Shown here one piece after another: positions 1-64,000 of a stretch of DNA of 64,000 nucleotides (position 1 is its first letter; every line of letters begins with the position of its first letter). This DNA comes from a virus. The stretch is taken from the IMG/VR virus record IMGVR_UViG_3300045988_057942; one strand, 5' to 3'. The notes beneath the pieces were generated by a model, which saw nothing but the letters and a program-made list of their open reading frames with translations, searched no databases and had not been told where the DNA came from. The translations under genes were made by a program, and so were the position numbers.

Positions 1-104
1 TAAAAATAGTAATTTGACTAACTTTAGAGAAAATATAATCTTTAGTTAAAATAGTATTACTAATATTTCTTTTCATAATATTTCTAATTTGACCTTTATC
101 GTGA

Positions 105-152
105 ACATATAAAAAAAGAGGATTAGGTACTAAAATAGTACCCAATCCTCTT
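105..152 (-). terminator. Intrinsic terminator after gene 183-1201. A 17-bp stem (116-132 pairs with 136-152, one mismatch) is followed by a T-run on the minus strand (revcomp of the A-run at 109-117).
   Basis: The inverted repeat aagaggattaggtacta/tagtacccaatcctctt is read directly. It lies immediately 3' of the minus-strand stop codon and is followed by TTTTTTTAT on the minus strand. Confidence 0.6.
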
Positions 153-182
153 ACATACAACTATTTAACTAACTTTAATTTT

Positions 183-1201
183 TTAAAATGGCAAATCTTC
201 TGTTGGATTAACAAAAGCACCAGCAGCATCATTACCACCACCAAATGGACTAAAATCTCCACCGCCATTAAATCCACTAACAGGATTTATAGGAGCAGCA
301 GTTTGAACACCGGGCATTACACCAACACCAGGCATAGCAACATTTGGCTGTTTAGCTTGTTCGGCAGATTTTTGATAAACAATACTTTCTTTATAAGGGT
401 CAATATGCAAACTAGGAGCAGATTGTTCTTTATAAAGTTCAATAACTCCATCATTGATAAATGTAGGAAATCCTAAATCACCAAATGAAGATTTACTTCC
501 AACAACAGCACGCCATTTACCATCATTCTTAACGAAACGAAGAAGCTTCATCCAAATAGTAATAGGTTTACCTTTAGCATCATTATAAACAGGCTTACCA
601 TTATTATTAAGTAACTTAACATAATTTTCAAACACAGTTTTATAACCAGCTATAACTTCTTCAGCCTCAACAGGTACATACTGCATATTTTCATCAAAAT
701 CTTCAAAAGGCAAAGTAAGAGCATCAATTTCTTCTTCTGTTAAATCACGACCTTTAAGAACAAATACATTATATATATGTTTCATAAAGCGGAAAATGTT
801 ATCAACTTTCCAAGCACCTTTACCACCGGGAATAGTTTCAACATTACTTTCAGCAGGAAGAAGACGTTGAGTTACATAACGACGTTCATTGATATTTTCA
901 TGATTACTAGCAAAAGTAAATGTAAGATAAGGAATACTCATACCAGCAAATGAAGGCATACCTTGAACATCATCTTTCAGTGTAGCCCAATCAACTTTAA
1001 CATCTTCAAGATGACCAATAAACAAGCCATTAGCTTTATTACAATCAGTACGTTCATCAAACTTTTTACGAGTTACATCACGTAAATCGTTATTAATACC
1101 TCTACCTCTACGTTTTTTAGGAGTTTGTACTTCTGCATTAGCAGTTTGTTCAGCACTTGCTACAACAGTAGCTTCATTCTTAATTTCTTTTTCTGTCGAC
1201 A
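183..1201 (-). CDS. Putative ssDNA-binding protein. The C-terminus is Gly-rich and ends in an acidic/aromatic tip ...NPTEDLPF, resembling the bacterial SSB DDDIPF tail. The likely true start is MSTEKEIK near 1201; the track ORF extends to 1265 through a hydrophobic spurious leader.
   Basis: Long ORF in an AT-rich genome. The C-terminus GGGDFSPFGGGNDAAGAFVNPTEDLPF looks like an SSB-type tail. Position is within the replication module. Confidence 0.4.
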
Positions 1202-1311
1202 TAATTAAAGTAATTAAAAGAATTATTAGATAAAATAAGAGCTGCACCATTAGCAATACTAACAATGCAGCTCTATGTTCAAGATACTATATTTCTAGGA
1301 CGAAGATTTGA

Positions 1312-2139
1312 TTATTCAGCAGTTTCTTCTTTTTCAGCTTTCTTACCGATACGAATAGGTTCTTCATCTTTATATTCGGTAAGCATTGCAATCTTAACAA
1401 CAATATCTTTATGACCGTTATTAACAACAGCTTCTTGCAAGTTATCAATATCTACTGTATAAACACGATTTTTAGAAGTAGCTTCTTCATCAGTCATATT
1501 AGCTTTCAACTGTTTCCAAACATTAGAATCAGTAAAGTTAAGAGTTACACCAATACCAGACAAAGCAGCAGTATTAGCACATTTAGAACCTTTAACTTTA
1601 ACAACTTCATCACCTTGAATACAGCTAACCAAAAGTTCTTTCTGTTCATCTTCGGTAATACCTTCACGACCAAGAGCAGCTTTAAGTTCTTCATTAGAAG
1701 AAGATAAAGCACCTTCAAGAGTTTCTTGGAAATAAGTATTAACATACTTAATCTTATCATTCTTAGTCATACGAACACGAGTAGTACAAGGATTACCATT
1801 CTTGTCTAATTCAGCAATACCTTTAGCCAAAGCCCAAATATCAAATTCAGCATGAACAGCCATAGCAGCTTCGGGGGATTCAATATCCAAACCTTGTTCT
1901 TCACAGAAAGCAACAACTTCGGGTACTTTATTGATAATAGCATTATCAATATTTGCACAGTTATTAATGAACATTACATATTCACCATGAGCAATGCCGA
2001 GAGCTTTAGAAACTTGGGCAGTCATACGGAAACTACCGGGAGTAGAAACAACTACCAATTCAGGTTCTTCACTAACTGCTCTTTGACCAGCATTAACAAT
2101 ACCCATACCAAAACTCAAACCTTTCTTAAAGTCTTTCAT
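1312..2139 (-). CDS. Hypothetical protein (275 aa) in the replication module.
   Basis: Uninterrupted 275-codon ORF. Antisense ORFs in this span are short and low-complexity. Confidence 0.7.
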   Translation of the reverse strand: MKDFKKGLSFGMGIVNAGQRAVSEEPELVVVSTPGSFRMTAQVSKALGIAHGEYVMFINNCANIDNAIINKVPEVVAFCEEQGLDIESPEAAMAVHAEFDIWALAKGIAELDKNGNPCTTRVRMTKNDKIKYVNTYFQETLEGALSSSNEELKAALGREGITEDEQKELLVSCIQGDEVVKVKGSKCANTAALSGIGVTLNFTDSNVWKQLKANMTDEEATSKNRVYTVDIDNLQEAVVNNGHKDIVVKIAMLTEYKDEEPIRIGKKAEKEETAE

Positions 2140-2217
2140 AATTTTTGTAATTTAAAAGTGAATAATATCAGTCATACGACTGTTTTGTTTAATAATAATT
2201 TCTCTAATTTGTTTATG

Positions 2218-3150
2218 TTATTGAATTTCAGTAATATCAATAATATCTTCATTACTTAAATCAATACCTTGCATAGTCTTTAATTCTTCTGTGCTTAAAC
2301 AGCCCATAATTAAATCATTAGCAATTTCACGAGCACCATAAACAAATGCTCTATGACTTATCATTATTTTAGGATATTTCTTATAAGTATCTTTTTCAAA
2401 ACATCCAGCAACAATAGCATCTTTATAAGTAAACTCACCAGTAGCAACCATATTACGTTCTCCAATTTTACGATAAAAACGATAACTAGTAATATAATCA
2501 ATAGGAACAGCAGGTATTCTATAAACAGGAACTTTACCAGTAGAAGCAATTTGTTTAGCTTCATTAGTATTAGTAGCTATTTCAAACTTACCGTTAAGTT
2601 GATATTCTTTATATACATTACCATTATAATCTTTATAATATTTAACAGGATAAACATATATATGTTCATGGTCTTTATCTTCTGCATTTTTAGTTTGTGC
2701 CTCTTTGGGAGTAAGACACTTAATACAGTCAGATGGAAGTTTATCTTCATCATAAGCATTAAAGCCATCTGTATATTCGTACAGAGCGCGATAATTATCT
2801 ACTTTTTCCCAACTCACGCTGCCTTTGACAAGTAATGCCTTAATAATGTGAACATCAACACCTGTTTTACCTTGAACTACATGAATATGTTCAATGCAAG
2901 TAGAAAATGGAAGTCTAAGGTCTTTAGCTCTCATTGCAATAGCAAGACCATCTTCAACAGACTTAATACCACATTTATCACTACGCATAACACGTTTGAT
3001 AAATACTTCAAGACTTGCAATTTCAGCTTCACTCATATAATTAAGCTGATATGGAGCAACAGAATGTTGAACACCATGTTGTTTTTCAATACCACTATTA
3101 CTAACAGCAACAGCAGTATCATTAACTTTAACTTCTTTATCTTCGTCCAT
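2218..3150 (-). CDS. Hypothetical protein (310 aa).
   Basis: Long ORF, contiguous with neighbouring minus-strand genes. Confidence 0.7.
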   Translation of the reverse strand: MDEDKEVKVNDTAVAVSNSGIEKQHGVQHSVAPYQLNYMSEAEIASLEVFIKRVMRSDKCGIKSVEDGLAIAMRAKDLRLPFSTCIEHIHVVQGKTGVDVHIIKALLVKGSVSWEKVDNYRALYEYTDGFNAYDEDKLPSDCIKCLTPKEAQTKNAEDKDHEHIYVYPVKYYKDYNGNVYKEYQLNGKFEIATNTNEAKQIASTGKVPVYRIPAVPIDYITSYRFYRKIGERNMVATGEFTYKDAIVAGCFEKDTYKKYPKIMISHRAFVYGAREIANDLIMGCLSTEELKTMQGIDLSNEDIIDITEIQ

Positions 3151-3202
3151 TCTATCAAAGAGCGATTTTGATTACACAACAAATGTAACTATTATATTTA
3201 TA

Positions 3203-4588
3203 CTAGCAAACAATATCATCAAAATTTTGAGCACTAATATCAGAATTAACATTCTGTATAACTTCATGGTTAACTGATACCTTTTCCTTTTTTAAACTTG
3301 CTTCCTCAATAGTACCAGCTATATAAAGTTTATGTACTTTAAGTTTTGATTGACTACAATTAACATTATTATAACGATAAATAAGTTCATCTATGGTATC
3401 ACATAAAGGTGAGGTTAAAATCCACTCATCTACGCTTGTTTCTAGGCTGTCAGTTGAATTATTTTTTATAGATAATACTCTTAATAAGCCATCATTAAAA
3501 GACTTCAAATTCAGCGTGGAAATAGCCTTAGATTTGATTATACGAGCAGTCCCTTTCTTGCTTCCAGACTTGTACAAAACAGGAATACCATTACTATCAA
3601 CTAGAACTTTATCCTCAATTTTATCATGATAATCACCACAAATTTCACCTAATTTATCATTAATATATTTAGTTACAGTAGCAGCATATTCACCTCTCTT
3701 ACTAATAATAAGAAATCGTTTATCAGGATTATCTTTAATAATTTCAACTATTCTTTCTAGCTTACAAACATTATCAGAACATATAAGCATACGTTCACGA
3801 ACAATATTATAAAAAGTCTTAACTCGTTCAGCAAGAACAAGAGGATTATAACATTTATCTATTTGTTCACTAAAAGGATTAGTCATATCCATATTATTAC
3901 TCCATCCATTATACTCAGCTATTTCTGTAATATATTGCATAGCACTACGTCCATCTGGAGTACCACTTCGAGCATATTTAATATTATCAAGATTACCAAA
4001 TACTTGAATAGTTTGAGTAATATATTCAGTATATTTATCGTAATTATCAATATCTTCTTGATTAATAAATAGAATAGGCTCTCTATGTTCCTCTACGGGG
4101 AGTAAAGCTCGAACTCCATTAATATTACTAGAATTTATACTATCATTAATAGGAGGAATATTAAGATAAATTGTACTTAATTTGGCAGAATCAATAGTAT
4201 CTTTAGTTATAATCATAAGTTTAAATCTAGCATGATTAAACGCAGTATTAACATAAAGATTCCATTCATTAACTCCAACAACAATAGAAACATCATAATT
4301 ATAATTATATTTACTATTAATATAAGTATAAGTAAGAATATTAATAGTATCTATATTTATATTATTATTTTTAAGAGCATCAACAATTTCAGTTCTTTCC
4401 TTCCAAACACCTACAACAATAAGTATTTTAATATTAGGATTCTTATTACGCATAAGAACTATAATTCTACTTATAATTTCAGTATATTGAAGAGGTTGAA
4501 CACAATGTATAGTTCCAACACCTTTATATTGTTTAGAACCCCATTTATTAATAAGTTTATTATAAGATTTTTCTAATACATTTTTCAT
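3203..4588 (-). CDS. Hypothetical replication-module protein (461 aa). No Walker A motif was found. It contains an in-frame copy of the GC motif (LLPVEEHREP).
   Basis: Long ORF. Its stop overlaps the start of the polymerase gene (ATGA-type overlap at 4585-4588). Confidence 0.7.
   Translation of the reverse strand: MKNVLEKSYNKLINKWGSKQYKGVGTIHCVQPLQYTEIISRIIVLMRNKNPNIKILIVVGVWKERTEIVDALKNNNINIDTINILTYTYINSKYNYNYDVSIVVGVNEWNLYVNTAFNHARFKLMIITKDTIDSAKLSTIYLNIPPINDSINSSNINGVRALLPVEEHREPILFINQEDIDNYDKYTEYITQTIQVFGNLDNIKYARSGTPDGRSAMQYITEIAEYNGWSNNMDMTNPFSEQIDKCYNPLVLAERVKTFYNIVRERMLICSDNVCKLERIVEIIKDNPDKRFLIISKRGEYAATVTKYINDKLGEICGDYHDKIEDKVLVDSNGIPVLYKSGSKKGTARIIKSKAISTLNLKSFNDGLLRVLSIKNNSTDSLETSVDEWILTSPLCDTIDELIYRYNNVNCSQSKLKVHKLYIAGTIEEASLKKEKVSVNHEVIQNVNSDISAQNFDDIVC
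4089..4103 (+). repeat. GC-motif copy (TCCTCTACGGGGAGT), inside gene 3203-4588.
   Basis: Read directly. Confidence 0.7.
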
Positions 4589-6915
4589 TCAAAATCATCT
4601 TCATTAAAAATAGGATTATACATACCACTATATTTTTTAATTTTACTTTTACCTTTTCCTTTAGGAGAAATTTTAAGTTTAATAGGATTAATAATCTTCA
4701 TAACTTCTTGATAATAAAATTTAAAATTAATATCACGTAAAGAAATATCTTTATCATCAAGTGTATTAATAACTGTAACTACAGAACCAGCAGCCATTCT
4801 ATTACGAGAACCATTATCGTTATGAACTTTTTCAATTATATATCCATTATTAGAAACATAAAATCGAATATATCTTTGACAAACAATTCTAATAACTTGT
4901 CCATTTTCAATTTTAGTTTCTTCAACATGAAATTGCTTACCAACATTTTGAGTTAAACAAAAATCAAGAATATTAGTAGCTTCTTGAAGAGTATCCATTA
5001 CAGGTTTGTTCTTTAGAAAATAGTTTTCAATAGCTTGAGCAACAATAGGCATAGAATAACCTTTAGTTAAATCTAAAGAATACATCATAGGATTAAGAGC
5101 ACCTTTAGATTCAAGTTTAAGTTTATGTACACCATTTTTAATAACTCTAAACTGACTAAGATAATTATTTACATCTCTGCTAATTAGACAATTATAATAA
5201 TCTGTATCAAACTTAAGTTTAGTAATATTTTCCCAAGTATCTTTAATACGATTATAAATGTCAATATCTCGTTTATAAAGTTTAATAACAATACCATCAG
5301 TATTAGCACTTAATACATGAATATTATTTATTTCTAACTCTTCTACTAACATTAACATCATTAACTGTCCATTAATAGTAGTTTTAAGTACAGCAAGTCT
5401 ATCATAAAGATTACCAGCTTCAAACCCAAGTTTGCCATAAACAGAATTAATAACAATCTTAAGAACCAAAGCTAAAGTATCTCTATCAATTCCATCTACA
5501 ATATCTTCATTACTATGCTTAACTTCAACTCGCTTATTTTTAAGCCATTCAATAAGATTACAGAAAGCATTAGTATCAAGATGAGCTGGAGCTACTTTAT
5601 GAGCAGCAATAATACTAGGATACATACTATTAATATCAGCATGAATATAAACATAATCGTTATCATTAACAAGGATATCGTGTTGACCCCCCGTAGAGGA
5701 TAGATATAGTTCTCTACCACTACTCCATAATTCAACAGGATTATCTTGACTATGTAAACCTCCAGTAGCAACAGTATAAGTTACATTTCCAATTTTAACT
5801 TCTTTACTAAACGCATCTTTATTAACTCTATAAATAGTAGTTTTAAGACATTCATCAAGAAAATCTTGCATAGGTTTAGTTTTAAATTTAATAAAAGGAA
5901 AAATAACTTTTTTAAAACTCATAGCAGTTCTTTCAGTTTTCTTACCTTTCCATTGTTCAGGAGCAAGACCACTAAATTTACTATAAAACTTCTCAAAAAG
6001 AATATCAGCAGTTTTACTACGACTAGAATTAAGAACGTCTACATCATAAGCTCTACTAATAGCATATCTGGATTTAATTTCTTCAGGATAAAGACGAACA
6101 ATTTCACAAACTATAAAAACATCATTAAGATTATAATGCATCATAGGTTCAATATATTCATCAAGAATAAATCTATCCCATTTATCAACAAACTTATTAA
6201 GTTGTTGAACAGTCATTCCTTTAAGATTAGGAATACTATTATATAATTCAGCTTCTTCTTCATTAATATCAGGAAGTTCATATTCTAGAAGTTCATACCA
6301 TTGAAGATTAATAGAAGTTTGTTTTAAACCTTTAGGAACAGGTTTACGTTCACCTGTTTTACTATCTACAACCACACTTGCTTTATTAAGAGCAAATATA
6401 CGCATTACATCAATACCTGTAAATGGTAGTTTATATTTTCTAAGACTATTAAGATAAAAATCAGTTTTAAATTTATCTTTATCATCTTGACTAGAAATAA
6501 TAGTTTTACTAGTTTCATATAACTTATTAATAAGTTCTTTCGTACTATTCGTACGCATATAAAAACTAAGTAAAGCAGCAATCATAAGATTATCATAATT
6601 GAAATTATTAAATCCATACAAGTCAGTACGAATAATATTTCCATTAGAATCCTTATAACATCTAGTCTTATTAATATAACCTATCATAGAAAGTAATTGA
6701 CTATCATCTTTATCTGTTATATGAAAACTATGTTTTTCAACAGTTTCAAGACGAGCTTTAATTTCTTCAACAGATAGTTTTTGAACTAAAGGAATAGCTT
6801 TTCCATCAGCATTAACACAATCTTTAAAAACTTTAAGATAACTATTAATACTAACAAAAGTAATAGAAAAGAAATTTCTTAAAACTTCAACATCATAAGC
6901 TATACAATTAATCAT
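4585..6915 (-). CDS. Family B DNA polymerase, small with an N-terminal exonuclease-like region. PolB motif A is DINSMYPS, motif B is KIVINSVYGK (KxxxNSxYG), and a motif C-like segment is LSANTDG.
   Basis: Motifs read in the translated ORF: YIHADINSMYPSIIAAHK, LVLKIVINSVYGKLGF, HVLSANTDGIVIK. The N-terminus has YDVEV (Exo I-like). Confidence 0.8.
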   Translation of the reverse strand: MINCIAYDVEVLRNFFSITFVSINSYLKVFKDCVNADGKAIPLVQKLSVEEIKARLETVEKHSFHITDKDDSQLLSMIGYINKTRCYKDSNGNIIRTDLYGFNNFNYDNLMIAALLSFYMRTNSTKELINKLYETSKTIISSQDDKDKFKTDFYLNSLRKYKLPFTGIDVMRIFALNKASVVVDSKTGERKPVPKGLKQTSINLQWYELLEYELPDINEEEAELYNSIPNLKGMTVQQLNKFVDKWDRFILDEYIEPMMHYNLNDVFIVCEIVRLYPEEIKSRYAISRAYDVDVLNSSRSKTADILFEKFYSKFSGLAPEQWKGKKTERTAMSFKKVIFPFIKFKTKPMQDFLDECLKTTIYRVNKDAFSKEVKIGNVTYTVATGGLHSQDNPVELWSSGRELYLSSTGGQHDILVNDNDYVYIHADINSMYPSIIAAHKVAPAHLDTNAFCNLIEWLKNKRVEVKHSNEDIVDGIDRDTLALVLKIVINSVYGKLGFEAGNLYDRLAVLKTTINGQLMMLMLVEELEINNIHVLSANTDGIVIKLYKRDIDIYNRIKDTWENITKLKFDTDYYNCLISRDVNNYLSQFRVIKNGVHKLKLESKGALNPMMYSLDLTKGYSMPIVAQAIENYFLKNKPVMDTLQEATNILDFCLTQNVGKQFHVEETKIENGQVIRIVCQRYIRFYVSNNGYIIEKVHNDNGSRNRMAAGSVVTVINTLDDKDISLRDINFKFYYQEVMKIINPIKLKISPKGKGKSKIKKYSGMYNPIFNEDDFE
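5685..5703 (-). repeat. GC-motif copy (revcomp: CTATCCTCTACGGGGGGTC), in-frame in the DNA polymerase (LSSTGGQ).
   Basis: Read directly. Confidence 0.7.
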
Positions 6916-7458
6916 TTATACTATACCATAATTATTTCTATTTTTAGTAACCCAATTAACATCATCAGCAAAACGCTGTTTAAACATATGATAAAGATTA
7001 TCATCTTTAAATTTAACAAGAGGCGAATAATTATTAAATATATACTTACCGCCAGTAGCCATAAATCTAGGAATATGATTATTACTAATATTAAGATAAG
7101 CATCACCAAATATAAATAGATACTTATAATTAATTCTAGCTAATTCTTTCCATAGAATATTACGACATTTATCAATAGCAGTAAGATATGTATTATAATT
7201 ATTAGAACAAGCACATTTAATACTATAAGTCATATATACATCTTCAATGTTATTACGTCCAGAATATTCATCATAAAGATTACCAATATCAGTAAATAAT
7301 TGATAACCTTCACAATAATTTCTATCACCTCTAGGAAATAGGAAAACAATATCTCCATGAATACTTCCTCTACCACCTTGTATATATTTACCTGTATTAA
7401 ATATACGATTTGGGCATCTTTCACAATCAGGATATTCGTCAACAGTTTTACTTGCCAT
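6916..7458 (-). CDS. Hypothetical protein (180 aa). Possibly a uracil-DNA glycosylase-like Cys-containing protein (CERCPN...GGRGSIHGDIVFLFPRG).
   Basis: ORF adjacent to the polymerase and helicase. Resemblance to UDG family-4 motifs is weak; this is a low-confidence functional guess. Confidence 0.3.
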   Translation of the reverse strand: MASKTVDEYPDCERCPNRIFNTGKYIQGGRGSIHGDIVFLFPRGDRNYCEGYQLFTDIGNLYDEYSGRNNIEDVYMTYSIKCACSNNYNTYLTAIDKCRNILWKELARINYKYLFIFGDAYLNISNNHIPRFMATGGKYIFNNYSPLVKFKDDNLYHMFKQRFADDVNWVTKNRNNYGIV

Positions 7459-8908
7459 AAGATAATACTAATTGATTACTAGCGCGAGAACAAGCAACAT
7501 ACAATCTACGAAGCATTTCATCTCTATTAGTATAAGGATGACCATATTTATCATAAATCATATCGTTAATATCTACAAATACATTTTTATAAGTAGAACC
7601 CTGTGCTCTATGAGAAGTAATTGCAAAACCATAATCTAAATCTCTACTAAATAAAATCTTACCATTACTATTCATAATATTAGAAGCGATAAGATATTTA
7701 CGTTTAAAATCAAAATACTGTTTCCATTTACTTCCACGTTCAGAACTACTAGCTTTTTTAGCATCATCAATAAGACTAGTCAACTTCTTATAATACATCT
7801 GAAATGTATAGTTATCATAATGGTCAATAACAAATAAAGGTTGAGTTATAGCACCACCATGAATAGCTTGAAACTTAATAAGAAATCCTTTAAACTCATA
7901 ATCATTATCAATTGTATCAACAATATCTTTAACAATATATTCTTCACTATTGTTTATAATAATATCATTAAAAATATTAACAACAGTAGTATAACTCATT
8001 ATTAAATCATTACGAGTAATAAGACTCTTATCAGCATCTTGAATAATCATATGTCTTACATGGTTATTCCATTGTGCAACACGACTATTAGTATAAGCTA
8101 TAATACGATACAAATCAATATTTTTAGTATATTCTTCATCATTAAAACAAGTATCAATTAAATCAGAAAATTCAGTTTGACCACAAACATAAAATCCTTT
8201 AGTTTCTTCATTATAATCTTGTCTATTCTTAGATATATAATCAAGAAACTTCCATCCATTCTTACTATCTATATCTTCTCGAAGAAGTTTAAGAAGTTTA
8301 CTAATAGGATTATTATCTCCTTGTCGTACAACTTCTTTAAGATAATAAGTATTACTAGCAATAAGAAAAGCTTGACTAGTTTTCTCATTAACAGGAGGAA
8401 GCTGACTAGAATCACCAAGCATTATAACTTTAATTTGAAGCTTCTTACATTTATTACTAATATACTTAACAAGTTTAGCATTAAGCATAGAAGCTTCATC
8501 AATAATTAAAACTTTAAGACCATCTAGTTTATCTTTTCCAACAAGATTAAAGGCAGGATTTTCAGGGTCAAAATTTTCAATATTAACATCAAGTCTAAAA
8601 CCAAATAATGATTGAATTGTATTAACTTCTTTTCCACCAATAGAATTACTAAGAACTCTACAAGCTTTATGTGTAGGAGCAGCACAGCCTATAACACCAC
8701 CAGACCATTTGCAATTATTAATAACATATTTAATAACAAATGTCTTACCTGTACCTCCAGCACCACAAAGAGCATTAATATATTTCTTCTCATCCCAAGG
8801 CTGTGCAAGAAACTCAATAAGTTCATGCACAGCTATTTCTTGGTCTTTAGTAAACTTAATGTTAGTATCTTTTCTATTACTATTAGCAATATTAAGATTA
8901 CCAATCAT
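7448..8908 (-). CDS. SF1B helicase, Dda/Pif1/RecD-like. Walker A is GAGGTGKT, followed by AAPTHKA (helicase motif Ia-like).
   Basis: The translated ORF contains ALCGAGGTGKTFVIKYV...GCAAPTHKACRVLS. It also has LIIDEASML (Walker B/DExx-like) and a conserved C-terminal segment (LYVACSRA). Confidence 0.85.
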   Translation of the reverse strand: MIGNLNIANSNRKDTNIKFTKDQEIAVHELIEFLAQPWDEKKYINALCGAGGTGKTFVIKYVINNCKWSGGVIGCAAPTHKACRVLSNSIGGKEVNTIQSLFGFRLDVNIENFDPENPAFNLVGKDKLDGLKVLIIDEASMLNAKLVKYISNKCKKLQIKVIMLGDSSQLPPVNEKTSQAFLIASNTYYLKEVVRQGDNNPISKLLKLLREDIDSKNGWKFLDYISKNRQDYNEETKGFYVCGQTEFSDLIDTCFNDEEYTKNIDLYRIIAYTNSRVAQWNNHVRHMIIQDADKSLITRNDLIMSYTTVVNIFNDIIINNSEEYIVKDIVDTIDNDYEFKGFLIKFQAIHGGAITQPLFVIDHYDNYTFQMYYKKLTSLIDDAKKASSSERGSKWKQYFDFKRKYLIASNIMNSNGKILFSRDLDYGFAITSHRAQGSTYKNVFVDINDMIYDKYGHPYTNRDEMLRRLYVACSRASNQLVLSYGK

Positions 8909-9378
8909 TACAATTCGTTGTTTACATCAATAAGATTATTTTTAACTTTATCTTCATATTCTTTCCATTCTTGAAAAGCTAAAATAGTAGATTCACTATC
9001 ACCACGATTATAACACGTAGTAATATGAAACAATTCCTTAGCAAAAGGCATTTTAACAATTTTACCTTTAGCTATAAGTCCAGCAGCAAAAGGAATATAA
9101 AATCTAGTATCAACAGTTTTTCTATTTTCACTATCTCTTATAATTTTAATTCTATGATTATATTCATCTAATCGACGAGCATAAACAACTTTCTTTCCTT
9201 TAGTTCTGTAACTTTCACCTGTAATGCTATATAATTTGCCATTGTATTCTACTTTATAAGTACCATCAATATATCTAATAATACCTTCACATTTAGCAAC
9301 TATAATAACATATTTATTGACTATTCCTTTCTCTTTGGATTTACCTACAACTCCAAATGAGAATTTAAAGCTAACCAT
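8908..9378 (-). CDS. Hypothetical protein (156 aa).
   Basis: ORF contiguous with the helicase gene. Confidence 0.65.
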   Translation of the reverse strand: MVSFKFSFGVVGKSKEKGIVNKYVIIVAKCEGIIRYIDGTYKVEYNGKLYSITGESYRTKGKKVVYARRLDEYNHRIKIIRDSENRKTVDTRFYIPFAAGLIAKGKIVKMPFAKELFHITTCYNRGDSESTILAFQEWKEYEDKVKNNLIDVNNEL

Positions 9379-9384
9379 AACATA

Positions 9385-9717
9385 CTACTTTCTTTTAATA
9401 GTACGCATACGTTTATCAACAGCACGAGTAATACCTTTAAAAGTATTATCCTCTGCAAACTTAGCTTTACGAGCAGCCTTTTTAGCAGCTTTCTTAGCAG
9501 CAATTTCTTCATCACGTTCTTTTTGTTGTTGAATAACATCAACAATCTCAACATGATAACCACAATAATGAGAAAGAAAATCAATCTTACCACTAGTTCC
9601 ATTACCAATAGCACTATTTTTAGCTACTTTAATAACTTTACTAGCAGGATTGATTCCAATAACAACGCCAACATTATTAAGTTGACGAACAACAGAAACT
9701 TCATCATACTTTTTCAT
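9385..9717 (-). CDS. Hypothetical small protein with a basic Lys/Ala-rich C-terminus (AAKKAAKKAARKAKF); possibly nucleic-acid binding.
   Basis: ORF with a compositionally basic tail. Confidence 0.55.
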   Translation of the reverse strand: MKKYDEVSVVRQLNNVGVVIGINPASKVIKVAKNSAIGNGTSGKIDFLSHYCGYHVEIVDVIQQQKERDEEIAAKKAAKKAARKAKFAEDNTFKGITRAVDKRMRTIKRK

Positions 9718-9804
9718 AAGTACTTTACATTTTTAAAGATTAATAAAACAATTATATTTAATAGTTAAAACTATAATAAGTTCAATAATAGTTATATTAG
9801 TAGA

Positions 9805-9846
9805 GCCACTACGCTACGCTCCGTGGCGACCCCCCGTAGAGGATGG
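9805..9846 (-). repeat. Composite GC element. Hairpin GCCAC-13nt-GTGGC plus motif copy GACCCCCCGTAGAGGATGG. Intergenic.
   Basis: Read directly. Confidence 0.7.
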
Positions 9847-10106
9847 AAGCAAGCTAATCATCAACTTTCGCTTTAATACTATCATTAAGCTTATTAAGTT
9901 TATCAATAAAATGTTCAAGAACTTCTTTATTATATTCACTATCATTAATAATAAATTCAATATTACGATGAAATTCTATATCTTTAATTTGAAGTTTATT
10001 AATATCTATATTAATTCGTTCAATCTTTTTATATAGACTAAATACTTCATAAATAAGATATAAAATACATCCAATACAAATTCCAAGAACATATTGAGTA
10101 ACATTT

Positions 10107-10679
10107 TCAATCATAAAAATAATGATAAAGTTTACGAATAAGTTCAAATCTAGTATCAGTAATATTATAGATTTTAAATGCTTTAGCAACAAAATCAAAA
10201 TCACCATATTTAAGTAAAGCATCTATATAATCTTTAATATCACTAAGCCACATAATAGCACTAACAGAATATCTATCACTATCAGTATTAGTAATATATT
10301 GACCAATACCTATGGCAATAGTAGTAGCAGTTACATCATTAATAATAAACTTATCAGTAAACCAATTATTTTTTATATACTGTTTATCAGTATATTTATC
10401 ATGAAAGGCTTTAGATAGTTTATTACATAAATCAATATAAGAACGAGCAGCAGTTCTATTATTATGATTAACAAATTGAACATCTTTAACTTTAAGAGTT
10501 AAATCCATACCACATTCGATAATACGAACTTTAATTTGTTTTTTAGCTTCATTAATATATAGAACAATAGCAAGTTTATCTTTCCAATAACCAGTATTCA
10601 AAGTAACTATATCATAAAGTTTAACTTTAAATCCAGTTGTAATAGTACCATCAATATTCTTATAAGCAATATAATTCAT
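10107..10679 (-). CDS. Hypothetical protein (190 aa).
   Basis: Long ORF. Confidence 0.65.
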   Translation of the reverse strand: MNYIAYKNIDGTITTGFKVKLYDIVTLNTGYWKDKLAIVLYINEAKKQIKVRIIECGMDLTLKVKDVQFVNHNNRTAARSYIDLCNKLSKAFHDKYTDKQYIKNNWFTDKFIINDVTATTIAIGIGQYITNTDSDRYSVSAIMWLSDIKDYIDALLKYGDFDFVAKAFKIYNITDTRFELIRKLYHYFYD

Positions 10680-10722
10680 AATAAAACTGTATTAAATTTT
10701 TAGTTTAACATTTATTAGCTAG

Positions 10723-10805
10723 TTCTTTTGCCCTGTATTGAACTCAATATTAATCGTGATAGATTAATCAGATTATATATGAAAATTCAACAGAGGGCAA
10801 AAGAA
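10723..10805. repeat. Intergenic stem-loop element, copy A. Outer 12-bp perfect inverted repeat TTCTTTTGCCCT/AGGGCAAAAGAA with an inner CTGTATTGAA/TTCAACAG arm. Shares tcttttgccct, tgaact, attaatcg and ttcaacagag with copy B at 61792-61870.
   Basis: Inverted repeats and the shared blocks are read directly in both copies. Confidence 0.6.
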
Positions 10806-10837
10806 TTATATCCATGAACATGTCAGACTATGAATAA

Positions 10838-11284
10838 CTAGCCATTCTGTTCAGCCTCATTATTCTGTTCATTATTCTTACCATCACGTTTAAGACGTTC
10901 TTTAAGAATATGTTCAGATACAGAACCAAGTTTACATTCACTAACATTATAACTTACACCTTTAGCATGAGTAACAGTATATACAATAGGATAATCAATA
11001 TATTTATTATTACCTATTGTACGTTCAACCTTAGTAACTCCAATTCCAGTTACAATACCAACACAAACACCAAGTTTAGTTTGATTATGATATTGATAAG
11101 TATATTCCATATATACTACCTGTCCTTTTTCAAACTTAGCTTGTTCTTCAATATATCTATCTAATAGACCATCAAAAATAAGAGAATCAAAATTATCCAT
11201 TTTAATAATATATCTAAAGTTAATAATATACATACTAAAAAGCCTAGCAATATCTTCACAGACAAAGCTAGGCACAAATAACAT
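10838..11284 (-). CDS. Hypothetical protein (148 aa).
   Basis: ORF. The N-terminal FVCED coincides with the ATCTTCACAGAC repeat. Confidence 0.6.
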   Translation of the reverse strand: MLFVPSFVCEDIARLFSMYIINFRYIIKMDNFDSLIFDGLLDRYIEEQAKFEKGQVVYMEYTYQYHNQTKLGVCVGIVTGIGVTKVERTIGNNKYIDYPIVYTVTHAKGVSYNVSECKLGSVSEHILKERLKRDGKNNEQNNEAEQNG

Positions 11285-11566
11285 ATGAGTTTACACAATC
11301 ACTATTATTACTAATTTCACAATTAATAATAACTAAAATATTAACACCAAATACTTAACCAAAAAGTATTATATGACTAAAACATAACACACTTGGACTA
11401 TAATAATTATCAATAGCACTATCTTCACAGACCATGCTATTAGCACAATTTTAACCAGATTAAAACGGATAAATATTATAGTTTCGGAGTTCAATTCCTC
11501 CATCATCAGCAAGTGAAATAATACTACTATCTTCACAGACCATAGTATCTAAAATGGGATTATTAA

Positions 11567-12118
11567 TTATTTTGTAGCAATTCGTTCTTTTTCTCTACGT
11601 TTAAGTTCTTCTATAAGTTCATTTTCAGTAAAGTGTTTAAGTTTATTTTCATTATCTGTAGTAGGAATAAACATCTTACTTATTTCAATTGATTCTTCTT
11701 CAGAAGTTTTAATAAGATGTTCAGCAATACTATGATTAATAAGAGATTGCGCATCAACAATATCAACAATAATATTTTTAAAACTTTGAGGAAGAACAGC
11801 AATAACATTTTTAAGTTCATCCTTAGATTTAATTACGCTATCCCAACGTCTTACTAACCAATCTATTTGAAAATTATCAAGAGCATATTCAATAACACTT
11901 TCTCTAGTATTACCAAAAGATTCAACATGATGTTTTTCTCTATAAACAAAATCAAATAAACTAATAGCTAAAGCGTATTCTTTACTAGATAAACCTTTAC
12001 CTTTAATAGCTTCACTAAAATCAGCTAATTCTTTACAATATTCACAACTTTTTGATAAATCGGCTTCGTTATGTAATTCAGACATAATACAACTTGCAAA
12101 AATTTCATTATAATTCAT
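11567..12118 (-). CDS. Hypothetical protein (183 aa).
   Basis: Long ORF. Confidence 0.65.
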   Translation of the reverse strand: MNYNEIFASCIMSELHNEADLSKSCEYCKELADFSEAIKGKGLSSKEYALAISLFDFVYREKHHVESFGNTRESVIEYALDNFQIDWLVRRWDSVIKSKDELKNVIAVLPQSFKNIIVDIVDAQSLINHSIAEHLIKTSEEESIEISKMFIPTTDNENKLKHFTENELIEELKRREKERIATK

Positions 12119-12133
12119 AATACAAACATTTAA

Positions 12134-12469
12134 TTAATCGTAATAACCAAAAATATCATTTTCAGGATCAACAGCAGGAGTATCATCAACTGTTGGTTCC
12201 CAAGCAATGTCATCATAATCTTGACTTAGACATTCTGCATGAATTTCAACACCTTCAACATTATTATTGAAACTTGTATCATCTTCAACAAAATAAATAT
12301 CAGTTCTTTCCATAATAATATATTTAAAATAAACTCCGAGTAGAGGATGATTATCATCAATGTATTTAACTCTAAACAAACAAATATAAAACCCTGTAAC
12401 AAAATGGATAAAAATGAATAGCAAATGAAGACTAGCTTTAACTAATTCAACAACACTATCATCCTTCAC
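12134..12469 (-). CDS. Hypothetical protein (111 aa). A GTG start overlaps a GC-motif copy.
   Basis: ORF. The start region contains CATCCTTCACGGGGAGT. Confidence 0.5.
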   Translation of the reverse strand: MKDDSVVELVKASLHLLFIFIHFVTGFYICLFRVKYIDDNHPLLGVYFKYIIMERTDIYFVEDDTSFNNNVEGVEIHAECLSQDYDDIAWEPTVDDTPAVDPENDIFGYYD

Positions 12470-12476
12470 GGGGAGT
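12460..12476 (+). repeat. GC-motif variant CATCCTTCACGGGGAGT.
   Basis: Read directly. Confidence 0.6.
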
Positions 12477-12493
12477 CTATACTACAAACTTAG

Positions 12494-13108
12494 TTAATCA
12501 GGAGATTTAGCTTTATTAAGTTCAGCTTCTGTATCAATCATACTATTAATAACCTTTTGATTATCAGTAGCTACATCAGCATGAGCTTTAACAAGAGCAT
12601 CAATAAATAAATCTTCTGTATATCTATATTCTCTACGAAGACCACCATCAGCAGTAACTCTAAACTTATTCCATAGAAAATCAACATAAGCACCTTTAGA
12701 GTTATTAATCCTACCATCGTCTTCTAAAGTATGAAGAATATTAAGAGAAGTATGACGTCTAAAAGCAGCATTAAACTTAACAATACAAACTACATCAAGA
12801 ATATGCTGAGGAACATTAATTCCAACAGGAACACCACGCTTATCAGTCTTAGCATCTTTAAAATCATTATCTTCTTGACTGACAGTAACAGTTTGTTCAC
12901 CATCTTTTCTAACTTTAACTTTCTTCTTTTTCTTAGGCTTATCAGACTTAGATTGAACAGTTTCAATACTAACAACAGCATTTTCTTGTTTATCCTCTTC
13001 TGGAACAACAAGTCTACCTTCTTGTTTAGCTTCTTCTAAACTTTCAGCCATAGTTTTCTTTCTAGGCTTAGATTGAACATTACTAGTAACATTATCAAAA
13101 TTTACCAT
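12494..13108 (-). CDS. Hypothetical protein (204 aa) with a Lys-rich patch (KPKKKKKVKVRK).
   Basis: Long ORF. Confidence 0.65.
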   Translation of the reverse strand: MVNFDNVTSNVQSKPRKKTMAESLEEAKQEGRLVVPEEDKQENAVVSIETVQSKSDKPKKKKKVKVRKDGEQTVTVSQEDNDFKDAKTDKRGVPVGINVPQHILDVVCIVKFNAAFRRHTSLNILHTLEDDGRINNSKGAYVDFLWNKFRVTADGGLRREYRYTEDLFIDALVKAHADVATDNQKVINSMIDTEAELNKAKSPD

Positions 13109-13109
13109 A

Positions 13110-14327
13110 ACACTTATAAGTTTAAGATTAATATTATTATCAGTAGCAATATTACTCTACTGAACAACACGACAAATATAATAATTAAATATAATACTCC
13201 AAATATATTATAATTTATTTATACTATAATTCTAACTAATAATCAATAGCTATATTAAAATAACTAAAATAGTTATAGCAATAGGAATTAACTTACCACG
13301 AGTATAATAAATATCAATAGTATAAAGAGTATCATTAGTATAAAGAGAATCAGTAATATCAAGAATATTAAGAATATCATTAGTAATACCACCAGTAATA
13401 TTAGCATGACTAGTATTAATAGTCATTATAATACTGATAATATTAATAGTGCTATTATTAGCTAGAACTAATGCTATTAGTCATTATGACTAGAAGTCTT
13501 ATTAGACTTGATAATACTGTTAGAGCTAGTCTTAATAACGATTGTATAACTAATAGTCATGACGAATATCAATGAGATGATAATGATGATGCTATGACTG
13601 AAACTGATAGTGGTATAACTGAAAGTTATAATGAGATGGGAAAGGGAGTTGGAACTAATACTAACAACGATGATATAACTAGAGGTTATAACTAATGGTT
13701 ATGAAGATATAACTAAAGGTTATGAGAGGGAATAAGAGGGAGTTGGAACAATAGGTTTAGATTGATTATTAGGAGTGTTATTAGGAGGATGAAGAGGAGG
13801 AGAAAGAAGAGCAGCAGGACTAGTCTCTTTAGCATGACTATCTCCACACTTATCTCCACATCCATCTCCATCATAATCACTCCCAACTCCACATTCAACC
13901 TCAATTTAACCCTATTTGAACCACATCCATTTCCACCATCTCATTCTCCACGAACTCCACATTCACCACTTTCATCTCCATATCCTCTTTCTCCACATTC
14001 AATACCTCTCGTCACCTTTAATTTCACTTCTATAACTTTTTGTTATGAGAGTAAATCTCCATGACCAATATCAGTATAACAAAATGTTATAAGAGTAAAT
14101 CATCATTAGTAATATCAGTATCAATATCAATCAAGATAGTCATACCAACATCATCTTGTAAAACAAGATGAGTTGTTGTAAGTTCACTAATATAACTAGT
14201 CTTATCATCATTAATAGCGATATTGCCAGCAATATCTTTCGCTGATTCTAGGGTATAATATATATATATAATATACTTCGTATATAATATATATTATAAG
14301 AAAAAAATTTACATGGCATTTATCTAG
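13110..14327. pseudogene. 1.2 kb region without an intact ORF. It is rich in degenerate direct repeats (ggttat/tataact units, gggagttggaac x2, ctccaca units). The minus strand carries frameshifted Cys/Gly-rich coding remnants (ECGxxGYGDESGECG / ECGVGSDYDGDGCGDKCGD). Possible decayed repeat-protein gene or non-coding repeat/ori-like region.
   Basis: No ORF of 100 aa or more on either strand. Translation of the minus strand shows related Cys/Gly motifs in two different frames separated by stops. Confidence 0.4.
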
Positions 14328-14636
14328 TTAATCAGCTTTAGTTTCATCATTACATTCGCTATCGTTATAATCTCGACCAAATATACCACATTCATAATTA
14401 TCAAGACCATCATTAATAGAACGAGCGATACTTTTTAGTTTATCACGAATAACAATTCTATAATCATCAATAACCTTATATACCTGTTCTATATCCTTCG
14501 CATTACCATTAGTGGTTATATTGGTAACAGCAAGAGGAATATCGTTATTAGTAGGATGAAGATTAATAACTTCAACAGAAGTTATAGAATTATCATTCTC
14601 AACTTCAATAGTAGTAATAATACGATGTACTTTCAT
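14328..14636 (-). CDS. Hypothetical small protein (102 aa). First of three tandem genes that each have the conserved upstream repeat.
   Basis: ORF. Conserved 22-nt promoter-like repeat about 95 nt upstream. Confidence 0.6.
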   Translation of the reverse strand: MKVHRIITTIEVENDNSITSVEVINLHPTNNDIPLAVTNITTNGNAKDIEQVYKVIDDYRIVIRDKLKSIARSINDGLDNYECGIFGRDYNDSECNDETKAD

Positions 14637-14651
14637 AATGTTTAATATTAG

Positions 14652-14703
14652 GATAAGACTTATCAGAACTTACAGCTAGTTTATGACTGATAAGACTTAT
14701 CAG
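14652..14703. promoter_or_regulatory. Two copies of the palindrome CTGATAAGaCTTATCAG (14652-14666 partial; 14687-14703 full), 35 nt apart. They lie between the promoter-like repeat and the start of gene 14328-14636; operator-like.
   Basis: Perfect 8+1+8 palindrome read directly. Its position is between the candidate -7 box and the start codon. Confidence 0.45.
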
Positions 14704-14728
14704 ACTGTTAAGTTCGTTTGCTGCAATA

Positions 14729-14750
14729 TATTTAATGTTGATAATGAGCA
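14729..14750 (-). promoter_or_regulatory. Conserved 22-nt repeat, copy 1. Minus-strand sequence TGCTCATTATCAACATTAAATA. A Bacteroidetes-like -7 box (TAnTTTG) follows immediately.
   Basis: Identical 22-mer at 14729, 15659 and 15903. Each copy is followed by TATATTG/TACTTTG/TATTTTG and sits 50-95 nt upstream of a minus-strand ATG. Confidence 0.5.
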
Positions 14751-14840
14751 TTTCGAGGTTGAACACTAGCAACAGCATCAACAAAACTATTGTTGATAAC
14801 ATCAGTGCTACCAACCCGAAGGTCAGTAGCACCATGTTCA

Positions 14841-15590
14841 TTAGAATAGCAAATCGTCATCACTCATTGCAGTAGCAACAAAACTAGCTGCTTTAGCTTT
14901 AGCCTCACGCTTGGCAGCAATGGCAGCACGAGCGTCCTCCATAATCTGCTTGATAAGTACATTATATGCACCAACAAGAACAGGGTCAGCGGGCTGTTCG
15001 ATACCTACAATATGATATACATATCTATCATAATCCACAACATTGTAAAGATTATCTTTACGAGTAAACGGATTACGGTCTTGTACACCAGCAGGTACAA
15101 ACTGGCAAAGAACTTTGACAGCAACACCAGTCAGATACATACTAGCAAAACCAGCTTCAGCAGCTTCGCCAACATAGTTGACAAATCTACCGTAGAACTT
15201 GTCTTTGCGCATTACAAGCAGTATCTGATTGAATGGCATCTGAATAGCACCAAGCATACCCATTCGATGTGTACCATCGGGCATACTTTGAGCACCTTTG
15301 ACAGGACTAGCAATAGTAACAAACGCATTGAGGCAAGAATTGCCATTACGACCTGTACGTTCTTGACAATCAATATTAGTAATGACAGTAGTCATTACAT
15401 AACTATGACCATCAGTACAGATGCGTCTAACAACATCATCAATGGTTTCCACTTGCGCAGAATTTTGGTTATCTGTATCAACAGTAGGTTGAACAGGTTG
15501 GTTAGCACTAGTAGTTGGATTAACTACGTTAACATTCTCGGGAGCAGCAGCACCTTGTGCAGCTTGTGCAAAATCTTTAACGTCTGGCAT
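14841..15590 (-). CDS. Hypothetical protein (~250 aa from MPDVKDF; the track ORF extends to 15686 through the promoter repeat). GC content and codon usage are noticeably higher than its neighbours. The acidic C-terminus is ...SDDDLLF.
   Basis: Long ORF. Compositional contrast is read directly from the sequence. The MPDVKDF start lies 70 nt downstream of the promoter-like repeat. Confidence 0.65.
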   Translation of the reverse strand: MPDVKDFAQAAQGAAAPENVNVVNPTTSANQPVQPTVDTDNQNSAQVETIDDVVRRICTDGHSYVMTTVITNIDCQERTGRNGNSCLNAFVTIASPVKGAQSMPDGTHRMGMLGAIQMPFNQILLVMRKDKFYGRFVNYVGEAAEAGFASMYLTGVAVKVLCQFVPAGVQDRNPFTRKDNLYNVVDYDRYVYHIVGIEQPADPVLVGAYNVLIKQIMEDARAAIAAKREAKAKAASFVATAMSDDDLLF

Positions 15591-15658
15591 GACTATTAAG
15601 TATTTAATTACGCTAATCAGTAGCATTACTGACAGTTGTTTCGATTCAACTGCAAAGT

Positions 15659-15680
15659 ATTTAATGTTGATAATGAGCAA
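15659..15680 (-). promoter_or_regulatory. Conserved 22-nt promoter-like repeat, copy 2.
   Basis: Same 22-mer, followed by TACTTTG on the minus strand. Confidence 0.5.
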
Positions 15681-15687
15681 TACCATC

Positions 15688-15709
15688 TAGTAGAGATTAA
15701 TCTCTACTA
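15688..15709. terminator. Perfect 22-nt palindrome TAGTAGAGATTAATCTCTACTA at the 3' end of the small ORF 15697-15852. Hairpin/terminator or operator.
   Basis: Palindrome read directly. The stop codon of the small ORF lies at its centre. Confidence 0.4.
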
Positions 15710-15852
15710 AGATAACTAACAATAGCCGATAGTATTCCAAATACAACAGCAGTAATTTGTTCATCACTAGTTGGTTCTATCTTCAATGCTAGTATGATAG
15801 CTGGCATCATCAGTATGATTGCAACTAACAACAATGGTTTGTTTGTTCTCAT
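15697..15852 (-). CDS. Small hydrophobic protein (~51 aa; MRTNKPLLLVAIILMMPAIILALKIEPTSDEQITAVVFGILSAIVSYLSRD) with two predicted TM segments. Not in the track (under 60 aa).
   Basis: ATG lies 50 nt downstream of promoter-like repeat copy 3. The ORF is hydrophobic and ends in the palindrome. Confidence 0.4.
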   Translation of the reverse strand: MRTNKPLLLVAIILMMPAIILALKIEPTSDEQITAVVFGILSAIVSYLSRD

Positions 15853-15902
15853 AATGATTAGTGTTAATAGTTAGTAATGTAATGAGATGAATAATCTCAA
15901 AA

Positions 15903-15924
15903 TATTTAATGTTGATAATGAGCA
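15903..15924 (-). promoter_or_regulatory. Conserved 22-nt promoter-like repeat, copy 3.
   Basis: Same 22-mer, followed by TATTTTG. Confidence 0.5.
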
Positions 15925-15950
15925 GGATTATCATTAACTCTATCAACTTT

Positions 15951-16000
15951 AGGCGGGGGTAGTCAATCAAGTTTAACATGACCGGGGGTTATACTCACTA
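15951..16000. repeat. Degenerate GC element pair (GGCGGGGGTAGTCAA ... GACCGGGGGTTATACTCAC), related to the 3' extension of the motif (GGGGRGTCAA / GGGGAGTATAG).
   Basis: Partial similarity read directly. Low confidence. Confidence 0.35.
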
Positions 16001-16167
16001 GCCTCACTATCACATCAATACATTCAATTTTTCAATCATCATCATTATCACTATCATCATCATCATTATCCTTATTATTACATTTATCTTCATTATATTT
16101 ATAACCTTCTTTTTCAATACTATCATTTTCATCTTTATCATCATTATTAATTCTTTTACTTTCATCA

Positions 16168-16923
16168 TTACCAACCCCAATCAATTTTACCAGTATCAAC
16201 TTCTTCTGCTTCAATTATTTCAGTTTCATTATTTTCATTATTTGCTTTATCTACATTATTCTCATTATCATCATATAAATAATCAAGTTCACTTTTATAT
16301 ACTTGTTTATTTTTAATTATAATACAATTATCATCTTTAACTAATCCTATTCTATCTATATAATTAACATTATTATCAAGTTTTATTTTAGAATCATCAA
16401 GTTTACCTTTAGTAATAATTTCATGAAATTTATTAATATCACCTTTAAATATAACTCTAGGATTAACTTCAAACATACTACGTTTATCTGTTCTACGAAT
16501 AATATTAAGTTTTTCTAATGTAACAATAGCATTAGCAAAATCTCGTTTATTACATCCACTTCTAATTCCATTCCTACAAACAGCATCAAATAAATCCTTA
16601 CTAATTTTAACAACATTAGAATTAAAACAAATAGTATAATTAATAAAATAAAAAAGTTCATGAAGAATTATACTTCTTAATTCAACTATTTCTCTCCAAG
16701 CATTAATACCAACATTAGAATAATATCTTTTAATAATTTTACCTGTATCAAAACATTCCATACGTCCAGTACCACATAGATATTTTTTATTATTATTTTT
16801 AACATCAATATCAAAAGTATTAGGTATAATAATACTTCTATCATTAGCTATATCTTTATTAATAGCATCAATAACAAGTTTATTATAAACTCGACTAGGT
16901 TTAAAATCTTCTTTAAAAGTCAT
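16168..16923 (-). CDS. Hypothetical protein (251 aa). The last minus-strand gene before the strand switch. An acidic low-complexity tail follows (16020-16200).
   Basis: Long ORF. Confidence 0.65.
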   Translation of the reverse strand: MTFKEDFKPSRVYNKLVIDAINKDIANDRSIIIPNTFDIDVKNNNKKYLCGTGRMECFDTGKIIKRYYSNVGINAWREIVELRSIILHELFYFINYTICFNSNVVKISKDLFDAVCRNGIRSGCNKRDFANAIVTLEKLNIIRRTDKRSMFEVNPRVIFKGDINKFHEIITKGKLDDSKIKLDNNVNYIDRIGLVKDDNCIIIKNKQVYKSELDYLYDDNENNVDKANNENNETEIIEAEEVDTGKIDWGW

Positions 16924-17169
16924 AACAATAATATTATTAAGTTTAACATAAAAATATATTACTCTAGGAAATTAGCGAAATGTATTCCATAGATGGAACA
17001 ACTTTCGTGCACAAAGGTAGTCATTTTTGCCACTTAATTTGCATACTGATGGAGAATTAGGTATTCAGCATGATACATAATATGTATTATAACTTATTGA
17101 TAATCAATGTATTATAATTACTATAAAGATATATTATATATAGATATATTATATAGATTCGCTGTGACC

Positions 17170-17213
17170 CGCTCCGGACTTTCGTCCTCCGCTATACTCC
17201 CCTTAGAGGATGG
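17170..17213 (-). repeat. Composite GC element. 23-mer GCGGAGGACGAAAGTCCGGAGCG (GAAA-tetraloop hairpin) plus degenerate motif (CTAAGGGG). Shares the 23-mer with 55901-55927.
   Basis: 23-nt identity with 55904-55926 (revcomp), read directly. Confidence 0.7.
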
Positions 17214-17315
17214 ATATAATCAGTACCAATCATATCAAGTTAATCAATACTATAATCATTATTAATATCTCTATTAATATTATCAATATTAATATGATTA
17301 GGTCTAGCTTATCTC

Positions 17316-17338
17316 CATCCTCCACGGGGAGTATGACT
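17316..17338 (+). repeat. GC-motif copy CCATCCTCCACGGGGAGTATGAC. Forms an inverted pair with 17170-17213.
   Basis: Read directly. Confidence 0.7.
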
Positions 17339-17442
17339 TGTACATTTATAATCATATAATCCTCTATGACACAAATGTTAAAAATAGTTTTTCTCTTGGT
17401 AGATTCATTCAAACTCTTACATTTGCTAAAAACAATTAAGTT

Positions 17443-17583
17443 ATGGGTAAAGATAAAAGTGAAACTAAACCTAAATACACTAGAGAATTTCATAGTGGAG
17501 AAAGGAATAAAAAAGAAGTTAAAGTTCCTAGTAAACTTAAACTTGGAAATATTGGTATTGATAGTATTATTAAAACTAAATAA
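17443..17583 (+). CDS. Small basic protein (~46 aa; MGKDKSETKPKYTREFHSGERNKKEVKVPSK...). Not in the track.
   Basis: ATG with an upstream TTTG. First ORF of the plus-strand block. Confidence 0.35.
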   Translation: MGKDKSETKPKYTREFHSGERNKKEVKVPSKLKLGNIGIDSIIKTK

Positions 17584-17592
17584 TTTAGTGTT

Positions 17593-18132
17593 ATGATTGA
17601 AGTTGAAAGTAAATTTAAAGATTTTGGTATTCAAATACCTACTGACATTAGCGAAATAACAAGTGAAGCACTTGACGCTATTCTTACTAATGTAGTTGTT
17701 GCTAAACACTATTGTGTTGTTGCTCTTTGCCAAAATGAAAGTTTGTTTGGTGTTATTAATAATAAAGTTAATACAGTTGAGGTTATGCCAATTATTGCTA
17801 AGATTAGTAAAGAAGATGCTGAACTTATTGGTATGAATCAAATGGATAAGATTATTATTGACCGTTCTACTCTTGAACGTGGTTATCATCTTTATCTTAA
17901 ACATAATGTTCTTAGTCCTCAATTTGTTAATAAGTATATTACTAATGATACTGAACTAACTCGTTCTATTACTGTTGGTACTTTTGGACAAAATCAAGGA
18001 TATAAAAAAGGACAGAAAGTTTGGTTTGTTGAGTTTAAAGTTATAGCTATTAACGATTTAAGAGCTGCTATTACTGATAAACATAAAGCTATTAATCCTT
18101 TTGTTTATCATTCTGCTAAAAAAGCTAATTAG
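17593..18132 (+). CDS. Hypothetical protein (179 aa).
   Basis: ORF. Confidence 0.65.
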   Translation: MIEVESKFKDFGIQIPTDISEITSEALDAILTNVVVAKHYCVVALCQNESLFGVINNKVNTVEVMPIIAKISKEDAELIGMNQMDKIIIDRSTLERGYHLYLKHNVLSPQFVNKYITNDTELTRSITVGTFGQNQGYKKGQKVWFVEFKVIAINDLRAAITDKHKAINPFVYHSAKKAN

Positions 18133-18249
18133 CCATTTCGTCTAAATAATCGAACTCTTCTTAGAACTACTTATGTATAATTTAAAATTATAGATACTTG
18201 TGTTCTTGTTTATAGTAGTAATTTAAGAAGAGTTCTTAAACTTTCAATT

Positions 18250-18816
18250 ATGGATTTTAAGACTAATACTAGTTTTAATATTGCTAATACTAGTTCTCAT
18301 GAAGATTTTGATGATGATTATATTCTTATCTATAAAGATATAAATAATATATTAGATGATATTGGGTTTCAAGGTGATGATAGAATACTTTGTAAATCTA
18401 TTATTGAAAGTCTTGAAAAAGAAGCTAGTATTAATATACGAAAAGATAAATGTGTTGCTATTCCTCATATTGGTACTATTCAAAAGAATTGGTATCGTTC
18501 CAAACTTATTAGTCATTATAAAGACTTTAAAGAAGCTAGAAAAACAATGACTAGAGAAGAGTATAAAGAATATGCTGCTAAAGTTATGGAAGAAGAAAAG
18601 CAAAAACATTATGAAGAAGAAGAAAAGATTAAGACTGAACTTAAGTTTAAAAAGAAACTTCTTCCTATTTGGATTAAACTAAGTAAAAAACATAGTGCTG
18701 CTTATGCTAATCTTTGGTTATATGCTATGGGTAAACTTGAAATTATTGAATTTGATGAAGAAGTAGAAGAAATATATGAACGGTTTGGAATTGGATTGGA
18801 TGCTGACCATAGATGA
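18250..18816 (+). CDS. Hypothetical protein (188 aa).
   Basis: ORF. Confidence 0.65.
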   Translation: MDFKTNTSFNIANTSSHEDFDDDYILIYKDINNILDDIGFQGDDRILCKSIIESLEKEASINIRKDKCVAIPHIGTIQKNWYRSKLISHYKDFKEARKTMTREEYKEYAAKVMEEEKQKHYEEEEKIKTELKFKKKLLPIWIKLSKKHSAAYANLWLYAMGKLEIIEFDEEVEEIYERFGIGLDADHR

Positions 18817-19375
18817 AACTGGTATGCCAAAAGCTCCTACACTTAAACAACTTCTTGATAGAGATGTTAGTCTTCTTTATACTAGAGATAAATCTCCTAA
18901 TAAAGAGATGTATGTTAAAGAAGTTGGAGTTATTTATTATCTTGGTGACCCTAAAGGTCCTTGTTTACAAGAAGGTCTTAGTGAAAAAGAAGCTCTTAAA
19001 AAGGCTATTGAAAACTTTGATTTACCTAAGAATTATCAACCTGATATTCTTGTTTGGAAACTTATTAAAAGATATTATAATCAAAAAGCTGGTGCTGGTA
19101 TGGAAGCTGTACTTAATATTAAGCGTGGTATTCATAATGTTGCTTTAGCTGCTAGCAAATTAAATGAGTTGCTGAATGACAAGTTATCTGATGGTGCTAG
19201 TCTAGAAGATGTTCCAGTTGTTATTGGTTATATGAAACAAATTAATGATTTAGCTAATCAGTTTCCAAACACGATTAAAGCTCTTAATGTAGCTGAAGAA
19301 AATCTTCTGTATGAACAAGAGAATGTTGCTGGTAGAGGTGGTGTTGAAATTACTAGTAGTATGATTGAAGAATAA
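18776..19375 (+). CDS. Hypothetical protein (199 aa).
   Basis: ORF. Confidence 0.65.
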   Translation: MNGLELDWMLTIDETGMPKAPTLKQLLDRDVSLLYTRDKSPNKEMYVKEVGVIYYLGDPKGPCLQEGLSEKEALKKAIENFDLPKNYQPDILVWKLIKRYYNQKAGAGMEAVLNIKRGIHNVALAASKLNELLNDKLSDGASLEDVPVVIGYMKQINDLANQFPNTIKALNVAEENLLYEQENVAGRGGVEITSSMIEE

Positions 19376-19393
19376 ACTGATGCTAATCTACTC

Positions 19394-19440
19394 CATCCTC
19401 TACGGGGAGTATAGCGTAGGCACGTAGTGCCGAAGCGTAC
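19394..19440 (+). repeat. Composite GC element. Motif plus GGCAC-gta-GTGCC hairpin. Intergenic.
   Basis: Read directly. Confidence 0.7.
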
Positions 19441-20479
19441 CCAAGCTAGTGTTGAACTTAATAATGTTAATATGGAACTTAGAGATAAAAGATATAATGA
19501 TATTAGACTTATTTTTCATGAAGAAGAACATAAGTATAACGATAGTCTTGGTAATGATTATATTTCAACCACTACTATTCTTCATGGATATCAACCGAAG
19601 TTCAATAAGAACTATTGGTTGAGAAAAAAGTCTAAAGAACTAGGAATAAGTGAGAAGAAACTAGAGGAACAATGGTCAACTATTACTAAAGAAGCTTGTG
19701 AACGTGGAACTAATACTCATAATGGTCTTGAAGATGGCGTTAAAGGGGCATCTATGTTTCAACAAGCTATTAATTATCTTGATAAACGTGAAGATGGTGT
19801 AATGGTTACTATTGCTGATATTCCAAATTTTGGTGCTAGTTATAAGTTACTTAATCTTAAAGATTTTATTGAACTTACAGATAATCGTTATCCTCTTATT
19901 TATAATGCGTTTAAAATGTACACTGAAAGAGGATATAAGATTTATAGTGAGATTGGTATGTTTCTTATAGATTGGTTAATTAGTGGAACTATTGATATTC
20001 TTCTAGTTAATGAAGATACTAATTGTGCTATTGTGGGTGATTGGAAAACTAATCGTGGTGGATTAAAATTTAGTAGTGGTTATTATAAAAAAGATAAAAC
20101 AGTTAAACCTGCACAACAAACTAATGTTTGGGTTGATAAAGATGAACGACTTTTAGCTCCTCTTAATCATCTTCCTAATTGTAATGGTGCTATATATAAT
20201 CTTCAACTTAGTATGTATGCTTTTGCTGTTGAATATATACTTGGTTTAACCATTAAAGGTATTTGGTTATGTCATATTGATAGTGATTTTGAACTTAATG
20301 AATATGGTATGCCAAAAAGATTTTCTGATGGTCTTTATCATATTAAAGAAAATCCTGTTGAAACTACTAAGTTTTTTACTATGAATTATCTGCGTGATGA
20401 TATTAGTAAGATTCTTAAAGATAGAGAATTACAAATTAAAGCTAGTGGTGTTCAAACTCAATTTAAACTTGCTATATGA
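19427..20479 (+). CDS. Putative PD-(D/E)xK-family nuclease (350 aa). Motif GTIDILLVNEDTNCAIVGDWKTN matches D...E.K. The likely start is the ATG near 19472; the track uses a GTG at 19427 inside a GC-element.
   Basis: D-x(n)-E-x-K-like arrangement read in the translation. No other recognisable motifs. Confidence 0.4.
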   Translation: MPKRTQASVELNNVNMELRDKRYNDIRLIFHEEEHKYNDSLGNDYISTTTILHGYQPKFNKNYWLRKKSKELGISEKKLEEQWSTITKEACERGTNTHNGLEDGVKGASMFQQAINYLDKREDGVMVTIADIPNFGASYKLLNLKDFIELTDNRYPLIYNAFKMYTERGYKIYSEIGMFLIDWLISGTIDILLVNEDTNCAIVGDWKTNRGGLKFSSGYYKKDKTVKPAQQTNVWVDKDERLLAPLNHLPNCNGAIYNLQLSMYAFAVEYILGLTIKGIWLCHIDSDFELNEYGMPKRFSDGLYHIKENPVETTKFFTMNYLRDDISKILKDRELQIKASGVQTQFKLAI

Positions 20480-20826
20480 AATTGAATAAAGATAATTTAA
20501 TTGGAGTAATTATTGGATTTATTGTTTTAGTTATATTTGCTGTTTGTTTATCTAGTGGATGTACTAAACGTATTACTCCAGTTCCTGAAATTCGTTATGT
20601 TCCTGTTACTGATTCTACTGCGGTTAATGAATTAGTTCTAACTAAAGAATTACTTCGTAGAACTCAAGATTCTCTTAACACTTATAAATCTGATACTACT
20701 ATTAGTGCTGATTATTTTGTAGCTAAATATAAACTTGAACGTATTAGATATTATAATGATATTGCAGGTAAAGGAAATAATATCAAATTTCTTAGAGGTT
20801 GGATTCGTAGAACTCTTGAAGAATAA
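20476..20826 (+). CDS. Putative lipoprotein (116 aa) with signal/TM and lipobox-like ...AVCLSSGC. Candidate outer-membrane spanin or lysis accessory protein.
   Basis: N-terminal hydrophobic segment followed by LSSGC. Confidence 0.4.
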   Translation: MKLNKDNLIGVIIGFIVLVIFAVCLSSGCTKRITPVPEIRYVPVTDSTAVNELVLTKELLRRTQDSLNTYKSDTTISADYFVAKYKLERIRYYNDIAGKGNNIKFLRGWIRRTLEE

Positions 20827-20829
20827 GTT

Positions 20830-21027
20830 ATGTATATTATTAATCGTAGAAAAAATATAAGATTAATTGGCGATGAACATCATATTGGTGATGACTTTGA
20901 ATTTGTGATTTATAAAGTTCAAATTAAAGTTCTTTGGTTTTGGGTTACAATTAAAGAATTTGATGAAGATGAATATTATGACGCTGTTGATTGTTTTAGA
21001 TATTGTACTAATCCTTATAAATATTAA
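20830..21027 (+). CDS. Hypothetical small protein (65 aa).
   Basis: ORF between the lysis genes. Confidence 0.4.
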   Translation: MYIINRRKNIRLIGDEHHIGDDFEFVIYKVQIKVLWFWVTIKEFDEDEYYDAVDCFRYCTNPYKY

Positions 21028-21030
21028 ATT

Positions 21031-21459
21031 ATGGCTTACTTTGGAGATGCTTTTAAAAAACTATCTATTAAAGAAGGTGGTTATGTAAACGATAAAGATG
21101 ATGCTGGTGGAGAAACTTATAGAGGTATCAGTCGTAAATATAATCCTACTTGGCAAGGTTGGAATATGATTGACCAATATAAGAAACGTTATACTGTTGG
21201 TAGTAAAGAATTTAAGTCTAAACTTGATAATGATATTCAACTTCAAAAACTTGTTTGGTCTAAATATAAAATTGGTTATTGGGATGTATTTGAACTTGAT
21301 GATTTTAATAGTCAGAGAGTTGCTGAACAATTATTTGATACTAACGTGAATTGTGGTCAAGTTGCCGCTATTAAGATGGCTCAAAGAGTTCTTGGACTTA
21401 AAGAAACTGGTAGATGGAATCTTGATTTGCTTAATAAACTTATAGAAATAAAAGATTAA
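21031..21459 (+). CDS. Endolysin, glycoside hydrolase family 108-like N-acetylmuramidase (142 aa). N-terminal motif KEGGYVNDKDDAGGETYRGI.
   Basis: The GH108 signature EGGYVNDxxDxGGxTxxGI is read near the N-terminus. Confidence 0.7.
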   Translation: MAYFGDAFKKLSIKEGGYVNDKDDAGGETYRGISRKYNPTWQGWNMIDQYKKRYTVGSKEFKSKLDNDIQLQKLVWSKYKIGYWDVFELDDFNSQRVAEQLFDTNVNCGQVAAIKMAQRVLGLKETGRWNLDLLNKLIEIKD

Positions 21460-21478
21460 CTTAATACTGTATAGAATT

Positions 21479-21757
21479 ATGAAGAAGATGCTGATAGCAA
21501 TATTTATAATAGCGATTATCAATTTGTGTTTAACTTTGTATTTATCAATAAGTCGATTTAGTGTAGAAGCCAATTCATATAATAAAAGTGACACTGCTAT
21601 TAATCATGTTCGGATTGATTCTATACAGTTAGTTATAACTGAAAGAGAAAGTATAGTTTATAAACTTAAAGAACATGAAAAAGATATTGAAGATAAAGTT
21701 ATTAGTCTTAATGACAGTGCTACTTGGGAGTTATTCAAGAAGTTGGTGTCAGAGTGA
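21479..21757 (+). CDS. Small membrane protein (92 aa) with an N-terminal TM helix. Holin or inner-membrane spanin candidate.
   Basis: MKKMLIAIFIIAIINLCLTLYLS is hydrophobic. The ORF overlaps the next gene in another frame. Confidence 0.45.
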   Translation: MKKMLIAIFIIAIINLCLTLYLSISRFSVEANSYNKSDTAINHVRIDSIQLVITERESIVYKLKEHEKDIEDKVISLNDSATWELFKKLVSE

Positions 21758-22097
21758 GATTGATAATGTAGTGCATCCTCCACGGGGAGTCAACACTACT
21801 GATACAACTGTTCTTGTCCCTATTAATATGATTAAGATTGCTAATACTAAAATTATTAAAGCTAAACTTTATAAAGATATTATTAACGAACAAGATAGTA
21901 TGATTAATCTCCATAAGATTAAATATAATGCTCTTTATAAAGAAGTTGAAACTTTACAAAATAATCTTGATAATAGTAATAAAGTAAATGATAATTTAAA
22001 TAAGTCTATTGAACGTATTAAACGTAAGAATAGATATTTGGTAAGCGGTGGTGCTGTTTGCGCTATCGCTTTTGTTGTTTGTTTACTAGTTAAATAA
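21675..22097 (+). CDS. Spanin-like/coiled-coil membrane protein (140 aa) with an N-terminal signal/TM, a central coiled coil and a C-terminal TM. Overlaps the previous ORF out of frame.
   Basis: Hydrophobic N- and C-termini, a heptad-like central region, and Rz/Rz1-like overlapping gene architecture. Confidence 0.4.
   Translation: MKKILKIKLLVLMTVLLGSYSRSWCQSEIDNVVHPPRGVNTTDTTVLVPINMIKIANTKIIKAKLYKDIINEQDSMINLHKIKYNALYKEVETLQNNLDNSNKVNDNLNKSIERIKRKNRYLVSGGAVCAIAFVVCLLVK
21774..21797 (+). repeat. GC-motif copy CATCCTCCACGGGGAGTCAACACT (HPPRGV in ORF 21675-22097).
   Basis: Read directly. Confidence 0.7.
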
Positions 22098-22103
22098 AAT
22101 ATT

Positions 22104-24359
22104 ATGGCTGATGGTAAATATCCTTTTCTAGAATACATTGAAGAACCTGATAAAGAGAAAAAGTATAAGAAAGCTAGTGATTGTGGATGGTATGACCCTC
22201 ATAATAACTTTTTAATTGGAGATAGTGGTGGCTTTCTTTTAAATATTAGACCTGGCAAATTTGTTAATACTGAACTTTTTAATGAAGCTGCTAGAACATA
22301 TCAAGCCACAGGTAAATATACTCAATTTAAAGTTGATAGTATTCCTCATAGACAATTTAGACGTAGAGAATGTGATAGACGACGTAATGGTTTTTCTGCT
22401 CCTTGTTGGCAAAATCCGGATGGAAGTATAGAAGATGTTTGGATAACAGGTGGTCATTATAATTTTCTTAATTATACTCGTATGGAGCGTACAGATGAAT
22501 CATCTGTTATTATTACTAATCATGGAGCTACTGCTAAAAAGATTTATAGTTTTCCTAGTTTTATTGATGCTCAGTTTTGGACTTTTCAAATTATAGAATT
22601 TTGTAGGCGTAATGGTTTACATCTTATTATTGATAAAACTAGACGTGGAGGTTTTTCTTATATTATGGCTTCTGATAGTTCTAACGAAGTTAATCTATCT
22701 AAACATAAAGTTGTTATTCATGTTGCAGCCGATAATAAATATTTAACTAAACAAGGAGGTTTAAGTGATTTTGCTGTTAATAACTTAAAGTTCTATGAAG
22801 AAAAAACTCCATTTAAAAGAGGTATATTTAGTCCAACCGCTGATAGTTTTAAACTTGGTTATCGTATGAAAAACGGAGTTGAAGCTGATGATAGTTGGTC
22901 TAGTTCTCTTTTAAGTGTTAGTGCTAATAATAATCCAGACTGTGCTATTGGTAAAGATGCTGTTACTATTAAAGTTGAAGAGTTATCTACAATGCAGAAC
23001 TTTGATGACTTTATGAATGTAACTGAACCTACAATGACTGTTGGTACTCGTACTACTGGTACTCTTATGGCTTGGGGAACTGCTACTGCTGCTAATATGC
23101 AAATATTTGAACAAAACTTTTATAATCCTAGAGCATTTAATTTTATGGCGTTTGAAAATGTTTGGGATAATGATTCTCGTAATGAAGTTTGTGGATTCTT
23201 TAAATCTTATGCTTGGGGACTTGAAGGTGAAATAGACGGAGTTAAAGGATTTGATGAAGATGGAAATAGTAATTTAAGAATAGGTCTTAAACTTGCTGCA
23301 CGAGAAAGAATTGAAAAGAAAGAAACTGCTAAAACTTTTTCAGAATATCTTAATTATCTTGGTCAACGTGCTTTATTTCCTGCTGAATCATTTAGTAGTG
23401 CTAGTGAAAATATATTTAGTAGTGAAGCTCTAAATAAGTTTGAAGATAAACTTCGAGTTGATAATAGTTATAAGTTTTATACTGATGGTGAACTATTTGA
23501 AGATGGAACTAAAAAGATTTATTTTAAATCTAATGCTCGTATAAGAATTGAAAATCCTGATATGAAAACTTATGATTATATTCAAGGAGTTCCTAGACGT
23601 GGTAACGAAGACCCTCATGGCTGTATAAGAGTTTGGTTTGCTCCTGAATATGAAGAAACTTATATTAATGATAGACTTGTAAGAGCTATTCTTCCTGGAA
23701 CTTATGTTGCAGTTTATGATCCTGTTGGTATTGATAAAGATAAGAAAGAAATTACTGATAGACATTCTCATAATAGTATGTTTGTTGTTGAAATGCCTAG
23801 AGAACGTAATGGATTTAAACCTAAATTATGTGCTGCATATTATGGACGTACTGAAAGACTAGAAGAAGCTGATGAAAAGTTTTATCGACTATGTAAATGG
23901 TATAATTGTATTGGTACTGGACTTGTAGAAATAAATCGTGGTGAAACTGTTTCTAATTTTCGTAAATGGAAAGCTACTAAATATCTAGGCTATGAACCTT
24001 TATATGTTTGGGATTCTGCTGTTAAAGAAAAAGTTAGTACTAGTTATGGTTATAATATTGGTAGTGGTCCTAAGAAACTAGATGGTCTTCGTCTTCTTAA
24101 AGAGTTCTTATATGAAGTTATTGGTAAGAATGAATTTGGAGAAGATATTTATGTTTTTGAAAGATTCCTTGATTATCAAACAATTCTTGAACTTAAAAAG
24201 TTTAATGCCGAAGGTAACTTTGACCGTATATCTAGTCTTATACTTTTAGGTATATATTGGAAGTCTATTGATATTAAAGGTAAACGAGAACTTGCTAATC
24301 GTAAGAAAGTTACAGAAGATAATGATAAAACAGATATTTTTAATAGACAATGGTTTTAA
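22104..24359 (+). CDS. Candidate terminase large subunit (751 aa), assigned by size and position immediately upstream of the portal candidate. No canonical Walker A was spotted.
   Basis: Assignment rests on conserved gene order and size, not on motifs. Confidence 0.4.
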   Translation: MADGKYPFLEYIEEPDKEKKYKKASDCGWYDPHNNFLIGDSGGFLLNIRPGKFVNTELFNEAARTYQATGKYTQFKVDSIPHRQFRRRECDRRRNGFSAPCWQNPDGSIEDVWITGGHYNFLNYTRMERTDESSVIITNHGATAKKIYSFPSFIDAQFWTFQIIEFCRRNGLHLIIDKTRRGGFSYIMASDSSNEVNLSKHKVVIHVAADNKYLTKQGGLSDFAVNNLKFYEEKTPFKRGIFSPTADSFKLGYRMKNGVEADDSWSSSLLSVSANNNPDCAIGKDAVTIKVEELSTMQNFDDFMNVTEPTMTVGTRTTGTLMAWGTATAANMQIFEQNFYNPRAFNFMAFENVWDNDSRNEVCGFFKSYAWGLEGEIDGVKGFDEDGNSNLRIGLKLAARERIEKKETAKTFSEYLNYLGQRALFPAESFSSASENIFSSEALNKFEDKLRVDNSYKFYTDGELFEDGTKKIYFKSNARIRIENPDMKTYDYIQGVPRRGNEDPHGCIRVWFAPEYEETYINDRLVRAILPGTYVAVYDPVGIDKDKKEITDRHSHNSMFVVEMPRERNGFKPKLCAAYYGRTERLEEADEKFYRLCKWYNCIGTGLVEINRGETVSNFRKWKATKYLGYEPLYVWDSAVKEKVSTSYGYNIGSGPKKLDGLRLLKEFLYEVIGKNEFGEDIYVFERFLDYQTILELKKFNAEGNFDRISSLILLGIYWKSIDIKGKRELANRKKVTEDNDKTDIFNRQWF

Positions 24360-24377
24360 GATTAAACAAATAAAGAT

Positions 24378-26789
24378 ATGTATAATTTTGGTAGACTTGA
24401 TTTTCCTAATCAGCATGTTAGTTATGCTGAAAAACAAGAAGTTGATTGGTATGCTAAATGTTGTGATTATGTTATAGAAGCTGGTATTGCTTGTAAAGCT
24501 GATTTTAATGTAGAAGAAAAGTTTAATATACTTCTTGGTAATATTCCTAGAGAATATTATAGAAAAACTCTTAATCCTTATAATGAGAAAGATGAAAATC
24601 TAACTCGTTTTCCTGCTACTATGCGTAATTACGATATGATGAAAGGTATTATTCGTAGATATATTGGTGAATATATTAAAAATCCACATGATTTTATTGT
24701 TGGTGCTAATAATCCTGAAGTTGTATTTGCTAGAGATGCAGAACTTGGTAGACAAATTATGTTACTTGCTGAACAAGCTGTAGCTAAAAGAATACAAGAA
24801 AGCTATATGCAGTTTGTTAATGAAGGTAATAATCCTGAGAAATTTAATGCTGAACAAGCTGTAGATATTGAGGCTTTTATTAAAGAATTTAATGAAAATT
24901 TTATTGATGATATAAGTGCTCAAGGTCAAGATTTAATTAATGTTATTGATGACCTTACTGATGCATTTACTATATATGCTAGAGCTTATTTTGAATTTGT
25001 TACTTTTGGGGCTTGTTATACTTATAGAGATGTTGTAGGTAGCCAATTAATTAAACGAGTTGTTAGTGTTAGAGATGCTTTTCCAGTTCATAATGATAGT
25101 ATGTTTGCTGAGGATTATGATATGTTTGCTGAGCGTCGTATGCTTACTAGACAACAAATTATAGATGAGTTTTATGAATATCTTTCTGAAAAGGAACGAG
25201 AAGCACTTGATACTTATTATCAATATAGCACTACTAGTTCTAGCGATAAAGCTCTTCTAAATTGGGATAAATATATGCACTACTTTGGTGATGTATGTGC
25301 TAAATTTAATAAAGACGATTTACAACATATTAAGAATACTAATATAATGGCTCGTGATGCAAATAACGGTCTATTTGAAGTATGGCATGCTGTTTGGAGA
25401 GGTGAAATAAAAGAAGGAATACTTACTTATAATGATGGAGCATTTGTTACAACAAGAATTGTTGATGAAACTTATCAGCTTAACCCTGCTGGTGGTGATA
25501 TTAGTATTGAATGGGTGTGGCGACCTCAAGTTTATGAAAGCGTTAGGATTGGTTCTCGTGCTACAAGCATATATCCTTATAAGGCTCGTCCTATTGCTTA
25601 TAATAGAAATGGCAAACTTCCTTATAATGGTATTGCAGAACTTCTTCCAGGTTTTGGAAGATTTAGTATTGTAGATACAGTTCTTCCTTATCAAGTATTT
25701 CGTAATATAGTTGCTTATCATAGAGAAATGGCAATTGCTAAAAACAAGATGAATGTACTTATGATTGCTAAATCTCTTCTTGGTAAGAAACCTGCTGATA
25801 CTATATATCGTATGGCAGCTGATGGAGTTCTTTACATTGATGATGAAGATGATTCTAGTATTGTTAAAGCTCAAAATGTTCGATATCTTGAAAGTCGTAT
25901 GAATAATTATATTACTGAACTTGGACAACTTATTCAAGAGATTGAACAGACTGCTAAGATGGAATGCGATATGACTCCTCAACGTTATGGAGAGATTGCT
26001 AATAGTGCTGGTAAAGGAGTAACAGATGAAGCTGTTATTCGTGGAAGTATGGGTTCTGTTATTATCGAATTTATATTTGATAAAATGAGAGAACGAGATT
26101 ATCAAGCTGAAATGGATTATACTAAACTTGCTTGGATTGATGGTCTTAATACTTCTTATAAAACTAAAGATGGTGATATTAGATATTTAAATCTTGATGT
26201 TAATAATCATATTTTTGCTAATTATATTGTTACTTGTAAAACTTCTGTTAAAGAACGTGAGAAACTTGAACAATATAAACAATTTGCATTTAGTGCTGCT
26301 CAAAACGGTAATATGGATATGGCTAATGCTGCTATACGTGGAGATAATGTTGCTCAAATTAGTAAACTTATTGATAAATATCAAAATATTCAAAGAGAGC
26401 ATGAGCTCGATATTGAACGTGTTTCTCAACAAACAGAACAACTTCGTCAACAATTTGAACTTGCTAAAATTGATAGAAAAGCTGAACAAGATAGAGAAAC
26501 TATTAGAATTGAAAAGTATCTTGATGGACAAATAGAAGCTATGAAAGCTAATGCTAATATCATGAGTTTTGATAACGGTCTTAGTGAATCTGAAAAGAAT
26601 CAAGCCGAAGAACGTATGGAAAATGCTAGACTTAATATTGAACGTACTAAACTTGGATTAGATGCTCAAAAGACTGCTGTTGAAGCTAGTCTTAAAGAAA
26701 AAGAATTAGCTGTAAAAGTCAAAGAAAGTAATGATAAAGTAAAGATTGCAAAGACGAATAAAAATCGTTATGATGTTAAAAGTAAATAG
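24378..26789 (+). CDS. Candidate portal protein (803 aa) with a long C-terminal coiled-coil/helical barrel region.
   Basis: Size, position between the terminase and capsid candidates, and a long helical C-terminus typical of crAss-like portals. Confidence 0.45.
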   Translation: MYNFGRLDFPNQHVSYAEKQEVDWYAKCCDYVIEAGIACKADFNVEEKFNILLGNIPREYYRKTLNPYNEKDENLTRFPATMRNYDMMKGIIRRYIGEYIKNPHDFIVGANNPEVVFARDAELGRQIMLLAEQAVAKRIQESYMQFVNEGNNPEKFNAEQAVDIEAFIKEFNENFIDDISAQGQDLINVIDDLTDAFTIYARAYFEFVTFGACYTYRDVVGSQLIKRVVSVRDAFPVHNDSMFAEDYDMFAERRMLTRQQIIDEFYEYLSEKEREALDTYYQYSTTSSSDKALLNWDKYMHYFGDVCAKFNKDDLQHIKNTNIMARDANNGLFEVWHAVWRGEIKEGILTYNDGAFVTTRIVDETYQLNPAGGDISIEWVWRPQVYESVRIGSRATSIYPYKARPIAYNRNGKLPYNGIAELLPGFGRFSIVDTVLPYQVFRNIVAYHREMAIAKNKMNVLMIAKSLLGKKPADTIYRMAADGVLYIDDEDDSSIVKAQNVRYLESRMNNYITELGQLIQEIEQTAKMECDMTPQRYGEIANSAGKGVTDEAVIRGSMGSVIIEFIFDKMRERDYQAEMDYTKLAWIDGLNTSYKTKDGDIRYLNLDVNNHIFANYIVTCKTSVKEREKLEQYKQFAFSAAQNGNMDMANAAIRGDNVAQISKLIDKYQNIQREHELDIERVSQQTEQLRQQFELAKIDRKAEQDRETIRIEKYLDGQIEAMKANANIMSFDNGLSESEKNQAEERMENARLNIERTKLGLDAQKTAVEASLKEKELAVKVKESNDKVKIAKTNKNRYDVKSK

Positions 26790-26820
26790 TTGACTGTAAT
26801 TCTAAATTTTGTTCATAATA

Positions 26821-26870
26821 GGGCTGGACTTGCTTGTGAAAGTAGGTTCAGCCCATTTTCTTTTTTATTT
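26821..26870 (+). terminator. Rho-independent terminator. Stem GGGCTGGAC...GTTCAGCCC, then ATTTTCTTTTTTATTT.
   Basis: GC-rich 9-bp stem plus T-tract, read directly, 30 nt after the stop of the portal candidate. Confidence 0.75.
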
Positions 26871-27132
26871 ACATCATATAAACGATTTCTAGCTCATTCT
26901 AAGCATTTTATCTATTCCGTGATAGATTAATCATCTCAATAAAATTTGATTATTGTAGGGCTTGTCTGAAAGCGACAGCAGTATTTATTAGACCTAAATA
27001 GGTACGATTAGCAATAGTAAAATACATTAGAAATCATCTTAATGGTGAACACATTTTAACAATATAAGTAAAACTCATATTATTAATAAGATTTATATTT
27101 GTGATATAGTAATTAATTAAAAATAAAGAATT

Positions 27133-28449
27133 ATGCCTAGTTTTGATAGTTTTGGTTTTAACGGTGAAACATCTAATGTTGATGTAAAACCTACTGACGA
27201 CGTTACTGACCTTGATACAGGTAAAACAGGACAGTTAGATGCTAATGGTAATGCTGTTGATGATATTACCGGAAATGGTAATGGAGATGACAATAATGGT
27301 GATGCTAATAAAGATAAACAAACTTCATCCTCTACGGGGGGTCAAACCAAGGATACTAAAAATCCTGATGATGTTAATGCTAATGAGCATGATTTAGAAG
27401 AAGGTACTATTATTGAAGATGGAGATAATAAATATACTGTTGATAAAGACGGTAATCTTATTGACGATAAAGGTAATATCTTTAAAGCTAAAAATGAAGT
27501 TGCTGCTTATCTTAAAGAATTTGAAGTAGAAGATACTAGTAATGAAGATAAAATTGATGTTAAATCAATTCAAGAACTTGTAGGTGTTTCTGTTACTTCA
27601 GAAGATGGCAAACCAGTTACTTTTGATAATACTCCTCAAGGAGTTGCAAGTTATGTTCAATCCGTTCTTGATTTAAAACGTGATGAATTTGCTAAAGCTG
27701 GAGTTAATAAATTATTTGAAGATTATCCTGTTGTTAGTGATTTTCTTAATTATTATATTGCAAATGGTAATTCATTTGAAGGCTTTGGTGAACTTAGAGA
27801 TAGAAGCGGTATTGAAGTCGATGAAAATAATGTGAGCCAACAAGAAGCTATTGTTCGTGAAGCGTTTAAGGAATTTAATCGTCGTGGTAATGTTGATAAG
27901 TATATTCAATATTTGAAAGATAGTAATGAACTTTTCAATGTTGCTAAAGAAGAACTTGAAGCTCTTCAGAAAGCTGATAACGATGTACGTGAAGCTAATG
28001 CTAAAGAGGCTTTACGAGTTAAAGCAGAAGAAGAAAAACAACTTGTAGAATTTTGGAATGGTGTTAAAGAATGTATTGATAAACGACAAATTGCCGGTTA
28101 TCGTATTCCTGAAACTGTTATTATTGAACGTAATGGAAAACAAATTTCTACAACTCCAGAAGATTTCTTTAATTATGTTTATCAAGTTGATGATAAAGGA
28201 CTTTCTCGTTATGAAAATGATTTAATGAAGTTATCTCCTGCTGAAAGACGCGATGAAGAACTGCTTAAAGCTTGGCTTAAATATACAGGTAAAGGTTATG
28301 ATAGTTTGATAGAAATGGCTGTTTCTGATAAAGAAGCTAAAAAGTTGAAACTTACTGCAAGTCAACGTAAATCTACAAGAGGAGCTATTAAAATAACTAA
28401 ACCTGATAGTAAAAATGACGTTCTAAAAGATGAACGTTTTGGTTATTAA
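27133..28449 (+). CDS. Hypothetical structural protein (438 aa) with an acidic Gly/Asp-rich N-terminus. Scaffold-like. Contains an in-frame GC-motif (SSSTGGQ).
   Basis: ORF. A TATATTTG -7-like box lies 35 nt upstream. Confidence 0.6.
   Translation: MPSFDSFGFNGETSNVDVKPTDDVTDLDTGKTGQLDANGNAVDDITGNGNGDDNNGDANKDKQTSSSTGGQTKDTKNPDDVNANEHDLEEGTIIEDGDNKYTVDKDGNLIDDKGNIFKAKNEVAAYLKEFEVEDTSNEDKIDVKSIQELVGVSVTSEDGKPVTFDNTPQGVASYVQSVLDLKRDEFAKAGVNKLFEDYPVVSDFLNYYIANGNSFEGFGELRDRSGIEVDENNVSQQEAIVREAFKEFNRRGNVDKYIQYLKDSNELFNVAKEELEALQKADNDVREANAKEALRVKAEEEKQLVEFWNGVKECIDKRQIAGYRIPETVIIERNGKQISTTPEDFFNYVYQVDDKGLSRYENDLMKLSPAERRDEELLKAWLKYTGKGYDSLIEMAVSDKEAKKLKLTASQRKSTRGAIKITKPDSKNDVLKDERFGY
27327..27349 (+). 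repeat. GC-motif copy (SSSTGGQ in 27133-28449).
   Basis: Read directly. Confidence 0.7.
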
Positions 28450-28468
28450 TTTAATAGTAAATTTGTAG

Positions 28469-29941
28469 ATGAAAACATTACGTGTTATTGGACAAACTCG
28501 TTATGAAGATAGAGGTTATTCTAATGAAGAATCAATTGCTTATCTTCAATTACAGAAGCCGGAAGAAATTAATAGTTTTCTGACTTATAATTATGGTATG
28601 GATAGCGACCGTTTTCCTTTAAGTTTTATTACTGAAGGGCAAGGTAGCCGAGGTATTAAAGATATTGCTACTGTACAGTGGACTTGGAAGACTATGGGTC
28701 GTATGAAGTTTACTGACTTTGTAACTTATTTTAATACTGCTGTTACTAAACCTGGTCTTAATGGTTCTGAATTTGAAGTTCATTTCTCTACTCACTGGTT
28801 TATTGAACAACATGGTCTTACTGCTCCTGATGGTATTACTCAAGTTCGTATTCAGAAAGATTTAGGAGAATCTGCTTATGGTTATGGTTATCTTTTGAAA
28901 CTTACTTCTCCTAATCCTGATGCTTATGTTGACCCTCAATGGTTGACTAAAGGTATGTATTGGGCTATGAGTGCTCCTACTGTTTCTGAATCTTATTCTA
29001 AAGGTAACAGAAGTAATACTATGGGTCCTGCTGGTATGACTTCTCAACTTGAGTTTTATCGTTACTCTAAAGAAATAGCTGGTAATCTTGCTAATGTTAT
29101 TACTCAATATCAATTCCAAAATGATAATGGCGGTACTTCTAATCTTTGGATTAACGAAGAAATGCGCCAGTTCAACTTGCACATGAGAGTAATGAACGAA
29201 GAGCGGTTGTGGAAAGCTGAATATAATCGTTTACCTGATGGTACAATTCCTTTGAAAGACCATGATAATGGTAAACCTATTTATCGTACTGCTGGTATGT
29301 TAGAAATTTGTCGTGAATCTAACTATGATACTTATGGTGAAGTTCTAACACTTAATAAACTTGAACGTACAATTGGTGATGTTCTTGACCGTGATACTCA
29401 AGATGGTGATAAGAAAGTTGTTCTTATGGGTGGTAAAGGATTTATTCGTGACTTTGAAATGGCTATTAGAACTGATGCTAAAGAAAACGGATTTATCACT
29501 CCTCTTGGTGAAAAGATGATTCAAGATAATGGAGAAGGTCTTTCTTATGGACGTTACTTTAATAAGTATAAAACTCCAGATGGTTATATCATTACAGTTG
29601 TACATAATGCTTATTTCGATAAGGGTACTGATGCTGAAGCTGCTAAGCAAAATGGTATGATTCATCCTACTACTGGTTTGCCTATTACTTCTCATCAAGC
29701 TGCTTTAATTGATATGAGTAATTATAAAGGTAATCAGAATGTTCGTATTGTACGTCAAAAAGGACAGGCTTATAAAGCTAAAGTTATTGAAGGTATGACC
29801 GATATTCCTGCTTGCTGGGGATTGCCTAATACTAATCATGCAGCTACCGAAATTGATATGGCTCGTTATGAAGTTAAAGGTTCTATTGGTTTGCAAGTAG
29901 ATAATACTACTAAGATGTTCTTGTTAAAATGTGTATTATAA
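28469..29941 (+). CDS. Candidate major capsid protein (490 aa).
   Basis: Size and position downstream of the portal/scaffold-like genes. No motif evidence. Confidence 0.45.
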   Translation: MKTLRVIGQTRYEDRGYSNEESIAYLQLQKPEEINSFLTYNYGMDSDRFPLSFITEGQGSRGIKDIATVQWTWKTMGRMKFTDFVTYFNTAVTKPGLNGSEFEVHFSTHWFIEQHGLTAPDGITQVRIQKDLGESAYGYGYLLKLTSPNPDAYVDPQWLTKGMYWAMSAPTVSESYSKGNRSNTMGPAGMTSQLEFYRYSKEIAGNLANVITQYQFQNDNGGTSNLWINEEMRQFNLHMRVMNEERLWKAEYNRLPDGTIPLKDHDNGKPIYRTAGMLEICRESNYDTYGEVLTLNKLERTIGDVLDRDTQDGDKKVVLMGGKGFIRDFEMAIRTDAKENGFITPLGEKMIQDNGEGLSYGRYFNKYKTPDGYIITVVHNAYFDKGTDAEAAKQNGMIHPTTGLPITSHQAALIDMSNYKGNQNVRIVRQKGQAYKAKVIEGMTDIPACWGLPNTNHAATEIDMARYEVKGSIGLQVDNTTKMFLLKCVL

Positions 29942-29966
29942 TCATTTAAAAGAAACTATTTAAGAT

Positions 29967-31124
29967 ATGGATTTTAATAAAGTAGGCGAAGCTAATAAAG
30001 CAGGAGAAAATGCTCCTGCTGCTTCTAATGAAAATACAGTTAAACAGGTTATACCCCCCGTAGAGGATGGAGATGATAATAGACCTAACAATACAGTAGG
30101 ATTTAGAGATGAAAGTCTTGATGAACCTTATACTGAAAAACGAACTATTACTATTAATTTAGTTACTAATTATTCATTATATCGTAGAGCTAATGATAAA
30201 ACATTACCTAAACGAATGGATAAAATTGGTAGTTGTGTTCGTAGTTCTCGTACTCTTTCTTCTAATAAAGGCGAGATTGAATCTTATTTTCCTGCTTTGA
30301 TTGGTCTTGCTCCTAATAACGAAAACTTTATTTCAAGGGTTAAGGCTTATCTTAATAACATTAGTGTTGCTGTTGATGAATTAGGTAAGACTTTTGATAT
30401 TTCTTTCTTTTGGAATCGTAAACGAGATTATCTTCGTTTTAGAGCTGAAGAAGAAGCTATTGAAACTGCCTATTTAAATAGTGACCGTAAAGGAGTTAAA
30501 GAACTTCGAGAAGCTCTTGAGTCTAAGATTACTAAACTTAATCTTCTTGAAAGTGAAAAATATAAATATGGTTATCCTGTTGTTCTTGATGATTATCTAA
30601 TTTATCGCCATTGTTTATTGTATAAAGATGTAGCTAAAGATATTGCTCTTATTAATTCTGACCCATCTATTAGATTCTATTTTAAAGATGACCAAAGAGA
30701 AGCTGAGCGTCTTGCTAAACATCGTCAGGAAATTAATGCTGCTAAGAGTAACTACGTTAAACTTCTCACGAATAGTGATTTGTTTGATGCTGTATTTATT
30801 CAATACTGTGTTGCTAACAATATTAATATTCCTAACGGTATGGCTATGGATACTGTTGATAAACAATCACATCTTGATAAATTTAGTACAAATGAACCTG
30901 CTAAGTTTAATAAACTTTGCAATGATAAAGATATTACTATTAAATCTTTAATTGAGGTTCTTATTTCTCGTGGAGAATTTATCAGAGCAATTCATAATCA
31001 GAATATTACTACTCCTGATGGTGAATTTATCGGTGCTAATGTTAAGGAAGCTGTTGTATGGTTTAAGAATCCTGCTAATAGTGCTCTTGTTAGTGCTTAT
31101 AAAAACAAACTTAAAAACATTTGA
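29967..31124 (+). CDS. Hypothetical structural protein (385 aa). In-frame GC-motif (PPVEDGDD).
   Basis: ORF. Confidence 0.65.
   Translation: MDFNKVGEANKAGENAPAASNENTVKQVIPPVEDGDDNRPNNTVGFRDESLDEPYTEKRTITINLVTNYSLYRRANDKTLPKRMDKIGSCVRSSRTLSSNKGEIESYFPALIGLAPNNENFISRVKAYLNNISVAVDELGKTFDISFFWNRKRDYLRFRAEEEAIETAYLNSDRKGVKELREALESKITKLNLLESEKYKYGYPVVLDDYLIYRHCLLYKDVAKDIALINSDPSIRFYFKDDQREAERLAKHRQEINAAKSNYVKLLTNSDLFDAVFIQYCVANNINIPNGMAMDTVDKQSHLDKFSTNEPAKFNKLCNDKDITIKSLIEVLISRGEFIRAIHNQNITTPDGEFIGANVKEAVVWFKNPANSALVSAYKNKLKNI
30051..30072 (-). repeat. GC-motif copy, reverse orientation (PPVEDG in 29967-31124).
   Basis: Read directly. Confidence 0.7.
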
Positions 31125-31126
31125 TT

Positions 31127-31825
31127 ATGAACATTGGGGAGATGCACGTGACGTTCAGAGAACTAGCACAGCAGATGGGTATGCAGACCGTCCGTGCTAT
31201 TCTCATGGAAGATATAGATATTTGTCTTAATATTGCTATAATTGAGAAAGCTAGAAATGTGATAGTAGAAAACGTTGGACCAGTTCCTTATAATGATAAG
31301 GTTGCTCGACAAAATGCTTCTATTAGTCCTGTAAATGCTCTTAGAACTTTATATACAGAGGGTACTGTTAACGGCGGACAAATTACAGGTAATGGAACAG
31401 AAGTTGACCCTTATAAAATTACTATTCCTAGCGACGGTATTATGCTATATACAGGCTTTCAAGTTAGTTATAATAATAAGACAATTTATGATTGCAGAAT
31501 TATTGAGGCTGAAGATTTAGGTCAGACGCTAAGAGATTTTTGTAATCGTGCTGCGAAAGATGCTCCGATAGTTACTGTATTTGGAGATGAATCTGCTATT
31601 GAAGCTAATATATACACTGGACGTAATAATACAGTTAAACCTGAATTAGTTAAATATCTTTATATTAAGGAACCTGCTAAAGTTCTATTTGATGAAGATA
31701 ATGAAAGTAATTGGGTTAATTGTGATTTACCTCCATATTTACATAGTGAAATAGTTATGCGTGCAGTACAGATTTATCTTGCCAGTATTGGTGCTACTTC
31801 TAGTGGAGCTGATAAACAAAGTTAA
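31127..31825 (+). CDS. Hypothetical protein (~233 aa). The 5' end is GC-richer.
   Basis: ORF. Confidence 0.65.
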   Translation: MNIGEMHVTFRELAQQMGMQTVRAILMEDIDICLNIAIIEKARNVIVENVGPVPYNDKVARQNASISPVNALRTLYTEGTVNGGQITGNGTEVDPYKITIPSDGIMLYTGFQVSYNNKTIYDCRIIEAEDLGQTLRDFCNRAAKDAPIVTVFGDESAIEANIYTGRNNTVKPELVKYLYIKEPAKVLFDEDNESNWVNCDLPPYLHSEIVMRAVQIYLASIGATSSGADKQS

Positions 31826-31844
31826 ACTTTAAATTAAATTAGTT

Positions 31845-32708
31845 ATGCGACAGTTTTTGTTAGCGGGCAATGTCGCTTATGGAGCAAGTTTACCTCTTGC
31901 TGCTGGAGCGGTTGCTTTTACTTATCTTGCTAATGGCAAGGAAACAATTGACGCTGACGGTACTAAGATTACTGACAAATTTTACATTAATCTTGGTCGT
32001 GAAGCAAATGGTCCTGTAGTTCTTCCTGCTTATAAGAAACATCTTACTTTTGTTAAAGGTGTTTATCAGGCTGCTACTACTTTCTCTGCTAATCTTACTA
32101 TTGGCGATGTTAATGCTTATTCTGATTATTCTATAATGATTGTGAAGAAAGGATTAAAGTTCAATGAACGTAATCGCTGGACAGCTACTATTCATACAGG
32201 TCTTAATCCGACTGCAAATGATGTAGCGCAGAAATTAGCTAATCAGATTAATAACAATACTATTGGTCATGGTATTAAAGCAACAGTTGCTGATGCTAAA
32301 ATTACTTTAACTGCTGAGTCTAAAGGTATTGATTATGAAATTCTTGGAGCTGATGAATTAGTTGGTATTAGTGTTACAGTTACAGCTACTGGTTTTCCTG
32401 CATATGGAGATGCGGCTTATATTACTGATTTGGCTAATAAAGCTGCTGCCGATGCTGGTATCGAATATACTTATCGAGATACTTATACTGAACTGTATCC
32501 TACATATCCGCTTAATCCTTTGAAACAACCTGATAGTGCAGATGCTGGATATACTATCTTTACTCTTCGTTTTGCTGTTCCACGTGAAATGAAAACTAGA
32601 GATGAAGTTGTTCATCAGATTGTACAAATAGCATTCCCAACTGGAGCTGCTGCTATTGCAACTGTTGAAACTATCCTTAAAGCTATTGCCACTGAAGAAA
32701 AAGCATAA
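31845..32708 (+). CDS. Hypothetical structural protein (287 aa).
   Basis: ORF. Confidence 0.65.
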   Translation: MRQFLLAGNVAYGASLPLAAGAVAFTYLANGKETIDADGTKITDKFYINLGREANGPVVLPAYKKHLTFVKGVYQAATTFSANLTIGDVNAYSDYSIMIVKKGLKFNERNRWTATIHTGLNPTANDVAQKLANQINNNTIGHGIKATVADAKITLTAESKGIDYEILGADELVGISVTVTATGFPAYGDAAYITDLANKAAADAGIEYTYRDTYTELYPTYPLNPLKQPDSADAGYTIFTLRFAVPREMKTRDEVVHQIVQIAFPTGAAAIATVETILKAIATEEKA

Positions 32709-32765
32709 CCTGTTACCCGACTTGATTAGGTAAATATTTAGGTAATATTAATCAAATAGGGGCTA

Positions 32766-33353
32766 TTGGTATTGGCATTACTGTTAATACTGATAGTCCC
32801 TATTTTTTATTTTATAAAGATGGAATTAATACAAAATGCTTTTGAACAAGGTCTTGTTCCAGGCATTGTTATTGTAATTTATCTTATAGTTAATAAGATA
32901 ATAGATAGTAAAAAGAAAGATCCTTTAGCTGATATTGCTAAACTTCTTAATATAGTTACCAAAGATATTATAGATAAAGATAGAGAGAAATCTAAAGCTG
33001 TCATATCTATTGCTATGGTTAATGCTGCTTCTGAATGTGCAAAGTTTGTTGCTTCTACTATCATTACAAATAACGTTGATGCTAATCGTGACCAAATTGA
33101 ATATAATGCTAGACACTTAGTTAACAGTGTTTATTATGATGCTTATTCTAAATTAAATATGTATCGTGGAGATGAAGATTATCTTAGTCATTATATGAAA
33201 GATGAATGGAAAGAAGATGTTTATGGTGATATTATTAATATAATATATAATAAACATCTTGATTCTAATCAACGTATATTAGCATTTAATAAACGTATTG
33301 ATATTAGAGTTAATGATTATACTACATATATTATTAATAAGGCTTTTAAATAA
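32766..33353 (+). CDS. Hypothetical protein (195 aa; the ATG near 32820 is the likelier start) with an N-terminal TM.
   Basis: ORF. Confidence 0.55.
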   Translation: MVLALLLILIVPIFYFIKMELIQNAFEQGLVPGIVIVIYLIVNKIIDSKKKDPLADIAKLLNIVTKDIIDKDREKSKAVISIAMVNAASECAKFVASTIITNNVDANRDQIEYNARHLVNSVYYDAYSKLNMYRGDEDYLSHYMKDEWKEDVYGDIINIIYNKHLDSNQRILAFNKRIDIRVNDYTTYIINKAFK

Positions 33354-33362
33354 GATGATATT

Positions 33363-33602
33363 ATGATAGGTGGTTATATTAATAATCCAAAACAGCTATC
33401 TAAAGAGATGCAATTACGTATTGCAGCTATGGCTGAAAAACAAGCGAGAATAGCAGAATTAGGCTTTCCATTGGACGAAAAAAATTGGTGCAAGTTAACA
33501 CAAGGACAAATTTTAATTCAAGCTCTAGAAGCCTTAGAATTGCTTTCTGACGAAGAACAAAAATCAATTATTAATTCATATAATAACTTGATGGTAGAAT
33601 GA
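33363..33602 (+). CDS. Hypothetical small protein (79 aa).
   Basis: ORF. Confidence 0.5.
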   Translation: MIGGYINNPKQLSKEMQLRIAAMAEKQARIAELGFPLDEKNWCKLTQGQILIQALEALELLSDEEQKSIINSYNNLMVE

Positions 33603-34126
33603 GTGAACAAATAGATGATAATTATGTTAATGGTGTCTATGTAAAAGCTAGTGGAACTGAACAAGTTGAGATTACTCCTCAATATGTTTATATGACAGTT
33701 CCAAGTAAATTTGTTTGTACTTATCACAAACTATTAGTTCTTATGGCACAATATGGAGTTGATATGCTTAATGATTGTTCTGCTACTTGTAAAGGTAATA
33801 ATAAAAATATTATTACTTGTTGGAATATGTTCCAATCTGCAATGGCTGCATATCAACTTGGTCAAAATAAACTTGCTGAAACACTTCTTAAATATATTAA
33901 AGGACAACTTAATATTATTTATGAAGGTAGTGAACAAGTTCAGTATAGTGGTTCTATTACTCTTCCTGTTGATGAAGAAGGAAAAATTCATGCTATAGTT
34001 AGTTGTGGAGATGCTCCTAAGTTTTATGTTGACCCTGAAACTGGTAAACTTTGGGAACAAAGAGAAGAAGGTAAAGAATATAATGAAACTTATAGTCTTA
34101 GTAATGTTGATTATAATAATGAATAA
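33599..34126 (+). CDS. Hypothetical protein (175 aa).
   Basis: ORF. Confidence 0.6.
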   Translation: MSEQIDDNYVNGVYVKASGTEQVEITPQYVYMTVPSKFVCTYHKLLVLMAQYGVDMLNDCSATCKGNNKNIITCWNMFQSAMAAYQLGQNKLAETLLKYIKGQLNIIYEGSEQVQYSGSITLPVDEEGKIHAIVSCGDAPKFYVDPETGKLWEQREEGKEYNETYSLSNVDYNNE

Positions 34127-34138
34127 CATGAATGTATT

Positions 34139-34163
34139 CCATCCTCTACGGGGAGTCTACACT
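34139..34163 (+). repeat. GC-motif copy CCATCCTCTACGGGGAGTCTACACT. Intergenic, upstream of 34190.
   Basis: Read directly. Confidence 0.7.
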
Positions 34164-34189
34164 AAGAATTTAGTAAACTTAAAGAATAT

Positions 34190-36808
34190 ATGGAAACAAT
34201 AGAAAAAGAACTTGGTAAAGTTAGTCTTACTTGTAATGGTCAATGGAGTCCTGATAGACCTTACGATAGACTATGTATAGTTCATGATGGTTTCTATGCT
34301 AGCTATATTTCTCGTAAAGCTACTCCTGCTGGTATTCCATTACCTAATGAAGAATATTGGCAACCTATTGCTAAACTTCGAGAAGATTTAGTTATTGATT
34401 ATGAAACCTTTAAGAAAGAAATACTTGAACTTATTGCTGTTGTTCAAAGAGGGCTTAAAGCTGCTAGAATTGTAGTATCTACAATGGAAGATAGAGATGC
34501 TCTTACTTGGGAACAAATTGGAGTAGGTTGTGAAGTTTATGTTATTGAAACTAAAAAGAGTTATATACTTGATGAAATAACTCCTGTTAATAATGCTAAG
34601 AAATGGCATCTTGAGGCTGATTCTGAAATTGGTTCTAAATTTGTAGAATCTTTTAGTGGTATGTTTCCAAGAGCAATTGCAGAACGTGCTGTTGCTGATG
34701 AATTTGGTATTAATATACAAGATAATTATCTTCGTCGTAACGTAGTAGTTAATTATATGGCACAAGTACTTAAACAGTATTTTGAAGATAATGCTGTTCA
34801 AATACTTGAAGGTCAGATTACTCCTGATATGCTTAGTGAATCTGTTAAACAAATGTTTACTGCTTCTCAGATTACTAACGCTGCTGATGAAGAAGATTTA
34901 ACTGTTGTTGATAATCTACTTAAATTTGCAGATAAAGACTATAATGTAAATGATTATAGTGGAAAGGCTCGTAAATATCTTCGTAAAAATATGATTAGTG
35001 GTGTTAATACTCTTACTCAAGATATGATTAACGAGCCTAATACTATTTATATACTTCAATATGATTATTGTTTAGCTGGACAAACTATTGAACTTCCAGA
35101 TGATAGTATAATTCTTTGGAGAGGTGGTAGATTATATGATGGAGCTGTTAAACTAAATAAATGTAGACTTCTTAGTAATTATCGTCAGGAAGATATGTTT
35201 GATAAAGAAACTATATCTTTAGATGGTGATTGGGCTAAAGGTCAAATACTTTATCATCCTCTTGATTTAGGCGAAGATAATAAACAAGTTGAAATTACAG
35301 GTTGGGGTGGTTCTTATACCAATGATTTTTATTGGTTTTGGGATGGAGAAAAATGGGTAAGTATGGGTTTTGATTTATCTGTTTATCTTACTCGTGCTGA
35401 ATTTGAAGCTTTCTTAGAGAAGTTAAGAGAAGAAATGGAAAAGTTCTATGCTTGGCTTCTTGAAGAACTTAGAAAGATTAATGAACATCTTGAACTTCAT
35501 GACCAACAGATAAGTAATCTTCAACAAGAAGTTTCTAATATTAATACTAGAATAGATAATCTTATTACTGAATATAACGCTAAATTTACTGATATTTATA
35601 ATAAGATTGGAGATTTAAATAGTAGTGTAGAAGGTAGTATTAATAATCTAGAACAATATATTAATAATAAGATTGAAGAGATTCTTAATAAGATAGACCA
35701 AAGTGGTGGTAACATAAGTAATGAGTATAAACAATATTTTGAAGATAATTATGTTTCTATGTTTAAGAACATGATTAAAGCTGGTACTAATATTACTTTT
35801 GTTGAAAACTCTGATGGTACTATTACTATTAATGCTACAGGTGGTGGTTCTGGCGGCGGTGGATTAACCGAACAAGAAGTAAGAGATATTGTTAATTCTA
35901 TGCTTAATAATTATTATACTAAGTCTGAAATTAATGATATTATTGCTGGTATTGAAGGCGGTGGAGGAAGTGGTGGAGATGGCACTCATAATGTTATGTC
36001 TACTACTCAACTCGGTGAAGCTAGAACAGGTAAATATCTTACTATGAGTAAGTTTGCTGATAGTGAAACTAAACCTAGCAGACTTGATGTTGATTTTAAT
36101 ACTCTTTATACAGATATTAAAAATAAATTAGTAAATGATGGATTTGGCTCAGGCGGTAGTGGAGGAGGAACAACAGGTGGAGTAACTGCTACTCAAGTAC
36201 AAACTTGGATTGCTGCTGTTATGCCTATTGGTTCTATTATGCTTTGGGATACTACTACACCTCCAACAGGTTGGGAAATATATACTGCTGCTCAAGGACG
36301 ATTTGTTATGGGTCATATAAGTGGTGGTATTAATATTTATAATAATCCTAAACAAAATACTCTTGATTGGAGTACTGTTCTTAAAAATGTAGGTGATACT
36401 TATGACCCTGCTACTCCTGGTTTAAATATTGGAGCTTACGGTTTTTATATTGGTGGTACTGATTTACCATTACATCAACATGCAATTGCCGCTAGTTCTG
36501 GTAAATGCGGTGATGGTAATCATCATGTTGTAGTTCCTAGTAACTGGCGAGCAAATGATCATGGTAGACCTTTGGATCAAGATTGTAGAAATACTTATCC
36601 TTATGGTACTACTAAAACTAATTATTGGGATTTAAATATTAATAAAAATACCAATTGGTATATGACTGGACCTAATATTAGTAGAAATGGTGAAATGGTG
36701 TGGACACAAATTAGTACAGATAATTGGACAGGAGATTATCTTGCTATTAATAAACTATTACCTACTATTGCTTTACATTATATTAAACGTGTTTCTAATC
36801 CGTGGTAA
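34190..36808 (+). CDS. Tail fibre/spike-like protein (872 aa) with a central coiled coil and Gly-rich linkers (GGGSGGGGL, GGGGSGGDG).
   Basis: Long ORF. Heptad-rich region and flexible G-linkers typical of phage fibres. Confidence 0.55.
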   Translation: METIEKELGKVSLTCNGQWSPDRPYDRLCIVHDGFYASYISRKATPAGIPLPNEEYWQPIAKLREDLVIDYETFKKEILELIAVVQRGLKAARIVVSTMEDRDALTWEQIGVGCEVYVIETKKSYILDEITPVNNAKKWHLEADSEIGSKFVESFSGMFPRAIAERAVADEFGINIQDNYLRRNVVVNYMAQVLKQYFEDNAVQILEGQITPDMLSESVKQMFTASQITNAADEEDLTVVDNLLKFADKDYNVNDYSGKARKYLRKNMISGVNTLTQDMINEPNTIYILQYDYCLAGQTIELPDDSIILWRGGRLYDGAVKLNKCRLLSNYRQEDMFDKETISLDGDWAKGQILYHPLDLGEDNKQVEITGWGGSYTNDFYWFWDGEKWVSMGFDLSVYLTRAEFEAFLEKLREEMEKFYAWLLEELRKINEHLELHDQQISNLQQEVSNINTRIDNLITEYNAKFTDIYNKIGDLNSSVEGSINNLEQYINNKIEEILNKIDQSGGNISNEYKQYFEDNYVSMFKNMIKAGTNITFVENSDGTITINATGGGSGGGGLTEQEVRDIVNSMLNNYYTKSEINDIIAGIEGGGGSGGDGTHNVMSTTQLGEARTGKYLTMSKFADSETKPSRLDVDFNTLYTDIKNKLVNDGFGSGGSGGGTTGGVTATQVQTWIAAVMPIGSIMLWDTTTPPTGWEIYTAAQGRFVMGHISGGINIYNNPKQNTLDWSTVLKNVGDTYDPATPGLNIGAYGFYIGGTDLPLHQHAIAASSGKCGDGNHHVVVPSNWRANDHGRPLDQDCRNTYPYGTTKTNYWDLNINKNTNWYMTGPNISRNGEMVWTQISTDNWTGDYLAINKLLPTIALHYIKRVSNPW

Positions 36809-38904
36809 TTATGGCTGAAGAAGAAAATGTTTTTGTTGGTACTAATTGTCAATCTTTTGACCCTAGTAAAGTTCAATGTGATAAAGAGGGCAATATGCCA
36901 ATTCATATACTAGATAAGTATTGTGAAGAAAATGATACTAGATATAATATATATCCTTTGACTGTTATTCAAGCTATTTTTGATGGTGTAACTGGAACAA
37001 GATTAGATAGAATACTTGCCGCTTGTAATAGTATTTATTTAACTTGGGAAGGTACTTTTGCCGATACTGTTAATAAACTTGATAAAATTTATCGTCGTAA
37101 AGGATATATTATAACATATCGTGATGAAACTAATGTTAATTGGACTCAACGATATAATAGTGATGATATTAGTGATGAAGCTTGGACTAATCCTGACAAT
37201 TGGGAAGGATGGTCTTTTGATACTGTTATTAAAGATTTGTCTGAAGCTCTTGAAGAAATATTTATTAATATAGGTGATTATAAAGATTTTCTTGATGTTA
37301 TTACTAGTTTTATTAACGAGTTTGTTATAAATGTATTTAACAATCTTAATAATTATCCTGAACTAGTTAATATTATTAAGAATAGTACAGTTGAAAGTTT
37401 ACCTATTATTGTTAAAGACATATTCAATAATATTAATGATTATCCTGAACTTAAGAATATATTTAATGAATATGTTAAACAATGGACTGAAACTATCTTT
37501 AATAATATTTCTTCTTATCCTGCTCTTAGTCAATTTATTACTAATGCTATTAATTCTCATGTAGAAACTACTATTAATAATATATTTAACAATATTAATA
37601 ATTATCCTAACATTAAGAATCTTATTATTAATAATACTATTAACAAAGTAGTTGATATATTTAAGAATATAGGTCAATATCCAGAATTACAAGAAACTAT
37701 TCAGAATAATGTTAATGAACGAGTAGATTATATATTTAATAATATTAATAATTATCCTGAACTTATTGGTATCCTTTCTGATTTAGTTTGTAATTGTGTT
37801 CAGAATATATTTGCTAATATTAATAATTATCCTTCTCTTGTTACATGTATTAATAATGCTGTAAACAGTAGAACTGAATATATATTTAATAATATTGATA
37901 GATTTCCTATTCTTAAGAATCTTATTGAAACTAAAGTAGAATCTAGAGTTACTTATATATTTGAAAATATTAATAGTTTTACTGAATTACTTAATGTTAT
38001 TAAAGGTAATATAGAAGATATATTTGATAATATTGATGACCATACTAATCTTAAACTTGTAATTGAAAATAAAGTTGAATCTACAGTTGAAAAGATTCTA
38101 ACAAATATAGATGATTATCCTATCATTAAGGAAAAGATAACACAGTTTTGTAATGAAGCTATTGAAGCAAAAAGAGGTGTTGCTAATGGTATAGCTAGTC
38201 TTGATGGAGATGGTAAAGTTCCAGCAAGTCAATTACCAAGTTATGTTGATGATGTTCTTGAAGGATATTATGTTGATGAAACTCATTTTGCTGAAAAGTA
38301 TATAGAAGATGCTCCTGTATATTATACTCCTGAAAAAGGTAAGATTTATGTTGATATAAGTACAGATACTGATTATAGTGGTAAGACTTATCGTTGGTCT
38401 GGAACTAAATATTCAGTTATATCTGAAACTTTAGCTTTAGGTGAAGTTACAGGTACTGCTTATGATGGTGGTAAAGGTAAGAAAACTACTGCGATAGTTA
38501 ATAGTTTACCAAATACTGTTGTAGATACTTTAGAATTTGGTAAAGCATATACCGATTATGTACAATTAAAATACCATTATTATCGTAAAGAATTTGTAAC
38601 TGGTCAAGATGACCATTATACGGCACAACCTCATGGTCATGTAGATATACCTATTGCTACTACTCAATTAGCAGGTGTTATGTCTGCTGCTGATAAAGTT
38701 AAACTTGATGAAACTTTACCTAATCAAATTACTGAACTTAGTAATAATGTTTATACTAAAGAAGAAATTAATAATAAGTTTGATAATGTACCAACAGTAG
38801 AAAATACTTATACTAAAGCGGAAGTTGATAAAGCTATTTCTGATGCTATTAAAGCTTTAATTCCTGCTGGTTATGAACTTGTTATTAAAAAGAAAACAAC
38901 TTAA
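36802..38904 (+). CDS. Tail fibre-like protein (700 aa) with ~11 tandem ~27-aa repeats (consensus IFNNINNYPELxxxI...).
   Basis: Repeats read in the translation between ~37300 and 38140. Confidence 0.6.
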   Translation: MVIMAEEENVFVGTNCQSFDPSKVQCDKEGNMPIHILDKYCEENDTRYNIYPLTVIQAIFDGVTGTRLDRILAACNSIYLTWEGTFADTVNKLDKIYRRKGYIITYRDETNVNWTQRYNSDDISDEAWTNPDNWEGWSFDTVIKDLSEALEEIFINIGDYKDFLDVITSFINEFVINVFNNLNNYPELVNIIKNSTVESLPIIVKDIFNNINDYPELKNIFNEYVKQWTETIFNNISSYPALSQFITNAINSHVETTINNIFNNINNYPNIKNLIINNTINKVVDIFKNIGQYPELQETIQNNVNERVDYIFNNINNYPELIGILSDLVCNCVQNIFANINNYPSLVTCINNAVNSRTEYIFNNIDRFPILKNLIETKVESRVTYIFENINSFTELLNVIKGNIEDIFDNIDDHTNLKLVIENKVESTVEKILTNIDDYPIIKEKITQFCNEAIEAKRGVANGIASLDGDGKVPASQLPSYVDDVLEGYYVDETHFAEKYIEDAPVYYTPEKGKIYVDISTDTDYSGKTYRWSGTKYSVISETLALGEVTGTAYDGGKGKKTTAIVNSLPNTVVDTLEFGKAYTDYVQLKYHYYRKEFVTGQDDHYTAQPHGHVDIPIATTQLAGVMSAADKVKLDETLPNQITELSNNVYTKEEINNKFDNVPTVENTYTKAEVDKAISDAIKALIPAGYELVIKKKTT

Positions 38905-38912
38905 TATTAATT

Positions 38913-38950
38913 ATGGTGGTACTGAATAAGTACCACCATTTAAAGTTTAT
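38913..38950 (+). terminator. Terminator hairpin. Perfect 11-bp stem ATGGTGGTACT/AGTACCACCAT followed by a T-rich tail.
   Basis: Read directly, 9 nt after the stop codon. Confidence 0.65.
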
Positions 38951-38956
38951 AAAGTT

Positions 38957-39754
38957 ATGCAAGATATTAATCAACAATTATATGAAAGAAAAGATACTCC
39001 TGAAGGATTTATTCCTGTTTATGGTGTAGTTATAACTGTTCCTACTGGAATATATACTAGTGAGCAAAAAGAATTTACTTGTGATAAAACTTTTGATGAA
39101 GTAAAAGAAATACTATTAAAAGGCGGAAGTATTATTGCTGTTGATAACAATAATAGTAGAATTAATTTTGATAGAATTGTTATAGGCAGTAACGATATTA
39201 GTGCTACAATTACTTATTTTTCTAATGGTGGAATTAATAAAATCGATTTAAGTTGGGATAAAGGTATAGCTAGAGTTGGTGGTGAAGAAACAAAAAGTAT
39301 TAATACTTTTGTAGCTATAAATAGTAATTCAATTATTAAATCTTATGATATTGGAAGTATTACTATATTATTAACAAATAGTGGTAGTAAAGAAGAAGTA
39401 TTAGCTGCTATTAATTCTATTTTTACTAATTTTGCTGGATTTGTTACAGCTATTGGTAAACCTAATTCTGTATTTCATAATGGTAAGTATGGTACATTTA
39501 ATGTTAGATATACAGATAATATTATAATTATTCAATGGAGTAATGCTAATGCAATTCATCATGTTGCTTTATCAGAGGATGGTTCTTATGTTTATAATAC
39601 TATTCAAATAGTTGACCAAACTCTTTATAGATTATCTGCTCTTACTATTGAGCCAATAGTTAATCCTAAAATATGGGTTGGTACTGCTACTCAATATGCA
39701 GCTATTGCACAAAAAGATAACAATACTACTTATATAGTTAAATCAGACGCTTAA
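38957..39754 (+). CDS. Hypothetical structural protein (265 aa).
   Basis: ORF. Confidence 0.65.
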   Translation: MQDINQQLYERKDTPEGFIPVYGVVITVPTGIYTSEQKEFTCDKTFDEVKEILLKGGSIIAVDNNNSRINFDRIVIGSNDISATITYFSNGGINKIDLSWDKGIARVGGEETKSINTFVAINSNSIIKSYDIGSITILLTNSGSKEEVLAAINSIFTNFAGFVTAIGKPNSVFHNGKYGTFNVRYTDNIIIIQWSNANAIHHVALSEDGSYVYNTIQIVDQTLYRLSALTIEPIVNPKIWVGTATQYAAIAQKDNNTTYIVKSDA

Positions 39755-39757
39755 GTT

Positions 39758-42700
39758 ATGGCTATATATCAAGGAGATATTGGAATACATGATATTAAAC
39801 TTGGTAGTATAGATGTATTTGAAATATATCAAGGTTCTAAACTTGTTTATCCTGAGAATACTGAAGTTACTGTTACGTTTAAATTGAATGTTTCCGGAAC
39901 TGTTACTATTAATGGTTATACTCCTGTTATAAGTGAAAATAATACTAAATTTGTATTTACTATTCCTGTTAAGACTGATTATACTGCTAATATTACTGCT
40001 GAACATTATAAATCTCAAACTATTAGTGGTAACAGTGGTTATTTACCTATAACTCATAATGTAGAATTAGAATGGGAACAAGAATTTATATCTTATACTG
40101 TTACTTTTCCTACTGATGGAGTTAAAGTTTTATTTGATGGAATAGAAAAAGGAGTTATAACTAATGGTAAGTTAGTTGTATTAATTGATGATATAGAAGC
40201 TAAAGATAGTTATACTGTTACATTTGAAGGTAGTAAAGCTAGTACATATGATACTAGTGGATTAAAAGTAGTAGATAGTAGTATAGCTGCAACTGGTGGT
40301 AGTTATGATTTAAAACTTTCTACTAGTTCTGTTAAGACTGCTTATACACGAACTGACTATGCATCCTCCACGGGGAGTATAACCAAGGGTTCTACTTATA
40401 CTGGTTCTTGGATTGAAACTGTTGTTAATCTTACTGCTAGTTTTACTAGTTCTACTACTTTAGGTTCTATAAGTAATAATGTACTAACTATTGCTAATAA
40501 TGAATCTACTAATACTAAAAGTGGAACTTTAACTGTTATATTTACTTTAGAAAATAAACAAACTAAAGAAGTTAGTGCTGCTTTAAATCAAGCTGCTGGA
40601 GCTAAAGTTTATACTAATTGGGTATTAGATTTACAAACTGATGGAACTAGTGTTGAAGCTAAAGGTGGTACTAGAACAGTTACAGCTAATATTGCTCGTA
40701 GAACTTATAAATGGAATAATACTGGTACTGTTTATAGTGAAACTGCTACTCCTACTCTTAGTATTAGTGGTAGTGCTAGTCTTAGTGGAAATCAAATAAA
40801 ATTTACATCAAACGAGAGCGTTTCAGCCCGTTCTGCGGTACTTACTGCTAGTTATGTAGGATTATCCAAAACGATTACGATAACTCAATCAGCAGGCTCA
40901 AAAGTGTATTCAGCGTGGTCTGCATGGGCTGTTTCTATCTCGGCAAGTACGCAAACGATAGGCGCAAGTGGAGGAACATCAACAATAACTACTAGTGCTA
41001 GTCGTTCTAGAACTTGGACTTGGAATGGAGTTGGAACTACTCATACTGATACTGAAACAGGTACACCTACACTTAGTGGTAGTGCTGGTGGATTTACTTT
41101 AAGTGGTAAAACTGTTACTGCTAGTAACAATACTACAACAAATAGTCGTAGTATAACTATTACTGCTACTAGCAATAATGTTTCTAAGTCTATTACTATA
41201 ACACAATCTGCTGGTGCTAAAGTTTATGGTAATTGGTCTGCTTGGACTGTTAATATTAGTGCTGATAAAACTAGTATTGGAGCAACAGGTGGAACAGCTA
41301 CTATATCAACTAGTGCTAGTAGAACTAGAAGTTATACATGGAATGGTGTTGCCGGTTCTGGTGGTACAGAAACTGGAAATGGTACTCCAACGTTAAGTAA
41401 AGTTAGTGGAAGTGGTAATTGGACTAGTCCTAAAGTTACTTATGGAAATAATACTAGCACAAGTGGTAAATCAACTGTTATTCGTGCTACTATTGATTCA
41501 ACTACTAAAGATATAACTATTAGCCAATCTGCTGGAGCTAAACAATATAGTACTTGGTCTGCATGGACAGTTAATATTTCTAATAGTGGAAATATTGCTG
41601 CTAGTGGAGGTAGTTCAAATATAACTACTTCTGCAAGTAGAACAAGAACTTGGACGTGGAACGGAGTTAATGGAAGTGGTGGAACTGAAACAGGAACTGG
41701 AACTCCTACTCTTAGTAAAATTAGTGGTGCTGGTTCATTTGCTAGTAATAAAGTAACTTATGATAATAATACTTCTACAAGTGCTAGAAGTACAGTTATT
41801 AGAGCTACAATGGATTCTGTAACTAAAGATACTACTGTAACTCAAAATGCTGGTTCTAAAACTTATAGTAGTTGGGGAGCATGGTCTATTAGTTTAAGTG
41901 CTAATGTAACAACTATTGCTGCTGCTGGTGGAAATGCTACATTATCTACTTCTGCTACTAGAAGTCGTACTTGGCAATGGAATGGTACAGGAACAACTTA
42001 TACTGAAAATGCTAGTGGTTCTCCAACATTAAGTAAAGTTAATGGTGCTGCTTCTTTAAGTGGTTCTACTGTTAGTTATGGTAATAATACTTCTACTAGT
42101 TCTCGTAGTTCTGTATTTAGAGCAACAATAGATAGTACTACTAAAGATATAACTATTAGTCAATCTGCTGGGGCTAGAGTATATGGAAGTTGGTCTGGTT
42201 GGACTGTAAGTTGTAGTGCTAGTAATTATAAAGTTTGGGCAGGAGGTGATTCAGTAACTATTTATAGTAGTGCTTCAAGAAATAGAACTTGGACTTGGAA
42301 TGGTGTTGCAGGTTCTGGTGGCACTGAGTCTGATAATGCTACTCCTACTATTTCTGTTACAAGTGGTGTTGGAGTTTTAAGTGGTAATACTTTAACTTTT
42401 AGTAATAACACATCTCCTGATGCTAGAACAACTCGAGTTACTGCTAATTATAACGGAGTTACTGATTATTGTGATATTATGCAATATGGTGGTAATAAAG
42501 TTGCTGGAAGTTGGACATCTTGGCAAGTAACTATATCTGCTAGTCCTATGAATATTGCTGCTGCTGGCGGTAGTTCTACTATTACTTGTAATGCTGTTCG
42601 TACTAGAAATTATACTTGGAATGGGGTGGGTACTACTTATACTGAAACTGAAAATGGTAGTCCAACTTTAAGTAAATCTGGAGATGGTACATTAAGTGGT

Positions 42701-43642
42701 ACTACTAGCGGTAGTAAACTTACTTATGGTAATAGAACTACTACAACAAGTAGAAGTACAACTGTTACTGCAACTTATAATGGAGTTAGTAAATCTATTA
42801 ATATTACACAATCTGCTGGTAGTAAAATTACAGGCAAAATGACATATCATACTGATATTTATGATAGAAATTCATCTAATTATACAGATTATACTAGTTA
42901 TCCTGTAACACATGATATTGGAGGTGAACCTGTTATTTCTGGAGGTGATACAATTATTACTTATTGTAGACTTCGTAAAACACAACCATGGACTTGGAAT
43001 GGTGTTAGTGGTAGTGGCGGAACAGATACTACTTATGCTAGCGCAAAAGATGTAGCTATTGTAAGTCAATCTAACTGTACAACTATTGTTAAAGATATAG
43101 GTAGTAATAATATGATTATGTTTAGTTCTGTTGTTCCCGCTAATTTAAGTAGTAGTGCTCGTACTTGGTATTTTAATTGGAGATGGTTAGGTTCTAATAA
43201 TACTACTATCCGAAATACACAAGCCGCAAATACTTTACGTGGTAGACTTGTTATTAAAAATGATTATTTTACTAGTCAAAATATTGCATTACCTATTTAT
43301 TTAGATAGTGAAAATGTAGATTCAATATATAAAGGAGAAGCAAGTTATAATGATATTAAAAAAACTCCTATTGGTGTTTATGTATATATTCCTACTAATA
43401 TTTCTATAATGAACGCTGGTAAATTGCAATTTTGGTTTGAAAATAAAGATGGTGGTGGCAGTAAATATACTTGTACTTTAAGTAAAGTTAGTACACCTTC
43501 AAATAGTGTTTTTGTATCTAATAATAATAATATTATTACTGTTACTGCTAATACAACTACTTCTTCATTTACTATATTATGTCAATTTACTATTACTTCT
43601 AATAGTACAATATTTAATGTAAGAGTTTTAATTGAACAATGA
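39758..43642 (+). CDS. Large structural protein (1294 aa) with 8 tandem ~105-aa Ig-like/BACON-like repeats (I[ST]QSAGAKVYxxWSAWTV...SRxRTWTWNGVG...TPTLS). In-frame GC-motif (YASSTGSITK).
   Basis: ~315-nt periodicity read from ~40590 to ~43100. Ser/Thr-rich repeats with conserved W positions. Confidence 0.7.
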   Translation: MAIYQGDIGIHDIKLGSIDVFEIYQGSKLVYPENTEVTVTFKLNVSGTVTINGYTPVISENNTKFVFTIPVKTDYTANITAEHYKSQTISGNSGYLPITHNVELEWEQEFISYTVTFPTDGVKVLFDGIEKGVITNGKLVVLIDDIEAKDSYTVTFEGSKASTYDTSGLKVVDSSIAATGGSYDLKLSTSSVKTAYTRTDYASSTGSITKGSTYTGSWIETVVNLTASFTSSTTLGSISNNVLTIANNESTNTKSGTLTVIFTLENKQTKEVSAALNQAAGAKVYTNWVLDLQTDGTSVEAKGGTRTVTANIARRTYKWNNTGTVYSETATPTLSISGSASLSGNQIKFTSNESVSARSAVLTASYVGLSKTITITQSAGSKVYSAWSAWAVSISASTQTIGASGGTSTITTSASRSRTWTWNGVGTTHTDTETGTPTLSGSAGGFTLSGKTVTASNNTTTNSRSITITATSNNVSKSITITQSAGAKVYGNWSAWTVNISADKTSIGATGGTATISTSASRTRSYTWNGVAGSGGTETGNGTPTLSKVSGSGNWTSPKVTYGNNTSTSGKSTVIRATIDSTTKDITISQSAGAKQYSTWSAWTVNISNSGNIAASGGSSNITTSASRTRTWTWNGVNGSGGTETGTGTPTLSKISGAGSFASNKVTYDNNTSTSARSTVIRATMDSVTKDTTVTQNAGSKTYSSWGAWSISLSANVTTIAAAGGNATLSTSATRSRTWQWNGTGTTYTENASGSPTLSKVNGAASLSGSTVSYGNNTSTSSRSSVFRATIDSTTKDITISQSAGARVYGSWSGWTVSCSASNYKVWAGGDSVTIYSSASRNRTWTWNGVAGSGGTESDNATPTISVTSGVGVLSGNTLTFSNNTSPDARTTRVTANYNGVTDYCDIMQYGGNKVAGSWTSWQVTISASPMNIAAAGGSSTITCNAVRTRNYTWNGVGTTYTETENGSPTLSKSGDGTLSGTTSGSKLTYGNRTTTTSRSTTVTATYNGVSKSINITQSAGSKITGKMTYHTDIYDRNSSNYTDYTSYPVTHDIGGEPVISGGDTIITYCRLRKTQPWTWNGVSGSGGTDTTYASAKDVAIVSQSNCTTIVKDIGSNNMIMFSSVVPANLSSSARTWYFNWRWLGSNNTTIRNTQAANTLRGRLVIKNDYFTSQNIALPIYLDSENVDSIYKGEASYNDIKKTPIGVYVYIPTNISIMNAGKLQFWFENKDGGGSKYTCTLSKVSTPSNSVFVSNNNNIITVTANTTTSSFTILCQFTITSNSTIFNVRVLIEQ
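40363..40385 (+). repeat. GC-motif copy (ASSTGS in the 1294-aa repeat protein).
   Basis: Read directly. Confidence 0.7.
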
Positions 43643-43727
43643 TAAGAATACTATTTAATATAACAATATTACTAATACTTATATTGTTTATTTACTCATT
43701 AAAGTTATTTAAATTAATCACATAATT

Positions 43728-45413
43728 ATGAACAATAAACAACTATATGAAAAACTAGGTCAGAATAGTTATGATAAAGTATTTCCTATTACTTATCTTC
43801 AAAATATTCTTGACAAAGATACAAATAATGATTTAACTGTTGTTCTTTCTAGGTTTAATCATTTATGGATTCCATATCAAGGAACTAGAGTTAATACTCG
43901 TAAAGCTGTTCCTGCTATTTTTAGACGTAATAGTCTTACTATAAGTTATTATGACGCAGAACATAATATATCTGTAACTGAAAGTTATATAGGTAGTAAT
44001 ATGCAAGCTGGTGTTGAAGCTAGTTGGGTTTCTGATGATAATTGGACTAAAATTCTTAGTGAAAAATATCTTGAAGAATCTGGTGCTAAAATTCCTATTG
44101 CTGATGGTACTATTGATTGGGATATGCTTAACGAAGCTCTTAAGCAAATGATTGCTGCTGATGGTAAAGTTACTATTATTAATTATCCTGATGAAGAGGA
44201 TATTACTCTTCGATTAACTCCTGGTTGTTGTAATGTAAATCGTCTTAGTCTTAAAGATAGACATTATGAGCCTGAATATAAAAGCGGTAAAGGATATAAA
44301 ATAATTCGCAGGGTTTTACTCCCCGTGGAGGATGATGCTAGTAATGCAGAACAGCTTTTATTTGATGGTTTTCTTGATGATACTTATTGTGAACAATATG
44401 GCCAAATAATTCTTAATACTGATAAGTATGAAGTTATTAAAACAGATTTAGGTAATACTGCTGGTATTTATTATGATACTTATCATAAATTATTTGTTCT
44501 TAGAGTTAAGACTGTTCATGATGGAATTGGTTTTTATAATTATTATACTAGATGGACGATTGTAGAATCTACTGATAGAGTTCATCCTCTACGGGGGGTC
44601 AACACTCCTGTTTATGGAAATAGTGAAGATTATAATATTTATAATACTTGTCTTTCTGATGAACGTCCAAGACTTGGTATTATATATGTTAATTCAGTAG
44701 ATAATATTAAATATTATTTTAATGAAGAAAATCTAGTTCAAGTTAAGAATAATATTTATCTTAATTATAAAGCTGTTCTTACTCAAGATATGGTTAACGA
44801 AGAAAATACTCGTTATATTATTCGTTATGCTTTTGATTTAAGTGGTAAAACTATTACAATGCCTGCTGGATGTGAACTTGTATTTGAAGGTGGTATTATT
44901 GAAAATGGTACTATTGATTTAAATAAATGTAAACTTACAGGTATGGTTGGTGAAGAATCTGAATATCTTCCTAATGTAACTTGTAGTAATTGGGCTGTTG
45001 GTCAAATTGAATATCGTAATGGAAAGATTTGTTATTGGAATGGTAATGAATGGAGAGTAATGGGAGATACTTCTTCATTTGATAGTTATACTAAACAAGA
45101 AATTAATAACTTGCTTAAAAATTATTATACTAAATCTGAAACTTATAATAAAGAAGAAGTTAATAATTTGCTTAATGGATATGTTACTAATAGTACATTT
45201 AATAACTTTAAAGAAGAAATAAATCAAACTATTACTAATAGTGTTAATCTTGATAAGATTCAAAAAGCTATTAATGATGGTTGTGGAGTTAATATGACTA
45301 TGCCTAGTGCAAATAATAATAAACTTAGTCTTCCAATTTGGACAGGAACTGCTACCCAATATGCAACTATTACCCCAGTTGCTGGAATGACTTATAATAT
45401 TGTTGATGAATAA
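43728..45413 (+). CDS. Tail fibre-like protein (561 aa). Contains an inverted GC-motif pair flanking an ~88-aa internal segment.
   Basis: ORF. The N-terminal segment resembles the N-terminus of 34190-36808 (YILQYDY.../YIIRYAF...). Confidence 0.6.
   Translation: MNNKQLYEKLGQNSYDKVFPITYLQNILDKDTNNDLTVVLSRFNHLWIPYQGTRVNTRKAVPAIFRRNSLTISYYDAEHNISVTESYIGSNMQAGVEASWVSDDNWTKILSEKYLEESGAKIPIADGTIDWDMLNEALKQMIAADGKVTIINYPDEEDITLRLTPGCCNVNRLSLKDRHYEPEYKSGKGYKIIRRVLLPVEDDASNAEQLLFDGFLDDTYCEQYGQIILNTDKYEVIKTDLGNTAGIYYDTYHKLFVLRVKTVHDGIGFYNYYTRWTIVESTDRVHPLRGVNTPVYGNSEDYNIYNTCLSDERPRLGIIYVNSVDNIKYYFNEENLVQVKNNIYLNYKAVLTQDMVNEENTRYIIRYAFDLSGKTITMPAGCELVFEGGIIENGTIDLNKCKLTGMVGEESEYLPNVTCSNWAVGQIEYRNGKICYWNGNEWRVMGDTSSFDSYTKQEINNLLKNYYTKSETYNKEEVNNLLNGYVTNSTFNNFKEEINQTITNSVNLDKIQKAINDGCGVNMTMPSANNNKLSLPIWTGTATQYATITPVAGMTYNIVDE
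44318..44338 (-). repeat. GC-motif copy, reverse orientation (LLPVEDD). Left member of an inverted pair.
   Basis: Read directly. Confidence 0.7.
44583..44606 (+). repeat. GC-motif copy (HPLRGVNT). Right member of the inverted pair.
   Basis: Read directly. Confidence 0.7.
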
Positions 45414-46525
45414 TGAGTTTAACTCTTGGACGTGAAGGAGGAATTGCTCAACCTCTTAGAAAGAGAACAGTAGGTCAAACTAATATTGCTCATGTTTATG
45501 ATGGTACTAATCATATTTGGCCTACTTCTGTTATTCATTTTAGTGATTTTACTAGTGTTCAACTTAGATATATTTGGGGTAAAAATGATGGTTCTGATTT
45601 GGATACTAAATCATATTATGTTAATTCTCCTATTGATAGTTTAAACTATTCATCTGTTGGTTTTTCTTGGAGTCAAAGACCTGGTGTTATACCTTATTTA
45701 TATTGGGGTGGTGATAATGTAAATTCTGGTGCTGAATGTATTATGTTCAACATTGAATCTATGATTGAATTAGAAGATAAAATGCCTGATATAATGAAGA
45801 TGAATTTATGTGCTAATTGGTATGGTTCAAAAGGTATTGGAAATGTTACTATTGAATGTACTGCTTATAAAGGAGGAGTTATAGTTTGTGCTTGGCAATT
45901 AACAAATGTTGAAGATGATATTGATAAACGTGGAGAATTTTTATTTCCAACTTCTGATGGTAAAATAGATATGCCTGATTATAGTAATGGAGGTTATAAA
46001 GAATGTTGGTATGGTGAAGTTGTTGAAGCTAGACCTATTGGTGGTGGTCAATCTATATATTTTAGAGTTAATCCTGTTGATGATAGTATTTTTGAACTTC
46101 CTAATATTAAAGTAATTCGTACTGGTAATGGAATGGTACATAAAGATGGTTATTGCTGGTATCAAAATACTCCTAATACTAAGTATAAAGTATGGAATAA
46201 TCAAATAAATCTAAGTGGATATATTAATACTCTTGGTTCTCCTAAGTTAAATATTGATAAAGATGATACTTACGAATATACTTATATGACAGCTTTACTT
46301 AATTCAGATAATACTATTTATAATTCAGAATATAACAATAATTATAAATTTAATTATGGTTTTGTTGCAGGTAATTCTGAATTTAGAGGACAACAAGTTA
46401 TTCAATGTAATGTTGCTAGTCAAACTGGTCCTGCTGATGATGGTAAGACTTCAATTGGTGAAATAAAATATACTAAACTTAACAAAATTGGTGAGTTGAC
46501 AATATATAATCCTATTGAAAGTTAA
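45413..46525 (+). CDS. Hypothetical structural protein (370 aa).
   Basis: ORF. Confidence 0.65.
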   Translation: MSLTLGREGGIAQPLRKRTVGQTNIAHVYDGTNHIWPTSVIHFSDFTSVQLRYIWGKNDGSDLDTKSYYVNSPIDSLNYSSVGFSWSQRPGVIPYLYWGGDNVNSGAECIMFNIESMIELEDKMPDIMKMNLCANWYGSKGIGNVTIECTAYKGGVIVCAWQLTNVEDDIDKRGEFLFPTSDGKIDMPDYSNGGYKECWYGEVVEARPIGGGQSIYFRVNPVDDSIFELPNIKVIRTGNGMVHKDGYCWYQNTPNTKYKVWNNQINLSGYINTLGSPKLNIDKDDTYEYTYMTALLNSDNTIYNSEYNNNYKFNYGFVAGNSEFRGQQVIQCNVASQTGPADDGKTSIGEIKYTKLNKIGELTIYNPIES

Positions 46526-46567
46526 AATAATGTTAATTACCAAACAAAGATAACGGTTTAAGTGTTA

Positions 46568-46610
46568 TAGATTATGTAGTTCAAACTACAAGTATTAATC
46601 TATTTTTTTT
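46568..46610 (+). terminator. AT-rich hairpin (TAGATTA..TGTAGTT caa ACTACA..TAATCTA) followed by T8.
   Basis: Read directly, 40 nt after the stop codon. Confidence 0.55.
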
Positions 46611-46630
46611 AACTTAAACCTTAATTTATT

Positions 46631-47392
46631 ATGCAAGTAATTGAAAAAGTGAAAGTTGTTCCAGAGGGCTATAATGGTGCTGGAATGAATTATGACGGTG
46701 GTAATCGTCGTGATGTAAACGGTAAAGCTAATGCAGGTTTAACTCTTGGTATTATCGGTACTGCACTTGGTGCTTGGGCTTTGTTTGGTAATCGTCGTTC
46801 TAGTGTATTAGGTGGCGCTGGTGGTGGAATGTTAGGTGATGGTTCTACTAATATTAACGTACTTGGTGCTACTGCTGGTAGTGGAAGCGGTGCTCCTACT
46901 GCTTTTCAAGCATGGGAAAAATCTTGTGAAGATACTTTAGCTCTTCAAGGTGGTCTTTATCAATGGGCTTTGACTCAACAGAATCAACGTTTTGAAGATA
47001 GAGAACGATTGAATAGTGAACTGTTTGGTGTTTATATTGATGGACGTAATCGTACTGATGCTCTTATTGAGAAAAATAACACTGACCATTTTAATCTTTA
47101 CAAGTACACTCGTGACGCTGATGATGATATCCGTAAAGAAATATCTGAATTGAAAGCCGAATTAGCTGTTACTAAAGCTATTCGTCCTTATCAGGATAAA
47201 CTTATCCAATGCGAAATGGAAAGAATGTTTACGGCTGGTATCAACTATACTAATCAAAAGACTTGCAATGTTATTTATGGTGTAGTTACTCTTCCGAATG
47301 AACCTACTGTTACTGGTTTAGTTGGACGTAATGCTAACGGTTGTTTACCATGCGGTTTTACTCAAACTGCTAGTACAACTCCTGCTCAGTAA
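46631..47392 (+). CDS. Hypothetical Gly-rich protein (253 aa).
   Basis: ORF. Confidence 0.6.
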   Translation: MQVIEKVKVVPEGYNGAGMNYDGGNRRDVNGKANAGLTLGIIGTALGAWALFGNRRSSVLGGAGGGMLGDGSTNINVLGATAGSGSGAPTAFQAWEKSCEDTLALQGGLYQWALTQQNQRFEDRERLNSELFGVYIDGRNRTDALIEKNNTDHFNLYKYTRDADDDIRKEISELKAELAVTKAIRPYQDKLIQCEMERMFTAGINYTNQKTCNVIYGVVTLPNEPTVTGLVGRNANGCLPCGFTQTASTTPAQ

Positions 47393-47432
47393 TATTACTA
47401 AGTTTGATTAAGAACATAAAATTAGAATAGAT

Positions 47433-47948
47433 ATGATACCTGTTAATCAATTTATACTAGGTGGTAGTGACCCTTTACTATACCCTGGTGAAAAAATGAC
47501 TAATAGCATTGATGAACAAATTGCTTTTCTTCAAAGTCAAAAACAAGCAATTAATGAAGCTTATCGTCGTAATGCTATTCCTAATGCAAATAATGGTACA
47601 ACTCAAAATCAGCAAGTTCCAACTCAAGGAATTTGGGACGCTATTGATGCTGAAATTGCACCACTTACACAAGAACAACAAAATATGCTTCTTAGTAACC
47701 AAGATTATGTAAATAACTATAATGCTTTACAAAGTATGGTTCAAGCAGAAGTTCTTAATTTAGTTAGAGGAAAAATCGAAGCTAGTGCTGATGGCAAACA
47801 TTTACTTGAAGAACAACTTAAACTTGTTAAGTTACTTAAAAGTAAAATTGTTGAAGTTACTAACAAAGAAATGGAATTGTTTAAAGCTTTTAAAGAAGCT
47901 AGTAAAACTAATCCTAATTTAACTTATGAAGAATTTTTAAAGAAGTAA
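47433..47948 (+). CDS. Hypothetical protein (171 aa).
   Basis: ORF. Confidence 0.6.
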   Translation: MIPVNQFILGGSDPLLYPGEKMTNSIDEQIAFLQSQKQAINEAYRRNAIPNANNGTTQNQQVPTQGIWDAIDAEIAPLTQEQQNMLLSNQDYVNNYNALQSMVQAEVLNLVRGKIEASADGKHLLEEQLKLVKLLKSKIVEVTNKEMELFKAFKEASKTNPNLTYEEFLKK

Positions 47949-47952
47949 TATT

Positions 47953-48339
47953 ATGGTTGAAATTGGTAATGTTAAAGAGGTTATTAAAGATTATATTATT
48001 AAACAATTAGTATCTATGGGTGAAAGTTCTCCAGCTATAAGACTTTTAATTCCTTTAGCTAAAAGAGCAATTACTAATAATATTAATAGTTTTGATAAGT
48101 TCTTGAAGCCTATTGCAGATAAAGATGGCATGATTGATATTGAAGGTATATTTGATGAAGAAATGGAAATTATTAATAATATTGATAATTTTGATTTTGA
48201 TATACCTTTTATTGGTGGCGGTAATATTTCTAAAGGTATTATATCTCTTGAAGTTCCTTATGTGAATAAAATTGTTGCTCTTAATCAAACTGATTTAGAA
48301 GTTTTAAAAGAATCATTAATCAGTTTAAAAACAAAGTAA
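47953..48339 (+). CDS. Hypothetical protein (128 aa).
   Basis: ORF. Confidence 0.6.
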   Translation: MVEIGNVKEVIKDYIIKQLVSMGESSPAIRLLIPLAKRAITNNINSFDKFLKPIADKDGMIDIEGIFDEEMEIINNIDNFDFDIPFIGGGNISKGIISLEVPYVNKIVALNQTDLEVLKESLISLKTK

Positions 48340-48343
48340 TATT

Positions 48344-48919
48344 ATGAGAGAAATGCCTTACATTCAACCTTACCATGTTGGTAATCGTCGTGGCGGTAAT
48401 CAAAATATTCTTGATGAATTTCGTGAATTTCTTGATGCACGTGGAGGACGAGGCGGTCGTGGTGGTAGAGGTGGCATGAGAAATCGTATTGGCTATGATA
48501 CTTACGATACTTATGGTCGCTCTACTAATAAAAATGACCGAGAAGAAAAGATTTTAACTATGCTTATGAGCGGTGGATATAATGACGATGGCTATCATTT
48601 TAATGAGTATGAAGCTAAAGAAGTTGTAGAACAAATGTATCATGTTAAAGACAATAAGAAATATATTGGTGAAAAATATGATATGAATAAAGCTCATGAG
48701 ATTTGTGAACGCTATAAAGAAGTATTACCTAATGATGTTGAACCTTGTGATGTTTATGTTGCAATTAACGCTCAATATCATGATTATGCTAAATTATTTG
48801 AAGAATGGTTTGGTGGTAATATAGATAATAAAGTGTTTGAAAGTGCTATTACATTTTGGTTTAAAGATGTAGATTTTGATGGTGATAAAGTGTGGGAATA
48901 TTTTCACATGAATAACTAA
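48344..48919 (+). CDS. Hypothetical protein (191 aa) with RGG/RGGRGG repeats.
   Basis: ORF. RGGRGGRGGRGG is read in the translation. Confidence 0.6.
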   Translation: MREMPYIQPYHVGNRRGGNQNILDEFREFLDARGGRGGRGGRGGMRNRIGYDTYDTYGRSTNKNDREEKILTMLMSGGYNDDGYHFNEYEAKEVVEQMYHVKDNKKYIGEKYDMNKAHEICERYKEVLPNDVEPCDVYVAINAQYHDYAKLFEEWFGGNIDNKVFESAITFWFKDVDFDGDKVWEYFHMNN

Positions 48920-48937
48920 TCATTATTGTAAAACTAT

Positions 48938-48976
48938 AAAAGGGAATTATCTTCGGATAGTTCCCTTTTTTATTTA
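48938..48976 (+). terminator. Canonical intrinsic terminator. Stem AAGGGAATTATC / GATAGTTCCCTT with a TTCG loop, followed by TTTTTTATTT.
   Basis: Read directly, 20 nt after the stop codon. Confidence 0.8.
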
Positions 48977-48989
48977 TCTAAATTTTAGT

Positions 48990-49319
48990 ATGGACAAATT
49001 TATTGATGCAATTGTAGATGGAATCCTTAGTAATTTTGATTTTGGATTTATGTTTATTGTTAATGTTCTAACTTATATTATTATTAAAACTATTGATTAT
49101 TTTAATGGTGATAATAAAGTTCCTACTTGGCAAAAAAGATGTGTATTAGTTATAAGTATTGCTGCTATGATTGGTATTTATATTACAGCTGGTTATGATA
49201 ATACTATTATGCTTGTTAATAGTGCTATTCTTGCTCCTGTGTTTTGGAGTTGGGTTGTTAGTCCTATTCTAAAGAAACTTGGAGTTGGTTATAAAGATAT
49301 TGATAATACTATTGGTTAA
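48990..49319 (+). CDS. Small integral membrane protein (109 aa, ~3 TM).
   Basis: Three hydrophobic stretches. Confidence 0.55.
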   Translation: MDKFIDAIVDGILSNFDFGFMFIVNVLTYIIIKTIDYFNGDNKVPTWQKRCVLVISIAAMIGIYITAGYDNTIMLVNSAILAPVFWSWVVSPILKKLGVGYKDIDNTIG

Positions 49320-49369
49320 GATTGTGTGATGATTATTAGCTAGGTTTGACTGACTAATTCAAGCCTGCT

Positions 49370-49392
49370 CCATCCTCTACGGGGAGTATAGC
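49370..49392 (+). repeat. GC-motif copy. Intergenic, nested within an inverted repeat ATTAGCTAGG...CCTAGCTGATT (49332-49424).
   Basis: Read directly. Confidence 0.7.
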
Positions 49393-49527
49393 TTGCCGAA
49401 TTTGGCTAGTTTTAAGCCTAGCTGATTAGTTATACACGATTGAATAAAAGTCTTACTGTAAGCCTAAAAAGTGGCTCTATGGACGTACATAAATATTTAC
49501 AATATTAAAATTTAAAATAGTAAAGTT

Positions 49528-49869
49528 ATGAGAGTTATTAAGACTAAACATTTTCCTTTTGGTGGTTATAAAGCTATTAATCTTTTTGGTATTGTATTTA
49601 CTAAAGGAGAATTAAGTAATAGAGAACTTAATCATGAAGCTATTCATACAGAACAAATGAAAGAAATGTTATATATCTTTTTCTATATATGGTATGGTAT
49701 TGAATATCTTATTATAAGACTATTTCATATTAAACAACATGATGCTTATAAAGATGTAAGTTTTGAAGAAGAAGCTCATATTAATGATGATAATCTTAAT
49801 TATATTAGTGAACGTAAACATTATACTTGGACTAAATATCTAGGTATTAATAGTTCTAAAACTGCTTAA
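49528..49869 (+). CDS. Small HExxH protein with a TM segment (113 aa; NHEAIHTEQ). Putative zinc metallopeptidase-like.
   Basis: HEAIH is read in the translation. A hydrophobic segment follows. Confidence 0.4.
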   Translation: MRVIKTKHFPFGGYKAINLFGIVFTKGELSNRELNHEAIHTEQMKEMLYIFFYIWYGIEYLIIRLFHIKQHDAYKDVSFEEEAHINDDNLNYISERKHYTWTKYLGINSSKTA

Positions 49870-49950
49870 TTAAAAAATGTTAATAATATTGTTAAACTAC
49901 TTGTTATTAATAATATAATTTATATTTGTAACAAACTAAATTCTAAAGAT

Positions 49951-50466
49951 ATGGAAGATGATAAAAGAGTTAATTATAAGTTAGATGCTATTAATAAACT
50001 TATTAATAATCTTAAACTTAGTATTTCTGGTAATAAAGAACATGATGAGCTTGGAGAAAATAATGTTATAGTTAATCTTGATGAGATTAGTCAAAAGATT
50101 ACTGAATTACATGAAATGGTTAAAGCTGAATTTGATGAGTTTGAAAATCAACATAAAAGTGAATCAGATGAAACTCAAACTCTTCTTAATAGTCGTTTTG
50201 ATAAAGTTGATGCTAAATTAGATAGTATTAAAGCTGCTGTTGATAGTATGAAAACTACTATTGGTAATAAACTTGATACTGTTAATTCTACTATTAATAA
50301 AGCAAATACAGATATAGTTGCTGCGATTAATGCTATGAAAACTAGTAATGATACTAAAAACGATGCTATAATTACTGCTCTTCAAGGACTTGTAACTAAA
50401 GTTAATCGAAATACTAGTAATATTAATTCTCTTAACGGTCGAGTTGATGCTCTAGAACAAGCTTAA
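49951..50466 (+). CDS. Coiled-coil protein (171 aa). Fibre chaperone or assembly-like.
   Basis: ORF with heptad-like periodicity. Confidence 0.55.
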   Translation: MEDDKRVNYKLDAINKLINNLKLSISGNKEHDELGENNVIVNLDEISQKITELHEMVKAEFDEFENQHKSESDETQTLLNSRFDKVDAKLDSIKAAVDSMKTTIGNKLDTVNSTINKANTDIVAAINAMKTSNDTKNDAIITALQGLVTKVNRNTSNINSLNGRVDALEQA

Positions 50467-50467
50467 C

Positions 50468-51928
50468 ATGAATTTTAATTTAGTAGAAATGTATAATGGC
50501 TTGTTAAGATTTAATAAGCATATACTAAATGAACTTGCAGAAGGACTTAAACATCTACCTAATTTAGATGGAGTATCTAAAGGAGATAGTTTAATTATTA
50601 ATGAACAAGGTAATCCAGCTTGGGGTTCTGCTGCATTTATTCCTACTTTTGAAAATGCTGCTTATGGTATTGAATGGACTAAAGATGATAATGATATAAT
50701 CAGAATTGGTAATGCTAAATTTCATAGAGAACTTCCTATTCAAAATAGACTTAAAGGTTGTGTCTATAATGAAAAGAAAATCAGTTATTTCCTTAATCCT
50801 ACGGGTTGGGCTAAACCTCTTGAAAATGGTTTTGTTCCTCCTCTTGATGGAAGTGATGGCGATGTTGGGGTAAGAGTTCCAGAGTTTTATATGTGCGTTA
50901 AAGATACTGGTACTAAATATCAACTTTGGATAAGTGATTTTAATATTGATGGAACATTTACTAGAGTTCATCCTTTTATTATAAGTCATACTAAAACTAT
51001 GACTAGAACTAGAGAAGATGGTAAAGAAGAAGTATTTAGTGCTTGCATTAAACATGATAATACCAGATATTTAGGAGGAAATAAAAGTTCTTCTGTTGTT
51101 GCTACTAAATTACAAGGTAGACCTAGAACTGGTATTAATTATGATAAAGCAAATGAATTTTGTGCTAATCGCGGTGATTGGATTACAATGATTGATTATC
51201 TTGAATATTGTGCTTTACAGGCTCTTTGTTATATTGAGTATGCTAATTTTGATAATCAAGCTGCATTAAATACTAATTTAACTAGTGAAGGATTTAAACA
51301 AGGAGGTCTTGGTGCTGGTGTTACAAATTTAAATTGGGATAGATGGGCAGCTTTTAATGGTAATAATCCTATTGTACAAACTTATTGGACTGCTGAACAT
51401 AATATTGGTAATGGTAGTACAAATGGTGATCATTATGAACTAGGAAATTATAATGCAGATGGAAGTAATTTAAATACTTATCCTGCTGTTTATCGTGGTA
51501 TTCTAAATTTCTTTGGTGATATATGGACATTTGTTAGAGATGTAGCTATTATTAATAAAGATACAAATTATAATAGTGTTTATCTTCTTAAAAAAGGTGT
51601 TAATCATTCTGATATTACAATAGATAATATTCAAGATAAATGTTATTTTATAGGTGACCAAGCTAATACTAATAATTTTATTACTGAATTTGATTTTAGA
51701 TTTGGTCCTTATTTTGTTCCTAATAAAGTTGGAACTAATAAAAAAGCTGACTATAATTGGAAAAGAGGTAATGATGGACAAGATACAGATAAAGCTGTTC
51801 GTGTGCTTCTGCTTGGCGGTGACGCTCTTAACGGTTCTGCGGCTGGCTCTGGTTACTTTGGTTCTCATTGGGTTCGGTCGGCTTCTGATGCTGGTGTCGG
51901 CTTCTTTACCACAGTTAAGCTTGATTAA
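50468..51928 (+). CDS. DGR target protein (486 aa). Receptor-binding/tail fibre candidate with a C-terminal variable region of C-type-lectin-like composition (...GGDALNGSAAGSGYFGSHWVRSASDAGVGFFTTVKLD).
   Basis: Its 3'-terminal 105 nt match the downstream template repeat except at template-repeat adenines. Confidence 0.8.
   Translation: MNFNLVEMYNGLLRFNKHILNELAEGLKHLPNLDGVSKGDSLIINEQGNPAWGSAAFIPTFENAAYGIEWTKDDNDIIRIGNAKFHRELPIQNRLKGCVYNEKKISYFLNPTGWAKPLENGFVPPLDGSDGDVGVRVPEFYMCVKDTGTKYQLWISDFNIDGTFTRVHPFIISHTKTMTRTREDGKEEVFSACIKHDNTRYLGGNKSSSVVATKLQGRPRTGINYDKANEFCANRGDWITMIDYLEYCALQALCYIEYANFDNQAALNTNLTSEGFKQGGLGAGVTNLNWDRWAAFNGNNPIVQTYWTAEHNIGNGSTNGDHYELGNYNADGSNLNTYPAVYRGILNFFGDIWTFVRDVAIINKDTNYNSVYLLKKGVNHSDITIDNIQDKCYFIGDQANTNNFITEFDFRFGPYFVPNKVGTNKKADYNWKRGNDGQDTDKAVRVLLLGGDALNGSAAGSGYFGSHWVRSASDAGVGFFTTVKLD
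51803..51907 (+). repeat. DGR variable repeat (VR).
   Basis: 105-nt alignment to 52073-52177 with 22 mismatches. Every mismatch is at an adenine of the template repeat (17 to G, 3-4 to C, 2 to T). Confidence 0.8.
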
Positions 51929-51942
51929 ATAAGTCCACGTGG

Positions 51943-52018
51943 AACTGTTGCTAGGAGTAGTTGGTTAATTAATTTGTTTTCTGTTTTTGTATTTCTCGAT
52001 ACTACTCCTGCAACAGTT
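51943..52018 (+). other. Long hairpin/cruciform downstream of the VR. Arms AACTGTTGCTAGGAGTAGT (51943-51961) and ACTACTCCTGCAACAGTT (52001-52018). Analogous to the hairpin that enhances DGR homing.
   Basis: ~18-bp inverted repeat read directly, ~35 nt after the end of the VR. Confidence 0.6.
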
Positions 52019-52072
52019 TATTATAATAATATTAAAGGTTATATTTCTTAAGATGATTGACATTTAGATACA

Positions 52073-52177
52073 GTGCTTCTGCTTAGCAGTAACGCTAATA
52101 ACAGTTCTAAAGCTAGCTCTAGTAACTTTAATTCTAATTGAGTTCAGTCAGATTCTAATGCTAATGTCGGCTTCTTT
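52073..52177 (+). repeat. DGR template repeat (TR). Non-coding, contains an in-frame TGA. AAC/AAT (Asn) codons occupy the variable positions.
   Basis: See the VR alignment. Lies 150 nt upstream of the RT gene. Confidence 0.8.
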
Positions 52178-52327
52178 TATATAATTCCTAAAACTAATAA
52201 ATATAAGATTAATATAAATATTATTTTGGGAAGTATAACCTTACCTCTTGGTAAAAGATAACGTTATTTAGAAACTAAAAGTGTTGGTAGTGATATTTAC
52301 GAAGGCTCTTATATAAATTATATAAAT

Positions 52328-53278
52328 ATGAAAAGATATAGTGGTTTACATGATAAACTATGTACTATTGAAAATATTGAAGTTGCTGATGATAATGCAA
52401 GAAAGAATAAGAATAAGAAATATGGTATTAATAAACATGATAAAAATAGACAATATGAAAATGAAGATTTGGTAGATAAATTATTTAATCTTAAATATAA
52501 AACTTCTAAATATAGTCTATATAAAATATATGAACCAAAAGAACGTATTATTTATAGACTTCCTTATTATCCAGATAGAATTGCTCATCATGCTATAATG
52601 AATGTTGTAAAAGATATTTGGACAAAAAGTTTTATTCATAATACATATAGTTGTATTGAAGGTAGAGGTATTCATCTTTGTGCAAATAATCTTAAAAGAG
52701 ATTTAAGAAAATATCCTAACGAAACTACATATTGTCTTAAATTAGATATTAGAAAATTTTATCCTAGTATTCCTCATGATGGTCTTAAGAAATGTATTAG
52801 AAAGAAAATTAAAGATAAAGATTTTCTAATGATTCTTGATGAAATTATTGATTCTACTGATAATGTTCGTGATATTTCTTCTAAATTAACTAATAAGATT
52901 GGAATTGGAGTTCCTATTGGTAATTATCTATCTCAATACTTTGCTAATCTTTATCTTAGCGAACTTGACCATTTATGTAAAGAAGAACTTAAATGTAAAT
53001 TCTATTATCGTTATGCTGATGATATAGTTATTCTAAGTGATAATAAAGATTTTCTTCATAAAGTTCTTATTTATATTAAATTATATGTTCATACTATTGG
53101 ATTGAAAGTTAAAGATAATTATCAAATATATCCTGTTAATAGTAGAGGAATTAATTTTGTTGGTTATGTATTTTATCATACTCATACTCTAATTAGAAAA
53201 TCTATTAAGTATAAAATTATAAAACTAGTAAATAGTTATTTAAATAGAGAAATCGATAAAAAAAAGAATTTAAAGTGA
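52328..53278 (+). CDS. DGR reverse transcriptase (316 aa in frame 0). RT motif 2 is CLKLDIRKFYPSI. DGR-specific motif 4 is IGNYLSQYFANLYL (SQ in place of QG). Motif 5 is YRYADDIVIL (YADD). Motif 7 is INFVGY. It ends at a slippery A_AAA_AAG.
   Basis: All motifs are read in the translation. Adjacent to the TR/VR pair. Confidence 0.85.
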   Translation: MKRYSGLHDKLCTIENIEVADDNARKNKNKKYGINKHDKNRQYENEDLVDKLFNLKYKTSKYSLYKIYEPKERIIYRLPYYPDRIAHHAIMNVVKDIWTKSFIHNTYSCIEGRGIHLCANNLKRDLRKYPNETTYCLKLDIRKFYPSIPHDGLKKCIRKKIKDKDFLMILDEIIDSTDNVRDISSKLTNKIGIGVPIGNYLSQYFANLYLSELDHLCKEELKCKFYYRYADDIVILSDNKDFLHKVLIYIKLYVHTIGLKVKDNYQIYPVNSRGINFVGYVFYHTHTLIRKSIKYKIIKLVNSYLNREIDKKKNLK

Positions 53279-53625
53279 GAATGTGTGCTTATTATGGATG
53301 GCTTAAACACGCTGATGCTAAAAATCTTCTTTATAAAATTCAAAGTCTTACAGGTGTCAGATATTCTAATTGGAATGGTAAAAGAACTAATATTACTAAA
53401 TATTATGGTAAATACGTTAGAATAATTCAAATTATTAATTATGCTAAGTATTTTAGAATTAATTTTATTAGAAATGGTGAAGCTTATTACGCTGATAGTA
53501 GAGATAAAACTCTATTTTATTCTATACATAGATTTAATCATTTTCCTATTAATTTTAAAATTATTAAATATGACTGGCGTATTTATGCTAAAAATAGAAA
53601 AGAAAAAGTTAAACTTAAAACATAA
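53275..53625 (+). CDS. ORF (116 aa) in the -1 frame relative to the RT. It begins with ...YYGWLKHADAKNLL, which resembles the conserved C-terminal tail of DGR RTs. Probably the RT C-terminus reached by a -1 frameshift, or a split caused by a homopolymer error.
   Basis: The frame opens right after a TAA inside the A8 run, and the classic heptamer A_AAA_AAG is in frame 0. Resemblance to the DGR RT tail is recalled from memory, not searched. Confidence 0.45.
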   Translation: MRMCAYYGWLKHADAKNLLYKIQSLTGVRYSNWNGKRTNITKYYGKYVRIIQIINYAKYFRINFIRNGEAYYADSRDKTLFYSIHRFNHFPINFKIIKYDWRIYAKNRKEKVKLKT

Positions 53626-53631
53626 TATATT

Positions 53632-53913
53632 ATGACTAAAGATAAACTTAAAGATGATATTATTAGAACTATATGCTGTTTAAATAGTGATATATCTAAT
53701 AAAGATAGAAAATTATTAATTGAATTATTGAATTCTATTGTTGATTATACTAATAATACTGAACTTGAACAAGATGTTAAAGTTATAACACAAAAACATA
53801 ACGAATTAGCTGAAACAGTTAATGAACTTAAAACTAAAGTTGAAACATATTCTGATAAGATTAATGAACTTGAACAAAGAGTTCGTCAATTAGAAAACGC
53901 AAGTCAATCTTAA
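53632..53913 (+). CDS. Small coiled-coil protein (93 aa).
   Basis: ORF. Confidence 0.55.
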   Translation: MTKDKLKDDIIRTICCLNSDISNKDRKLLIELLNSIVDYTNNTELEQDVKVITQKHNELAETVNELKTKVETYSDKINELEQRVRQLENASQS

Positions 53914-53914
53914 C

Positions 53915-54619
53915 ATGGCTAGTCTTAATCAATTAGTTAGTGAATTTGCTCATGCTGTTGGCAATCCTAATAGTATTCCTCTTAGACGTAATCTTCGATA
54001 TGCTATTCTTCATGGTCGTAATGAACTAATTCGTAAAAGTTATGAAAATCATAAATATGTTGATAAAGGTTTGCAACAACGTATTCGTGTTTCTATTATT
54101 AATGTTCCTGATGGTGACCTATATAATAGTCAAACTCTTGGGCTTCCTGCAATTAAACGTACTAAACAAGAAGTTCCAAAGCCAGTTAGACTTATTAATA
54201 ACTTACCTTTCCAATCAATTAGAACTACCGGACATTCTGGGATAGAAATACCTTTTGCTAAAGAAGCTAGTGCTAAGTTTTATCATTATCTTGCAGGTAT
54301 GTGTAATCTTCCTGTTTATGATTATATTAACGGTTATATTTATTTCTTTAGTAATAATAAAGATTGGTTTCAAAATATAGGTTCTATTATTATTGAATCT
54401 CCATTTGAAATTCCTTATCTTGTTCCTACCGAAACTGTTGAAAAAGCTAAAGATGTAAATTATGACCCTATTGATGATGAAGCTAAATACGATGATGATG
54501 AATTTCTTATTCCTGAAGATATGATTGGGGCTCTTAAAGAAATTGTATTTAAACGTAATCTTATTGAAGTTCCTCGTCAAACAAATGAAACTCCTATTGA
54601 TAATTTTGTAACTAGATAA
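53915..54619 (+). CDS. Hypothetical structural protein (234 aa).
   Basis: ORF. Confidence 0.6.
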   Translation: MASLNQLVSEFAHAVGNPNSIPLRRNLRYAILHGRNELIRKSYENHKYVDKGLQQRIRVSIINVPDGDLYNSQTLGLPAIKRTKQEVPKPVRLINNLPFQSIRTTGHSGIEIPFAKEASAKFYHYLAGMCNLPVYDYINGYIYFFSNNKDWFQNIGSIIIESPFEIPYLVPTETVEKAKDVNYDPIDDEAKYDDDEFLIPEDMIGALKEIVFKRNLIEVPRQTNETPIDNFVTR

Positions 54620-54622
54620 ATT

Positions 54623-55585
54623 ATGATTAAAGATATAGATATTAGTCATTATTATAAAAAGTTTATTGAAACTTCTAATGACGATATGGCAAAATATAAT
54701 AAAGAACTTGAACTTATAAATAAGATGAAAGCTGATTGTCGTGCTTATATTAAAAGTAAAAATCAAGTTATTAAAGATGATTTAAAAATAAATCTTAATG
54801 AATATGGGTTTCAATTTCTTAATGATAATGTTGAATTAATTAATAAGTTAGAACAATTAATTAATAATCGACTTAGTTATACAGTTGGAGAAAGACGTAT
54901 TGTTCTTCTCCAACTTTTGCGTTATTGTAATTTAGCTAAAAAAGCAAACGATTATATTATTGCTCTTAAACTTGCTACAAGACGTTCTGAATTAAGTCTT
55001 TCTGATTATAAAAAGTATATTCATAGATATTATAGTTATGGTGTTCATAAATGTGTTCTTGAAGGCTATGCTTATCATTTTAAATATGAAATTGGTGACT
55101 TAGTTATTAATTTCTGGAGATATAGAGATAAACCTAGAGATACTTATGTTGATTGGAACGCTACTAGACTTAAGAAACAAGAAATTATTGATGCTGGTCT
55201 TAAACCTTATGATAAAGAAGAAGCAGAGATATATAAAATTCGTGGACTTAAATATGATGGTATTCCTTATGTAGTTTATAAAACTAATAAAGAGTTTTAT
55301 GAAATACAACTTATTAATAATGGAACTCATAGTTATAGTGCTATTAAATTTAAGTATGCTAATTATATTAATAGAGAGCTTCGTGGTAAAGATGCTAAAC
55401 AACTTAATTCTGAATGTAAAACTGTTGATGATATTTTTAATCTTAAATTAGGATTAAGAAGTAAACTTCTTGTTTATCTTGAACGAGAACCTAATGCTCC
55501 ATTTAAATATATTAGAAATGTTAATCAACAAAAGTATGAACGTGGAGCACATAATAATGGTAATAAAACTAGATATAAAAACTAA
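54623..55585 (+). CDS. Hypothetical protein (320 aa).
   Basis: ORF. Confidence 0.65.
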   Translation: MIKDIDISHYYKKFIETSNDDMAKYNKELELINKMKADCRAYIKSKNQVIKDDLKINLNEYGFQFLNDNVELINKLEQLINNRLSYTVGERRIVLLQLLRYCNLAKKANDYIIALKLATRRSELSLSDYKKYIHRYYSYGVHKCVLEGYAYHFKYEIGDLVINFWRYRDKPRDTYVDWNATRLKKQEIIDAGLKPYDKEEAEIYKIRGLKYDGIPYVVYKTNKEFYEIQLINNGTHSYSAIKFKYANYINRELRGKDAKQLNSECKTVDDIFNLKLGLRSKLLVYLEREPNAPFKYIRNVNQQKYERGAHNNGNKTRYKN

Positions 55586-55589
55586 TATT

Positions 55590-56486
55590 ATGGCAAATAA
55601 TAAAACGATTACGATAGAACATATAATTGGTAAACTTGATAATGATTTCAATCCTGATGGAAGTGATTGGATTCCTAGAGTTCCTGCTTGGTGTGTTGAT
55701 GCTATGAATGAACTTAAAGTTCTTCGTAAAGTTGATAAGAAAATGAAACTAACCGTCATTAATAAGATAGCTAAAAGTAAATGTTGTCTTATTGATGACG
55801 GTCTTAAAGTATATGATAGTAATGGTTGTGAAGTACCTAGAGCTGATACTAGTAAATATAGATGTGGTGATACTGAATCTGCTCCATCCTCTACGGGGGG
55901 TCAAGCGGAGGACGAAAGTCCGGAGCGTGCTACTAATAAAGACTATCTTGGCATGCCCGATGATTGTTGTCCTAATGGTTCTAGAACTAGAGAAGTTATT
56001 GATACTGGTAAAGTAGGATGTAATCCTGTTGTTTATACAGTTCATAATAATACTGAATGTCCAAGATGTCAGCATGAAGTTCATTCTCATTGTCAGACCC
56101 CCCGTGGAGGATATGATAAGTCAAATCATAATTATATTCTTATTGGAGGTAATACTATTGAACTTAATTTTAATGATACTTGTATAACAGTTGTTTATAA
56201 AGATATTGAAACTCAATATAGTGATAATTATCATTGTGAGATTCCTGTTATACCTGCTAATGGTAAATTAATTCAAGGTCTTACTTATTATTGTATGGCT
56301 CGTATGCTTATGAGAGGATATAAACATCCTGTGTTTAATCTTTCTGCTAGTCAATATGGAACTAATCCTTTCTATCTATGGGAAAGTATGAAGAAAGATA
56401 TTAAGACTAGTGTTTTGTTAGATGAACAAAGTGATGATGATAGTGGTTGGAATGAGTTCTTTTATAACTTTACTTTTCCTAAATAA
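55590..56486 (+). CDS. Hypothetical protein (~298 aa from MANNKTI; the track ORF starts upstream at 55470). Contains a convergent GC-motif pair flanking a Cys-rich, zinc-ribbon-like insert (CCPNGS...GCNPV...ECPRCQHEVHSHC).
   Basis: ORF. The Cys/His cluster is read in the translation. Confidence 0.6.
   Translation: MANNKTITIEHIIGKLDNDFNPDGSDWIPRVPAWCVDAMNELKVLRKVDKKMKLTVINKIAKSKCCLIDDGLKVYDSNGCEVPRADTSKYRCGDTESAPSSTGGQAEDESPERATNKDYLGMPDDCCPNGSRTREVIDTGKVGCNPVVYTVHNNTECPRCQHEVHSHCQTPRGGYDKSNHNYILIGGNTIELNFNDTCITVVYKDIETQYSDNYHCEIPVIPANGKLIQGLTYYCMARMLMRGYKHPVFNLSASQYGTNPFYLWESMKKDIKTSVLLDEQSDDDSGWNEFFYNFTFPK
55884..55927 (+). repeat. Composite GC element inside a gene: motif plus the 23-mer GCGGAGGACGAAAGTCCGGAGCG (SSTGGQAEDESPER).
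   Basis: Read directly. Confidence 0.7.
56095..56115 (-). repeat. GC-motif copy, reverse orientation (QTPRGGYD). Convergent partner of 55884.
   Basis: Read directly. Confidence 0.7.
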
Positions 56487-56488
56487 TT

Positions 56489-59400
56489 ATGAATATACAA
56501 AAGAAACTTAGTCTTAATAAACATCCGGGTGATTGTGTACCTTATTCATTAATTGCTGCTAAAAATGTTAAAGTGAGTAATGATGATAGGATGATTGTTA
56601 ATGAAGAAGGGCTTGAAGATTGTAAAGCAATTGCCAATGCTATTCATGAAGATGGTATTAATAATTTTAAAATAGTTGGTGTTATTCCTACTAGTACTGA
56701 ACTTATTTTATTTGTTATTAATGTAGATAATAATGAATCTTATATTTATAGATATAATGAAGAATCTTCTAGTTGTTATAGAGCAAACAGTAATTGGAAA
56801 TATAACGGCGGTAAGATTAAAGGAACATATACATATAATGTTAAAAATCATCTTATAATTGCTGTTGCCGAAAGTGATGCTTCTGTTGATGTTCCTCTTA
56901 AAACTATTAATATTGATTTAGATTCTGGAAGTCCTGATACTGAAATGTCTATTATTCCTCAAGTAACTTTACCCACAGTTAGTAATTTAAATTATGTTAG
57001 TGGAGCTGCTTATAAAGGATTTTATTTTATGTTTATTAGATATAAAATAGATAAGACTAATTATACTAAATGGTATAGTATTGGATTTCCTATTTTTAAT
57101 GATGTTATAATTCCACAAGTTATTAATAAAGTTTGTTTTCGTAAAGAGTTTGTTTATGATCCTAAAGATGACCCTAATGGATATTGCTATGGAAATAGTG
57201 ATTCTTTTAGTGATTCTAAAGATATATGTAATCAAACTTTTGAAGTAAGTATTACTGGTGGTCGTTCAGGACTTTATCAATTAGGACTTATTATATGTAA
57301 AAAAGATAGTACGCAAGCTTTTAGAACTGATGATTTAAATAGTAATATTTTTAAGTTTAGTAGAGATGTACTTGTGGAATATAATATAGCAGATTTAACT
57401 ACTGATTATTATAATTATTATAATGTTGGTAACATTATTAATTATAAAAATAGAATATATATTGCTAATTATGATGAAAAAAGTGATAATGATAATAGAA
57501 CTTTGAGTGATGGTAAAACATTAGAAGAATCTGTTAATGATATTGTTATTAAACTTAGAAATAAATCTGTTAATGCTTATTATAACAGTTATAATGTTGT
57601 ACATGCAGTTAGTGAAAAAGGACCTTATTTTAAAATGGCTAGTCTTGGATTTACTGGAACTGTAGATTATGAAATAGCTGATTATACTAAACTATTTAAT
57701 AATAATCAATATCCTTTTCGTACTTTTAAAACTCTTCTTAATGAAACTGTTATTCAAGGTATTGCTGCTCATGAATATTTAAAAGTTAATTATAATACTG
57801 TAATAAAAGTAGGTTCTAAAGGCGGAGCTAATATTAAAGAATATTTAGCATGTAATTGTTTTATTATTCCTACTAGTTATAAGTATGAAAATAATATATC
57901 TAGTTATAGTTTACCTAGTGAAGTTAAAATTGTTTGTTATACTTATAATGGTGTTGGATTTACAGAAGATGCTGTATTTACTAGCGGAGTTATAATATTT
58001 GGAACTGCTCAATTTGATATTGATAATTGTAAAATGAGAATTACTCATAGTGTAATTGATCCTTCTTATGATTTTAATGAACGTAAAAAGAATGATACTC
58101 TTATTCCTGGAGAAGTATATAATTTCTTTATTCATTTTGTTGATAAGTATGGTGATGCTAGTAGAGGATATAAATTATCTAATAAAGATAAATATATAAA
58201 TGATGTTATAAATGATAATTCTCATTGTACTATAATAACTGTTGATTGGATTAATGGTACTGCTGGTACTATTCCTTATTGGGTTGTAATTAGTGGAACT
58301 ATTCCAATATCTAGTATTAGTTCTAATGTTAAACAATATATTGCTGATAGTAAAATTGTAGTTTATACTGCTGAACCTATTAATAATCCTTTAACTAATA
58401 TTTTACTTAATAGTGCTGGCGAATTAGAAGCAACTAATAGAGATGATTTATATACTCTTATTTCTAATTATTTTATAGACTATCAAGATAAAGATAAATA
58501 TAATGATTTATATGTTTATCAAGTTATAAATAGTGGTAGCTATACTCCAACTAGTAATCAAATTATTTATGGCAATTATGATAATGAAGCTAAATTTGGT
58601 TATTATGAAAATATTAATGGTGATGAACTATTTAGAATACCAGATTTAATATTTAAATCTGAATCTATTGGCGGAGAACATACTAGAGGTTTTGTATATA
58701 ATATGAATGATACCTTTAATAAGTTCTATATTAATGTTAATATTGATAATAATCTTTGGAATAAAATAAAAGAATTAGGTTATGTTGGTTGGTTTGTTAG
58801 TTATGAAAAAGTAGAACCTATTACTAGATATACAGGATTATTAACTAGAAAAGATTTTGCTAATATAGCTAGTAATGTTACATGGCAAGAATCTAATTAT
58901 GCTGCTAAGCCAGGTTTTGTTTCTAATAATTATACTAGTGATAAATGTTATCTATATAGTGGTAGATTTGACATTGATGATACTATTAAATATGATTTTA
59001 ATATAATTCGTATTGATGGTAAATGTACATTTGAACCGTTTAGAGAAAAATCTGATGTTGTTGATATGGTTGTTAATACTACTTATCCATATAGTTATAA
59101 TATGCCTGTTATAGGAGTAATAAGTAGAAATGTATATAAACCTATTAATAATTATAAATTAGTAGTAGCTGATAGTATCGCAGATGATAGAGCTGGAAAA
59201 GGTACAGCATTAGAAATGGATGATTATAAAGAACTTTCTTTAGATGCTGAAACTATGTTTCTTGCTACTGTTCTTAATTGTACTAGAAATATTTATATTA
59301 ATAAAGAAAAAGAACTTATAAGACTTAATGATGTTCGTTATTCTAGTGGAACATATTCTATTGAACATGGATATAATGGTAGAATGACATATGATGGAGT

Positions 59401-61000
59401 ATTAGTATATAATGATAATAGAGTTATTATGAATGAAGGAGATTATAGATTATATTCACCTGATAATACTCCTTATTATTATATTGATGATACACATCCT
59501 TGTTGGTTTGATAAACCTTTTGTTGAATATATTCAATTTCCTCTTTATAGCGATAAGTTCTTTGAAAGTAAATGTTTTAATAATGAACCTAGTAAAATAG
59601 CATTTAGTATTAAAGAAGAAACTGATACAAAAAGTGTTGCATTTGGTACGTTTGTAGAACCTAAAAATAGTGTTGATTTATTTAAAGACCCTATTGGTAA
59701 TGTTGACCAATTTGTTCCTAAGTTATTAACTCAATATCGTAATGATATTATTAATATTACTCGTTTTGATAAAACTATAAGACGTAGTAATATTATTCAA
59801 GATGAAAGTGAAGTTAATGCTTGGAGAGTATTTCCTATTGAAGGTTATAAAAATATTACTGAAAATAAAGGAATAATTACTAATCTTGTTGGTATTGGAT
59901 ATTACTTATTAGTACATACTCAACATAGTATGTTTATGTTTGATATTAGTGCTGCACTTAAAACTAGAGATGAAAATGTACAACTTTATCAACCTGATGC
60001 TTTTGAAGTTGATTATAAAGAAGTCTTTACTAGCGATAAAGGATATGGTGGATTGCAAGATGATTTAGCATATATAGTTGGAGAATTTGGTTATATATTC
60101 TATAATAATGATTTTCATGCTCTTTATCAATTTGATGATGGACAACTTAAATTAATGTATGAAGATATAAAGTTATGGTTAGATAAGTATCGTCCTAATA
60201 ATGTTAGATTTGCTCATGATAAATATAATAATCGTATTTTAATTAAGTTTGATTATACATATAATAATATAAATCCTGTTAGCAAAGCTATTATTGAAGA
60301 AGTTCATAATGAAGTAATAAGTTTTAATTATAAAGTTGGTAACTTTATTAGTTTACATGATTATTACTTTAATAATGCTTGGTCAACTAAAACTAAATGT
60401 TATTTTCAAACTGAACATAATAATGATAGACTTAATTGTCCTCTTCATGTGTTTACTAATGAATATAATTATGGTAGATTTAATACTCATATGGGAGATG
60501 ATAGTAATAGTCTTTATATGATTTCAAGACAAGAAGTTGGTGAAGAACCAGAACTTGTTTATAATAGTTATATTGATATTATTATTAATGAATCTTATGA
60601 ACTTATTAAGTTTCTTGAATTTATTAAATATAAAGTACGCAAAATATATATTCCTTTCTATAGTGATAATACTAATAATCCTATAGATTTAAGAGAACAT
60701 CCTTATGCTGGAGATATACTTCGTATATTTAATGAAGATAATGATACTGATGATATTGATATTAATATTGATAAACTTAATAAGTTTAATGCTTATAAAA
60801 AACCTTGGTATGAACTAACTCAATATAACTTTAATTATTTTCGTAATACTATTAATAAACATCCTAATTCTCCAAGTGATAAACTTCGTAGAGTTTATGG
60901 TAATTATTTTATAGTTCGTTTCATATTTAATAATACAGATAATAAGCGCATTGAATTTGAAAGTCTTGAATGTGCTCAAACCCAATTTAGAAAATTATGA
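56489..61000 (+). CDS. Very large virion/tail protein (1503 aa). No RNAP DxDGD motif was found.
   Basis: Uninterrupted 4.5 kb ORF. Confidence 0.75.
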   Translation: MNIQKKLSLNKHPGDCVPYSLIAAKNVKVSNDDRMIVNEEGLEDCKAIANAIHEDGINNFKIVGVIPTSTELILFVINVDNNESYIYRYNEESSSCYRANSNWKYNGGKIKGTYTYNVKNHLIIAVAESDASVDVPLKTINIDLDSGSPDTEMSIIPQVTLPTVSNLNYVSGAAYKGFYFMFIRYKIDKTNYTKWYSIGFPIFNDVIIPQVINKVCFRKEFVYDPKDDPNGYCYGNSDSFSDSKDICNQTFEVSITGGRSGLYQLGLIICKKDSTQAFRTDDLNSNIFKFSRDVLVEYNIADLTTDYYNYYNVGNIINYKNRIYIANYDEKSDNDNRTLSDGKTLEESVNDIVIKLRNKSVNAYYNSYNVVHAVSEKGPYFKMASLGFTGTVDYEIADYTKLFNNNQYPFRTFKTLLNETVIQGIAAHEYLKVNYNTVIKVGSKGGANIKEYLACNCFIIPTSYKYENNISSYSLPSEVKIVCYTYNGVGFTEDAVFTSGVIIFGTAQFDIDNCKMRITHSVIDPSYDFNERKKNDTLIPGEVYNFFIHFVDKYGDASRGYKLSNKDKYINDVINDNSHCTIITVDWINGTAGTIPYWVVISGTIPISSISSNVKQYIADSKIVVYTAEPINNPLTNILLNSAGELEATNRDDLYTLISNYFIDYQDKDKYNDLYVYQVINSGSYTPTSNQIIYGNYDNEAKFGYYENINGDELFRIPDLIFKSESIGGEHTRGFVYNMNDTFNKFYINVNIDNNLWNKIKELGYVGWFVSYEKVEPITRYTGLLTRKDFANIASNVTWQESNYAAKPGFVSNNYTSDKCYLYSGRFDIDDTIKYDFNIIRIDGKCTFEPFREKSDVVDMVVNTTYPYSYNMPVIGVISRNVYKPINNYKLVVADSIADDRAGKGTALEMDDYKELSLDAETMFLATVLNCTRNIYINKEKELIRLNDVRYSSGTYSIEHGYNGRMTYDGVLVYNDNRVIMNEGDYRLYSPDNTPYYYIDDTHPCWFDKPFVEYIQFPLYSDKFFESKCFNNEPSKIAFSIKEETDTKSVAFGTFVEPKNSVDLFKDPIGNVDQFVPKLLTQYRNDIINITRFDKTIRRSNIIQDESEVNAWRVFPIEGYKNITENKGIITNLVGIGYYLLVHTQHSMFMFDISAALKTRDENVQLYQPDAFEVDYKEVFTSDKGYGGLQDDLAYIVGEFGYIFYNNDFHALYQFDDGQLKLMYEDIKLWLDKYRPNNVRFAHDKYNNRILIKFDYTYNNINPVSKAIIEEVHNEVISFNYKVGNFISLHDYYFNNAWSTKTKCYFQTEHNNDRLNCPLHVFTNEYNYGRFNTHMGDDSNSLYMISRQEVGEEPELVYNSYIDIIINESYELIKFLEFIKYKVRKIYIPFYSDNTNNPIDLREHPYAGDILRIFNEDNDTDDIDINIDKLNKFNAYKKPWYELTQYNFNYFRNTINKHPNSPSDKLRRVYGNYFIVRFIFNNTDNKRIEFESLECAQTQFRKL

Positions 61001-61791
61001 TACAGTACAAAGATAGACAAAGACAAAAAGCATTTATTGGTGCTATTATTGGTGCTGCTGCTAGTATAGCTGGTGGTATAATTAAAGGTAATAAACAAAA
61101 GAAAGCTCAAGAAAAGGCTCAAGCAGAAGCTCAAGCTGCACAAGACCATAAAGATGCTTTACAAAATGCTCAAGCTTTAACTAGTGCTTATTCTAATCAA
61201 GATTATGTTAATCAATATAATGATAAACTTACCCTTAAATGTGGTGGAAGAATTAGACGTAAAGCTAATTTTGGTACAGAACTTGTTCAAGCTCTTCCTG
61301 GTTTGGGAAGTCTTGCAAGTTCTGTTACTGGTGTAGAAGGACTTGATAAATTAGGTGCTACTATAGGGCAAGGCATTAATGCTAATCAACAAATTAATGA
61401 AAATAAACGTATTGCTCAAGAAGCTGAGAAACGTAAGCAACTTCAATCAGGTCAACAACAACTTAATATTACTTCTAATGCAATGACTAATCCAATGACT
61501 ATGTATCAACGTTCTAGCTTTATTAATAAATATAAATGCGGTGGACGTAGAAAAGCTTGGATTGGTGCTGCCATTGGAGCTGCTGGAAGTCTAATTGGTG
61601 GTATGCTTGGAAACAAAGGTAAAGAACCTATTCAAGTTAAACAAGACGAACAATCTGTTTATAGTGCTCCTAAAACTGGTCTTGAACGTCCTGAATGGAT
61701 TACTAATGGTATTAATCAACAGTCTGTTATGCCTCCATCGGTTTACAGAGATAGACTGAAAACATATCGGTATGGCGGACGTAGACGTTAA
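60997..61791 (+). CDS. Gly-rich protein (264 aa) with three copies of a CGGRxRRKA-like motif (KCGGRIRRKA, KCGGRRKAW, RYGGRRR) and internal duplication.
   Basis: Repeats read in the translation. Confidence 0.6.
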   Translation: MIQYKDRQRQKAFIGAIIGAAASIAGGIIKGNKQKKAQEKAQAEAQAAQDHKDALQNAQALTSAYSNQDYVNQYNDKLTLKCGGRIRRKANFGTELVQALPGLGSLASSVTGVEGLDKLGATIGQGINANQQINENKRIAQEAEKRKQLQSGQQQLNITSNAMTNPMTMYQRSSFINKYKCGGRRKAWIGAAIGAAGSLIGGMLGNKGKEPIQVKQDEQSVYSAPKTGLERPEWITNGINQQSVMPPSVYRDRLKTYRYGGRRR

Positions 61792-61870
61792 TCTTTTGCC
61801 CTCTGTTGGATTATTACATATAAGTATGAACTATTAATCGAATTATATGTTATCGTTCAACAGAGAGCCT
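61792..61870. repeat. Intergenic stem-loop element, copy B (CTCTGTTG...CAACAGAG arms). See copy A at 10723-10805.
   Basis: Shared sequence blocks with copy A, read directly. Confidence 0.6.
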
Positions 61871-61912
61871 TAAAATCAATAAAATATTAATTTCTCATTA
61901 TATTATATAACA

Positions 61913-64000
61913 ATGCCTAGAAAAAATAAAACTATTCATATAAGTGACATGCCTAGTGAATTTAAAGGTACAGTTACTAAAGATGGCAGATTTATTAAAA
62001 GTGGTATTCCTCCACTTGGTGGAGTTTATGATAAAGTAGCTAAAACTACCGGATTAATAAGACTTGGTAATGAATTTCTTTATAATGGTATTAATAATTT
62101 AATACCTAGAAATGATAGAGAACAATTAATGGATAATACTGCCGGTAGACTTGTTGATTATGTTAAGAATTTTAATAAAGAATCTTTTCCTAATGATGAA
62201 GACCTTGGACCAACTTTTCCATTTAATATTATTCAAACTCCTAGAACTAATGGAAGAAATATCCCACAAAAACAATATGCTACTGGTGGAAAAGTTCCTA
62301 ATGTAGTTGATGGTGGTATTGCTCATCCTCTTGGTAATAATTTCTTTTATATGAATGGAAGAAAACATAGTCAAGGTGGTATTGATATTGGTCCTAGTGA
62401 TAAAACTGGTATTGAAGTAGAAGATGGTGAAATTGTAGAAACTAATGGTGATGAACTTAAAGTTTATTCTGCTCAACCAATTATTAACGGAGTTAGTCCT
62501 GCTAAATTAGTTATGGGTGGAGCTAATCCTAATAAAGTATTTAAAGCTCAAGAAGATTTTAAAGATAGAAATAAAATTAATGATGATGGTACTATAAAAG
62601 CTATGGGTGGTTTAAGCAGAGATAAAGATTATGGTTCTAAAAAGAAACCTTATCCTAGTGTAGCTAAAAAAGATTTTGCTGGAGGACATAGAAGTTATCC
62701 TATTCCTACTAAAGCTGATGCTATTGATGCTTTAAGATTAGCTGGATTACATGGAAGAAGTGATGTTAAAGCTAAAGTCTATAATAAATATCCTGAACTT
62801 AGAAAGAAAGGTAGTAATGGATTGATTGTTAGTATTAGTGGTAATGTTAAGAATGGATTACTTCATTCTCCATCCTCTACGGGGGGTCGGCACGACAAAC
62901 TTAGGGATGGTGGAAAACGTATTAATCGTCATGGTAGAACTTGGGAATATGATGAAGATAACGGATATTATATTCCAATAACTGATAGAACTATTACTAG
63001 AACAAGTTCATATCCTATTGATAAATCTGCTAGAGGTGAAACTGTTTCTGGTTCTGAATATACATTTAGAAATGGAAGATGGCATAAAAATAAATCTAAT
63101 ACTTCTAATGATAATCCTACTAAAAATTCTGAAGTAGATAATGGAAATCGTCGTCCTCAATATTATGCAGAACGCGAACTTCCCTTATTTGATGATGGAC
63201 CTGCTATTACTAGCGGTCTTGTTAGAGCTGGTTGGAGTCATAGTAATAATAAAAATATAACTGTTGATAATACTAATATTCCAAATTTGCCTGCTACTAA
63301 ATCTAAAGGGAATACCCCCCGTAGAGGAAGGAATAAGTCAAGTCAATCAGTTCAATCTAGTTCTACTAAAACTCCTCCTACTGCTACTTATAATCGTAAT
63401 CTTCCTACTATAGAAGCTAGTATTCCTACTACTTTACCTGTTTCTACTAGTACTCCTGCTAAACAATCTAGTCAATCTGATGGTAAAGGTCAAGGTAAAT
63501 TTAAAAACATTACTACTGCTGATTGGATAGGTCTTGGTAGTAATATTGCTGGAGGATTAGGTAGTTATTTTGCAAGTAAACGAGCTATTAATAAAATGAG
63601 AGGTCCTGGCAGACCTACTCTTATTAGTGCTAATAAACTTAAAACTAAATATAATATTAATCCTCAACTTGATAGAATTAGAGAAGATAAATTTGAAGCT
63701 TATCGTGATATTGATTCTAATACTGCTAGTAGTCGTGTAGGTTTAGCTCGTAAACAAAGAGTTCGTAATGCTGCTGGTCAAGCTGTTAATCAACTTTATG
63801 GTGAAAAAGAAAATATTGAAACTAATCTTATTAATCAAGATAGACGTAATCAACAAAGTGTACGTCAATTTAATGCTCAACAATACAATCAATATATAGA
63901 TAGAAAAACAGCATTTGATAATGGTATTAGAGAAGCTAAACTTACTAATGTAAATAATTTATTTACTGGAATTAATGCTGGTATTCAAGATATGATTAGT
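61913..64000 (+). CDS. Large structural protein, 5'-partial in window (more than 695 aa; continues beyond the window). Basic/Gly-rich. Contains two in-frame GC-motif copies (PSSTGGRHD; NTPRRGRNK).
   Basis: Open frame from the ATG at ~61913 to the end of the window. Confidence 0.7.
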   Translation, partial: MPRKNKTIHISDMPSEFKGTVTKDGRFIKSGIPPLGGVYDKVAKTTGLIRLGNEFLYNGINNLIPRNDREQLMDNTAGRLVDYVKNFNKESFPNDEDLGPTFPFNIIQTPRTNGRNIPQKQYATGGKVPNVVDGGIAHPLGNNFFYMNGRKHSQGGIDIGPSDKTGIEVEDGEIVETNGDELKVYSAQPIINGVSPAKLVMGGANPNKVFKAQEDFKDRNKINDDGTIKAMGGLSRDKDYGSKKKPYPSVAKKDFAGGHRSYPIPTKADAIDALRLAGLHGRSDVKAKVYNKYPELRKKGSNGLIVSISGNVKNGLLHSPSSTGGRHDKLRDGGKRINRHGRTWEYDEDNGYYIPITDRTITRTSSYPIDKSARGETVSGSEYTFRNGRWHKNKSNTSNDNPTKNSEVDNGNRRPQYYAERELPLFDDGPAITSGLVRAGWSHSNNKNITVDNTNIPNLPATKSKGNTPRRGRNKSSQSVQSSSTKTPPTATYNRNLPTIEASIPTTLPVSTSTPAKQSSQSDGKGQGKFKNITTADWIGLGSNIAGGLGSYFASKRAINKMRGPGRPTLISANKLKTKYNINPQLDRIREDKFEAYRDIDSNTASSRVGLARKQRVRNAAGQAVNQLYGEKENIETNLINQDRRNQQSVRQFNAQQYNQYIDRKTAFDNGIREAKLTNVNNLFTGINAGIQDMIS
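62870..62896 (+). repeat. GC-motif copy (PSSTGGRHD).
   Basis: Read directly. Confidence 0.7.
63312..63332 (-). repeat. GC-motif copy, reverse orientation, variant (NTPRRGRN).
   Basis: Read directly. Confidence 0.65.

Follow-up and report, generated by a model that had tools for sequence, protein, structure and literature searches.

A regularly spaced, lineage-specific sequence word in crAssphage genomes as a candidate array of recognition sites

Introduction

Several described systems are based on short sequence words that recur along a genome. The stoperators of Cluster A mycobacteriophages, i.e., the sites of the L5 gp71 repressor, are short asymmetric words present in ~24–36 copies genome-wide, and their lineage variants co-evolve with the reader; they are mostly intergenic, and their orientation follows transcription and flips with its direction. 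The USS and DUS words of the Pasteurellaceae and Neisseriaceae, which serve DNA uptake in these bacteria, number hundreds to thousands, are enriched in both orientations, and lie within genes in frames that yield harmless peptides. They originate by point mutation, form dialects at partly orthologous positions, and occur as intergenic inverted pairs, but regular spacing per strand is not a defining feature. Chi and KOPS are host-specified, replichore-skewed, strand-specific words of 5–8 nt for enzymes travelling on DNA, with one word per few kb. The promoters of T7, T3, and SP6 comprise 17–23 nt in near-invariant copies with lineage dialects and, in the T7 type, a G-rich 3′ part, whereas the N4 promoters, only three in number, form GNA-triloop hairpins; all of these point with the genes and are mostly intergenic. 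Finally, Rickettsia palindromic elements and yeast mitochondrial GC clusters are short GC-rich repeats of AT-rich genomes, some of them translated in frame, which arise by insertion of whole elements and show presence/absence polymorphism.

Here, we describe a word in crAssphage, the most abundant virus of the human gut, that resembles the stoperators in copy number and in its dialects. However, ~60–75% of its copies are genic with 44% of those in antisense, and its regular array continues through a switch in gene orientation; moreover, we know of no repressor or temperate lifestyle in crAssphage. With USS and DUS it shares the occurrence in both orientations, the tolerated reading frames, the origin by point mutation, the dialects, and the inverted pairs, but the array is regularly spaced and DNA uptake has no phage counterpart. 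Like Chi and KOPS the word is strand-specific and recurs every few kb, yet it is 17–18 nt long, specific for the phage lineage, and interleaved on both strands. Its length, near-invariance, and dialects match the phage promoters, and the GCGAAGC and GCGGAGC mini-hairpins of its long form recall those of N4, although almost one in two copies within genes runs antisense. Likewise, the word shares GC richness, an AT-rich genome, and in-frame translation with the palindromic elements and GC clusters, but it changes by substitution, at conserved positions and with regular spacing.

Results and Discussion

Occurrence of the word in a crAssphage genome segment

The window, a stretch of 64,000 nucleotides (IMG/VR record IMGVR_UViG_3300045988_057942), is ~95% identical to the prototypical crAssphage (Carjivirus communis). 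A sequence-only reading had reported about 20 recurring copies of a GC-rich motif between positions 4089 and 63332 and proposed a count with up to two mismatches. With this tolerance, CCTCYACGGGGRGT matches 20 times in the window, whereas 100 dinucleotide-preserving shuffles give an expectation of 0.06 and a maximum of 1; 17 matches are exact, as compared to 0.00 expected. The recurrence is thus borne out, and the copies, extending from 4090 to 63314–63327, agree with the claimed span. Twelve are located on the plus strand, as reported, but the minus strand carries eight rather than seven. The flanks were likewise confirmed, namely (C)CAT on the 5′ side and TCAACAC, TATAGC, or TCAAGCGG on the 3′ side. 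The statement that five of the six frames are open holds true when Y is T, whereas all six are open when Y is C. Sense copies are translated as SSTGG, (H)PLRGV, or (I/F)LYGG, and antisense copies as PVE(E/D) or TPRGG.

According to the BK010471 annotation, only 12 of the 20 copies lie within genes and eight are intergenic, so that the assertion that most copies reside inside ORFs was overstated. In the reference genome, about 23 of 33 copies are within annotated genes, and the genic share amounts to ~60–75% in each genome, which sets the word apart from the extragenic REP/BIME elements. Coding copies are oriented in sense in 56 and in antisense in 44 cases (n = 100), and unpaired intergenic copies are nearly all sense relative to the adjoining genes. 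No T run follows the word in the window copies, and instead of a tandem array with spacers we found copies dispersed at kilobase distances, in line with the earlier view that the word is neither a terminator nor a CRISPR repeat. The word is GC-rich within a genome of 29% GC, and both orientations are present.

In the first part of the window (4090–19450), the first short-form copy (4090..4103, +) is antisense in the SNF2 ATPase gene (gp17 orthologue, BK010471), where it reads LLPVEE; in Carjivirus, Delmidovirus, Diorhovirus, and Whopevirus, the orthologous antisense copy is located at aa 162. A short-form copy reading SSTGG in sense (5686..5699, −) lies in the gene of the family B DNA polymerase (gp16), with orthologues in the same frame in cr110_1 and cr3_1 and in another frame, giving LYGG, in ctbg_1. 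Between gp11 and gp12, a long-form copy in sense (9796..9846, −; core 9829–9842) consists of CCAT, the core, a GC-rich hairpin (GCCAC..GTGGC), and TCTACTAAT. An inverted '-+' pair with a distance of 130 bp is formed by the degenerate copy CCTCTACTCGGAGT (12333..12346, −; two mismatches), an intergenic variant that precedes the gp07 orthologue by ~20 nt and is retained in relatives whose flanks are ~80% identical, and an intergenic near copy with one mismatch directly past the gp06 orthologue (12463..12476, +). Another '-+' pair spans an AT-rich spacer of 109 nt: a long-form copy (17156..17213, −; core 17196–17209, one mismatch) faces the RepL gene (gp88 orthologue), and a short-form copy (17319..17332, +), located in the major divergent intergenic region, faces the gp87 orthologue. 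Equivalent pairs are present at this junction in cr110_1, cr11_1, and cr3_1. The long-form member comprises the core, ATAGCG, GAG, a GGAC-GAAA-GTCC hairpin, CGGAGCGG, and GTCACAGCGAATC, and the reference carries GAGC-GAA-GCTC at the position of this hairpin, i.e., a compensatory change of the stem. The intergenic long-form copy between gp84 and gp83 (19393..19450, +, sense; core 19397–19410) continues with ATAGCG, TAG, a GGCAC-GTA-GTGCC hairpin, and GAAGCG.

In the remaining part (21777–63327), a short-form copy (21777..21790, +) is sense in the gp78 orthologue, a small protein encoded upstream of the terminase, and reads HPPRGV; orthologous copies are present in cr110_1 and ctbg_1. A low-complexity region of the gp75 orthologue contains a sense short-form copy reading SSTGG (27329..27342, +), and the gp73 orthologue an antisense one at aa 29 reading IPPVED (30053..30066, −), and in cr3_1 the gp73 orthologue likewise carries an antisense copy, at aa 30. 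The sense short-form copy between gp68 and gp67 (34143..34156, +) begins 16 nt past the preceding stop codon, and 33 nt separate its end from the following ATG. The BACON-domain protein gene (gp64) carries a sense short-form copy reading SSTGS (40365..40378, +), and the tail protein gene gp63 a '-+' pair of short forms 268 bp apart, of which the antisense member (44318..44331, −) reads LLPVED and the sense member (44586..44599, +) reads HPLRGV; the latter is lost in one relative by substitutions only. A sense copy between gp57 and gp56 (49370..49410, +; core 49374–49387) is followed by the imperfect palindrome TAGCTTGCCGAATTTGGCTAG. Within gp50, encoding a P22 gp4-like tail protein, a sense long-form copy (55884..55937, +; core 55888–55901) is composed of the core, CAAGCG, GAG, GGAC-GAAA-GTCC, CGGAGCG, and TGCTACTAAT and is translated as PSSTGGQAEDESPERA. 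It forms a '+-' pair, 209 bp apart, with an antisense short-form copy reading TPRGG (56097..56110, −), whose orthologous copy in cr110_1 uses another frame (SPVED). Lastly, the gp47 orthologue contains a '+-' pair of short forms 440 bp apart, a sense copy reading SSTGG (62874..62887, +) with an orthologous copy in cr3_1, and an antisense copy reading TPRRG (63314..63327, −).

Dialects and distribution among related phages

The Carjivirus communis reference contains 33 copies over 97 kb, and the word differs between the genera of the Intestiviridae, each of which shows a distinct dialect and 20–33 copies per genome: cCATCCTCYACGGGGRGT in Carjivirus, wTCCTCTACGGGGGGTC in Delmidovirus, TTCCTYTACGGGGGAR in Diorhovirus, CYTTACGGGCCAG in Whopevirus, and CTCCTYTAYGGGGGAA in Jahgtovirus. 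crAss001, a member of a different family, carries 27 copies of the unrelated word CTTCTGGAG, and the words of crAss001 and crAss002 are unrelated to each other although both phages infect Bacteroides. No comparable array was found in the crAss-like phage phi14:2, indicating that not all members of the order depend on the function of the array, and no comparable word in the non-crAss Bacteroides phages B40-8 and B124-14. Among the matches listed for bacterial genomes, the word was not seen as a repeat except in crAssphage contamination. In the literature, we found no description of this word array.

Constraint acts on the nucleic acid, and sites change by point mutation

At alignable sites, the four other genera carry orthologous copies in 7 of 14, 5 of 11, 3 of 10, and 1 of 7 cases. 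Hence, site positions are conserved across genera, with turnover, while the word itself changes in concert. Among strains the core is ~9-fold less variable than its surroundings (mismatch rate of 0.5%, with 4.2% for the flanks), variation at the degenerate Y amounts to 7%, and the core remains intact even when the flanks are just 75–85% identical. At the primase site the word is read in two frames (ATC CTC TAC GGG GGG vs. AAT CCT CTA CGG GGG GTC), and frames differ between genera at the same site in the DNA polymerase gene and gp50 as well. Since the same word is kept at the same site in different frames, the constraint acts at the level of the nucleic acid and not of the protein. The sequence-only reading had named motifs at identical protein positions in distant homologs as the sign of a protein constraint; with frames differing between genera and eight of 20 copies being intergenic, this consideration does not apply. 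Within a genus, differences consist of one or two substitutions or a 1-nt indel, which shows that sites are gained and lost via point mutation and not by transposition.

Spacing and orientation of the copies

In eight genomes, the median gap between copies on the same strand is 5.4–7.5 kb. The coefficient of variation of these gaps is 0.31–0.59 in 12 of the 16 strand-by-genome combinations, as compared to ~0.9 for random placement, and regularity is significant (P < 0.05) in 13 of 16. With a single exception, no two copies on one strand lie closer together than 1.2 kb. The most regular array follows the sense strand of the structural-gene arm with a spacing of ~5.5 kb genome-wide, whereas the other strand is looser. 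In the Intestiviridae, this late-sense strand is regular even against simulations with a 1.5-kb exclusion (P < 0.001 to 0.06; 0.06 in cr110_1), as is one strand of crAss001 (P = 0.02); on the secondary strand regularity is no greater than the exclusion by itself gives. In the reference, the period of the minus-strand array is unbroken through the switch in gene orientation at 29.3 kb. Of the pairs less than 500 bp apart, 22 of 23 are inverted, and the alternation of orientation exceeds chance in four genomes.

A candidate array of recognition sites

Taken together, turnover by substitution, the dialects, and the spacing are best accommodated by what the sequence-only reading had offered as its second option, namely recognition sites for a sequence-specific protein. 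We assign a probability of roughly 0.5 to the reading that the copies are short recognition sites of ~17–18 nt, asymmetric and strand-specific, which selection maintains as a genome-wide array with a candidate phage-encoded reader. Given that the words of crAss001 and crAss002 are unrelated despite the shared host genus, and that among the matches listed for bacterial genomes the word was not a repeat apart from crAssphage contamination, the reader appears to co-evolve with its phage lineage, so that a phage-encoded factor is the most probable candidate. As the spacing tracks DNA distance and disregards gene boundaries and orientation, we infer a DNA transaction that moves along the genome. 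Copies are kept at a roughly constant distance irrespective of context, be it a protein loop in any workable frame or a spacer. The function that we favour is that of priming or loading signals on the lagging-strand template, with forks running with late transcription; the divergent inverted pairs that mark strand-switch junctions and precede RepL genes could then represent bidirectional start points. Speaking against this reading, DnaG-type primases read trinucleotides, and we know of no precedent among them for a recognition sequence of 17 nt. Also against it, unpaired intergenic copies are nearly always in sense orientation, which may point to an effect on the transcript or, at the least, to a cost of antisense copies in untranslated RNA.

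Alternative readings

An RNA structural element, which we consider unlikely, would be a small transcript hairpin (AUCCUC-YACG-GGGGGU with a UNCG/YNMG-type tetraloop) with a possible role in processing, stability, or antitermination in long late transcripts, which would also run antisense through the replication arm. Indeed, for four of the five genera an RNA hairpin of 5–6 bp, closed by a YACG loop, can be folded from the motif strand; it includes G-U pairs, which account for the strand asymmetry of the fold (−6 to −8 kcal/mol vs. ~−3 for shuffles and the complement). However, z-scores from dinucleotide-preserving shuffles range from −2.1 to about 0, and a search of Rfam yielded no family match. 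The outermost pair is A-U in Carjivirus and U-A in Diorhovirus, but the pairs are confined to invariant positions with no covariation of outer pairs, and in the Whopevirus dialect an uncompensated change of GG to CC disrupts the stem. The hairpin support is weak. A second hairpin in the long paralogous form (~55–70 nt with common ends, at least eight copies, two within genes) keeps pairing despite a variable stem sequence. An RNA element would also fit the sense orientation of the unpaired intergenic copies and the course of the most regular array with late transcription, but among 100 coding copies 44 run antisense, several of them kept across genera, and the spacing is indifferent to gene boundaries and continuous over the orientation switch. 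The mixed orientation, which had been taken to speak against an RNA or promoter role, is a reasonable argument, though not a decisive one.

Slightly less likely still is that the copies are start signals for a phage polymerase, either promoter-like sites of the virion RNA polymerase or primer-RNA sites, which would fire 5′ to 3′ along the motif on both strands, with the divergent pairs as bidirectional starts. The single-enzyme promoters of T7, T3, and SP6 are comparable in length, conservation, and lineage dialects to the word of 17–18 nt. Unpaired intergenic copies are sense and lie 22–260 nt upstream of start codons, short-range pairs are always divergent ('-+'), including the main divergent junction, and the G run at the end of the word resembles a T7-type initiation site. 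Moreover, no promoter is known for the virion RNA polymerase of crAss phages, an enzyme with a preference for single-stranded DNA (bioRxiv 10.1101/2020.03.07.982082). On the other hand, the ~60–75% of copies within genes, nearly half of which run against the gene, are at odds with start signals, and a GC-rich sequence is atypical where melting is needed. The early transcripts of phi14:2, the phage in which this polymerase was studied, showed no common motif (bioRxiv 10.1101/2020.03.07.982082), and phi14:2 lacks the word.

We regard as improbable that the word is a Chi-like or roadblock site, which either a nuclease or helicase would read while translocating on the DNA or a protein would bind to halt such an enzyme, with a role in directing recombination or in the protection of concatemer or genome ends. 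Strand specificity, a distance-based arrangement with one site per roughly 3–6 kb, and a complete genome-long array in one orientation, as expected for an enzyme entering from one end, are compatible with this function. AGCGG and GAAGCGG, the Chi words of the Bacillus subtilis and Staphylococcus aureus AddAB enzymes, are moreover frequent in the long forms. Known Chi words, however, have 5–8 nt and are specified by the host, whereas related phages use dialects here and crAss001 and crAss002, with congeneric hosts, have unrelated words; in addition, no host repeat family was seen among the matches listed, and the non-crAss Bacteroides phages lack any comparable word.

A miniature mobile element of the RPE, GC-cluster, or MITE type that inserts in frame, the favoured interpretation of the sequence-only reading, is highly improbable, as it failed in the checks for target-site duplications (mean longest flank repeat of 2.63 nt at motif sites vs. 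3.05 nt at random sites), for polymorphism (20 of 20 sites filled in both window and reference), and for spacing (same-strand copies regularly spaced and, with one exception, at least 1.2 kb apart). The GC-rich word in both orientations of a 29% GC genome, the long form with its common ends, and some lineage-specific sites that match gaps of 4–5 residues elsewhere (e.g., reference site 30490) could recall such an element, but other lineage-specific sites are gapless (e.g., reference 36950 and 35041; KLPVED vs. QLSYAE/QLTVAQ), changes within a genus are not element-sized, several genera share positions at which the word changes in concert, and the BK010471 annotation contains neither a transposase nor a RAYT-like gene.

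Conclusions

Returning to the recognition-site array, we propose more tentatively, and at somewhat less than even odds, that it amounts to a previously unrecognised punctuation of the genome in gut crAss-like phages: a regular, strand-specific, and lineage-specific array, with a period of ~5.5 kb on the late-sense strand and a looser counterpart on the other, and with a candidate phage-encoded reader. If so, a word written through genes would come at a cost in protein sequence, and its reader would organise a genome-length DNA process, e.g., lagging-strand priming, polymerase loading, or end protection. What is conserved would then be the system rather than the sequence, with a TACGGGG-type word in the Intestiviridae and CTTCTGGAG in crAss001.

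Results

A GC-rich word recurs throughout the window and its relatives

The sequence-only reading had reported a recurrent GC-rich word, and comparison with shuffled sequence confirmed it. The window (GC content 24-35%) contains 17 exact copies of CCTCYACGGGGRGT versus 0.00 expected from 100 dinucleotide-preserving shuffles, and 20 copies, 12 on the + and 8 on the - strand, versus 0.06 expected when up to two mismatches are allowed. The (C)CAT prefix and the 3′ suffixes listed earlier are likewise present in the flanks of the copies. The terminase-portal region of the window is ~95% identical to that of the prototypical crAssphage Carjivirus communis (BK010471), to whose record the window runs antiparallel, and the window includes the replication arm and the divergent junction together with most of the structural arm. 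Each of the 20 window copies is matched by a copy at the orthologous position of BK010471, according to whose annotation 12 are located within genes and 8 between genes; the whole reference harbors 33 copies, some of them in the giant RNA polymerase genes. One further match with two mismatches in the terminase gene (BK010471 90423) was rejected as a member of the family, as it represents a protein-level coincidence common to other genera. This look-alike, CCTCCACG(T/A)CGAGT, is conserved at the protein level across genera (BK010471 90423 region, cr3_1 82555 and ctbg_1 8048) and would mislead loose pattern searches as a false positive.

Related Intestiviridae carry the word in distinct dialects, with 20-33 copies in each genome: cCATCCTCYACGGGGRGT in Carjivirus, wTCCTCTACGGGGGGTC in Delmidovirus (cr110_1, cr11_1), TTCCTYTACGGGGGAR in Diorhovirus (cr3_1), CYTTACGGGCCAG in Whopevirus (ctbg_1) and CTCCTYTAYGGGGGAA in Jahgtovirus (crAss002, cr107_1), which belongs to a different subfamily. 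All information content of the word resides in ~17-18 positions. In IMG/VR, 114 of 120 loci with the Carjivirus/Delmidovirus 16-mer belong to relatives of those two genera, and the dialects provide a simple sequence marker for lineages. About half of the copies in both Jahgtovirus genomes have TG instead of the central CG (TACGGGGG versus TATGGGGG). A conserved ACAG is located ~14-18 nucleotides upstream of many of their copies, and the Jahgtovirus element may therefore be longer.

The constraint acts on the nucleic acid

At orthologous coding sites the word is read in different frames. In the primase gene, Carjivirus and Diorhovirus encode (I/F)LYGG (ATC CTC TAC GGG GGG), whereas Delmidovirus and Jahgtovirus encode PLRG(V/N) (AAT CCT CTA CGG GGG GTC); likewise, the frame changes between genera in the DNA polymerase (SSTGG versus LYGG) and in gp50 (TPRGG versus SPVED). 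Together with the intergenic copies, these frame changes rule out a protein-level constraint: the constraint acts on the nucleic acid. Among strains of the species compared with the reference, the 12 fixed core positions differ at 0.5% of haplotype-sites, in contrast to 4.2% for the flanks and 7% for the degenerate Y position, and the core remains intact in relatives whose flanks are merely 75-85% identical.

The word sites are old and change by substitution

The earlier suggestion of a miniature mobile element did not hold. Target-site duplications are absent at the word sites, where flank repeats average 2.63 nucleotides versus 3.05 nucleotides at random sites. Within a genus, only few sites are filled in one genome and empty in the other, and there the difference amounts to one or two substitutions or an indel of a single base, as exemplified by CTTCTACGGGGGAAT in crAss002 versus CTTCTACTGGTGAAT in cr107_1; copy 44586 was lost in one relative of the window through substitutions alone. 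Of the alignable coding sites, Delmidovirus has an orthologous copy at 7 of 14, Diorhovirus at 5 of 11, Whopevirus at 3 of 10 and Jahgtovirus at 1 of 7, indicating that the sites are old and turn over slowly. In protein alignments, lineage-specific sites fall at small gaps in some cases and are gap-free in others, as predicted if copies are created by mutation in tolerant loops.

Among the matches listed, a host repeat family was rejected as well: all bacterial "genomes" with several copies there reflect crAssphage contamination, most loci being 94-99% identical to BK010471, and the remaining bacterial matches are single chance matches in GC-rich genomes. The assemblies containing crAssphage contigs include Chitinophaga silvisoli K20C18050901, Atlantibacter subterraneus FRCl and metagenome-assembled genomes labelled Mycoplasma, Clostridia or Clostridiales; these contigs represent contamination or mis-binning.

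Copies are strand-specific and regularly spaced

In five genomes, 56 coding copies are in sense and 44 in antisense orientation, and intergenic copies without a close partner are almost all sense. A purely orientation-blind DNA site does not account for the latter bias. When two copies lie less than 500 bp apart, they are inverted in 22 of 23 cases. All pairs separated by 30-154 bp, mostly intergenic, show the -+ arrangement with their 3′ ends outward; a few -+ pairs at larger distances (268 and 344 bp) include copies within genes, and the +- pairs, 160-460 bp apart, are mostly found in genes. The main divergent junction holds an inverted pair at window positions 17196/17319, and in BK010471 inverted pairs flanking AT-rich spacers precede both RepL genes. 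The latter arrangement prompted us to consider RepL iterons, which were dismissed, as cr3_1, ctbg_1 and crAss002 possess arrays without an annotated RepL.

The median same-strand gap is 5.4-7.5 kb in eight of eight genomes. Same-strand regularity is significant (P<0.05) in 13 of 16 strand-by-genome combinations, and in 12 of 16 the gap lengths have a coefficient of variation (CV) of 0.31-0.59, compared with ~0.9 at random. In a stricter simulation, in which copies on the same strand were barred from lying within 1.5 kb of each other, one strand in each genome was still clearly more regular than expected, with a CV of 0.31 versus 0.67 in the reference (P<0.001), P values of 0.003-0.03 in ctbg_1, crAss002, cr107_1 and cr11_1, and P = 0.06 in cr110_1; in cr3_1 both strands were regular. 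In the Intestiviridae genomes, the regular strand is the one in sense orientation to the genes of the structural arm. In BK010471, the array on this strand retains its period as it passes from sense orientation in the structural arm to antisense orientation in the replication arm, and long genes carry several copies. The spacing therefore tracks DNA distance rather than genes.

An analogous array in a different family

The gut Bacteroides phage crAss001 (MH675552, Steigviridae) lacks the TACGGGG word. Its first 100 kb, however, contain 27 copies of CTTCTGGAG (yyCTTCTGGAGw) versus 1.7-3 expected, on both strands and mostly within genes. Their orientation alternates (runs test P=0.003), the median same-strand gap is ~6.2 kb, and under the 1.5-kb exclusion one strand is regular (P = 0.02). 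This is an analogous array in another family, made of a word unrelated to that of the Intestiviridae. No comparable word was found in the marine phage phi14:2, a member of the same family as crAss001, or in the non-crAss Bacteroides siphophages B40-8 and B124-14, indicating that such arrays are neither universal in the order nor general to Bacteroides phages.

Potential hairpins and a long form of the word

The motif strand could fold into a hairpin whose 5-6 bp stem, including two G-U pairs, closes a YACG loop. Its folding energy as RNA is -6 to -8 kcal/mol versus ~-3 for shuffles and the complement, whereas DNA parameters yield merely -1 to -2 kcal/mol. Relative to dinucleotide-preserving shuffles, z-scores range from -2.1 to ~0 for RNA, mostly near 0, and are ~0 for DNA. 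All pairs involve invariant positions, the outer positions are unpaired, and comparison of the dialects revealed no covarying outer pairs; in the Whopevirus dialect, GG is changed to CC without a compensating change, and the stem is lost. A hairpin may form, but on these grounds it is unlikely to be the functional unit. An Rfam search at the gathering threshold and at E<=5 gave no match overlapping any copy, and a scan for tRNA and tmRNA detected none. A sub-threshold match to the Rfam RT-17 RNA (29.8 bits versus a gathering threshold of 40.4, E=0.12) is located at window 52237-52325 (+), in the intergenic gap directly upstream of the ORF starting at 52328.

At least eight reference copies, of which four or five fall in the window and two are inside genes, are extended at their 3′ side into a paralogous unit of ~55-70 nucleotides. 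Here, the word is followed in turn by wtAGCG, NAG, a short GC hairpin, CNNAGCGG, and then GTCCAAGCTAATC or TCTACTAAT. The stems vary by copy (GGCAC/GTGCC, GAGTGC/GCACTC, GAGC/GCTC or GGAC/GTCC, with GTA, GAA or GAAA loops), and the RepL-proximal unit shows a compensatory change between GGAC-GAAA-GTCC in the window and GAGC-GAA-GCTC in the reference. Some copies in Diorhovirus and Jahgtovirus are also followed by a GC hairpin of the GCGAAGC type. The 3′ extensions at window 9796-9828, 17156-17195, 19411-19450 and 55902-55937 consist of GCGNA pentamers and mini-hairpins of the GCGAAGC or GCGTAGC type and often terminate in AGCGG or GAAGCGG, sequences that happen to coincide with Chi words recognized by AddAB of Bacillus and Staphylococcus.

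In BK010471, outside the window, a hairpin resembling a terminator (AACCTCGGTAG...CTACTGAGGTT) with a subsequent T run (28245-28290) lies ~60 nucleotides downstream of long-form copy 28173; together they could bound a transcript of ~100 nucleotides upstream of gp42/RepL. In the window, an AT-rich segment that contains short direct repeats (ATATATAGATATATTATATAGAT) at 17090-17160, between the start of the RepL gene and the long-form copy 17156-17213, could represent an origin-like or promoter region.

Discussion

The array consists of a selected, strand-specific, distance-regular and lineage-specific word that is constrained at the nucleic acid level and evolves by point mutation. We infer that its copies are putative recognition sites, read by a factor encoded by the phage during a process that progresses along the DNA; the unrelated words of two phages whose hosts share a genus argue for a phage-encoded reader. 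As a guess, we favor the idea that the copies might serve as priming or loading signals for replication, because the strand with the full array would template lagging-strand synthesis at forks co-directional with late transcription, and because the divergent pairs at junctions adjoin AT-rich DNA.

Alternatively, the word may provide start sites for the virion RNA polymerase, since the promoter of the crAss enzyme is not known and the enzyme prefers single-stranded DNA (bioRxiv 10.1101/2020.03.07.982082). It may also act as a Chi-like or roadblock site. Chi and KOPS words are among the nearest known systems, as are stoperators, uptake-sequence dialects and phage polymerase promoters; each of these resembles the array in some respects and fails at least one defining feature tested. 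Finally, the word may function as an RNA hairpin in genome-length late transcripts. In the literature covered, searches by the word, the crAss001 word and the topic retrieved no description of such an array, and the crAss001 persistence paper contains no phage promoter or motif data.

crAssphage is the most abundant known human gut virus, and its replication and transcription are, to our knowledge, largely uncharacterised. A 17-nucleotide word that is under strong selection, is regularly spaced along a defined strand and overrides protein coding offers a direct, testable handle on a genome-wide process and its reader protein, and its sites are natural experimental targets in two cultured relatives, crAss002, a phage of B. 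xylanisolvens, and crAss001, which infects B. intestinalis. Moreover, this array shows that phage coding sequences can be shaped by non-coding signals, which matters for annotation and for estimates of evolutionary rates of the genes concerned.

Follow-up and report, generated by a model that had tools for sequence, protein, structure and literature searches.

A diversity-generating retroelement of p-crAssphage with a split reverse transcriptase frame and context-dependent adenine substitution

Organization of the cassette

We analysed a 64-kb stretch of viral DNA (the window), in which a diversity-generating retroelement (DGR) occupies positions 50468 to 53625. The features of this region, in their order along the DNA, are as follows.

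50468-51928, plus strand: the DGR target gene, an ORF of 486 aa, tail-collar fibre / tail protein
51803-51907, plus strand: variable repeat (VR), codons 446-480 of the target gene, from repeat search and scripted tabulation
51942-52019, plus strand: conserved inverted repeat past the target stop codon, which folds and shows compensatory changes
52073-52177, plus strand: template repeat (TR), non-coding, with 28 adenines, from repeat search and scripted tabulation
52232-52333, plus strand: structured RNA resembling Rfam RT-17, in the spacer between TR and RT, ending at the RT start codon
52328-53278, plus strand: ORF1 of the reverse transcriptase (RT), 316 aa, with fingers, palm and most of the thumb, PIGNYLSQ and YADD; Pfam RVT_1 at 3e-18; aligns to bRT (8ub7_A)
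53258-53265, plus strand: A8 tract, 2 nt longer than in all relatives, an insertion that interrupts the RT frame
53275-53625, plus strand: RT ORF2, in the -1 frame, with the remaining thumb (YYGWLKHADA) and a C-terminal extension of ~93 aa

crAssphage is a common human-gut virus. The window showed 96-98% nucleotide identity to crAssphage genomes, LMMB included, and we assign it on this identity to a strain of p-crAssphage (Carjivirus communis). A DGR has been described for crAssphage LMMB and other genus-I crAss-like phages (Morozova et al. 2020, Viruses 12:573, PMC7290462; GenBank MT006214). The cassette in the window is, by sequence, the orthologue of the LMMB element and is hence already known.

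Orthologues of the target gene are annotated as tail-collar fiber protein in MT006214 and BK010471, and the protein matched PHROG 5302 (tail protein) at 3e-105. Its residues ~60-486 form a module common to many DGR-type variable proteins. The first-pass annotation had described the C-terminus as C-type-lectin-like, and structure prediction agreed with this. When the AF2 model (pLDDT 88.5) was compared with the PDB using Foldseek, the best folds were TaqVP (E 9e-8), Mtd and TvpA, followed by FGE/CLec-fold enzymes. The model thus gives the target, with the VR in its C-terminus, the C-type-lectin-type fold seen in solved structures of DGR variable proteins.

An independent repeat search returned the two repeats as a pair of 105 nt with 79% identity at a spacing of 270, and no further VR-like copy was found within the window. 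The homology between VR and TR stops abruptly at both ends. Scripted tabulation upheld the earlier claim that all differences lie at template adenines: the VR differed from the TR at 22 of the 105 positions, and the TR base was A at 22/22 (hypergeometric P = 1.5e-17). Of the 28 TR adenines, 22 were changed in the VR. The substitutions were A-to-G in 16 cases (not 17, as had been counted before), A-to-C in 4 and A-to-T in 2. The VR had also been placed at the very end of the gene, as its last 105 nt; in fact 21 nt separate it from the stop-codon end at 51928, and it covers residues 446-480 of 486. Its final 12 nt (51896-51907, GTCGGCTTCTTT) are adenine-free and the same as the TR end, forming an IMH-like segment, and the homology breaks off directly after it. 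IMH and IMH* are likewise reported as identical in LMMB (Morozova et al. 2020, PMC7290462).

The TR adenines sit in AGY, TGA, CAG and TCA codons besides AAY. In the reading frame of the VR, the TR carries an in-frame TGA (52139-52141), which is TGG in the VR, and an AAA codon that is mutable to stop. The statement that mutagenesis cannot create stop codons therefore fails at these two codons.

The RT is of the DGR clade, as seen from sequence and fold matches and from its motifs. Its best PDB match by sequence was the Bordetella bRT 8ub7_A (E 2e-39, with group II/retron-type RTs at 1e-16), and the same BPP-1 DGR RT was also the best match by fold. PIGNYLSQ (the IGxxxSQ signature) and YADD were invariant in an alignment of 25 homologues. 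For the orthologous LMMB RT, lineage 3 in the scheme of Wu et al. 2018 is reported (Morozova et al. 2020, PMC7290462). The ~93-aa C-terminal extension is absent from bRT and was modelled as a small beta-sheet domain. It is common to the phage-borne relatives (matches to residues 1-414/431), while the chromosomal Bacteroidota relatives match residues 1-338 only. The avd gene is present in most DGRs and is not part of the DGR definition. We observed no Avd-like Pfam or NCBIfam match among the ORFs from 49528 to 55585, and avd is given as absent in LMMB (Morozova et al. 2020, PMC7290462).

Integrity of the reverse transcriptase frame

The cassette had been described as a complete DGR in which the gene next to the TR encodes an RT with IGxxxSQ and YADD. 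The parts of a DGR are present, and both the motifs and the DGR-type RT (nearest to bRT 8ub7_A) hold. However, the RT is not a single gene but two ORFs in different frames, and "complete" does not apply to the DNA as sequenced, since the change from A6 to A8 (a 2-nt insertion) splits the RT reading frame. ORF1 terminates at a TGA that arises from the frameshift, and on its own it is without a conserved thumb segment, as judged by alignment to bRT. The tract is 6 nt long in 37/37 other RT-bearing relatives, making A8 unique among 38, and each of these 37 has a single 431-codon RT ORF. An autonomous, complete DGR has an intact RT ORF, and the sequence as given does not contain one.

Apart from the split, the RT retains 97/97 invariant residues and has no other defect. 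The VR of the window is unique in sequence and departs from the TR at no non-adenine position. A VR this fresh together with an otherwise sound RT indicates that the cassette was active recently. Most likely the cassette is now inactive, or at best weakly active via slippage on the A tract. The presence of a broken RT beside a fresh-looking VR could mean that the break is an artefact, or that RT is supplied in trans by a co-infecting strain.

If the break were an artefact, the cassette would be intact and functional, and A8 would be a homopolymer sequencing or assembly error for a true A6 (or A9). The 6-nt tract in all 37 relatives agrees with such an error, as do the lack of other RT defects and the freshly homed appearance of the VR. 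Errors of 2 nt in a homopolymer are unusual, however, and the remaining CDSs that we checked were intact in 39/39 cases over 48 kb, so the assembly does not appear to be error-prone. The same RT has moreover been truly and independently inactivated in other crAssphage genomes, through large deletions or point inactivations (three TGG-to-TGA nonsense changes and one 1-nt deletion), and most crAssphage genomes are without the RT altogether (also PMC7290462). We consider an error in the tract unlikely, though it keeps a real share of the probability.

The RT could also be made at a reduced level, if A8 led to transcriptional slippage or A_AAA_AAG to a -1 ribosomal frameshift that restored the frame. 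In that case the DGR would be throttled and not dead, and in the strong version of this explanation the tract would be a phase-variable switch. dnaX and IS elements use A_AAA_AAG as their slippery site, and RNA polymerase slips on long runs of A. The heptamer created by A8 lies at 53260-53266, in the exact X_XXY_YYZ zero-frame register at the ORF overlap, and a -1 shift there rebuilds a full RT of 432 aa, longer by one Lys, in which the thumb segment aligned to bRT is restored. The tract is also the sole run of A>=8 in the 64-kb window. Yet the shift site occurs in 0/37 relatives, all of which are single-ORF, no downstream stimulatory structure was seen (84 nt folded no better than shuffles, z = +1.14), and there was no sign of selection for the shift site. 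Bacteroidota have a cognate tRNA for AAG, which should reduce shiftiness. We regard production of RT by slippage as quite improbable, and prefer the reading of a recently broken cassette.

The RT break fits a crAssphage population in which the cassette has decayed widely. As most crAssphage copies are decayed, annotation pipelines and readers should check the RT frame before calling a cassette "complete".

Repeat diversity across genomes and the base following adenine

The TR was identical in 56 of the 66 genomes that carry it, while we found 106 distinct VRs among 110 genomes, with the variation at TR-adenine columns. Across these 106 VRs, 73% of the adenine cells were changed, as compared with 1.8% of the non-adenine cells. 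Point variants of the TR were mirrored in the VR of the same genome in L006, L053, L066 and L125. The mean number of non-adenine VR mismatches was 0.72 in genomes with an intact RT and 1.83 in those without RT (p = 0.0015). Activity of the DGR, seen as VR diversity beside a near-invariant TR, is thus evidenced between genomes, with about 110 compared. The mirrored TR variants, and the fresher VRs where the RT is intact, are evidence, drawn only from sequence, that information really passes from TR to VR in this uncultured phage.

The G enrichment of the VR had been put down to either a biased RT or selection. By our counts both operate; yet 9 of the 16 A-to-G changes in the window fall at A-before-G sites, where the outcome is near-deterministic even at synonymous positions. 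In crAssphage, an A before G was found as G in 894 cases, as A in 49 and as C or T in 11, and in the other DGRs (130 TR/VR pairs) 433/449 such adenines were G, selection being a confounder in these counts at first and second codon positions. By these comparisons the G excess of the VR is largely a context rule, by which at least 95% of adenines before G turn to G, at synonymous sites and in the other DGRs as well.

One may ask whether the G excess could be due only to protein-level selection for a Gly, Trp and Arg scaffold, with an unbiased RT. Of the nine A-before-G sites, seven lie at the first or second position of a codon that has turned to Gly, Trp or Arg in nearly all VRs, and such residues are conserved in the CLec scaffold fold. 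Selection of this kind does not account for the synonymous sites, where the evidence rests partly on homologous sites of related TRs: a synonymous TCA site in crAssphage was TCG in 81, TCA in 15 and TCC/TCT in 3, the third position of the AAA codon was G in 102/106 VRs, and four-fold degenerate third positions before G in other DGRs were G in 70/72, over >25 contexts. The error spectrum of bRT, in which C misincorporation is dominant, is also reported to be shaped by the base 3' of the adenine (10.1101/2025.08.18.670894), which counts against selection as the only cause. Such a cause is, in our judgement, very unlikely. Under the context rule, with A before G nearly always turned to G in this RT lineage, AGY, TGA and CAG of the TR act as fixed scaffold codons for Gly, Trp and Arg, and the real diversity comes from the AAY codons.

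An origin of the repeat by simple duplication or gene conversion, without reverse transcription, has only the direct repeat itself in its favour and is refuted by the restriction of mismatches to adenines (P about 1e-17), the adjoining DGR-clade RT and a population pattern of invariant TR, hypervariable VR and TR variants passed to the VR, and we give it practically no chance.

The core of the first-pass annotation, a DGR in a crAss-like phage with a C-terminal VR in the target, a non-coding TR and a DGR-clade RT, is strongly supported by the adenine-only mismatches, the RT nearest to bRT, the target fold and the TR/VR pattern in the population. We are confident that this is an Avd-less, lineage-3-type DGR of p-crAssphage (genus Carjivirus) that diversifies 35 codons of the C-terminal ligand-binding face of a tail-collar fibre, that it was recently active, and that, with its RT split here by A6 to A8, it is now most likely inactive, or at best weakly active.

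Spacer RNA, hairpin, proposed mechanism and known systems

The spacer between TR and RT gave a full-model match to Rfam RT-17 (RF03020; Weinberg et al. 2017, PMC5737381), on the RT strand and immediately upstream of the RT, with a compensatory A-U/G-C change in P1. The window copy differs in its score, 29.8 bits (E 5e-4) against a curated gathering score of 40.4, which the relatives L182, L183 and L209 pass with 42.6-45.8 bits. A model of our own (R1), built from the window and these three Rfam-positive loci, scored 76 bits in the window and matched 134/154 related loci in the same place, always ending at the RT start. Covariation supports the structure: in the alignment, which had been fitted to the model, 91.6% of cells were paired and 71 double-change cells were seen as against 17 in shuffles; 0/500 shuffles reached the observed value, and slid controls were far lower. 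Among the RT RNA motifs, only RT-10 has been tied to a DGR, a DGR role of the others being speculated, according to the available part of Weinberg et al. 2017 (PMC5737381).

A hairpin had also been noted after the VR, with an 18-bp stem. The hairpin exists: its arms, 51942-51961 and 52001-52019, pair over 19 bp in a mixed stem with a single bulge, enclose a loop of 39 nt and begin 35 nt beyond the VR. The pair 51951-52010 is compensatory across strains (CG 49, TA 19, TG 12), a further double change in the stem occurs in L023, and the hairpin is kept even in genomes without TR and RT. It is, however, not of the canonical DGR type. The canonical target hairpin/cruciform lies 4-34 bp beyond the VR and combines a 7-10 bp GC-rich stem with a 4-nt GRNA loop (Guo et al. 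2011, PMC3240598), and the stem, loop and distance here all differ. A 10-bp GC-rich palindrome at 51933-51942 is nearer the canonical size but is strain-variable. The long-stem hairpin is unlike the canonical one and was not found in the related DGRs examined, and its role may have nothing to do with homing.

If the element works like that of the Bordetella phage, the RT would bind an RNA that spans the TR and the structured spacer following it, and would copy the TR to cDNA, misincorporating opposite adenines. The cDNA would then replace the VR, with the adenine-free 12-nt repeat end, and possibly the conserved downstream hairpin, defining the target. Priming, cDNA integration and the roles proposed for the spacer RNA and the hairpin are taken from this analogy only.

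We offer a wider proposal tentatively, at somewhat less than even confidence. In the Avd-less RT lineage mutagenesis would be context-coded (A before G to G in at least 95%, over >100 independent TRs), the TR may carry an in-frame stop and only AAY-type adenines would be truly randomised; the RT-17-like RNA would be a cis-acting priming or RT-binding RNA, and the beta domain of the phage RTs would possibly take part of the role of Avd. Context dependence is known in kind for the BPP-1 bRT (2025 preprint, published 2026; 10.1101/2025.08.18.670894). In the literature searched, there appears to be no description of a near-deterministic rule in natural DGRs, of what it means for coding, or of the RT-17 assignment. 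The direct value of the present finding is low, as the DGR was published in 2020 and gains only a further strain here. Of practical use are the spacer RNA and the A-before-G rule, which bear on the prediction of the target sequence space of natural DGRs, which would be far below 4^28, and on the engineering of Avd-less DGRs of gut Bacteroidota phages.

When we compared the cassette with known systems, the LMMB DGR was the closest: an orthologous locus with 96% nucleotide identity, the same target-VR/TR/RT order, a 105-nt TR with 28 adenines, a 486-aa tail-collar fibre target and no avd. The VR sequence differs, as expected, and the LMMB RT is one 431-codon ORF, whereas that of the window is frameshifted (A6 to A8). 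The in-frame TGA of the TR, the context rule, the spacer RNA and the hairpin go unmentioned in the accessible part of the LMMB paper (PMC7290462).

The Avd-less relatives (loci L140-L297, from Bacteroidota chromosomes and large gut phages, with RTs of 48-68% identity) share the layout of VR, TR 70-500 nt downstream and RT about 150-250 nt further on, along with the spacer RNA ending at the RT start (134/154 loci) and the A-before-G to G rule. They differ in the lengths of the target N-terminal region, the chromosomal ones are without the C-terminal extension of the RT, and the long-stem crAssphage hairpin is in none of them.

The prototype BPP-1 DGR (mtd, avd, TR, brt) differs from the window cassette in several respects. 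The window cassette is without Avd, its RT has the extra ~93-aa C-terminal beta domain, and its IMH and IMH* do not differ. Its hairpin has 19 bp and a 39-nt loop as against 8 bp, GC-rich, and a 4-nt GRNA loop in BPP-1, and its TR adenines lie in AGY, TGA, CAG and TCA codons besides AAY. The two systems are alike in adenine-specific TR-to-VR transfer, in a receptor-binding tail protein target with a C-terminal CLec-fold VR, in an inverted repeat downstream of the VR, and in a structured RNA between TR and RT, RT-10 in BPP-1 (PMC5737381) and RT-17-like in the window. bRT is also the closest solved homologue of the window RT (29% identity, TMt 0.77).

The repeat pair and the proteins of the cassette

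A repeat search of the region gave as its top direct repeat a pair of 105 nt with 79% identity, and no additional copy was found within the window. The features of the cassette are listed here.

Features of the cassette region (window coordinates)
51803-51907: variable repeat (VR), in frame in the target gene 50468-51928 (codons 446-480 of 486)
51942-52019: inverted repeat (19-bp hairpin) after the VR
52073-52177: template repeat (TR), the non-coding downstream copy
52232-52333: two-hairpin RNA, Rfam RT-17-like, filling the TR-RT spacer and ending at the start of the reverse transcriptase (RT)
52328-53278 and 53275-53625: RT ORFs, the second in the -1 frame
53258-53265: A8 run at the junction of the two RT ORFs
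52085, 52088, 52103, 52111, 52115, 52121, 52141, 52146, 52150: TR adenines before G

The first-pass annotation had described a complete diversity-generating retroelement (DGR), with mismatches only at adenines of the downstream copy. When we aligned the copies programmatically and tabulated them base by base, all 22 mismatches did fall on TR adenines (16 A-to-G, 4 A-to-C and 2 A-to-T). The TR contains 28 adenines, 22 of them changed, and the probability that all 22 mismatches would lie on adenines is 1.5e-17. The homology ended abruptly at both sides. The adenine-only pattern is confirmed with small corrections: 16 changes, not 17, lead to G, and instead of forming the last 105 nt of the gene, the VR stops 21 nt short of the gene end.

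After repair of its frame, the RT had as its best solved relative the RT of the Bordetella phage BPP-1 DGR (bRT, PDB 8ub7_A; E 2e-39, residues 2-339 aligned), while group II intron and retron-type RTs were far weaker matches (1e-16). An AF2 model of P0001, the intact orthologue of the type found in the crAssphage LMMB, gave a fold ranking that agreed with the sequence ranking, with the BPP-1 DGR RT again the best. The motifs PIGNYLSQ and YADD were invariant in 25 RT homologues, and the proposal of a DGR-type RT with signature motifs was borne out.

The target protein had no family match in Pfam, NCBIfam or PDB sequence searches, and only fold comparison and a deep homologue search were informative. 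The exhaustive homologue search gave 1341 relatives, with residues ~60-486 as a C-terminal module. The AF2 model built on these relatives was confident (pLDDT 88.5), and the PDB folds that it matched best were precisely those of TaqVP, Mtd and TvpA, the solved variable proteins of DGRs; FGE/C-type-lectin-fold enzymes came next. The model thus predicts the C-type-lectin-like C-terminus that had been suggested.

The RT reading frame and the cassette in the crAssphage population

The region shares 95-98% identity with genomes of p-crAssphage (Carjivirus communis and its strains), and a crAss tail ring protein lies directly downstream (Pfam). The passages on the crAssphage DGR in Morozova et al. 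(2020, PMC7290462) give the architecture as target-VR(IMH)-TR(IMH*)-RT without avd, the gene for the accessory DGR protein, assign the RT to lineage 3 of Wu et al. 2018, count 28 adenines in the TR, and report a cassette that is intact in 15/91 genus-I genomes and incomplete in 66. The element in the window was therefore known before; the DGR interpretation was right, though published already in 2020. The remaining interest lies in the by-products, namely the broken RT beside a fresh VR, the A-before-G rule and the RT-17 assignment of the spacer RNA.

The word "complete" fails for this genome as sequenced, since its RT is split in two ORFs at the A8 run. In 37/37 other RT-bearing relatives the RT is a single 431-codon ORF, and the tract is of 6 nt (AAAAAA, AGAAAA, AGGAAA or AAGAAA). 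ORF1 alone does not reach YYGWLKHADA, a segment of the thumb that can be aligned to bRT. A real and recent mutation, either inactivating or hypomorphic, is the most likely explanation. None of the 97 invariant or 150 near-invariant residues is missing from the window RT, and the window VR is unique with 0 non-adenine mismatches; the insertion, if real, is therefore recent. That the A8 run is itself an assembly error we regard as unlikely, but as the alternative to be taken most seriously. An assembly riddled with homopolymer errors was rejected because the other genes are intact single ORFs (39/39 over 48 kb); the 208 indels against MW067001 in raw megablast came from divergent patches, where the alignment had introduced artefactual +1/-1 pairs.

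The insertion also makes an in-phase A_AAA_AAG heptamer, on which a -1 slip would rebuild a 432-aa RT. A programmed frameshift as an evolved feature was rejected, as the heptamer is absent from 37/37 relatives and there is no downstream stimulatory structure; slippage could give low-level RT rescue at most. Stop-codon reassignment (TGA as Trp), considered for both the TR TGA and the ORF1 TGA, was dismissed, as read-through of 53276-53278 would continue in the wrong frame, genes here terminate normally, and all but 5/106 distinct VRs carry TGG.

We drew the loci from 10 phage records in GenBank, 7 contigs in IMG/VR and 119 contigs from metagenomes. The TR was identical in 56 of the 66 TR-bearing genomes, and 106 of 110 VRs were distinct. 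The VRs differed from the TR at 73% of adenine cells, in comparison to 1.8% of non-adenine cells, and from one another at a mean of 12.1 of 19 free sites. In effect, the VRs are independent draws. Rare TR point variants recurred in the VR of the same genome (for example G-to-T in C0531BW4, C-to-T in L053 and L066, and a variant in L125), which is a direct trace of TR-to-VR copying. The mean number of non-adenine VR mismatches was 0.72 with an intact RT and 1.83 without RT (p = 0.0015), as expected if homing keeps renewing the VR.

Among the 69 loci of sufficient length for a judgement, 18 were intact, 26 resembled the reference genome in having neither TR nor RT, and the remainder were partial deletions. 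In four loci the RT had been point-inactivated independently (L088, L090, L104, L024). Three of these were nonsense, by different TGG-to-TGA changes at codons 347, 97 and 323 and none to TAG, and in the fourth an A5 run had lost 1 nt. Larger losses of the RT go back to at least three different deletions (compared with window 52032-53609). In the reference genome L002 (BK010471), the deletion of TR and RT starts 16 nt past the hairpin, and L007 (ZA) and L008 (O-152) have kept the TR and lost the RT, with differing breakpoints. An adenine-mutated VR was retained in all of these. The cassette is decaying in the crAssphage population.

Some observations concern the records themselves. The genes 53915-54616 and 54623-55585 are annotated as 'IHF subunit / histone-like protein' in GenBank crAssphage records; 53915-54616 is crAss tail ring protein 2 by Pfam (PF25702, 5e-57), which makes the GenBank name out of date. 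The BACON-domain protein (39755-43639) is a single intact ORF with at least 60% identity to MW067001 only over residues 1-1091 of 1301, its C-terminal ~200 residues diverging strongly between strains. The sole run of eight or more T in the window (46603-46610, intergenic between two tail-protein ORFs) has one T more than MW067001. A crAssphage RT, 93% identical, was present on L219 (NZ_QTJV01000049.1), a 3.9-kb contig of a Chitinophaga silvisoli isolate assembly, and full-length crAssphage contigs sit in 'Clostridia' MAGs. Such crAssphage sequence in bacterial assemblies (L219; L218, L220, L221) is likely contamination or mis-binning.

Stop codons and the base following template adenines

It had been claimed that mutagenesis cannot create stop codons. 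The TR contains a TGA in the VR frame at 52139-52141, which is TGG (Trp) in the window VR, and a TR codon AAA is also mutable to a stop, so the claim is not strictly true. At the TGA codon, 101/106 distinct VRs had TGG, and TGA was seen in the VR of L108, a locus without TR and RT.

The enrichment of G in the VR, for which a biased RT or selection had been suggested, did stand (16/22), and its excess is clearly structured by context: in the window, 9/16 A-to-G changes were at adenines before G. The nine A-before-G sites in crAssphage VRs gave 894 G, 49 A, 2 C and 9 T (954 cells), while adenines before A or T had mixed outcomes. The third position of the AAA codon was G in 102/106 VRs, and the Ser codon TCA, where the change is synonymous, was found as TCG 81, TCA 15 and TCC/TCT 3 times. 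When we examined a further 130 TR/VR pairs with 109 TRs, taken from relatives of the RT at 48-68% identity, A before G had become G in 433/449 cases, and four-fold degenerate third positions before G were G in 70/72, across more than 25 contexts. An adenine before G becomes G with a frequency of 95% or more and C or T almost never, synonymous sites included.

We also evaluated a slippage model in which A becomes its 3' neighbour, prompted by A-before-T becoming T at 67/74 four-fold sites. The model was rejected, as these T outcomes all belong to a single homologous site, 6-8 nt away from where the repeat ends, with a fixed IMH/IMH* boundary difference, and as A before C becomes G, not C. This TR-A/VR-T difference is fixed in ~38 related DGRs, 6-8 nt from the TR 3' end in the context CAGCTATGCTT, and looks like an IMH*/IMH difference; it would swell A-to-T counts in automated DGR mutation tallies.

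For bRT, the 3' base is reported to shape misincorporation, with C misincorporation dominant (10.1101/2025.08.18.670894), so a context effect of this kind is known. The literature searched does not seem to state the near-deterministic A-before-G rate or its coding consequence, that AGY, TGA and CAG in the TR serve as fixed codons for Gly, Trp and Arg.

RNA elements and the RT C-terminus

The hairpin reported after the VR (51942-52019) is conserved with compensatory changes, and was retained even in genomes without TR and RT. Its reading as the conserved DGR target hairpin was not supported, since its form differs from the canonical one and it is absent in related DGRs. Immediately 5' of the long hairpin, and 5 nt beyond the stop codon of the target gene, is a GC-rich 10-bp palindrome, TCCACGTGGA (51933-51942). 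This palindrome is nearer in size than the long hairpin to canonical DGR hairpins, but is variable between strains.

In the TR-RT spacer, the Rfam RT-17 match (52237-52325) scored 29.8 bits, under the threshold of 40.4, and RT-17 was above threshold at the equivalent position in three related DGRs. A covariance model that we built from the window and these three scored 76 bits in the window and matched 134/154 related loci (L140-L297), in every case on the strand of the RT and with the match ending where the RT begins. Covariation in an alignment fitted to the model supports the two-hairpin structure, with 71 double-change cells against 17 expected and 0/500 shuffles reaching the observed value. 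In the part of Weinberg et al. (2017, PMC5737381) that deals with these motifs, RT-10 is placed in the BPP-1 TR-RT spacer, and a service of other RT motifs to other DGRs is offered as speculation only. In BPP-1, TR-flanking RNA wraps bRT-Avd and positions the duplex for cis-priming (10.1101/2023.10.23.563531). By analogy, we infer that the RT-17-like element may be the RT-binding or priming RNA of this Avd-less lineage; the spacer match links the orphan Rfam motif RT-17 to Avd-less DGRs.

No Avd was found near the cassette. The RT has a C-terminal extension of ~93 aa (residues ~340-431, window 53344-53622) past the end of bRT, for which the model gives a small beta-sheet domain (pLDDT 83-88). 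The extension is common to phage-borne relatives (100-190 kb phage contigs) and absent from chromosomal Bacteroidota relatives. In comparison to the BPP-1 bRT, which is without it, the window RT has this extra C-terminal beta domain, which may be a putative substitute for Avd.
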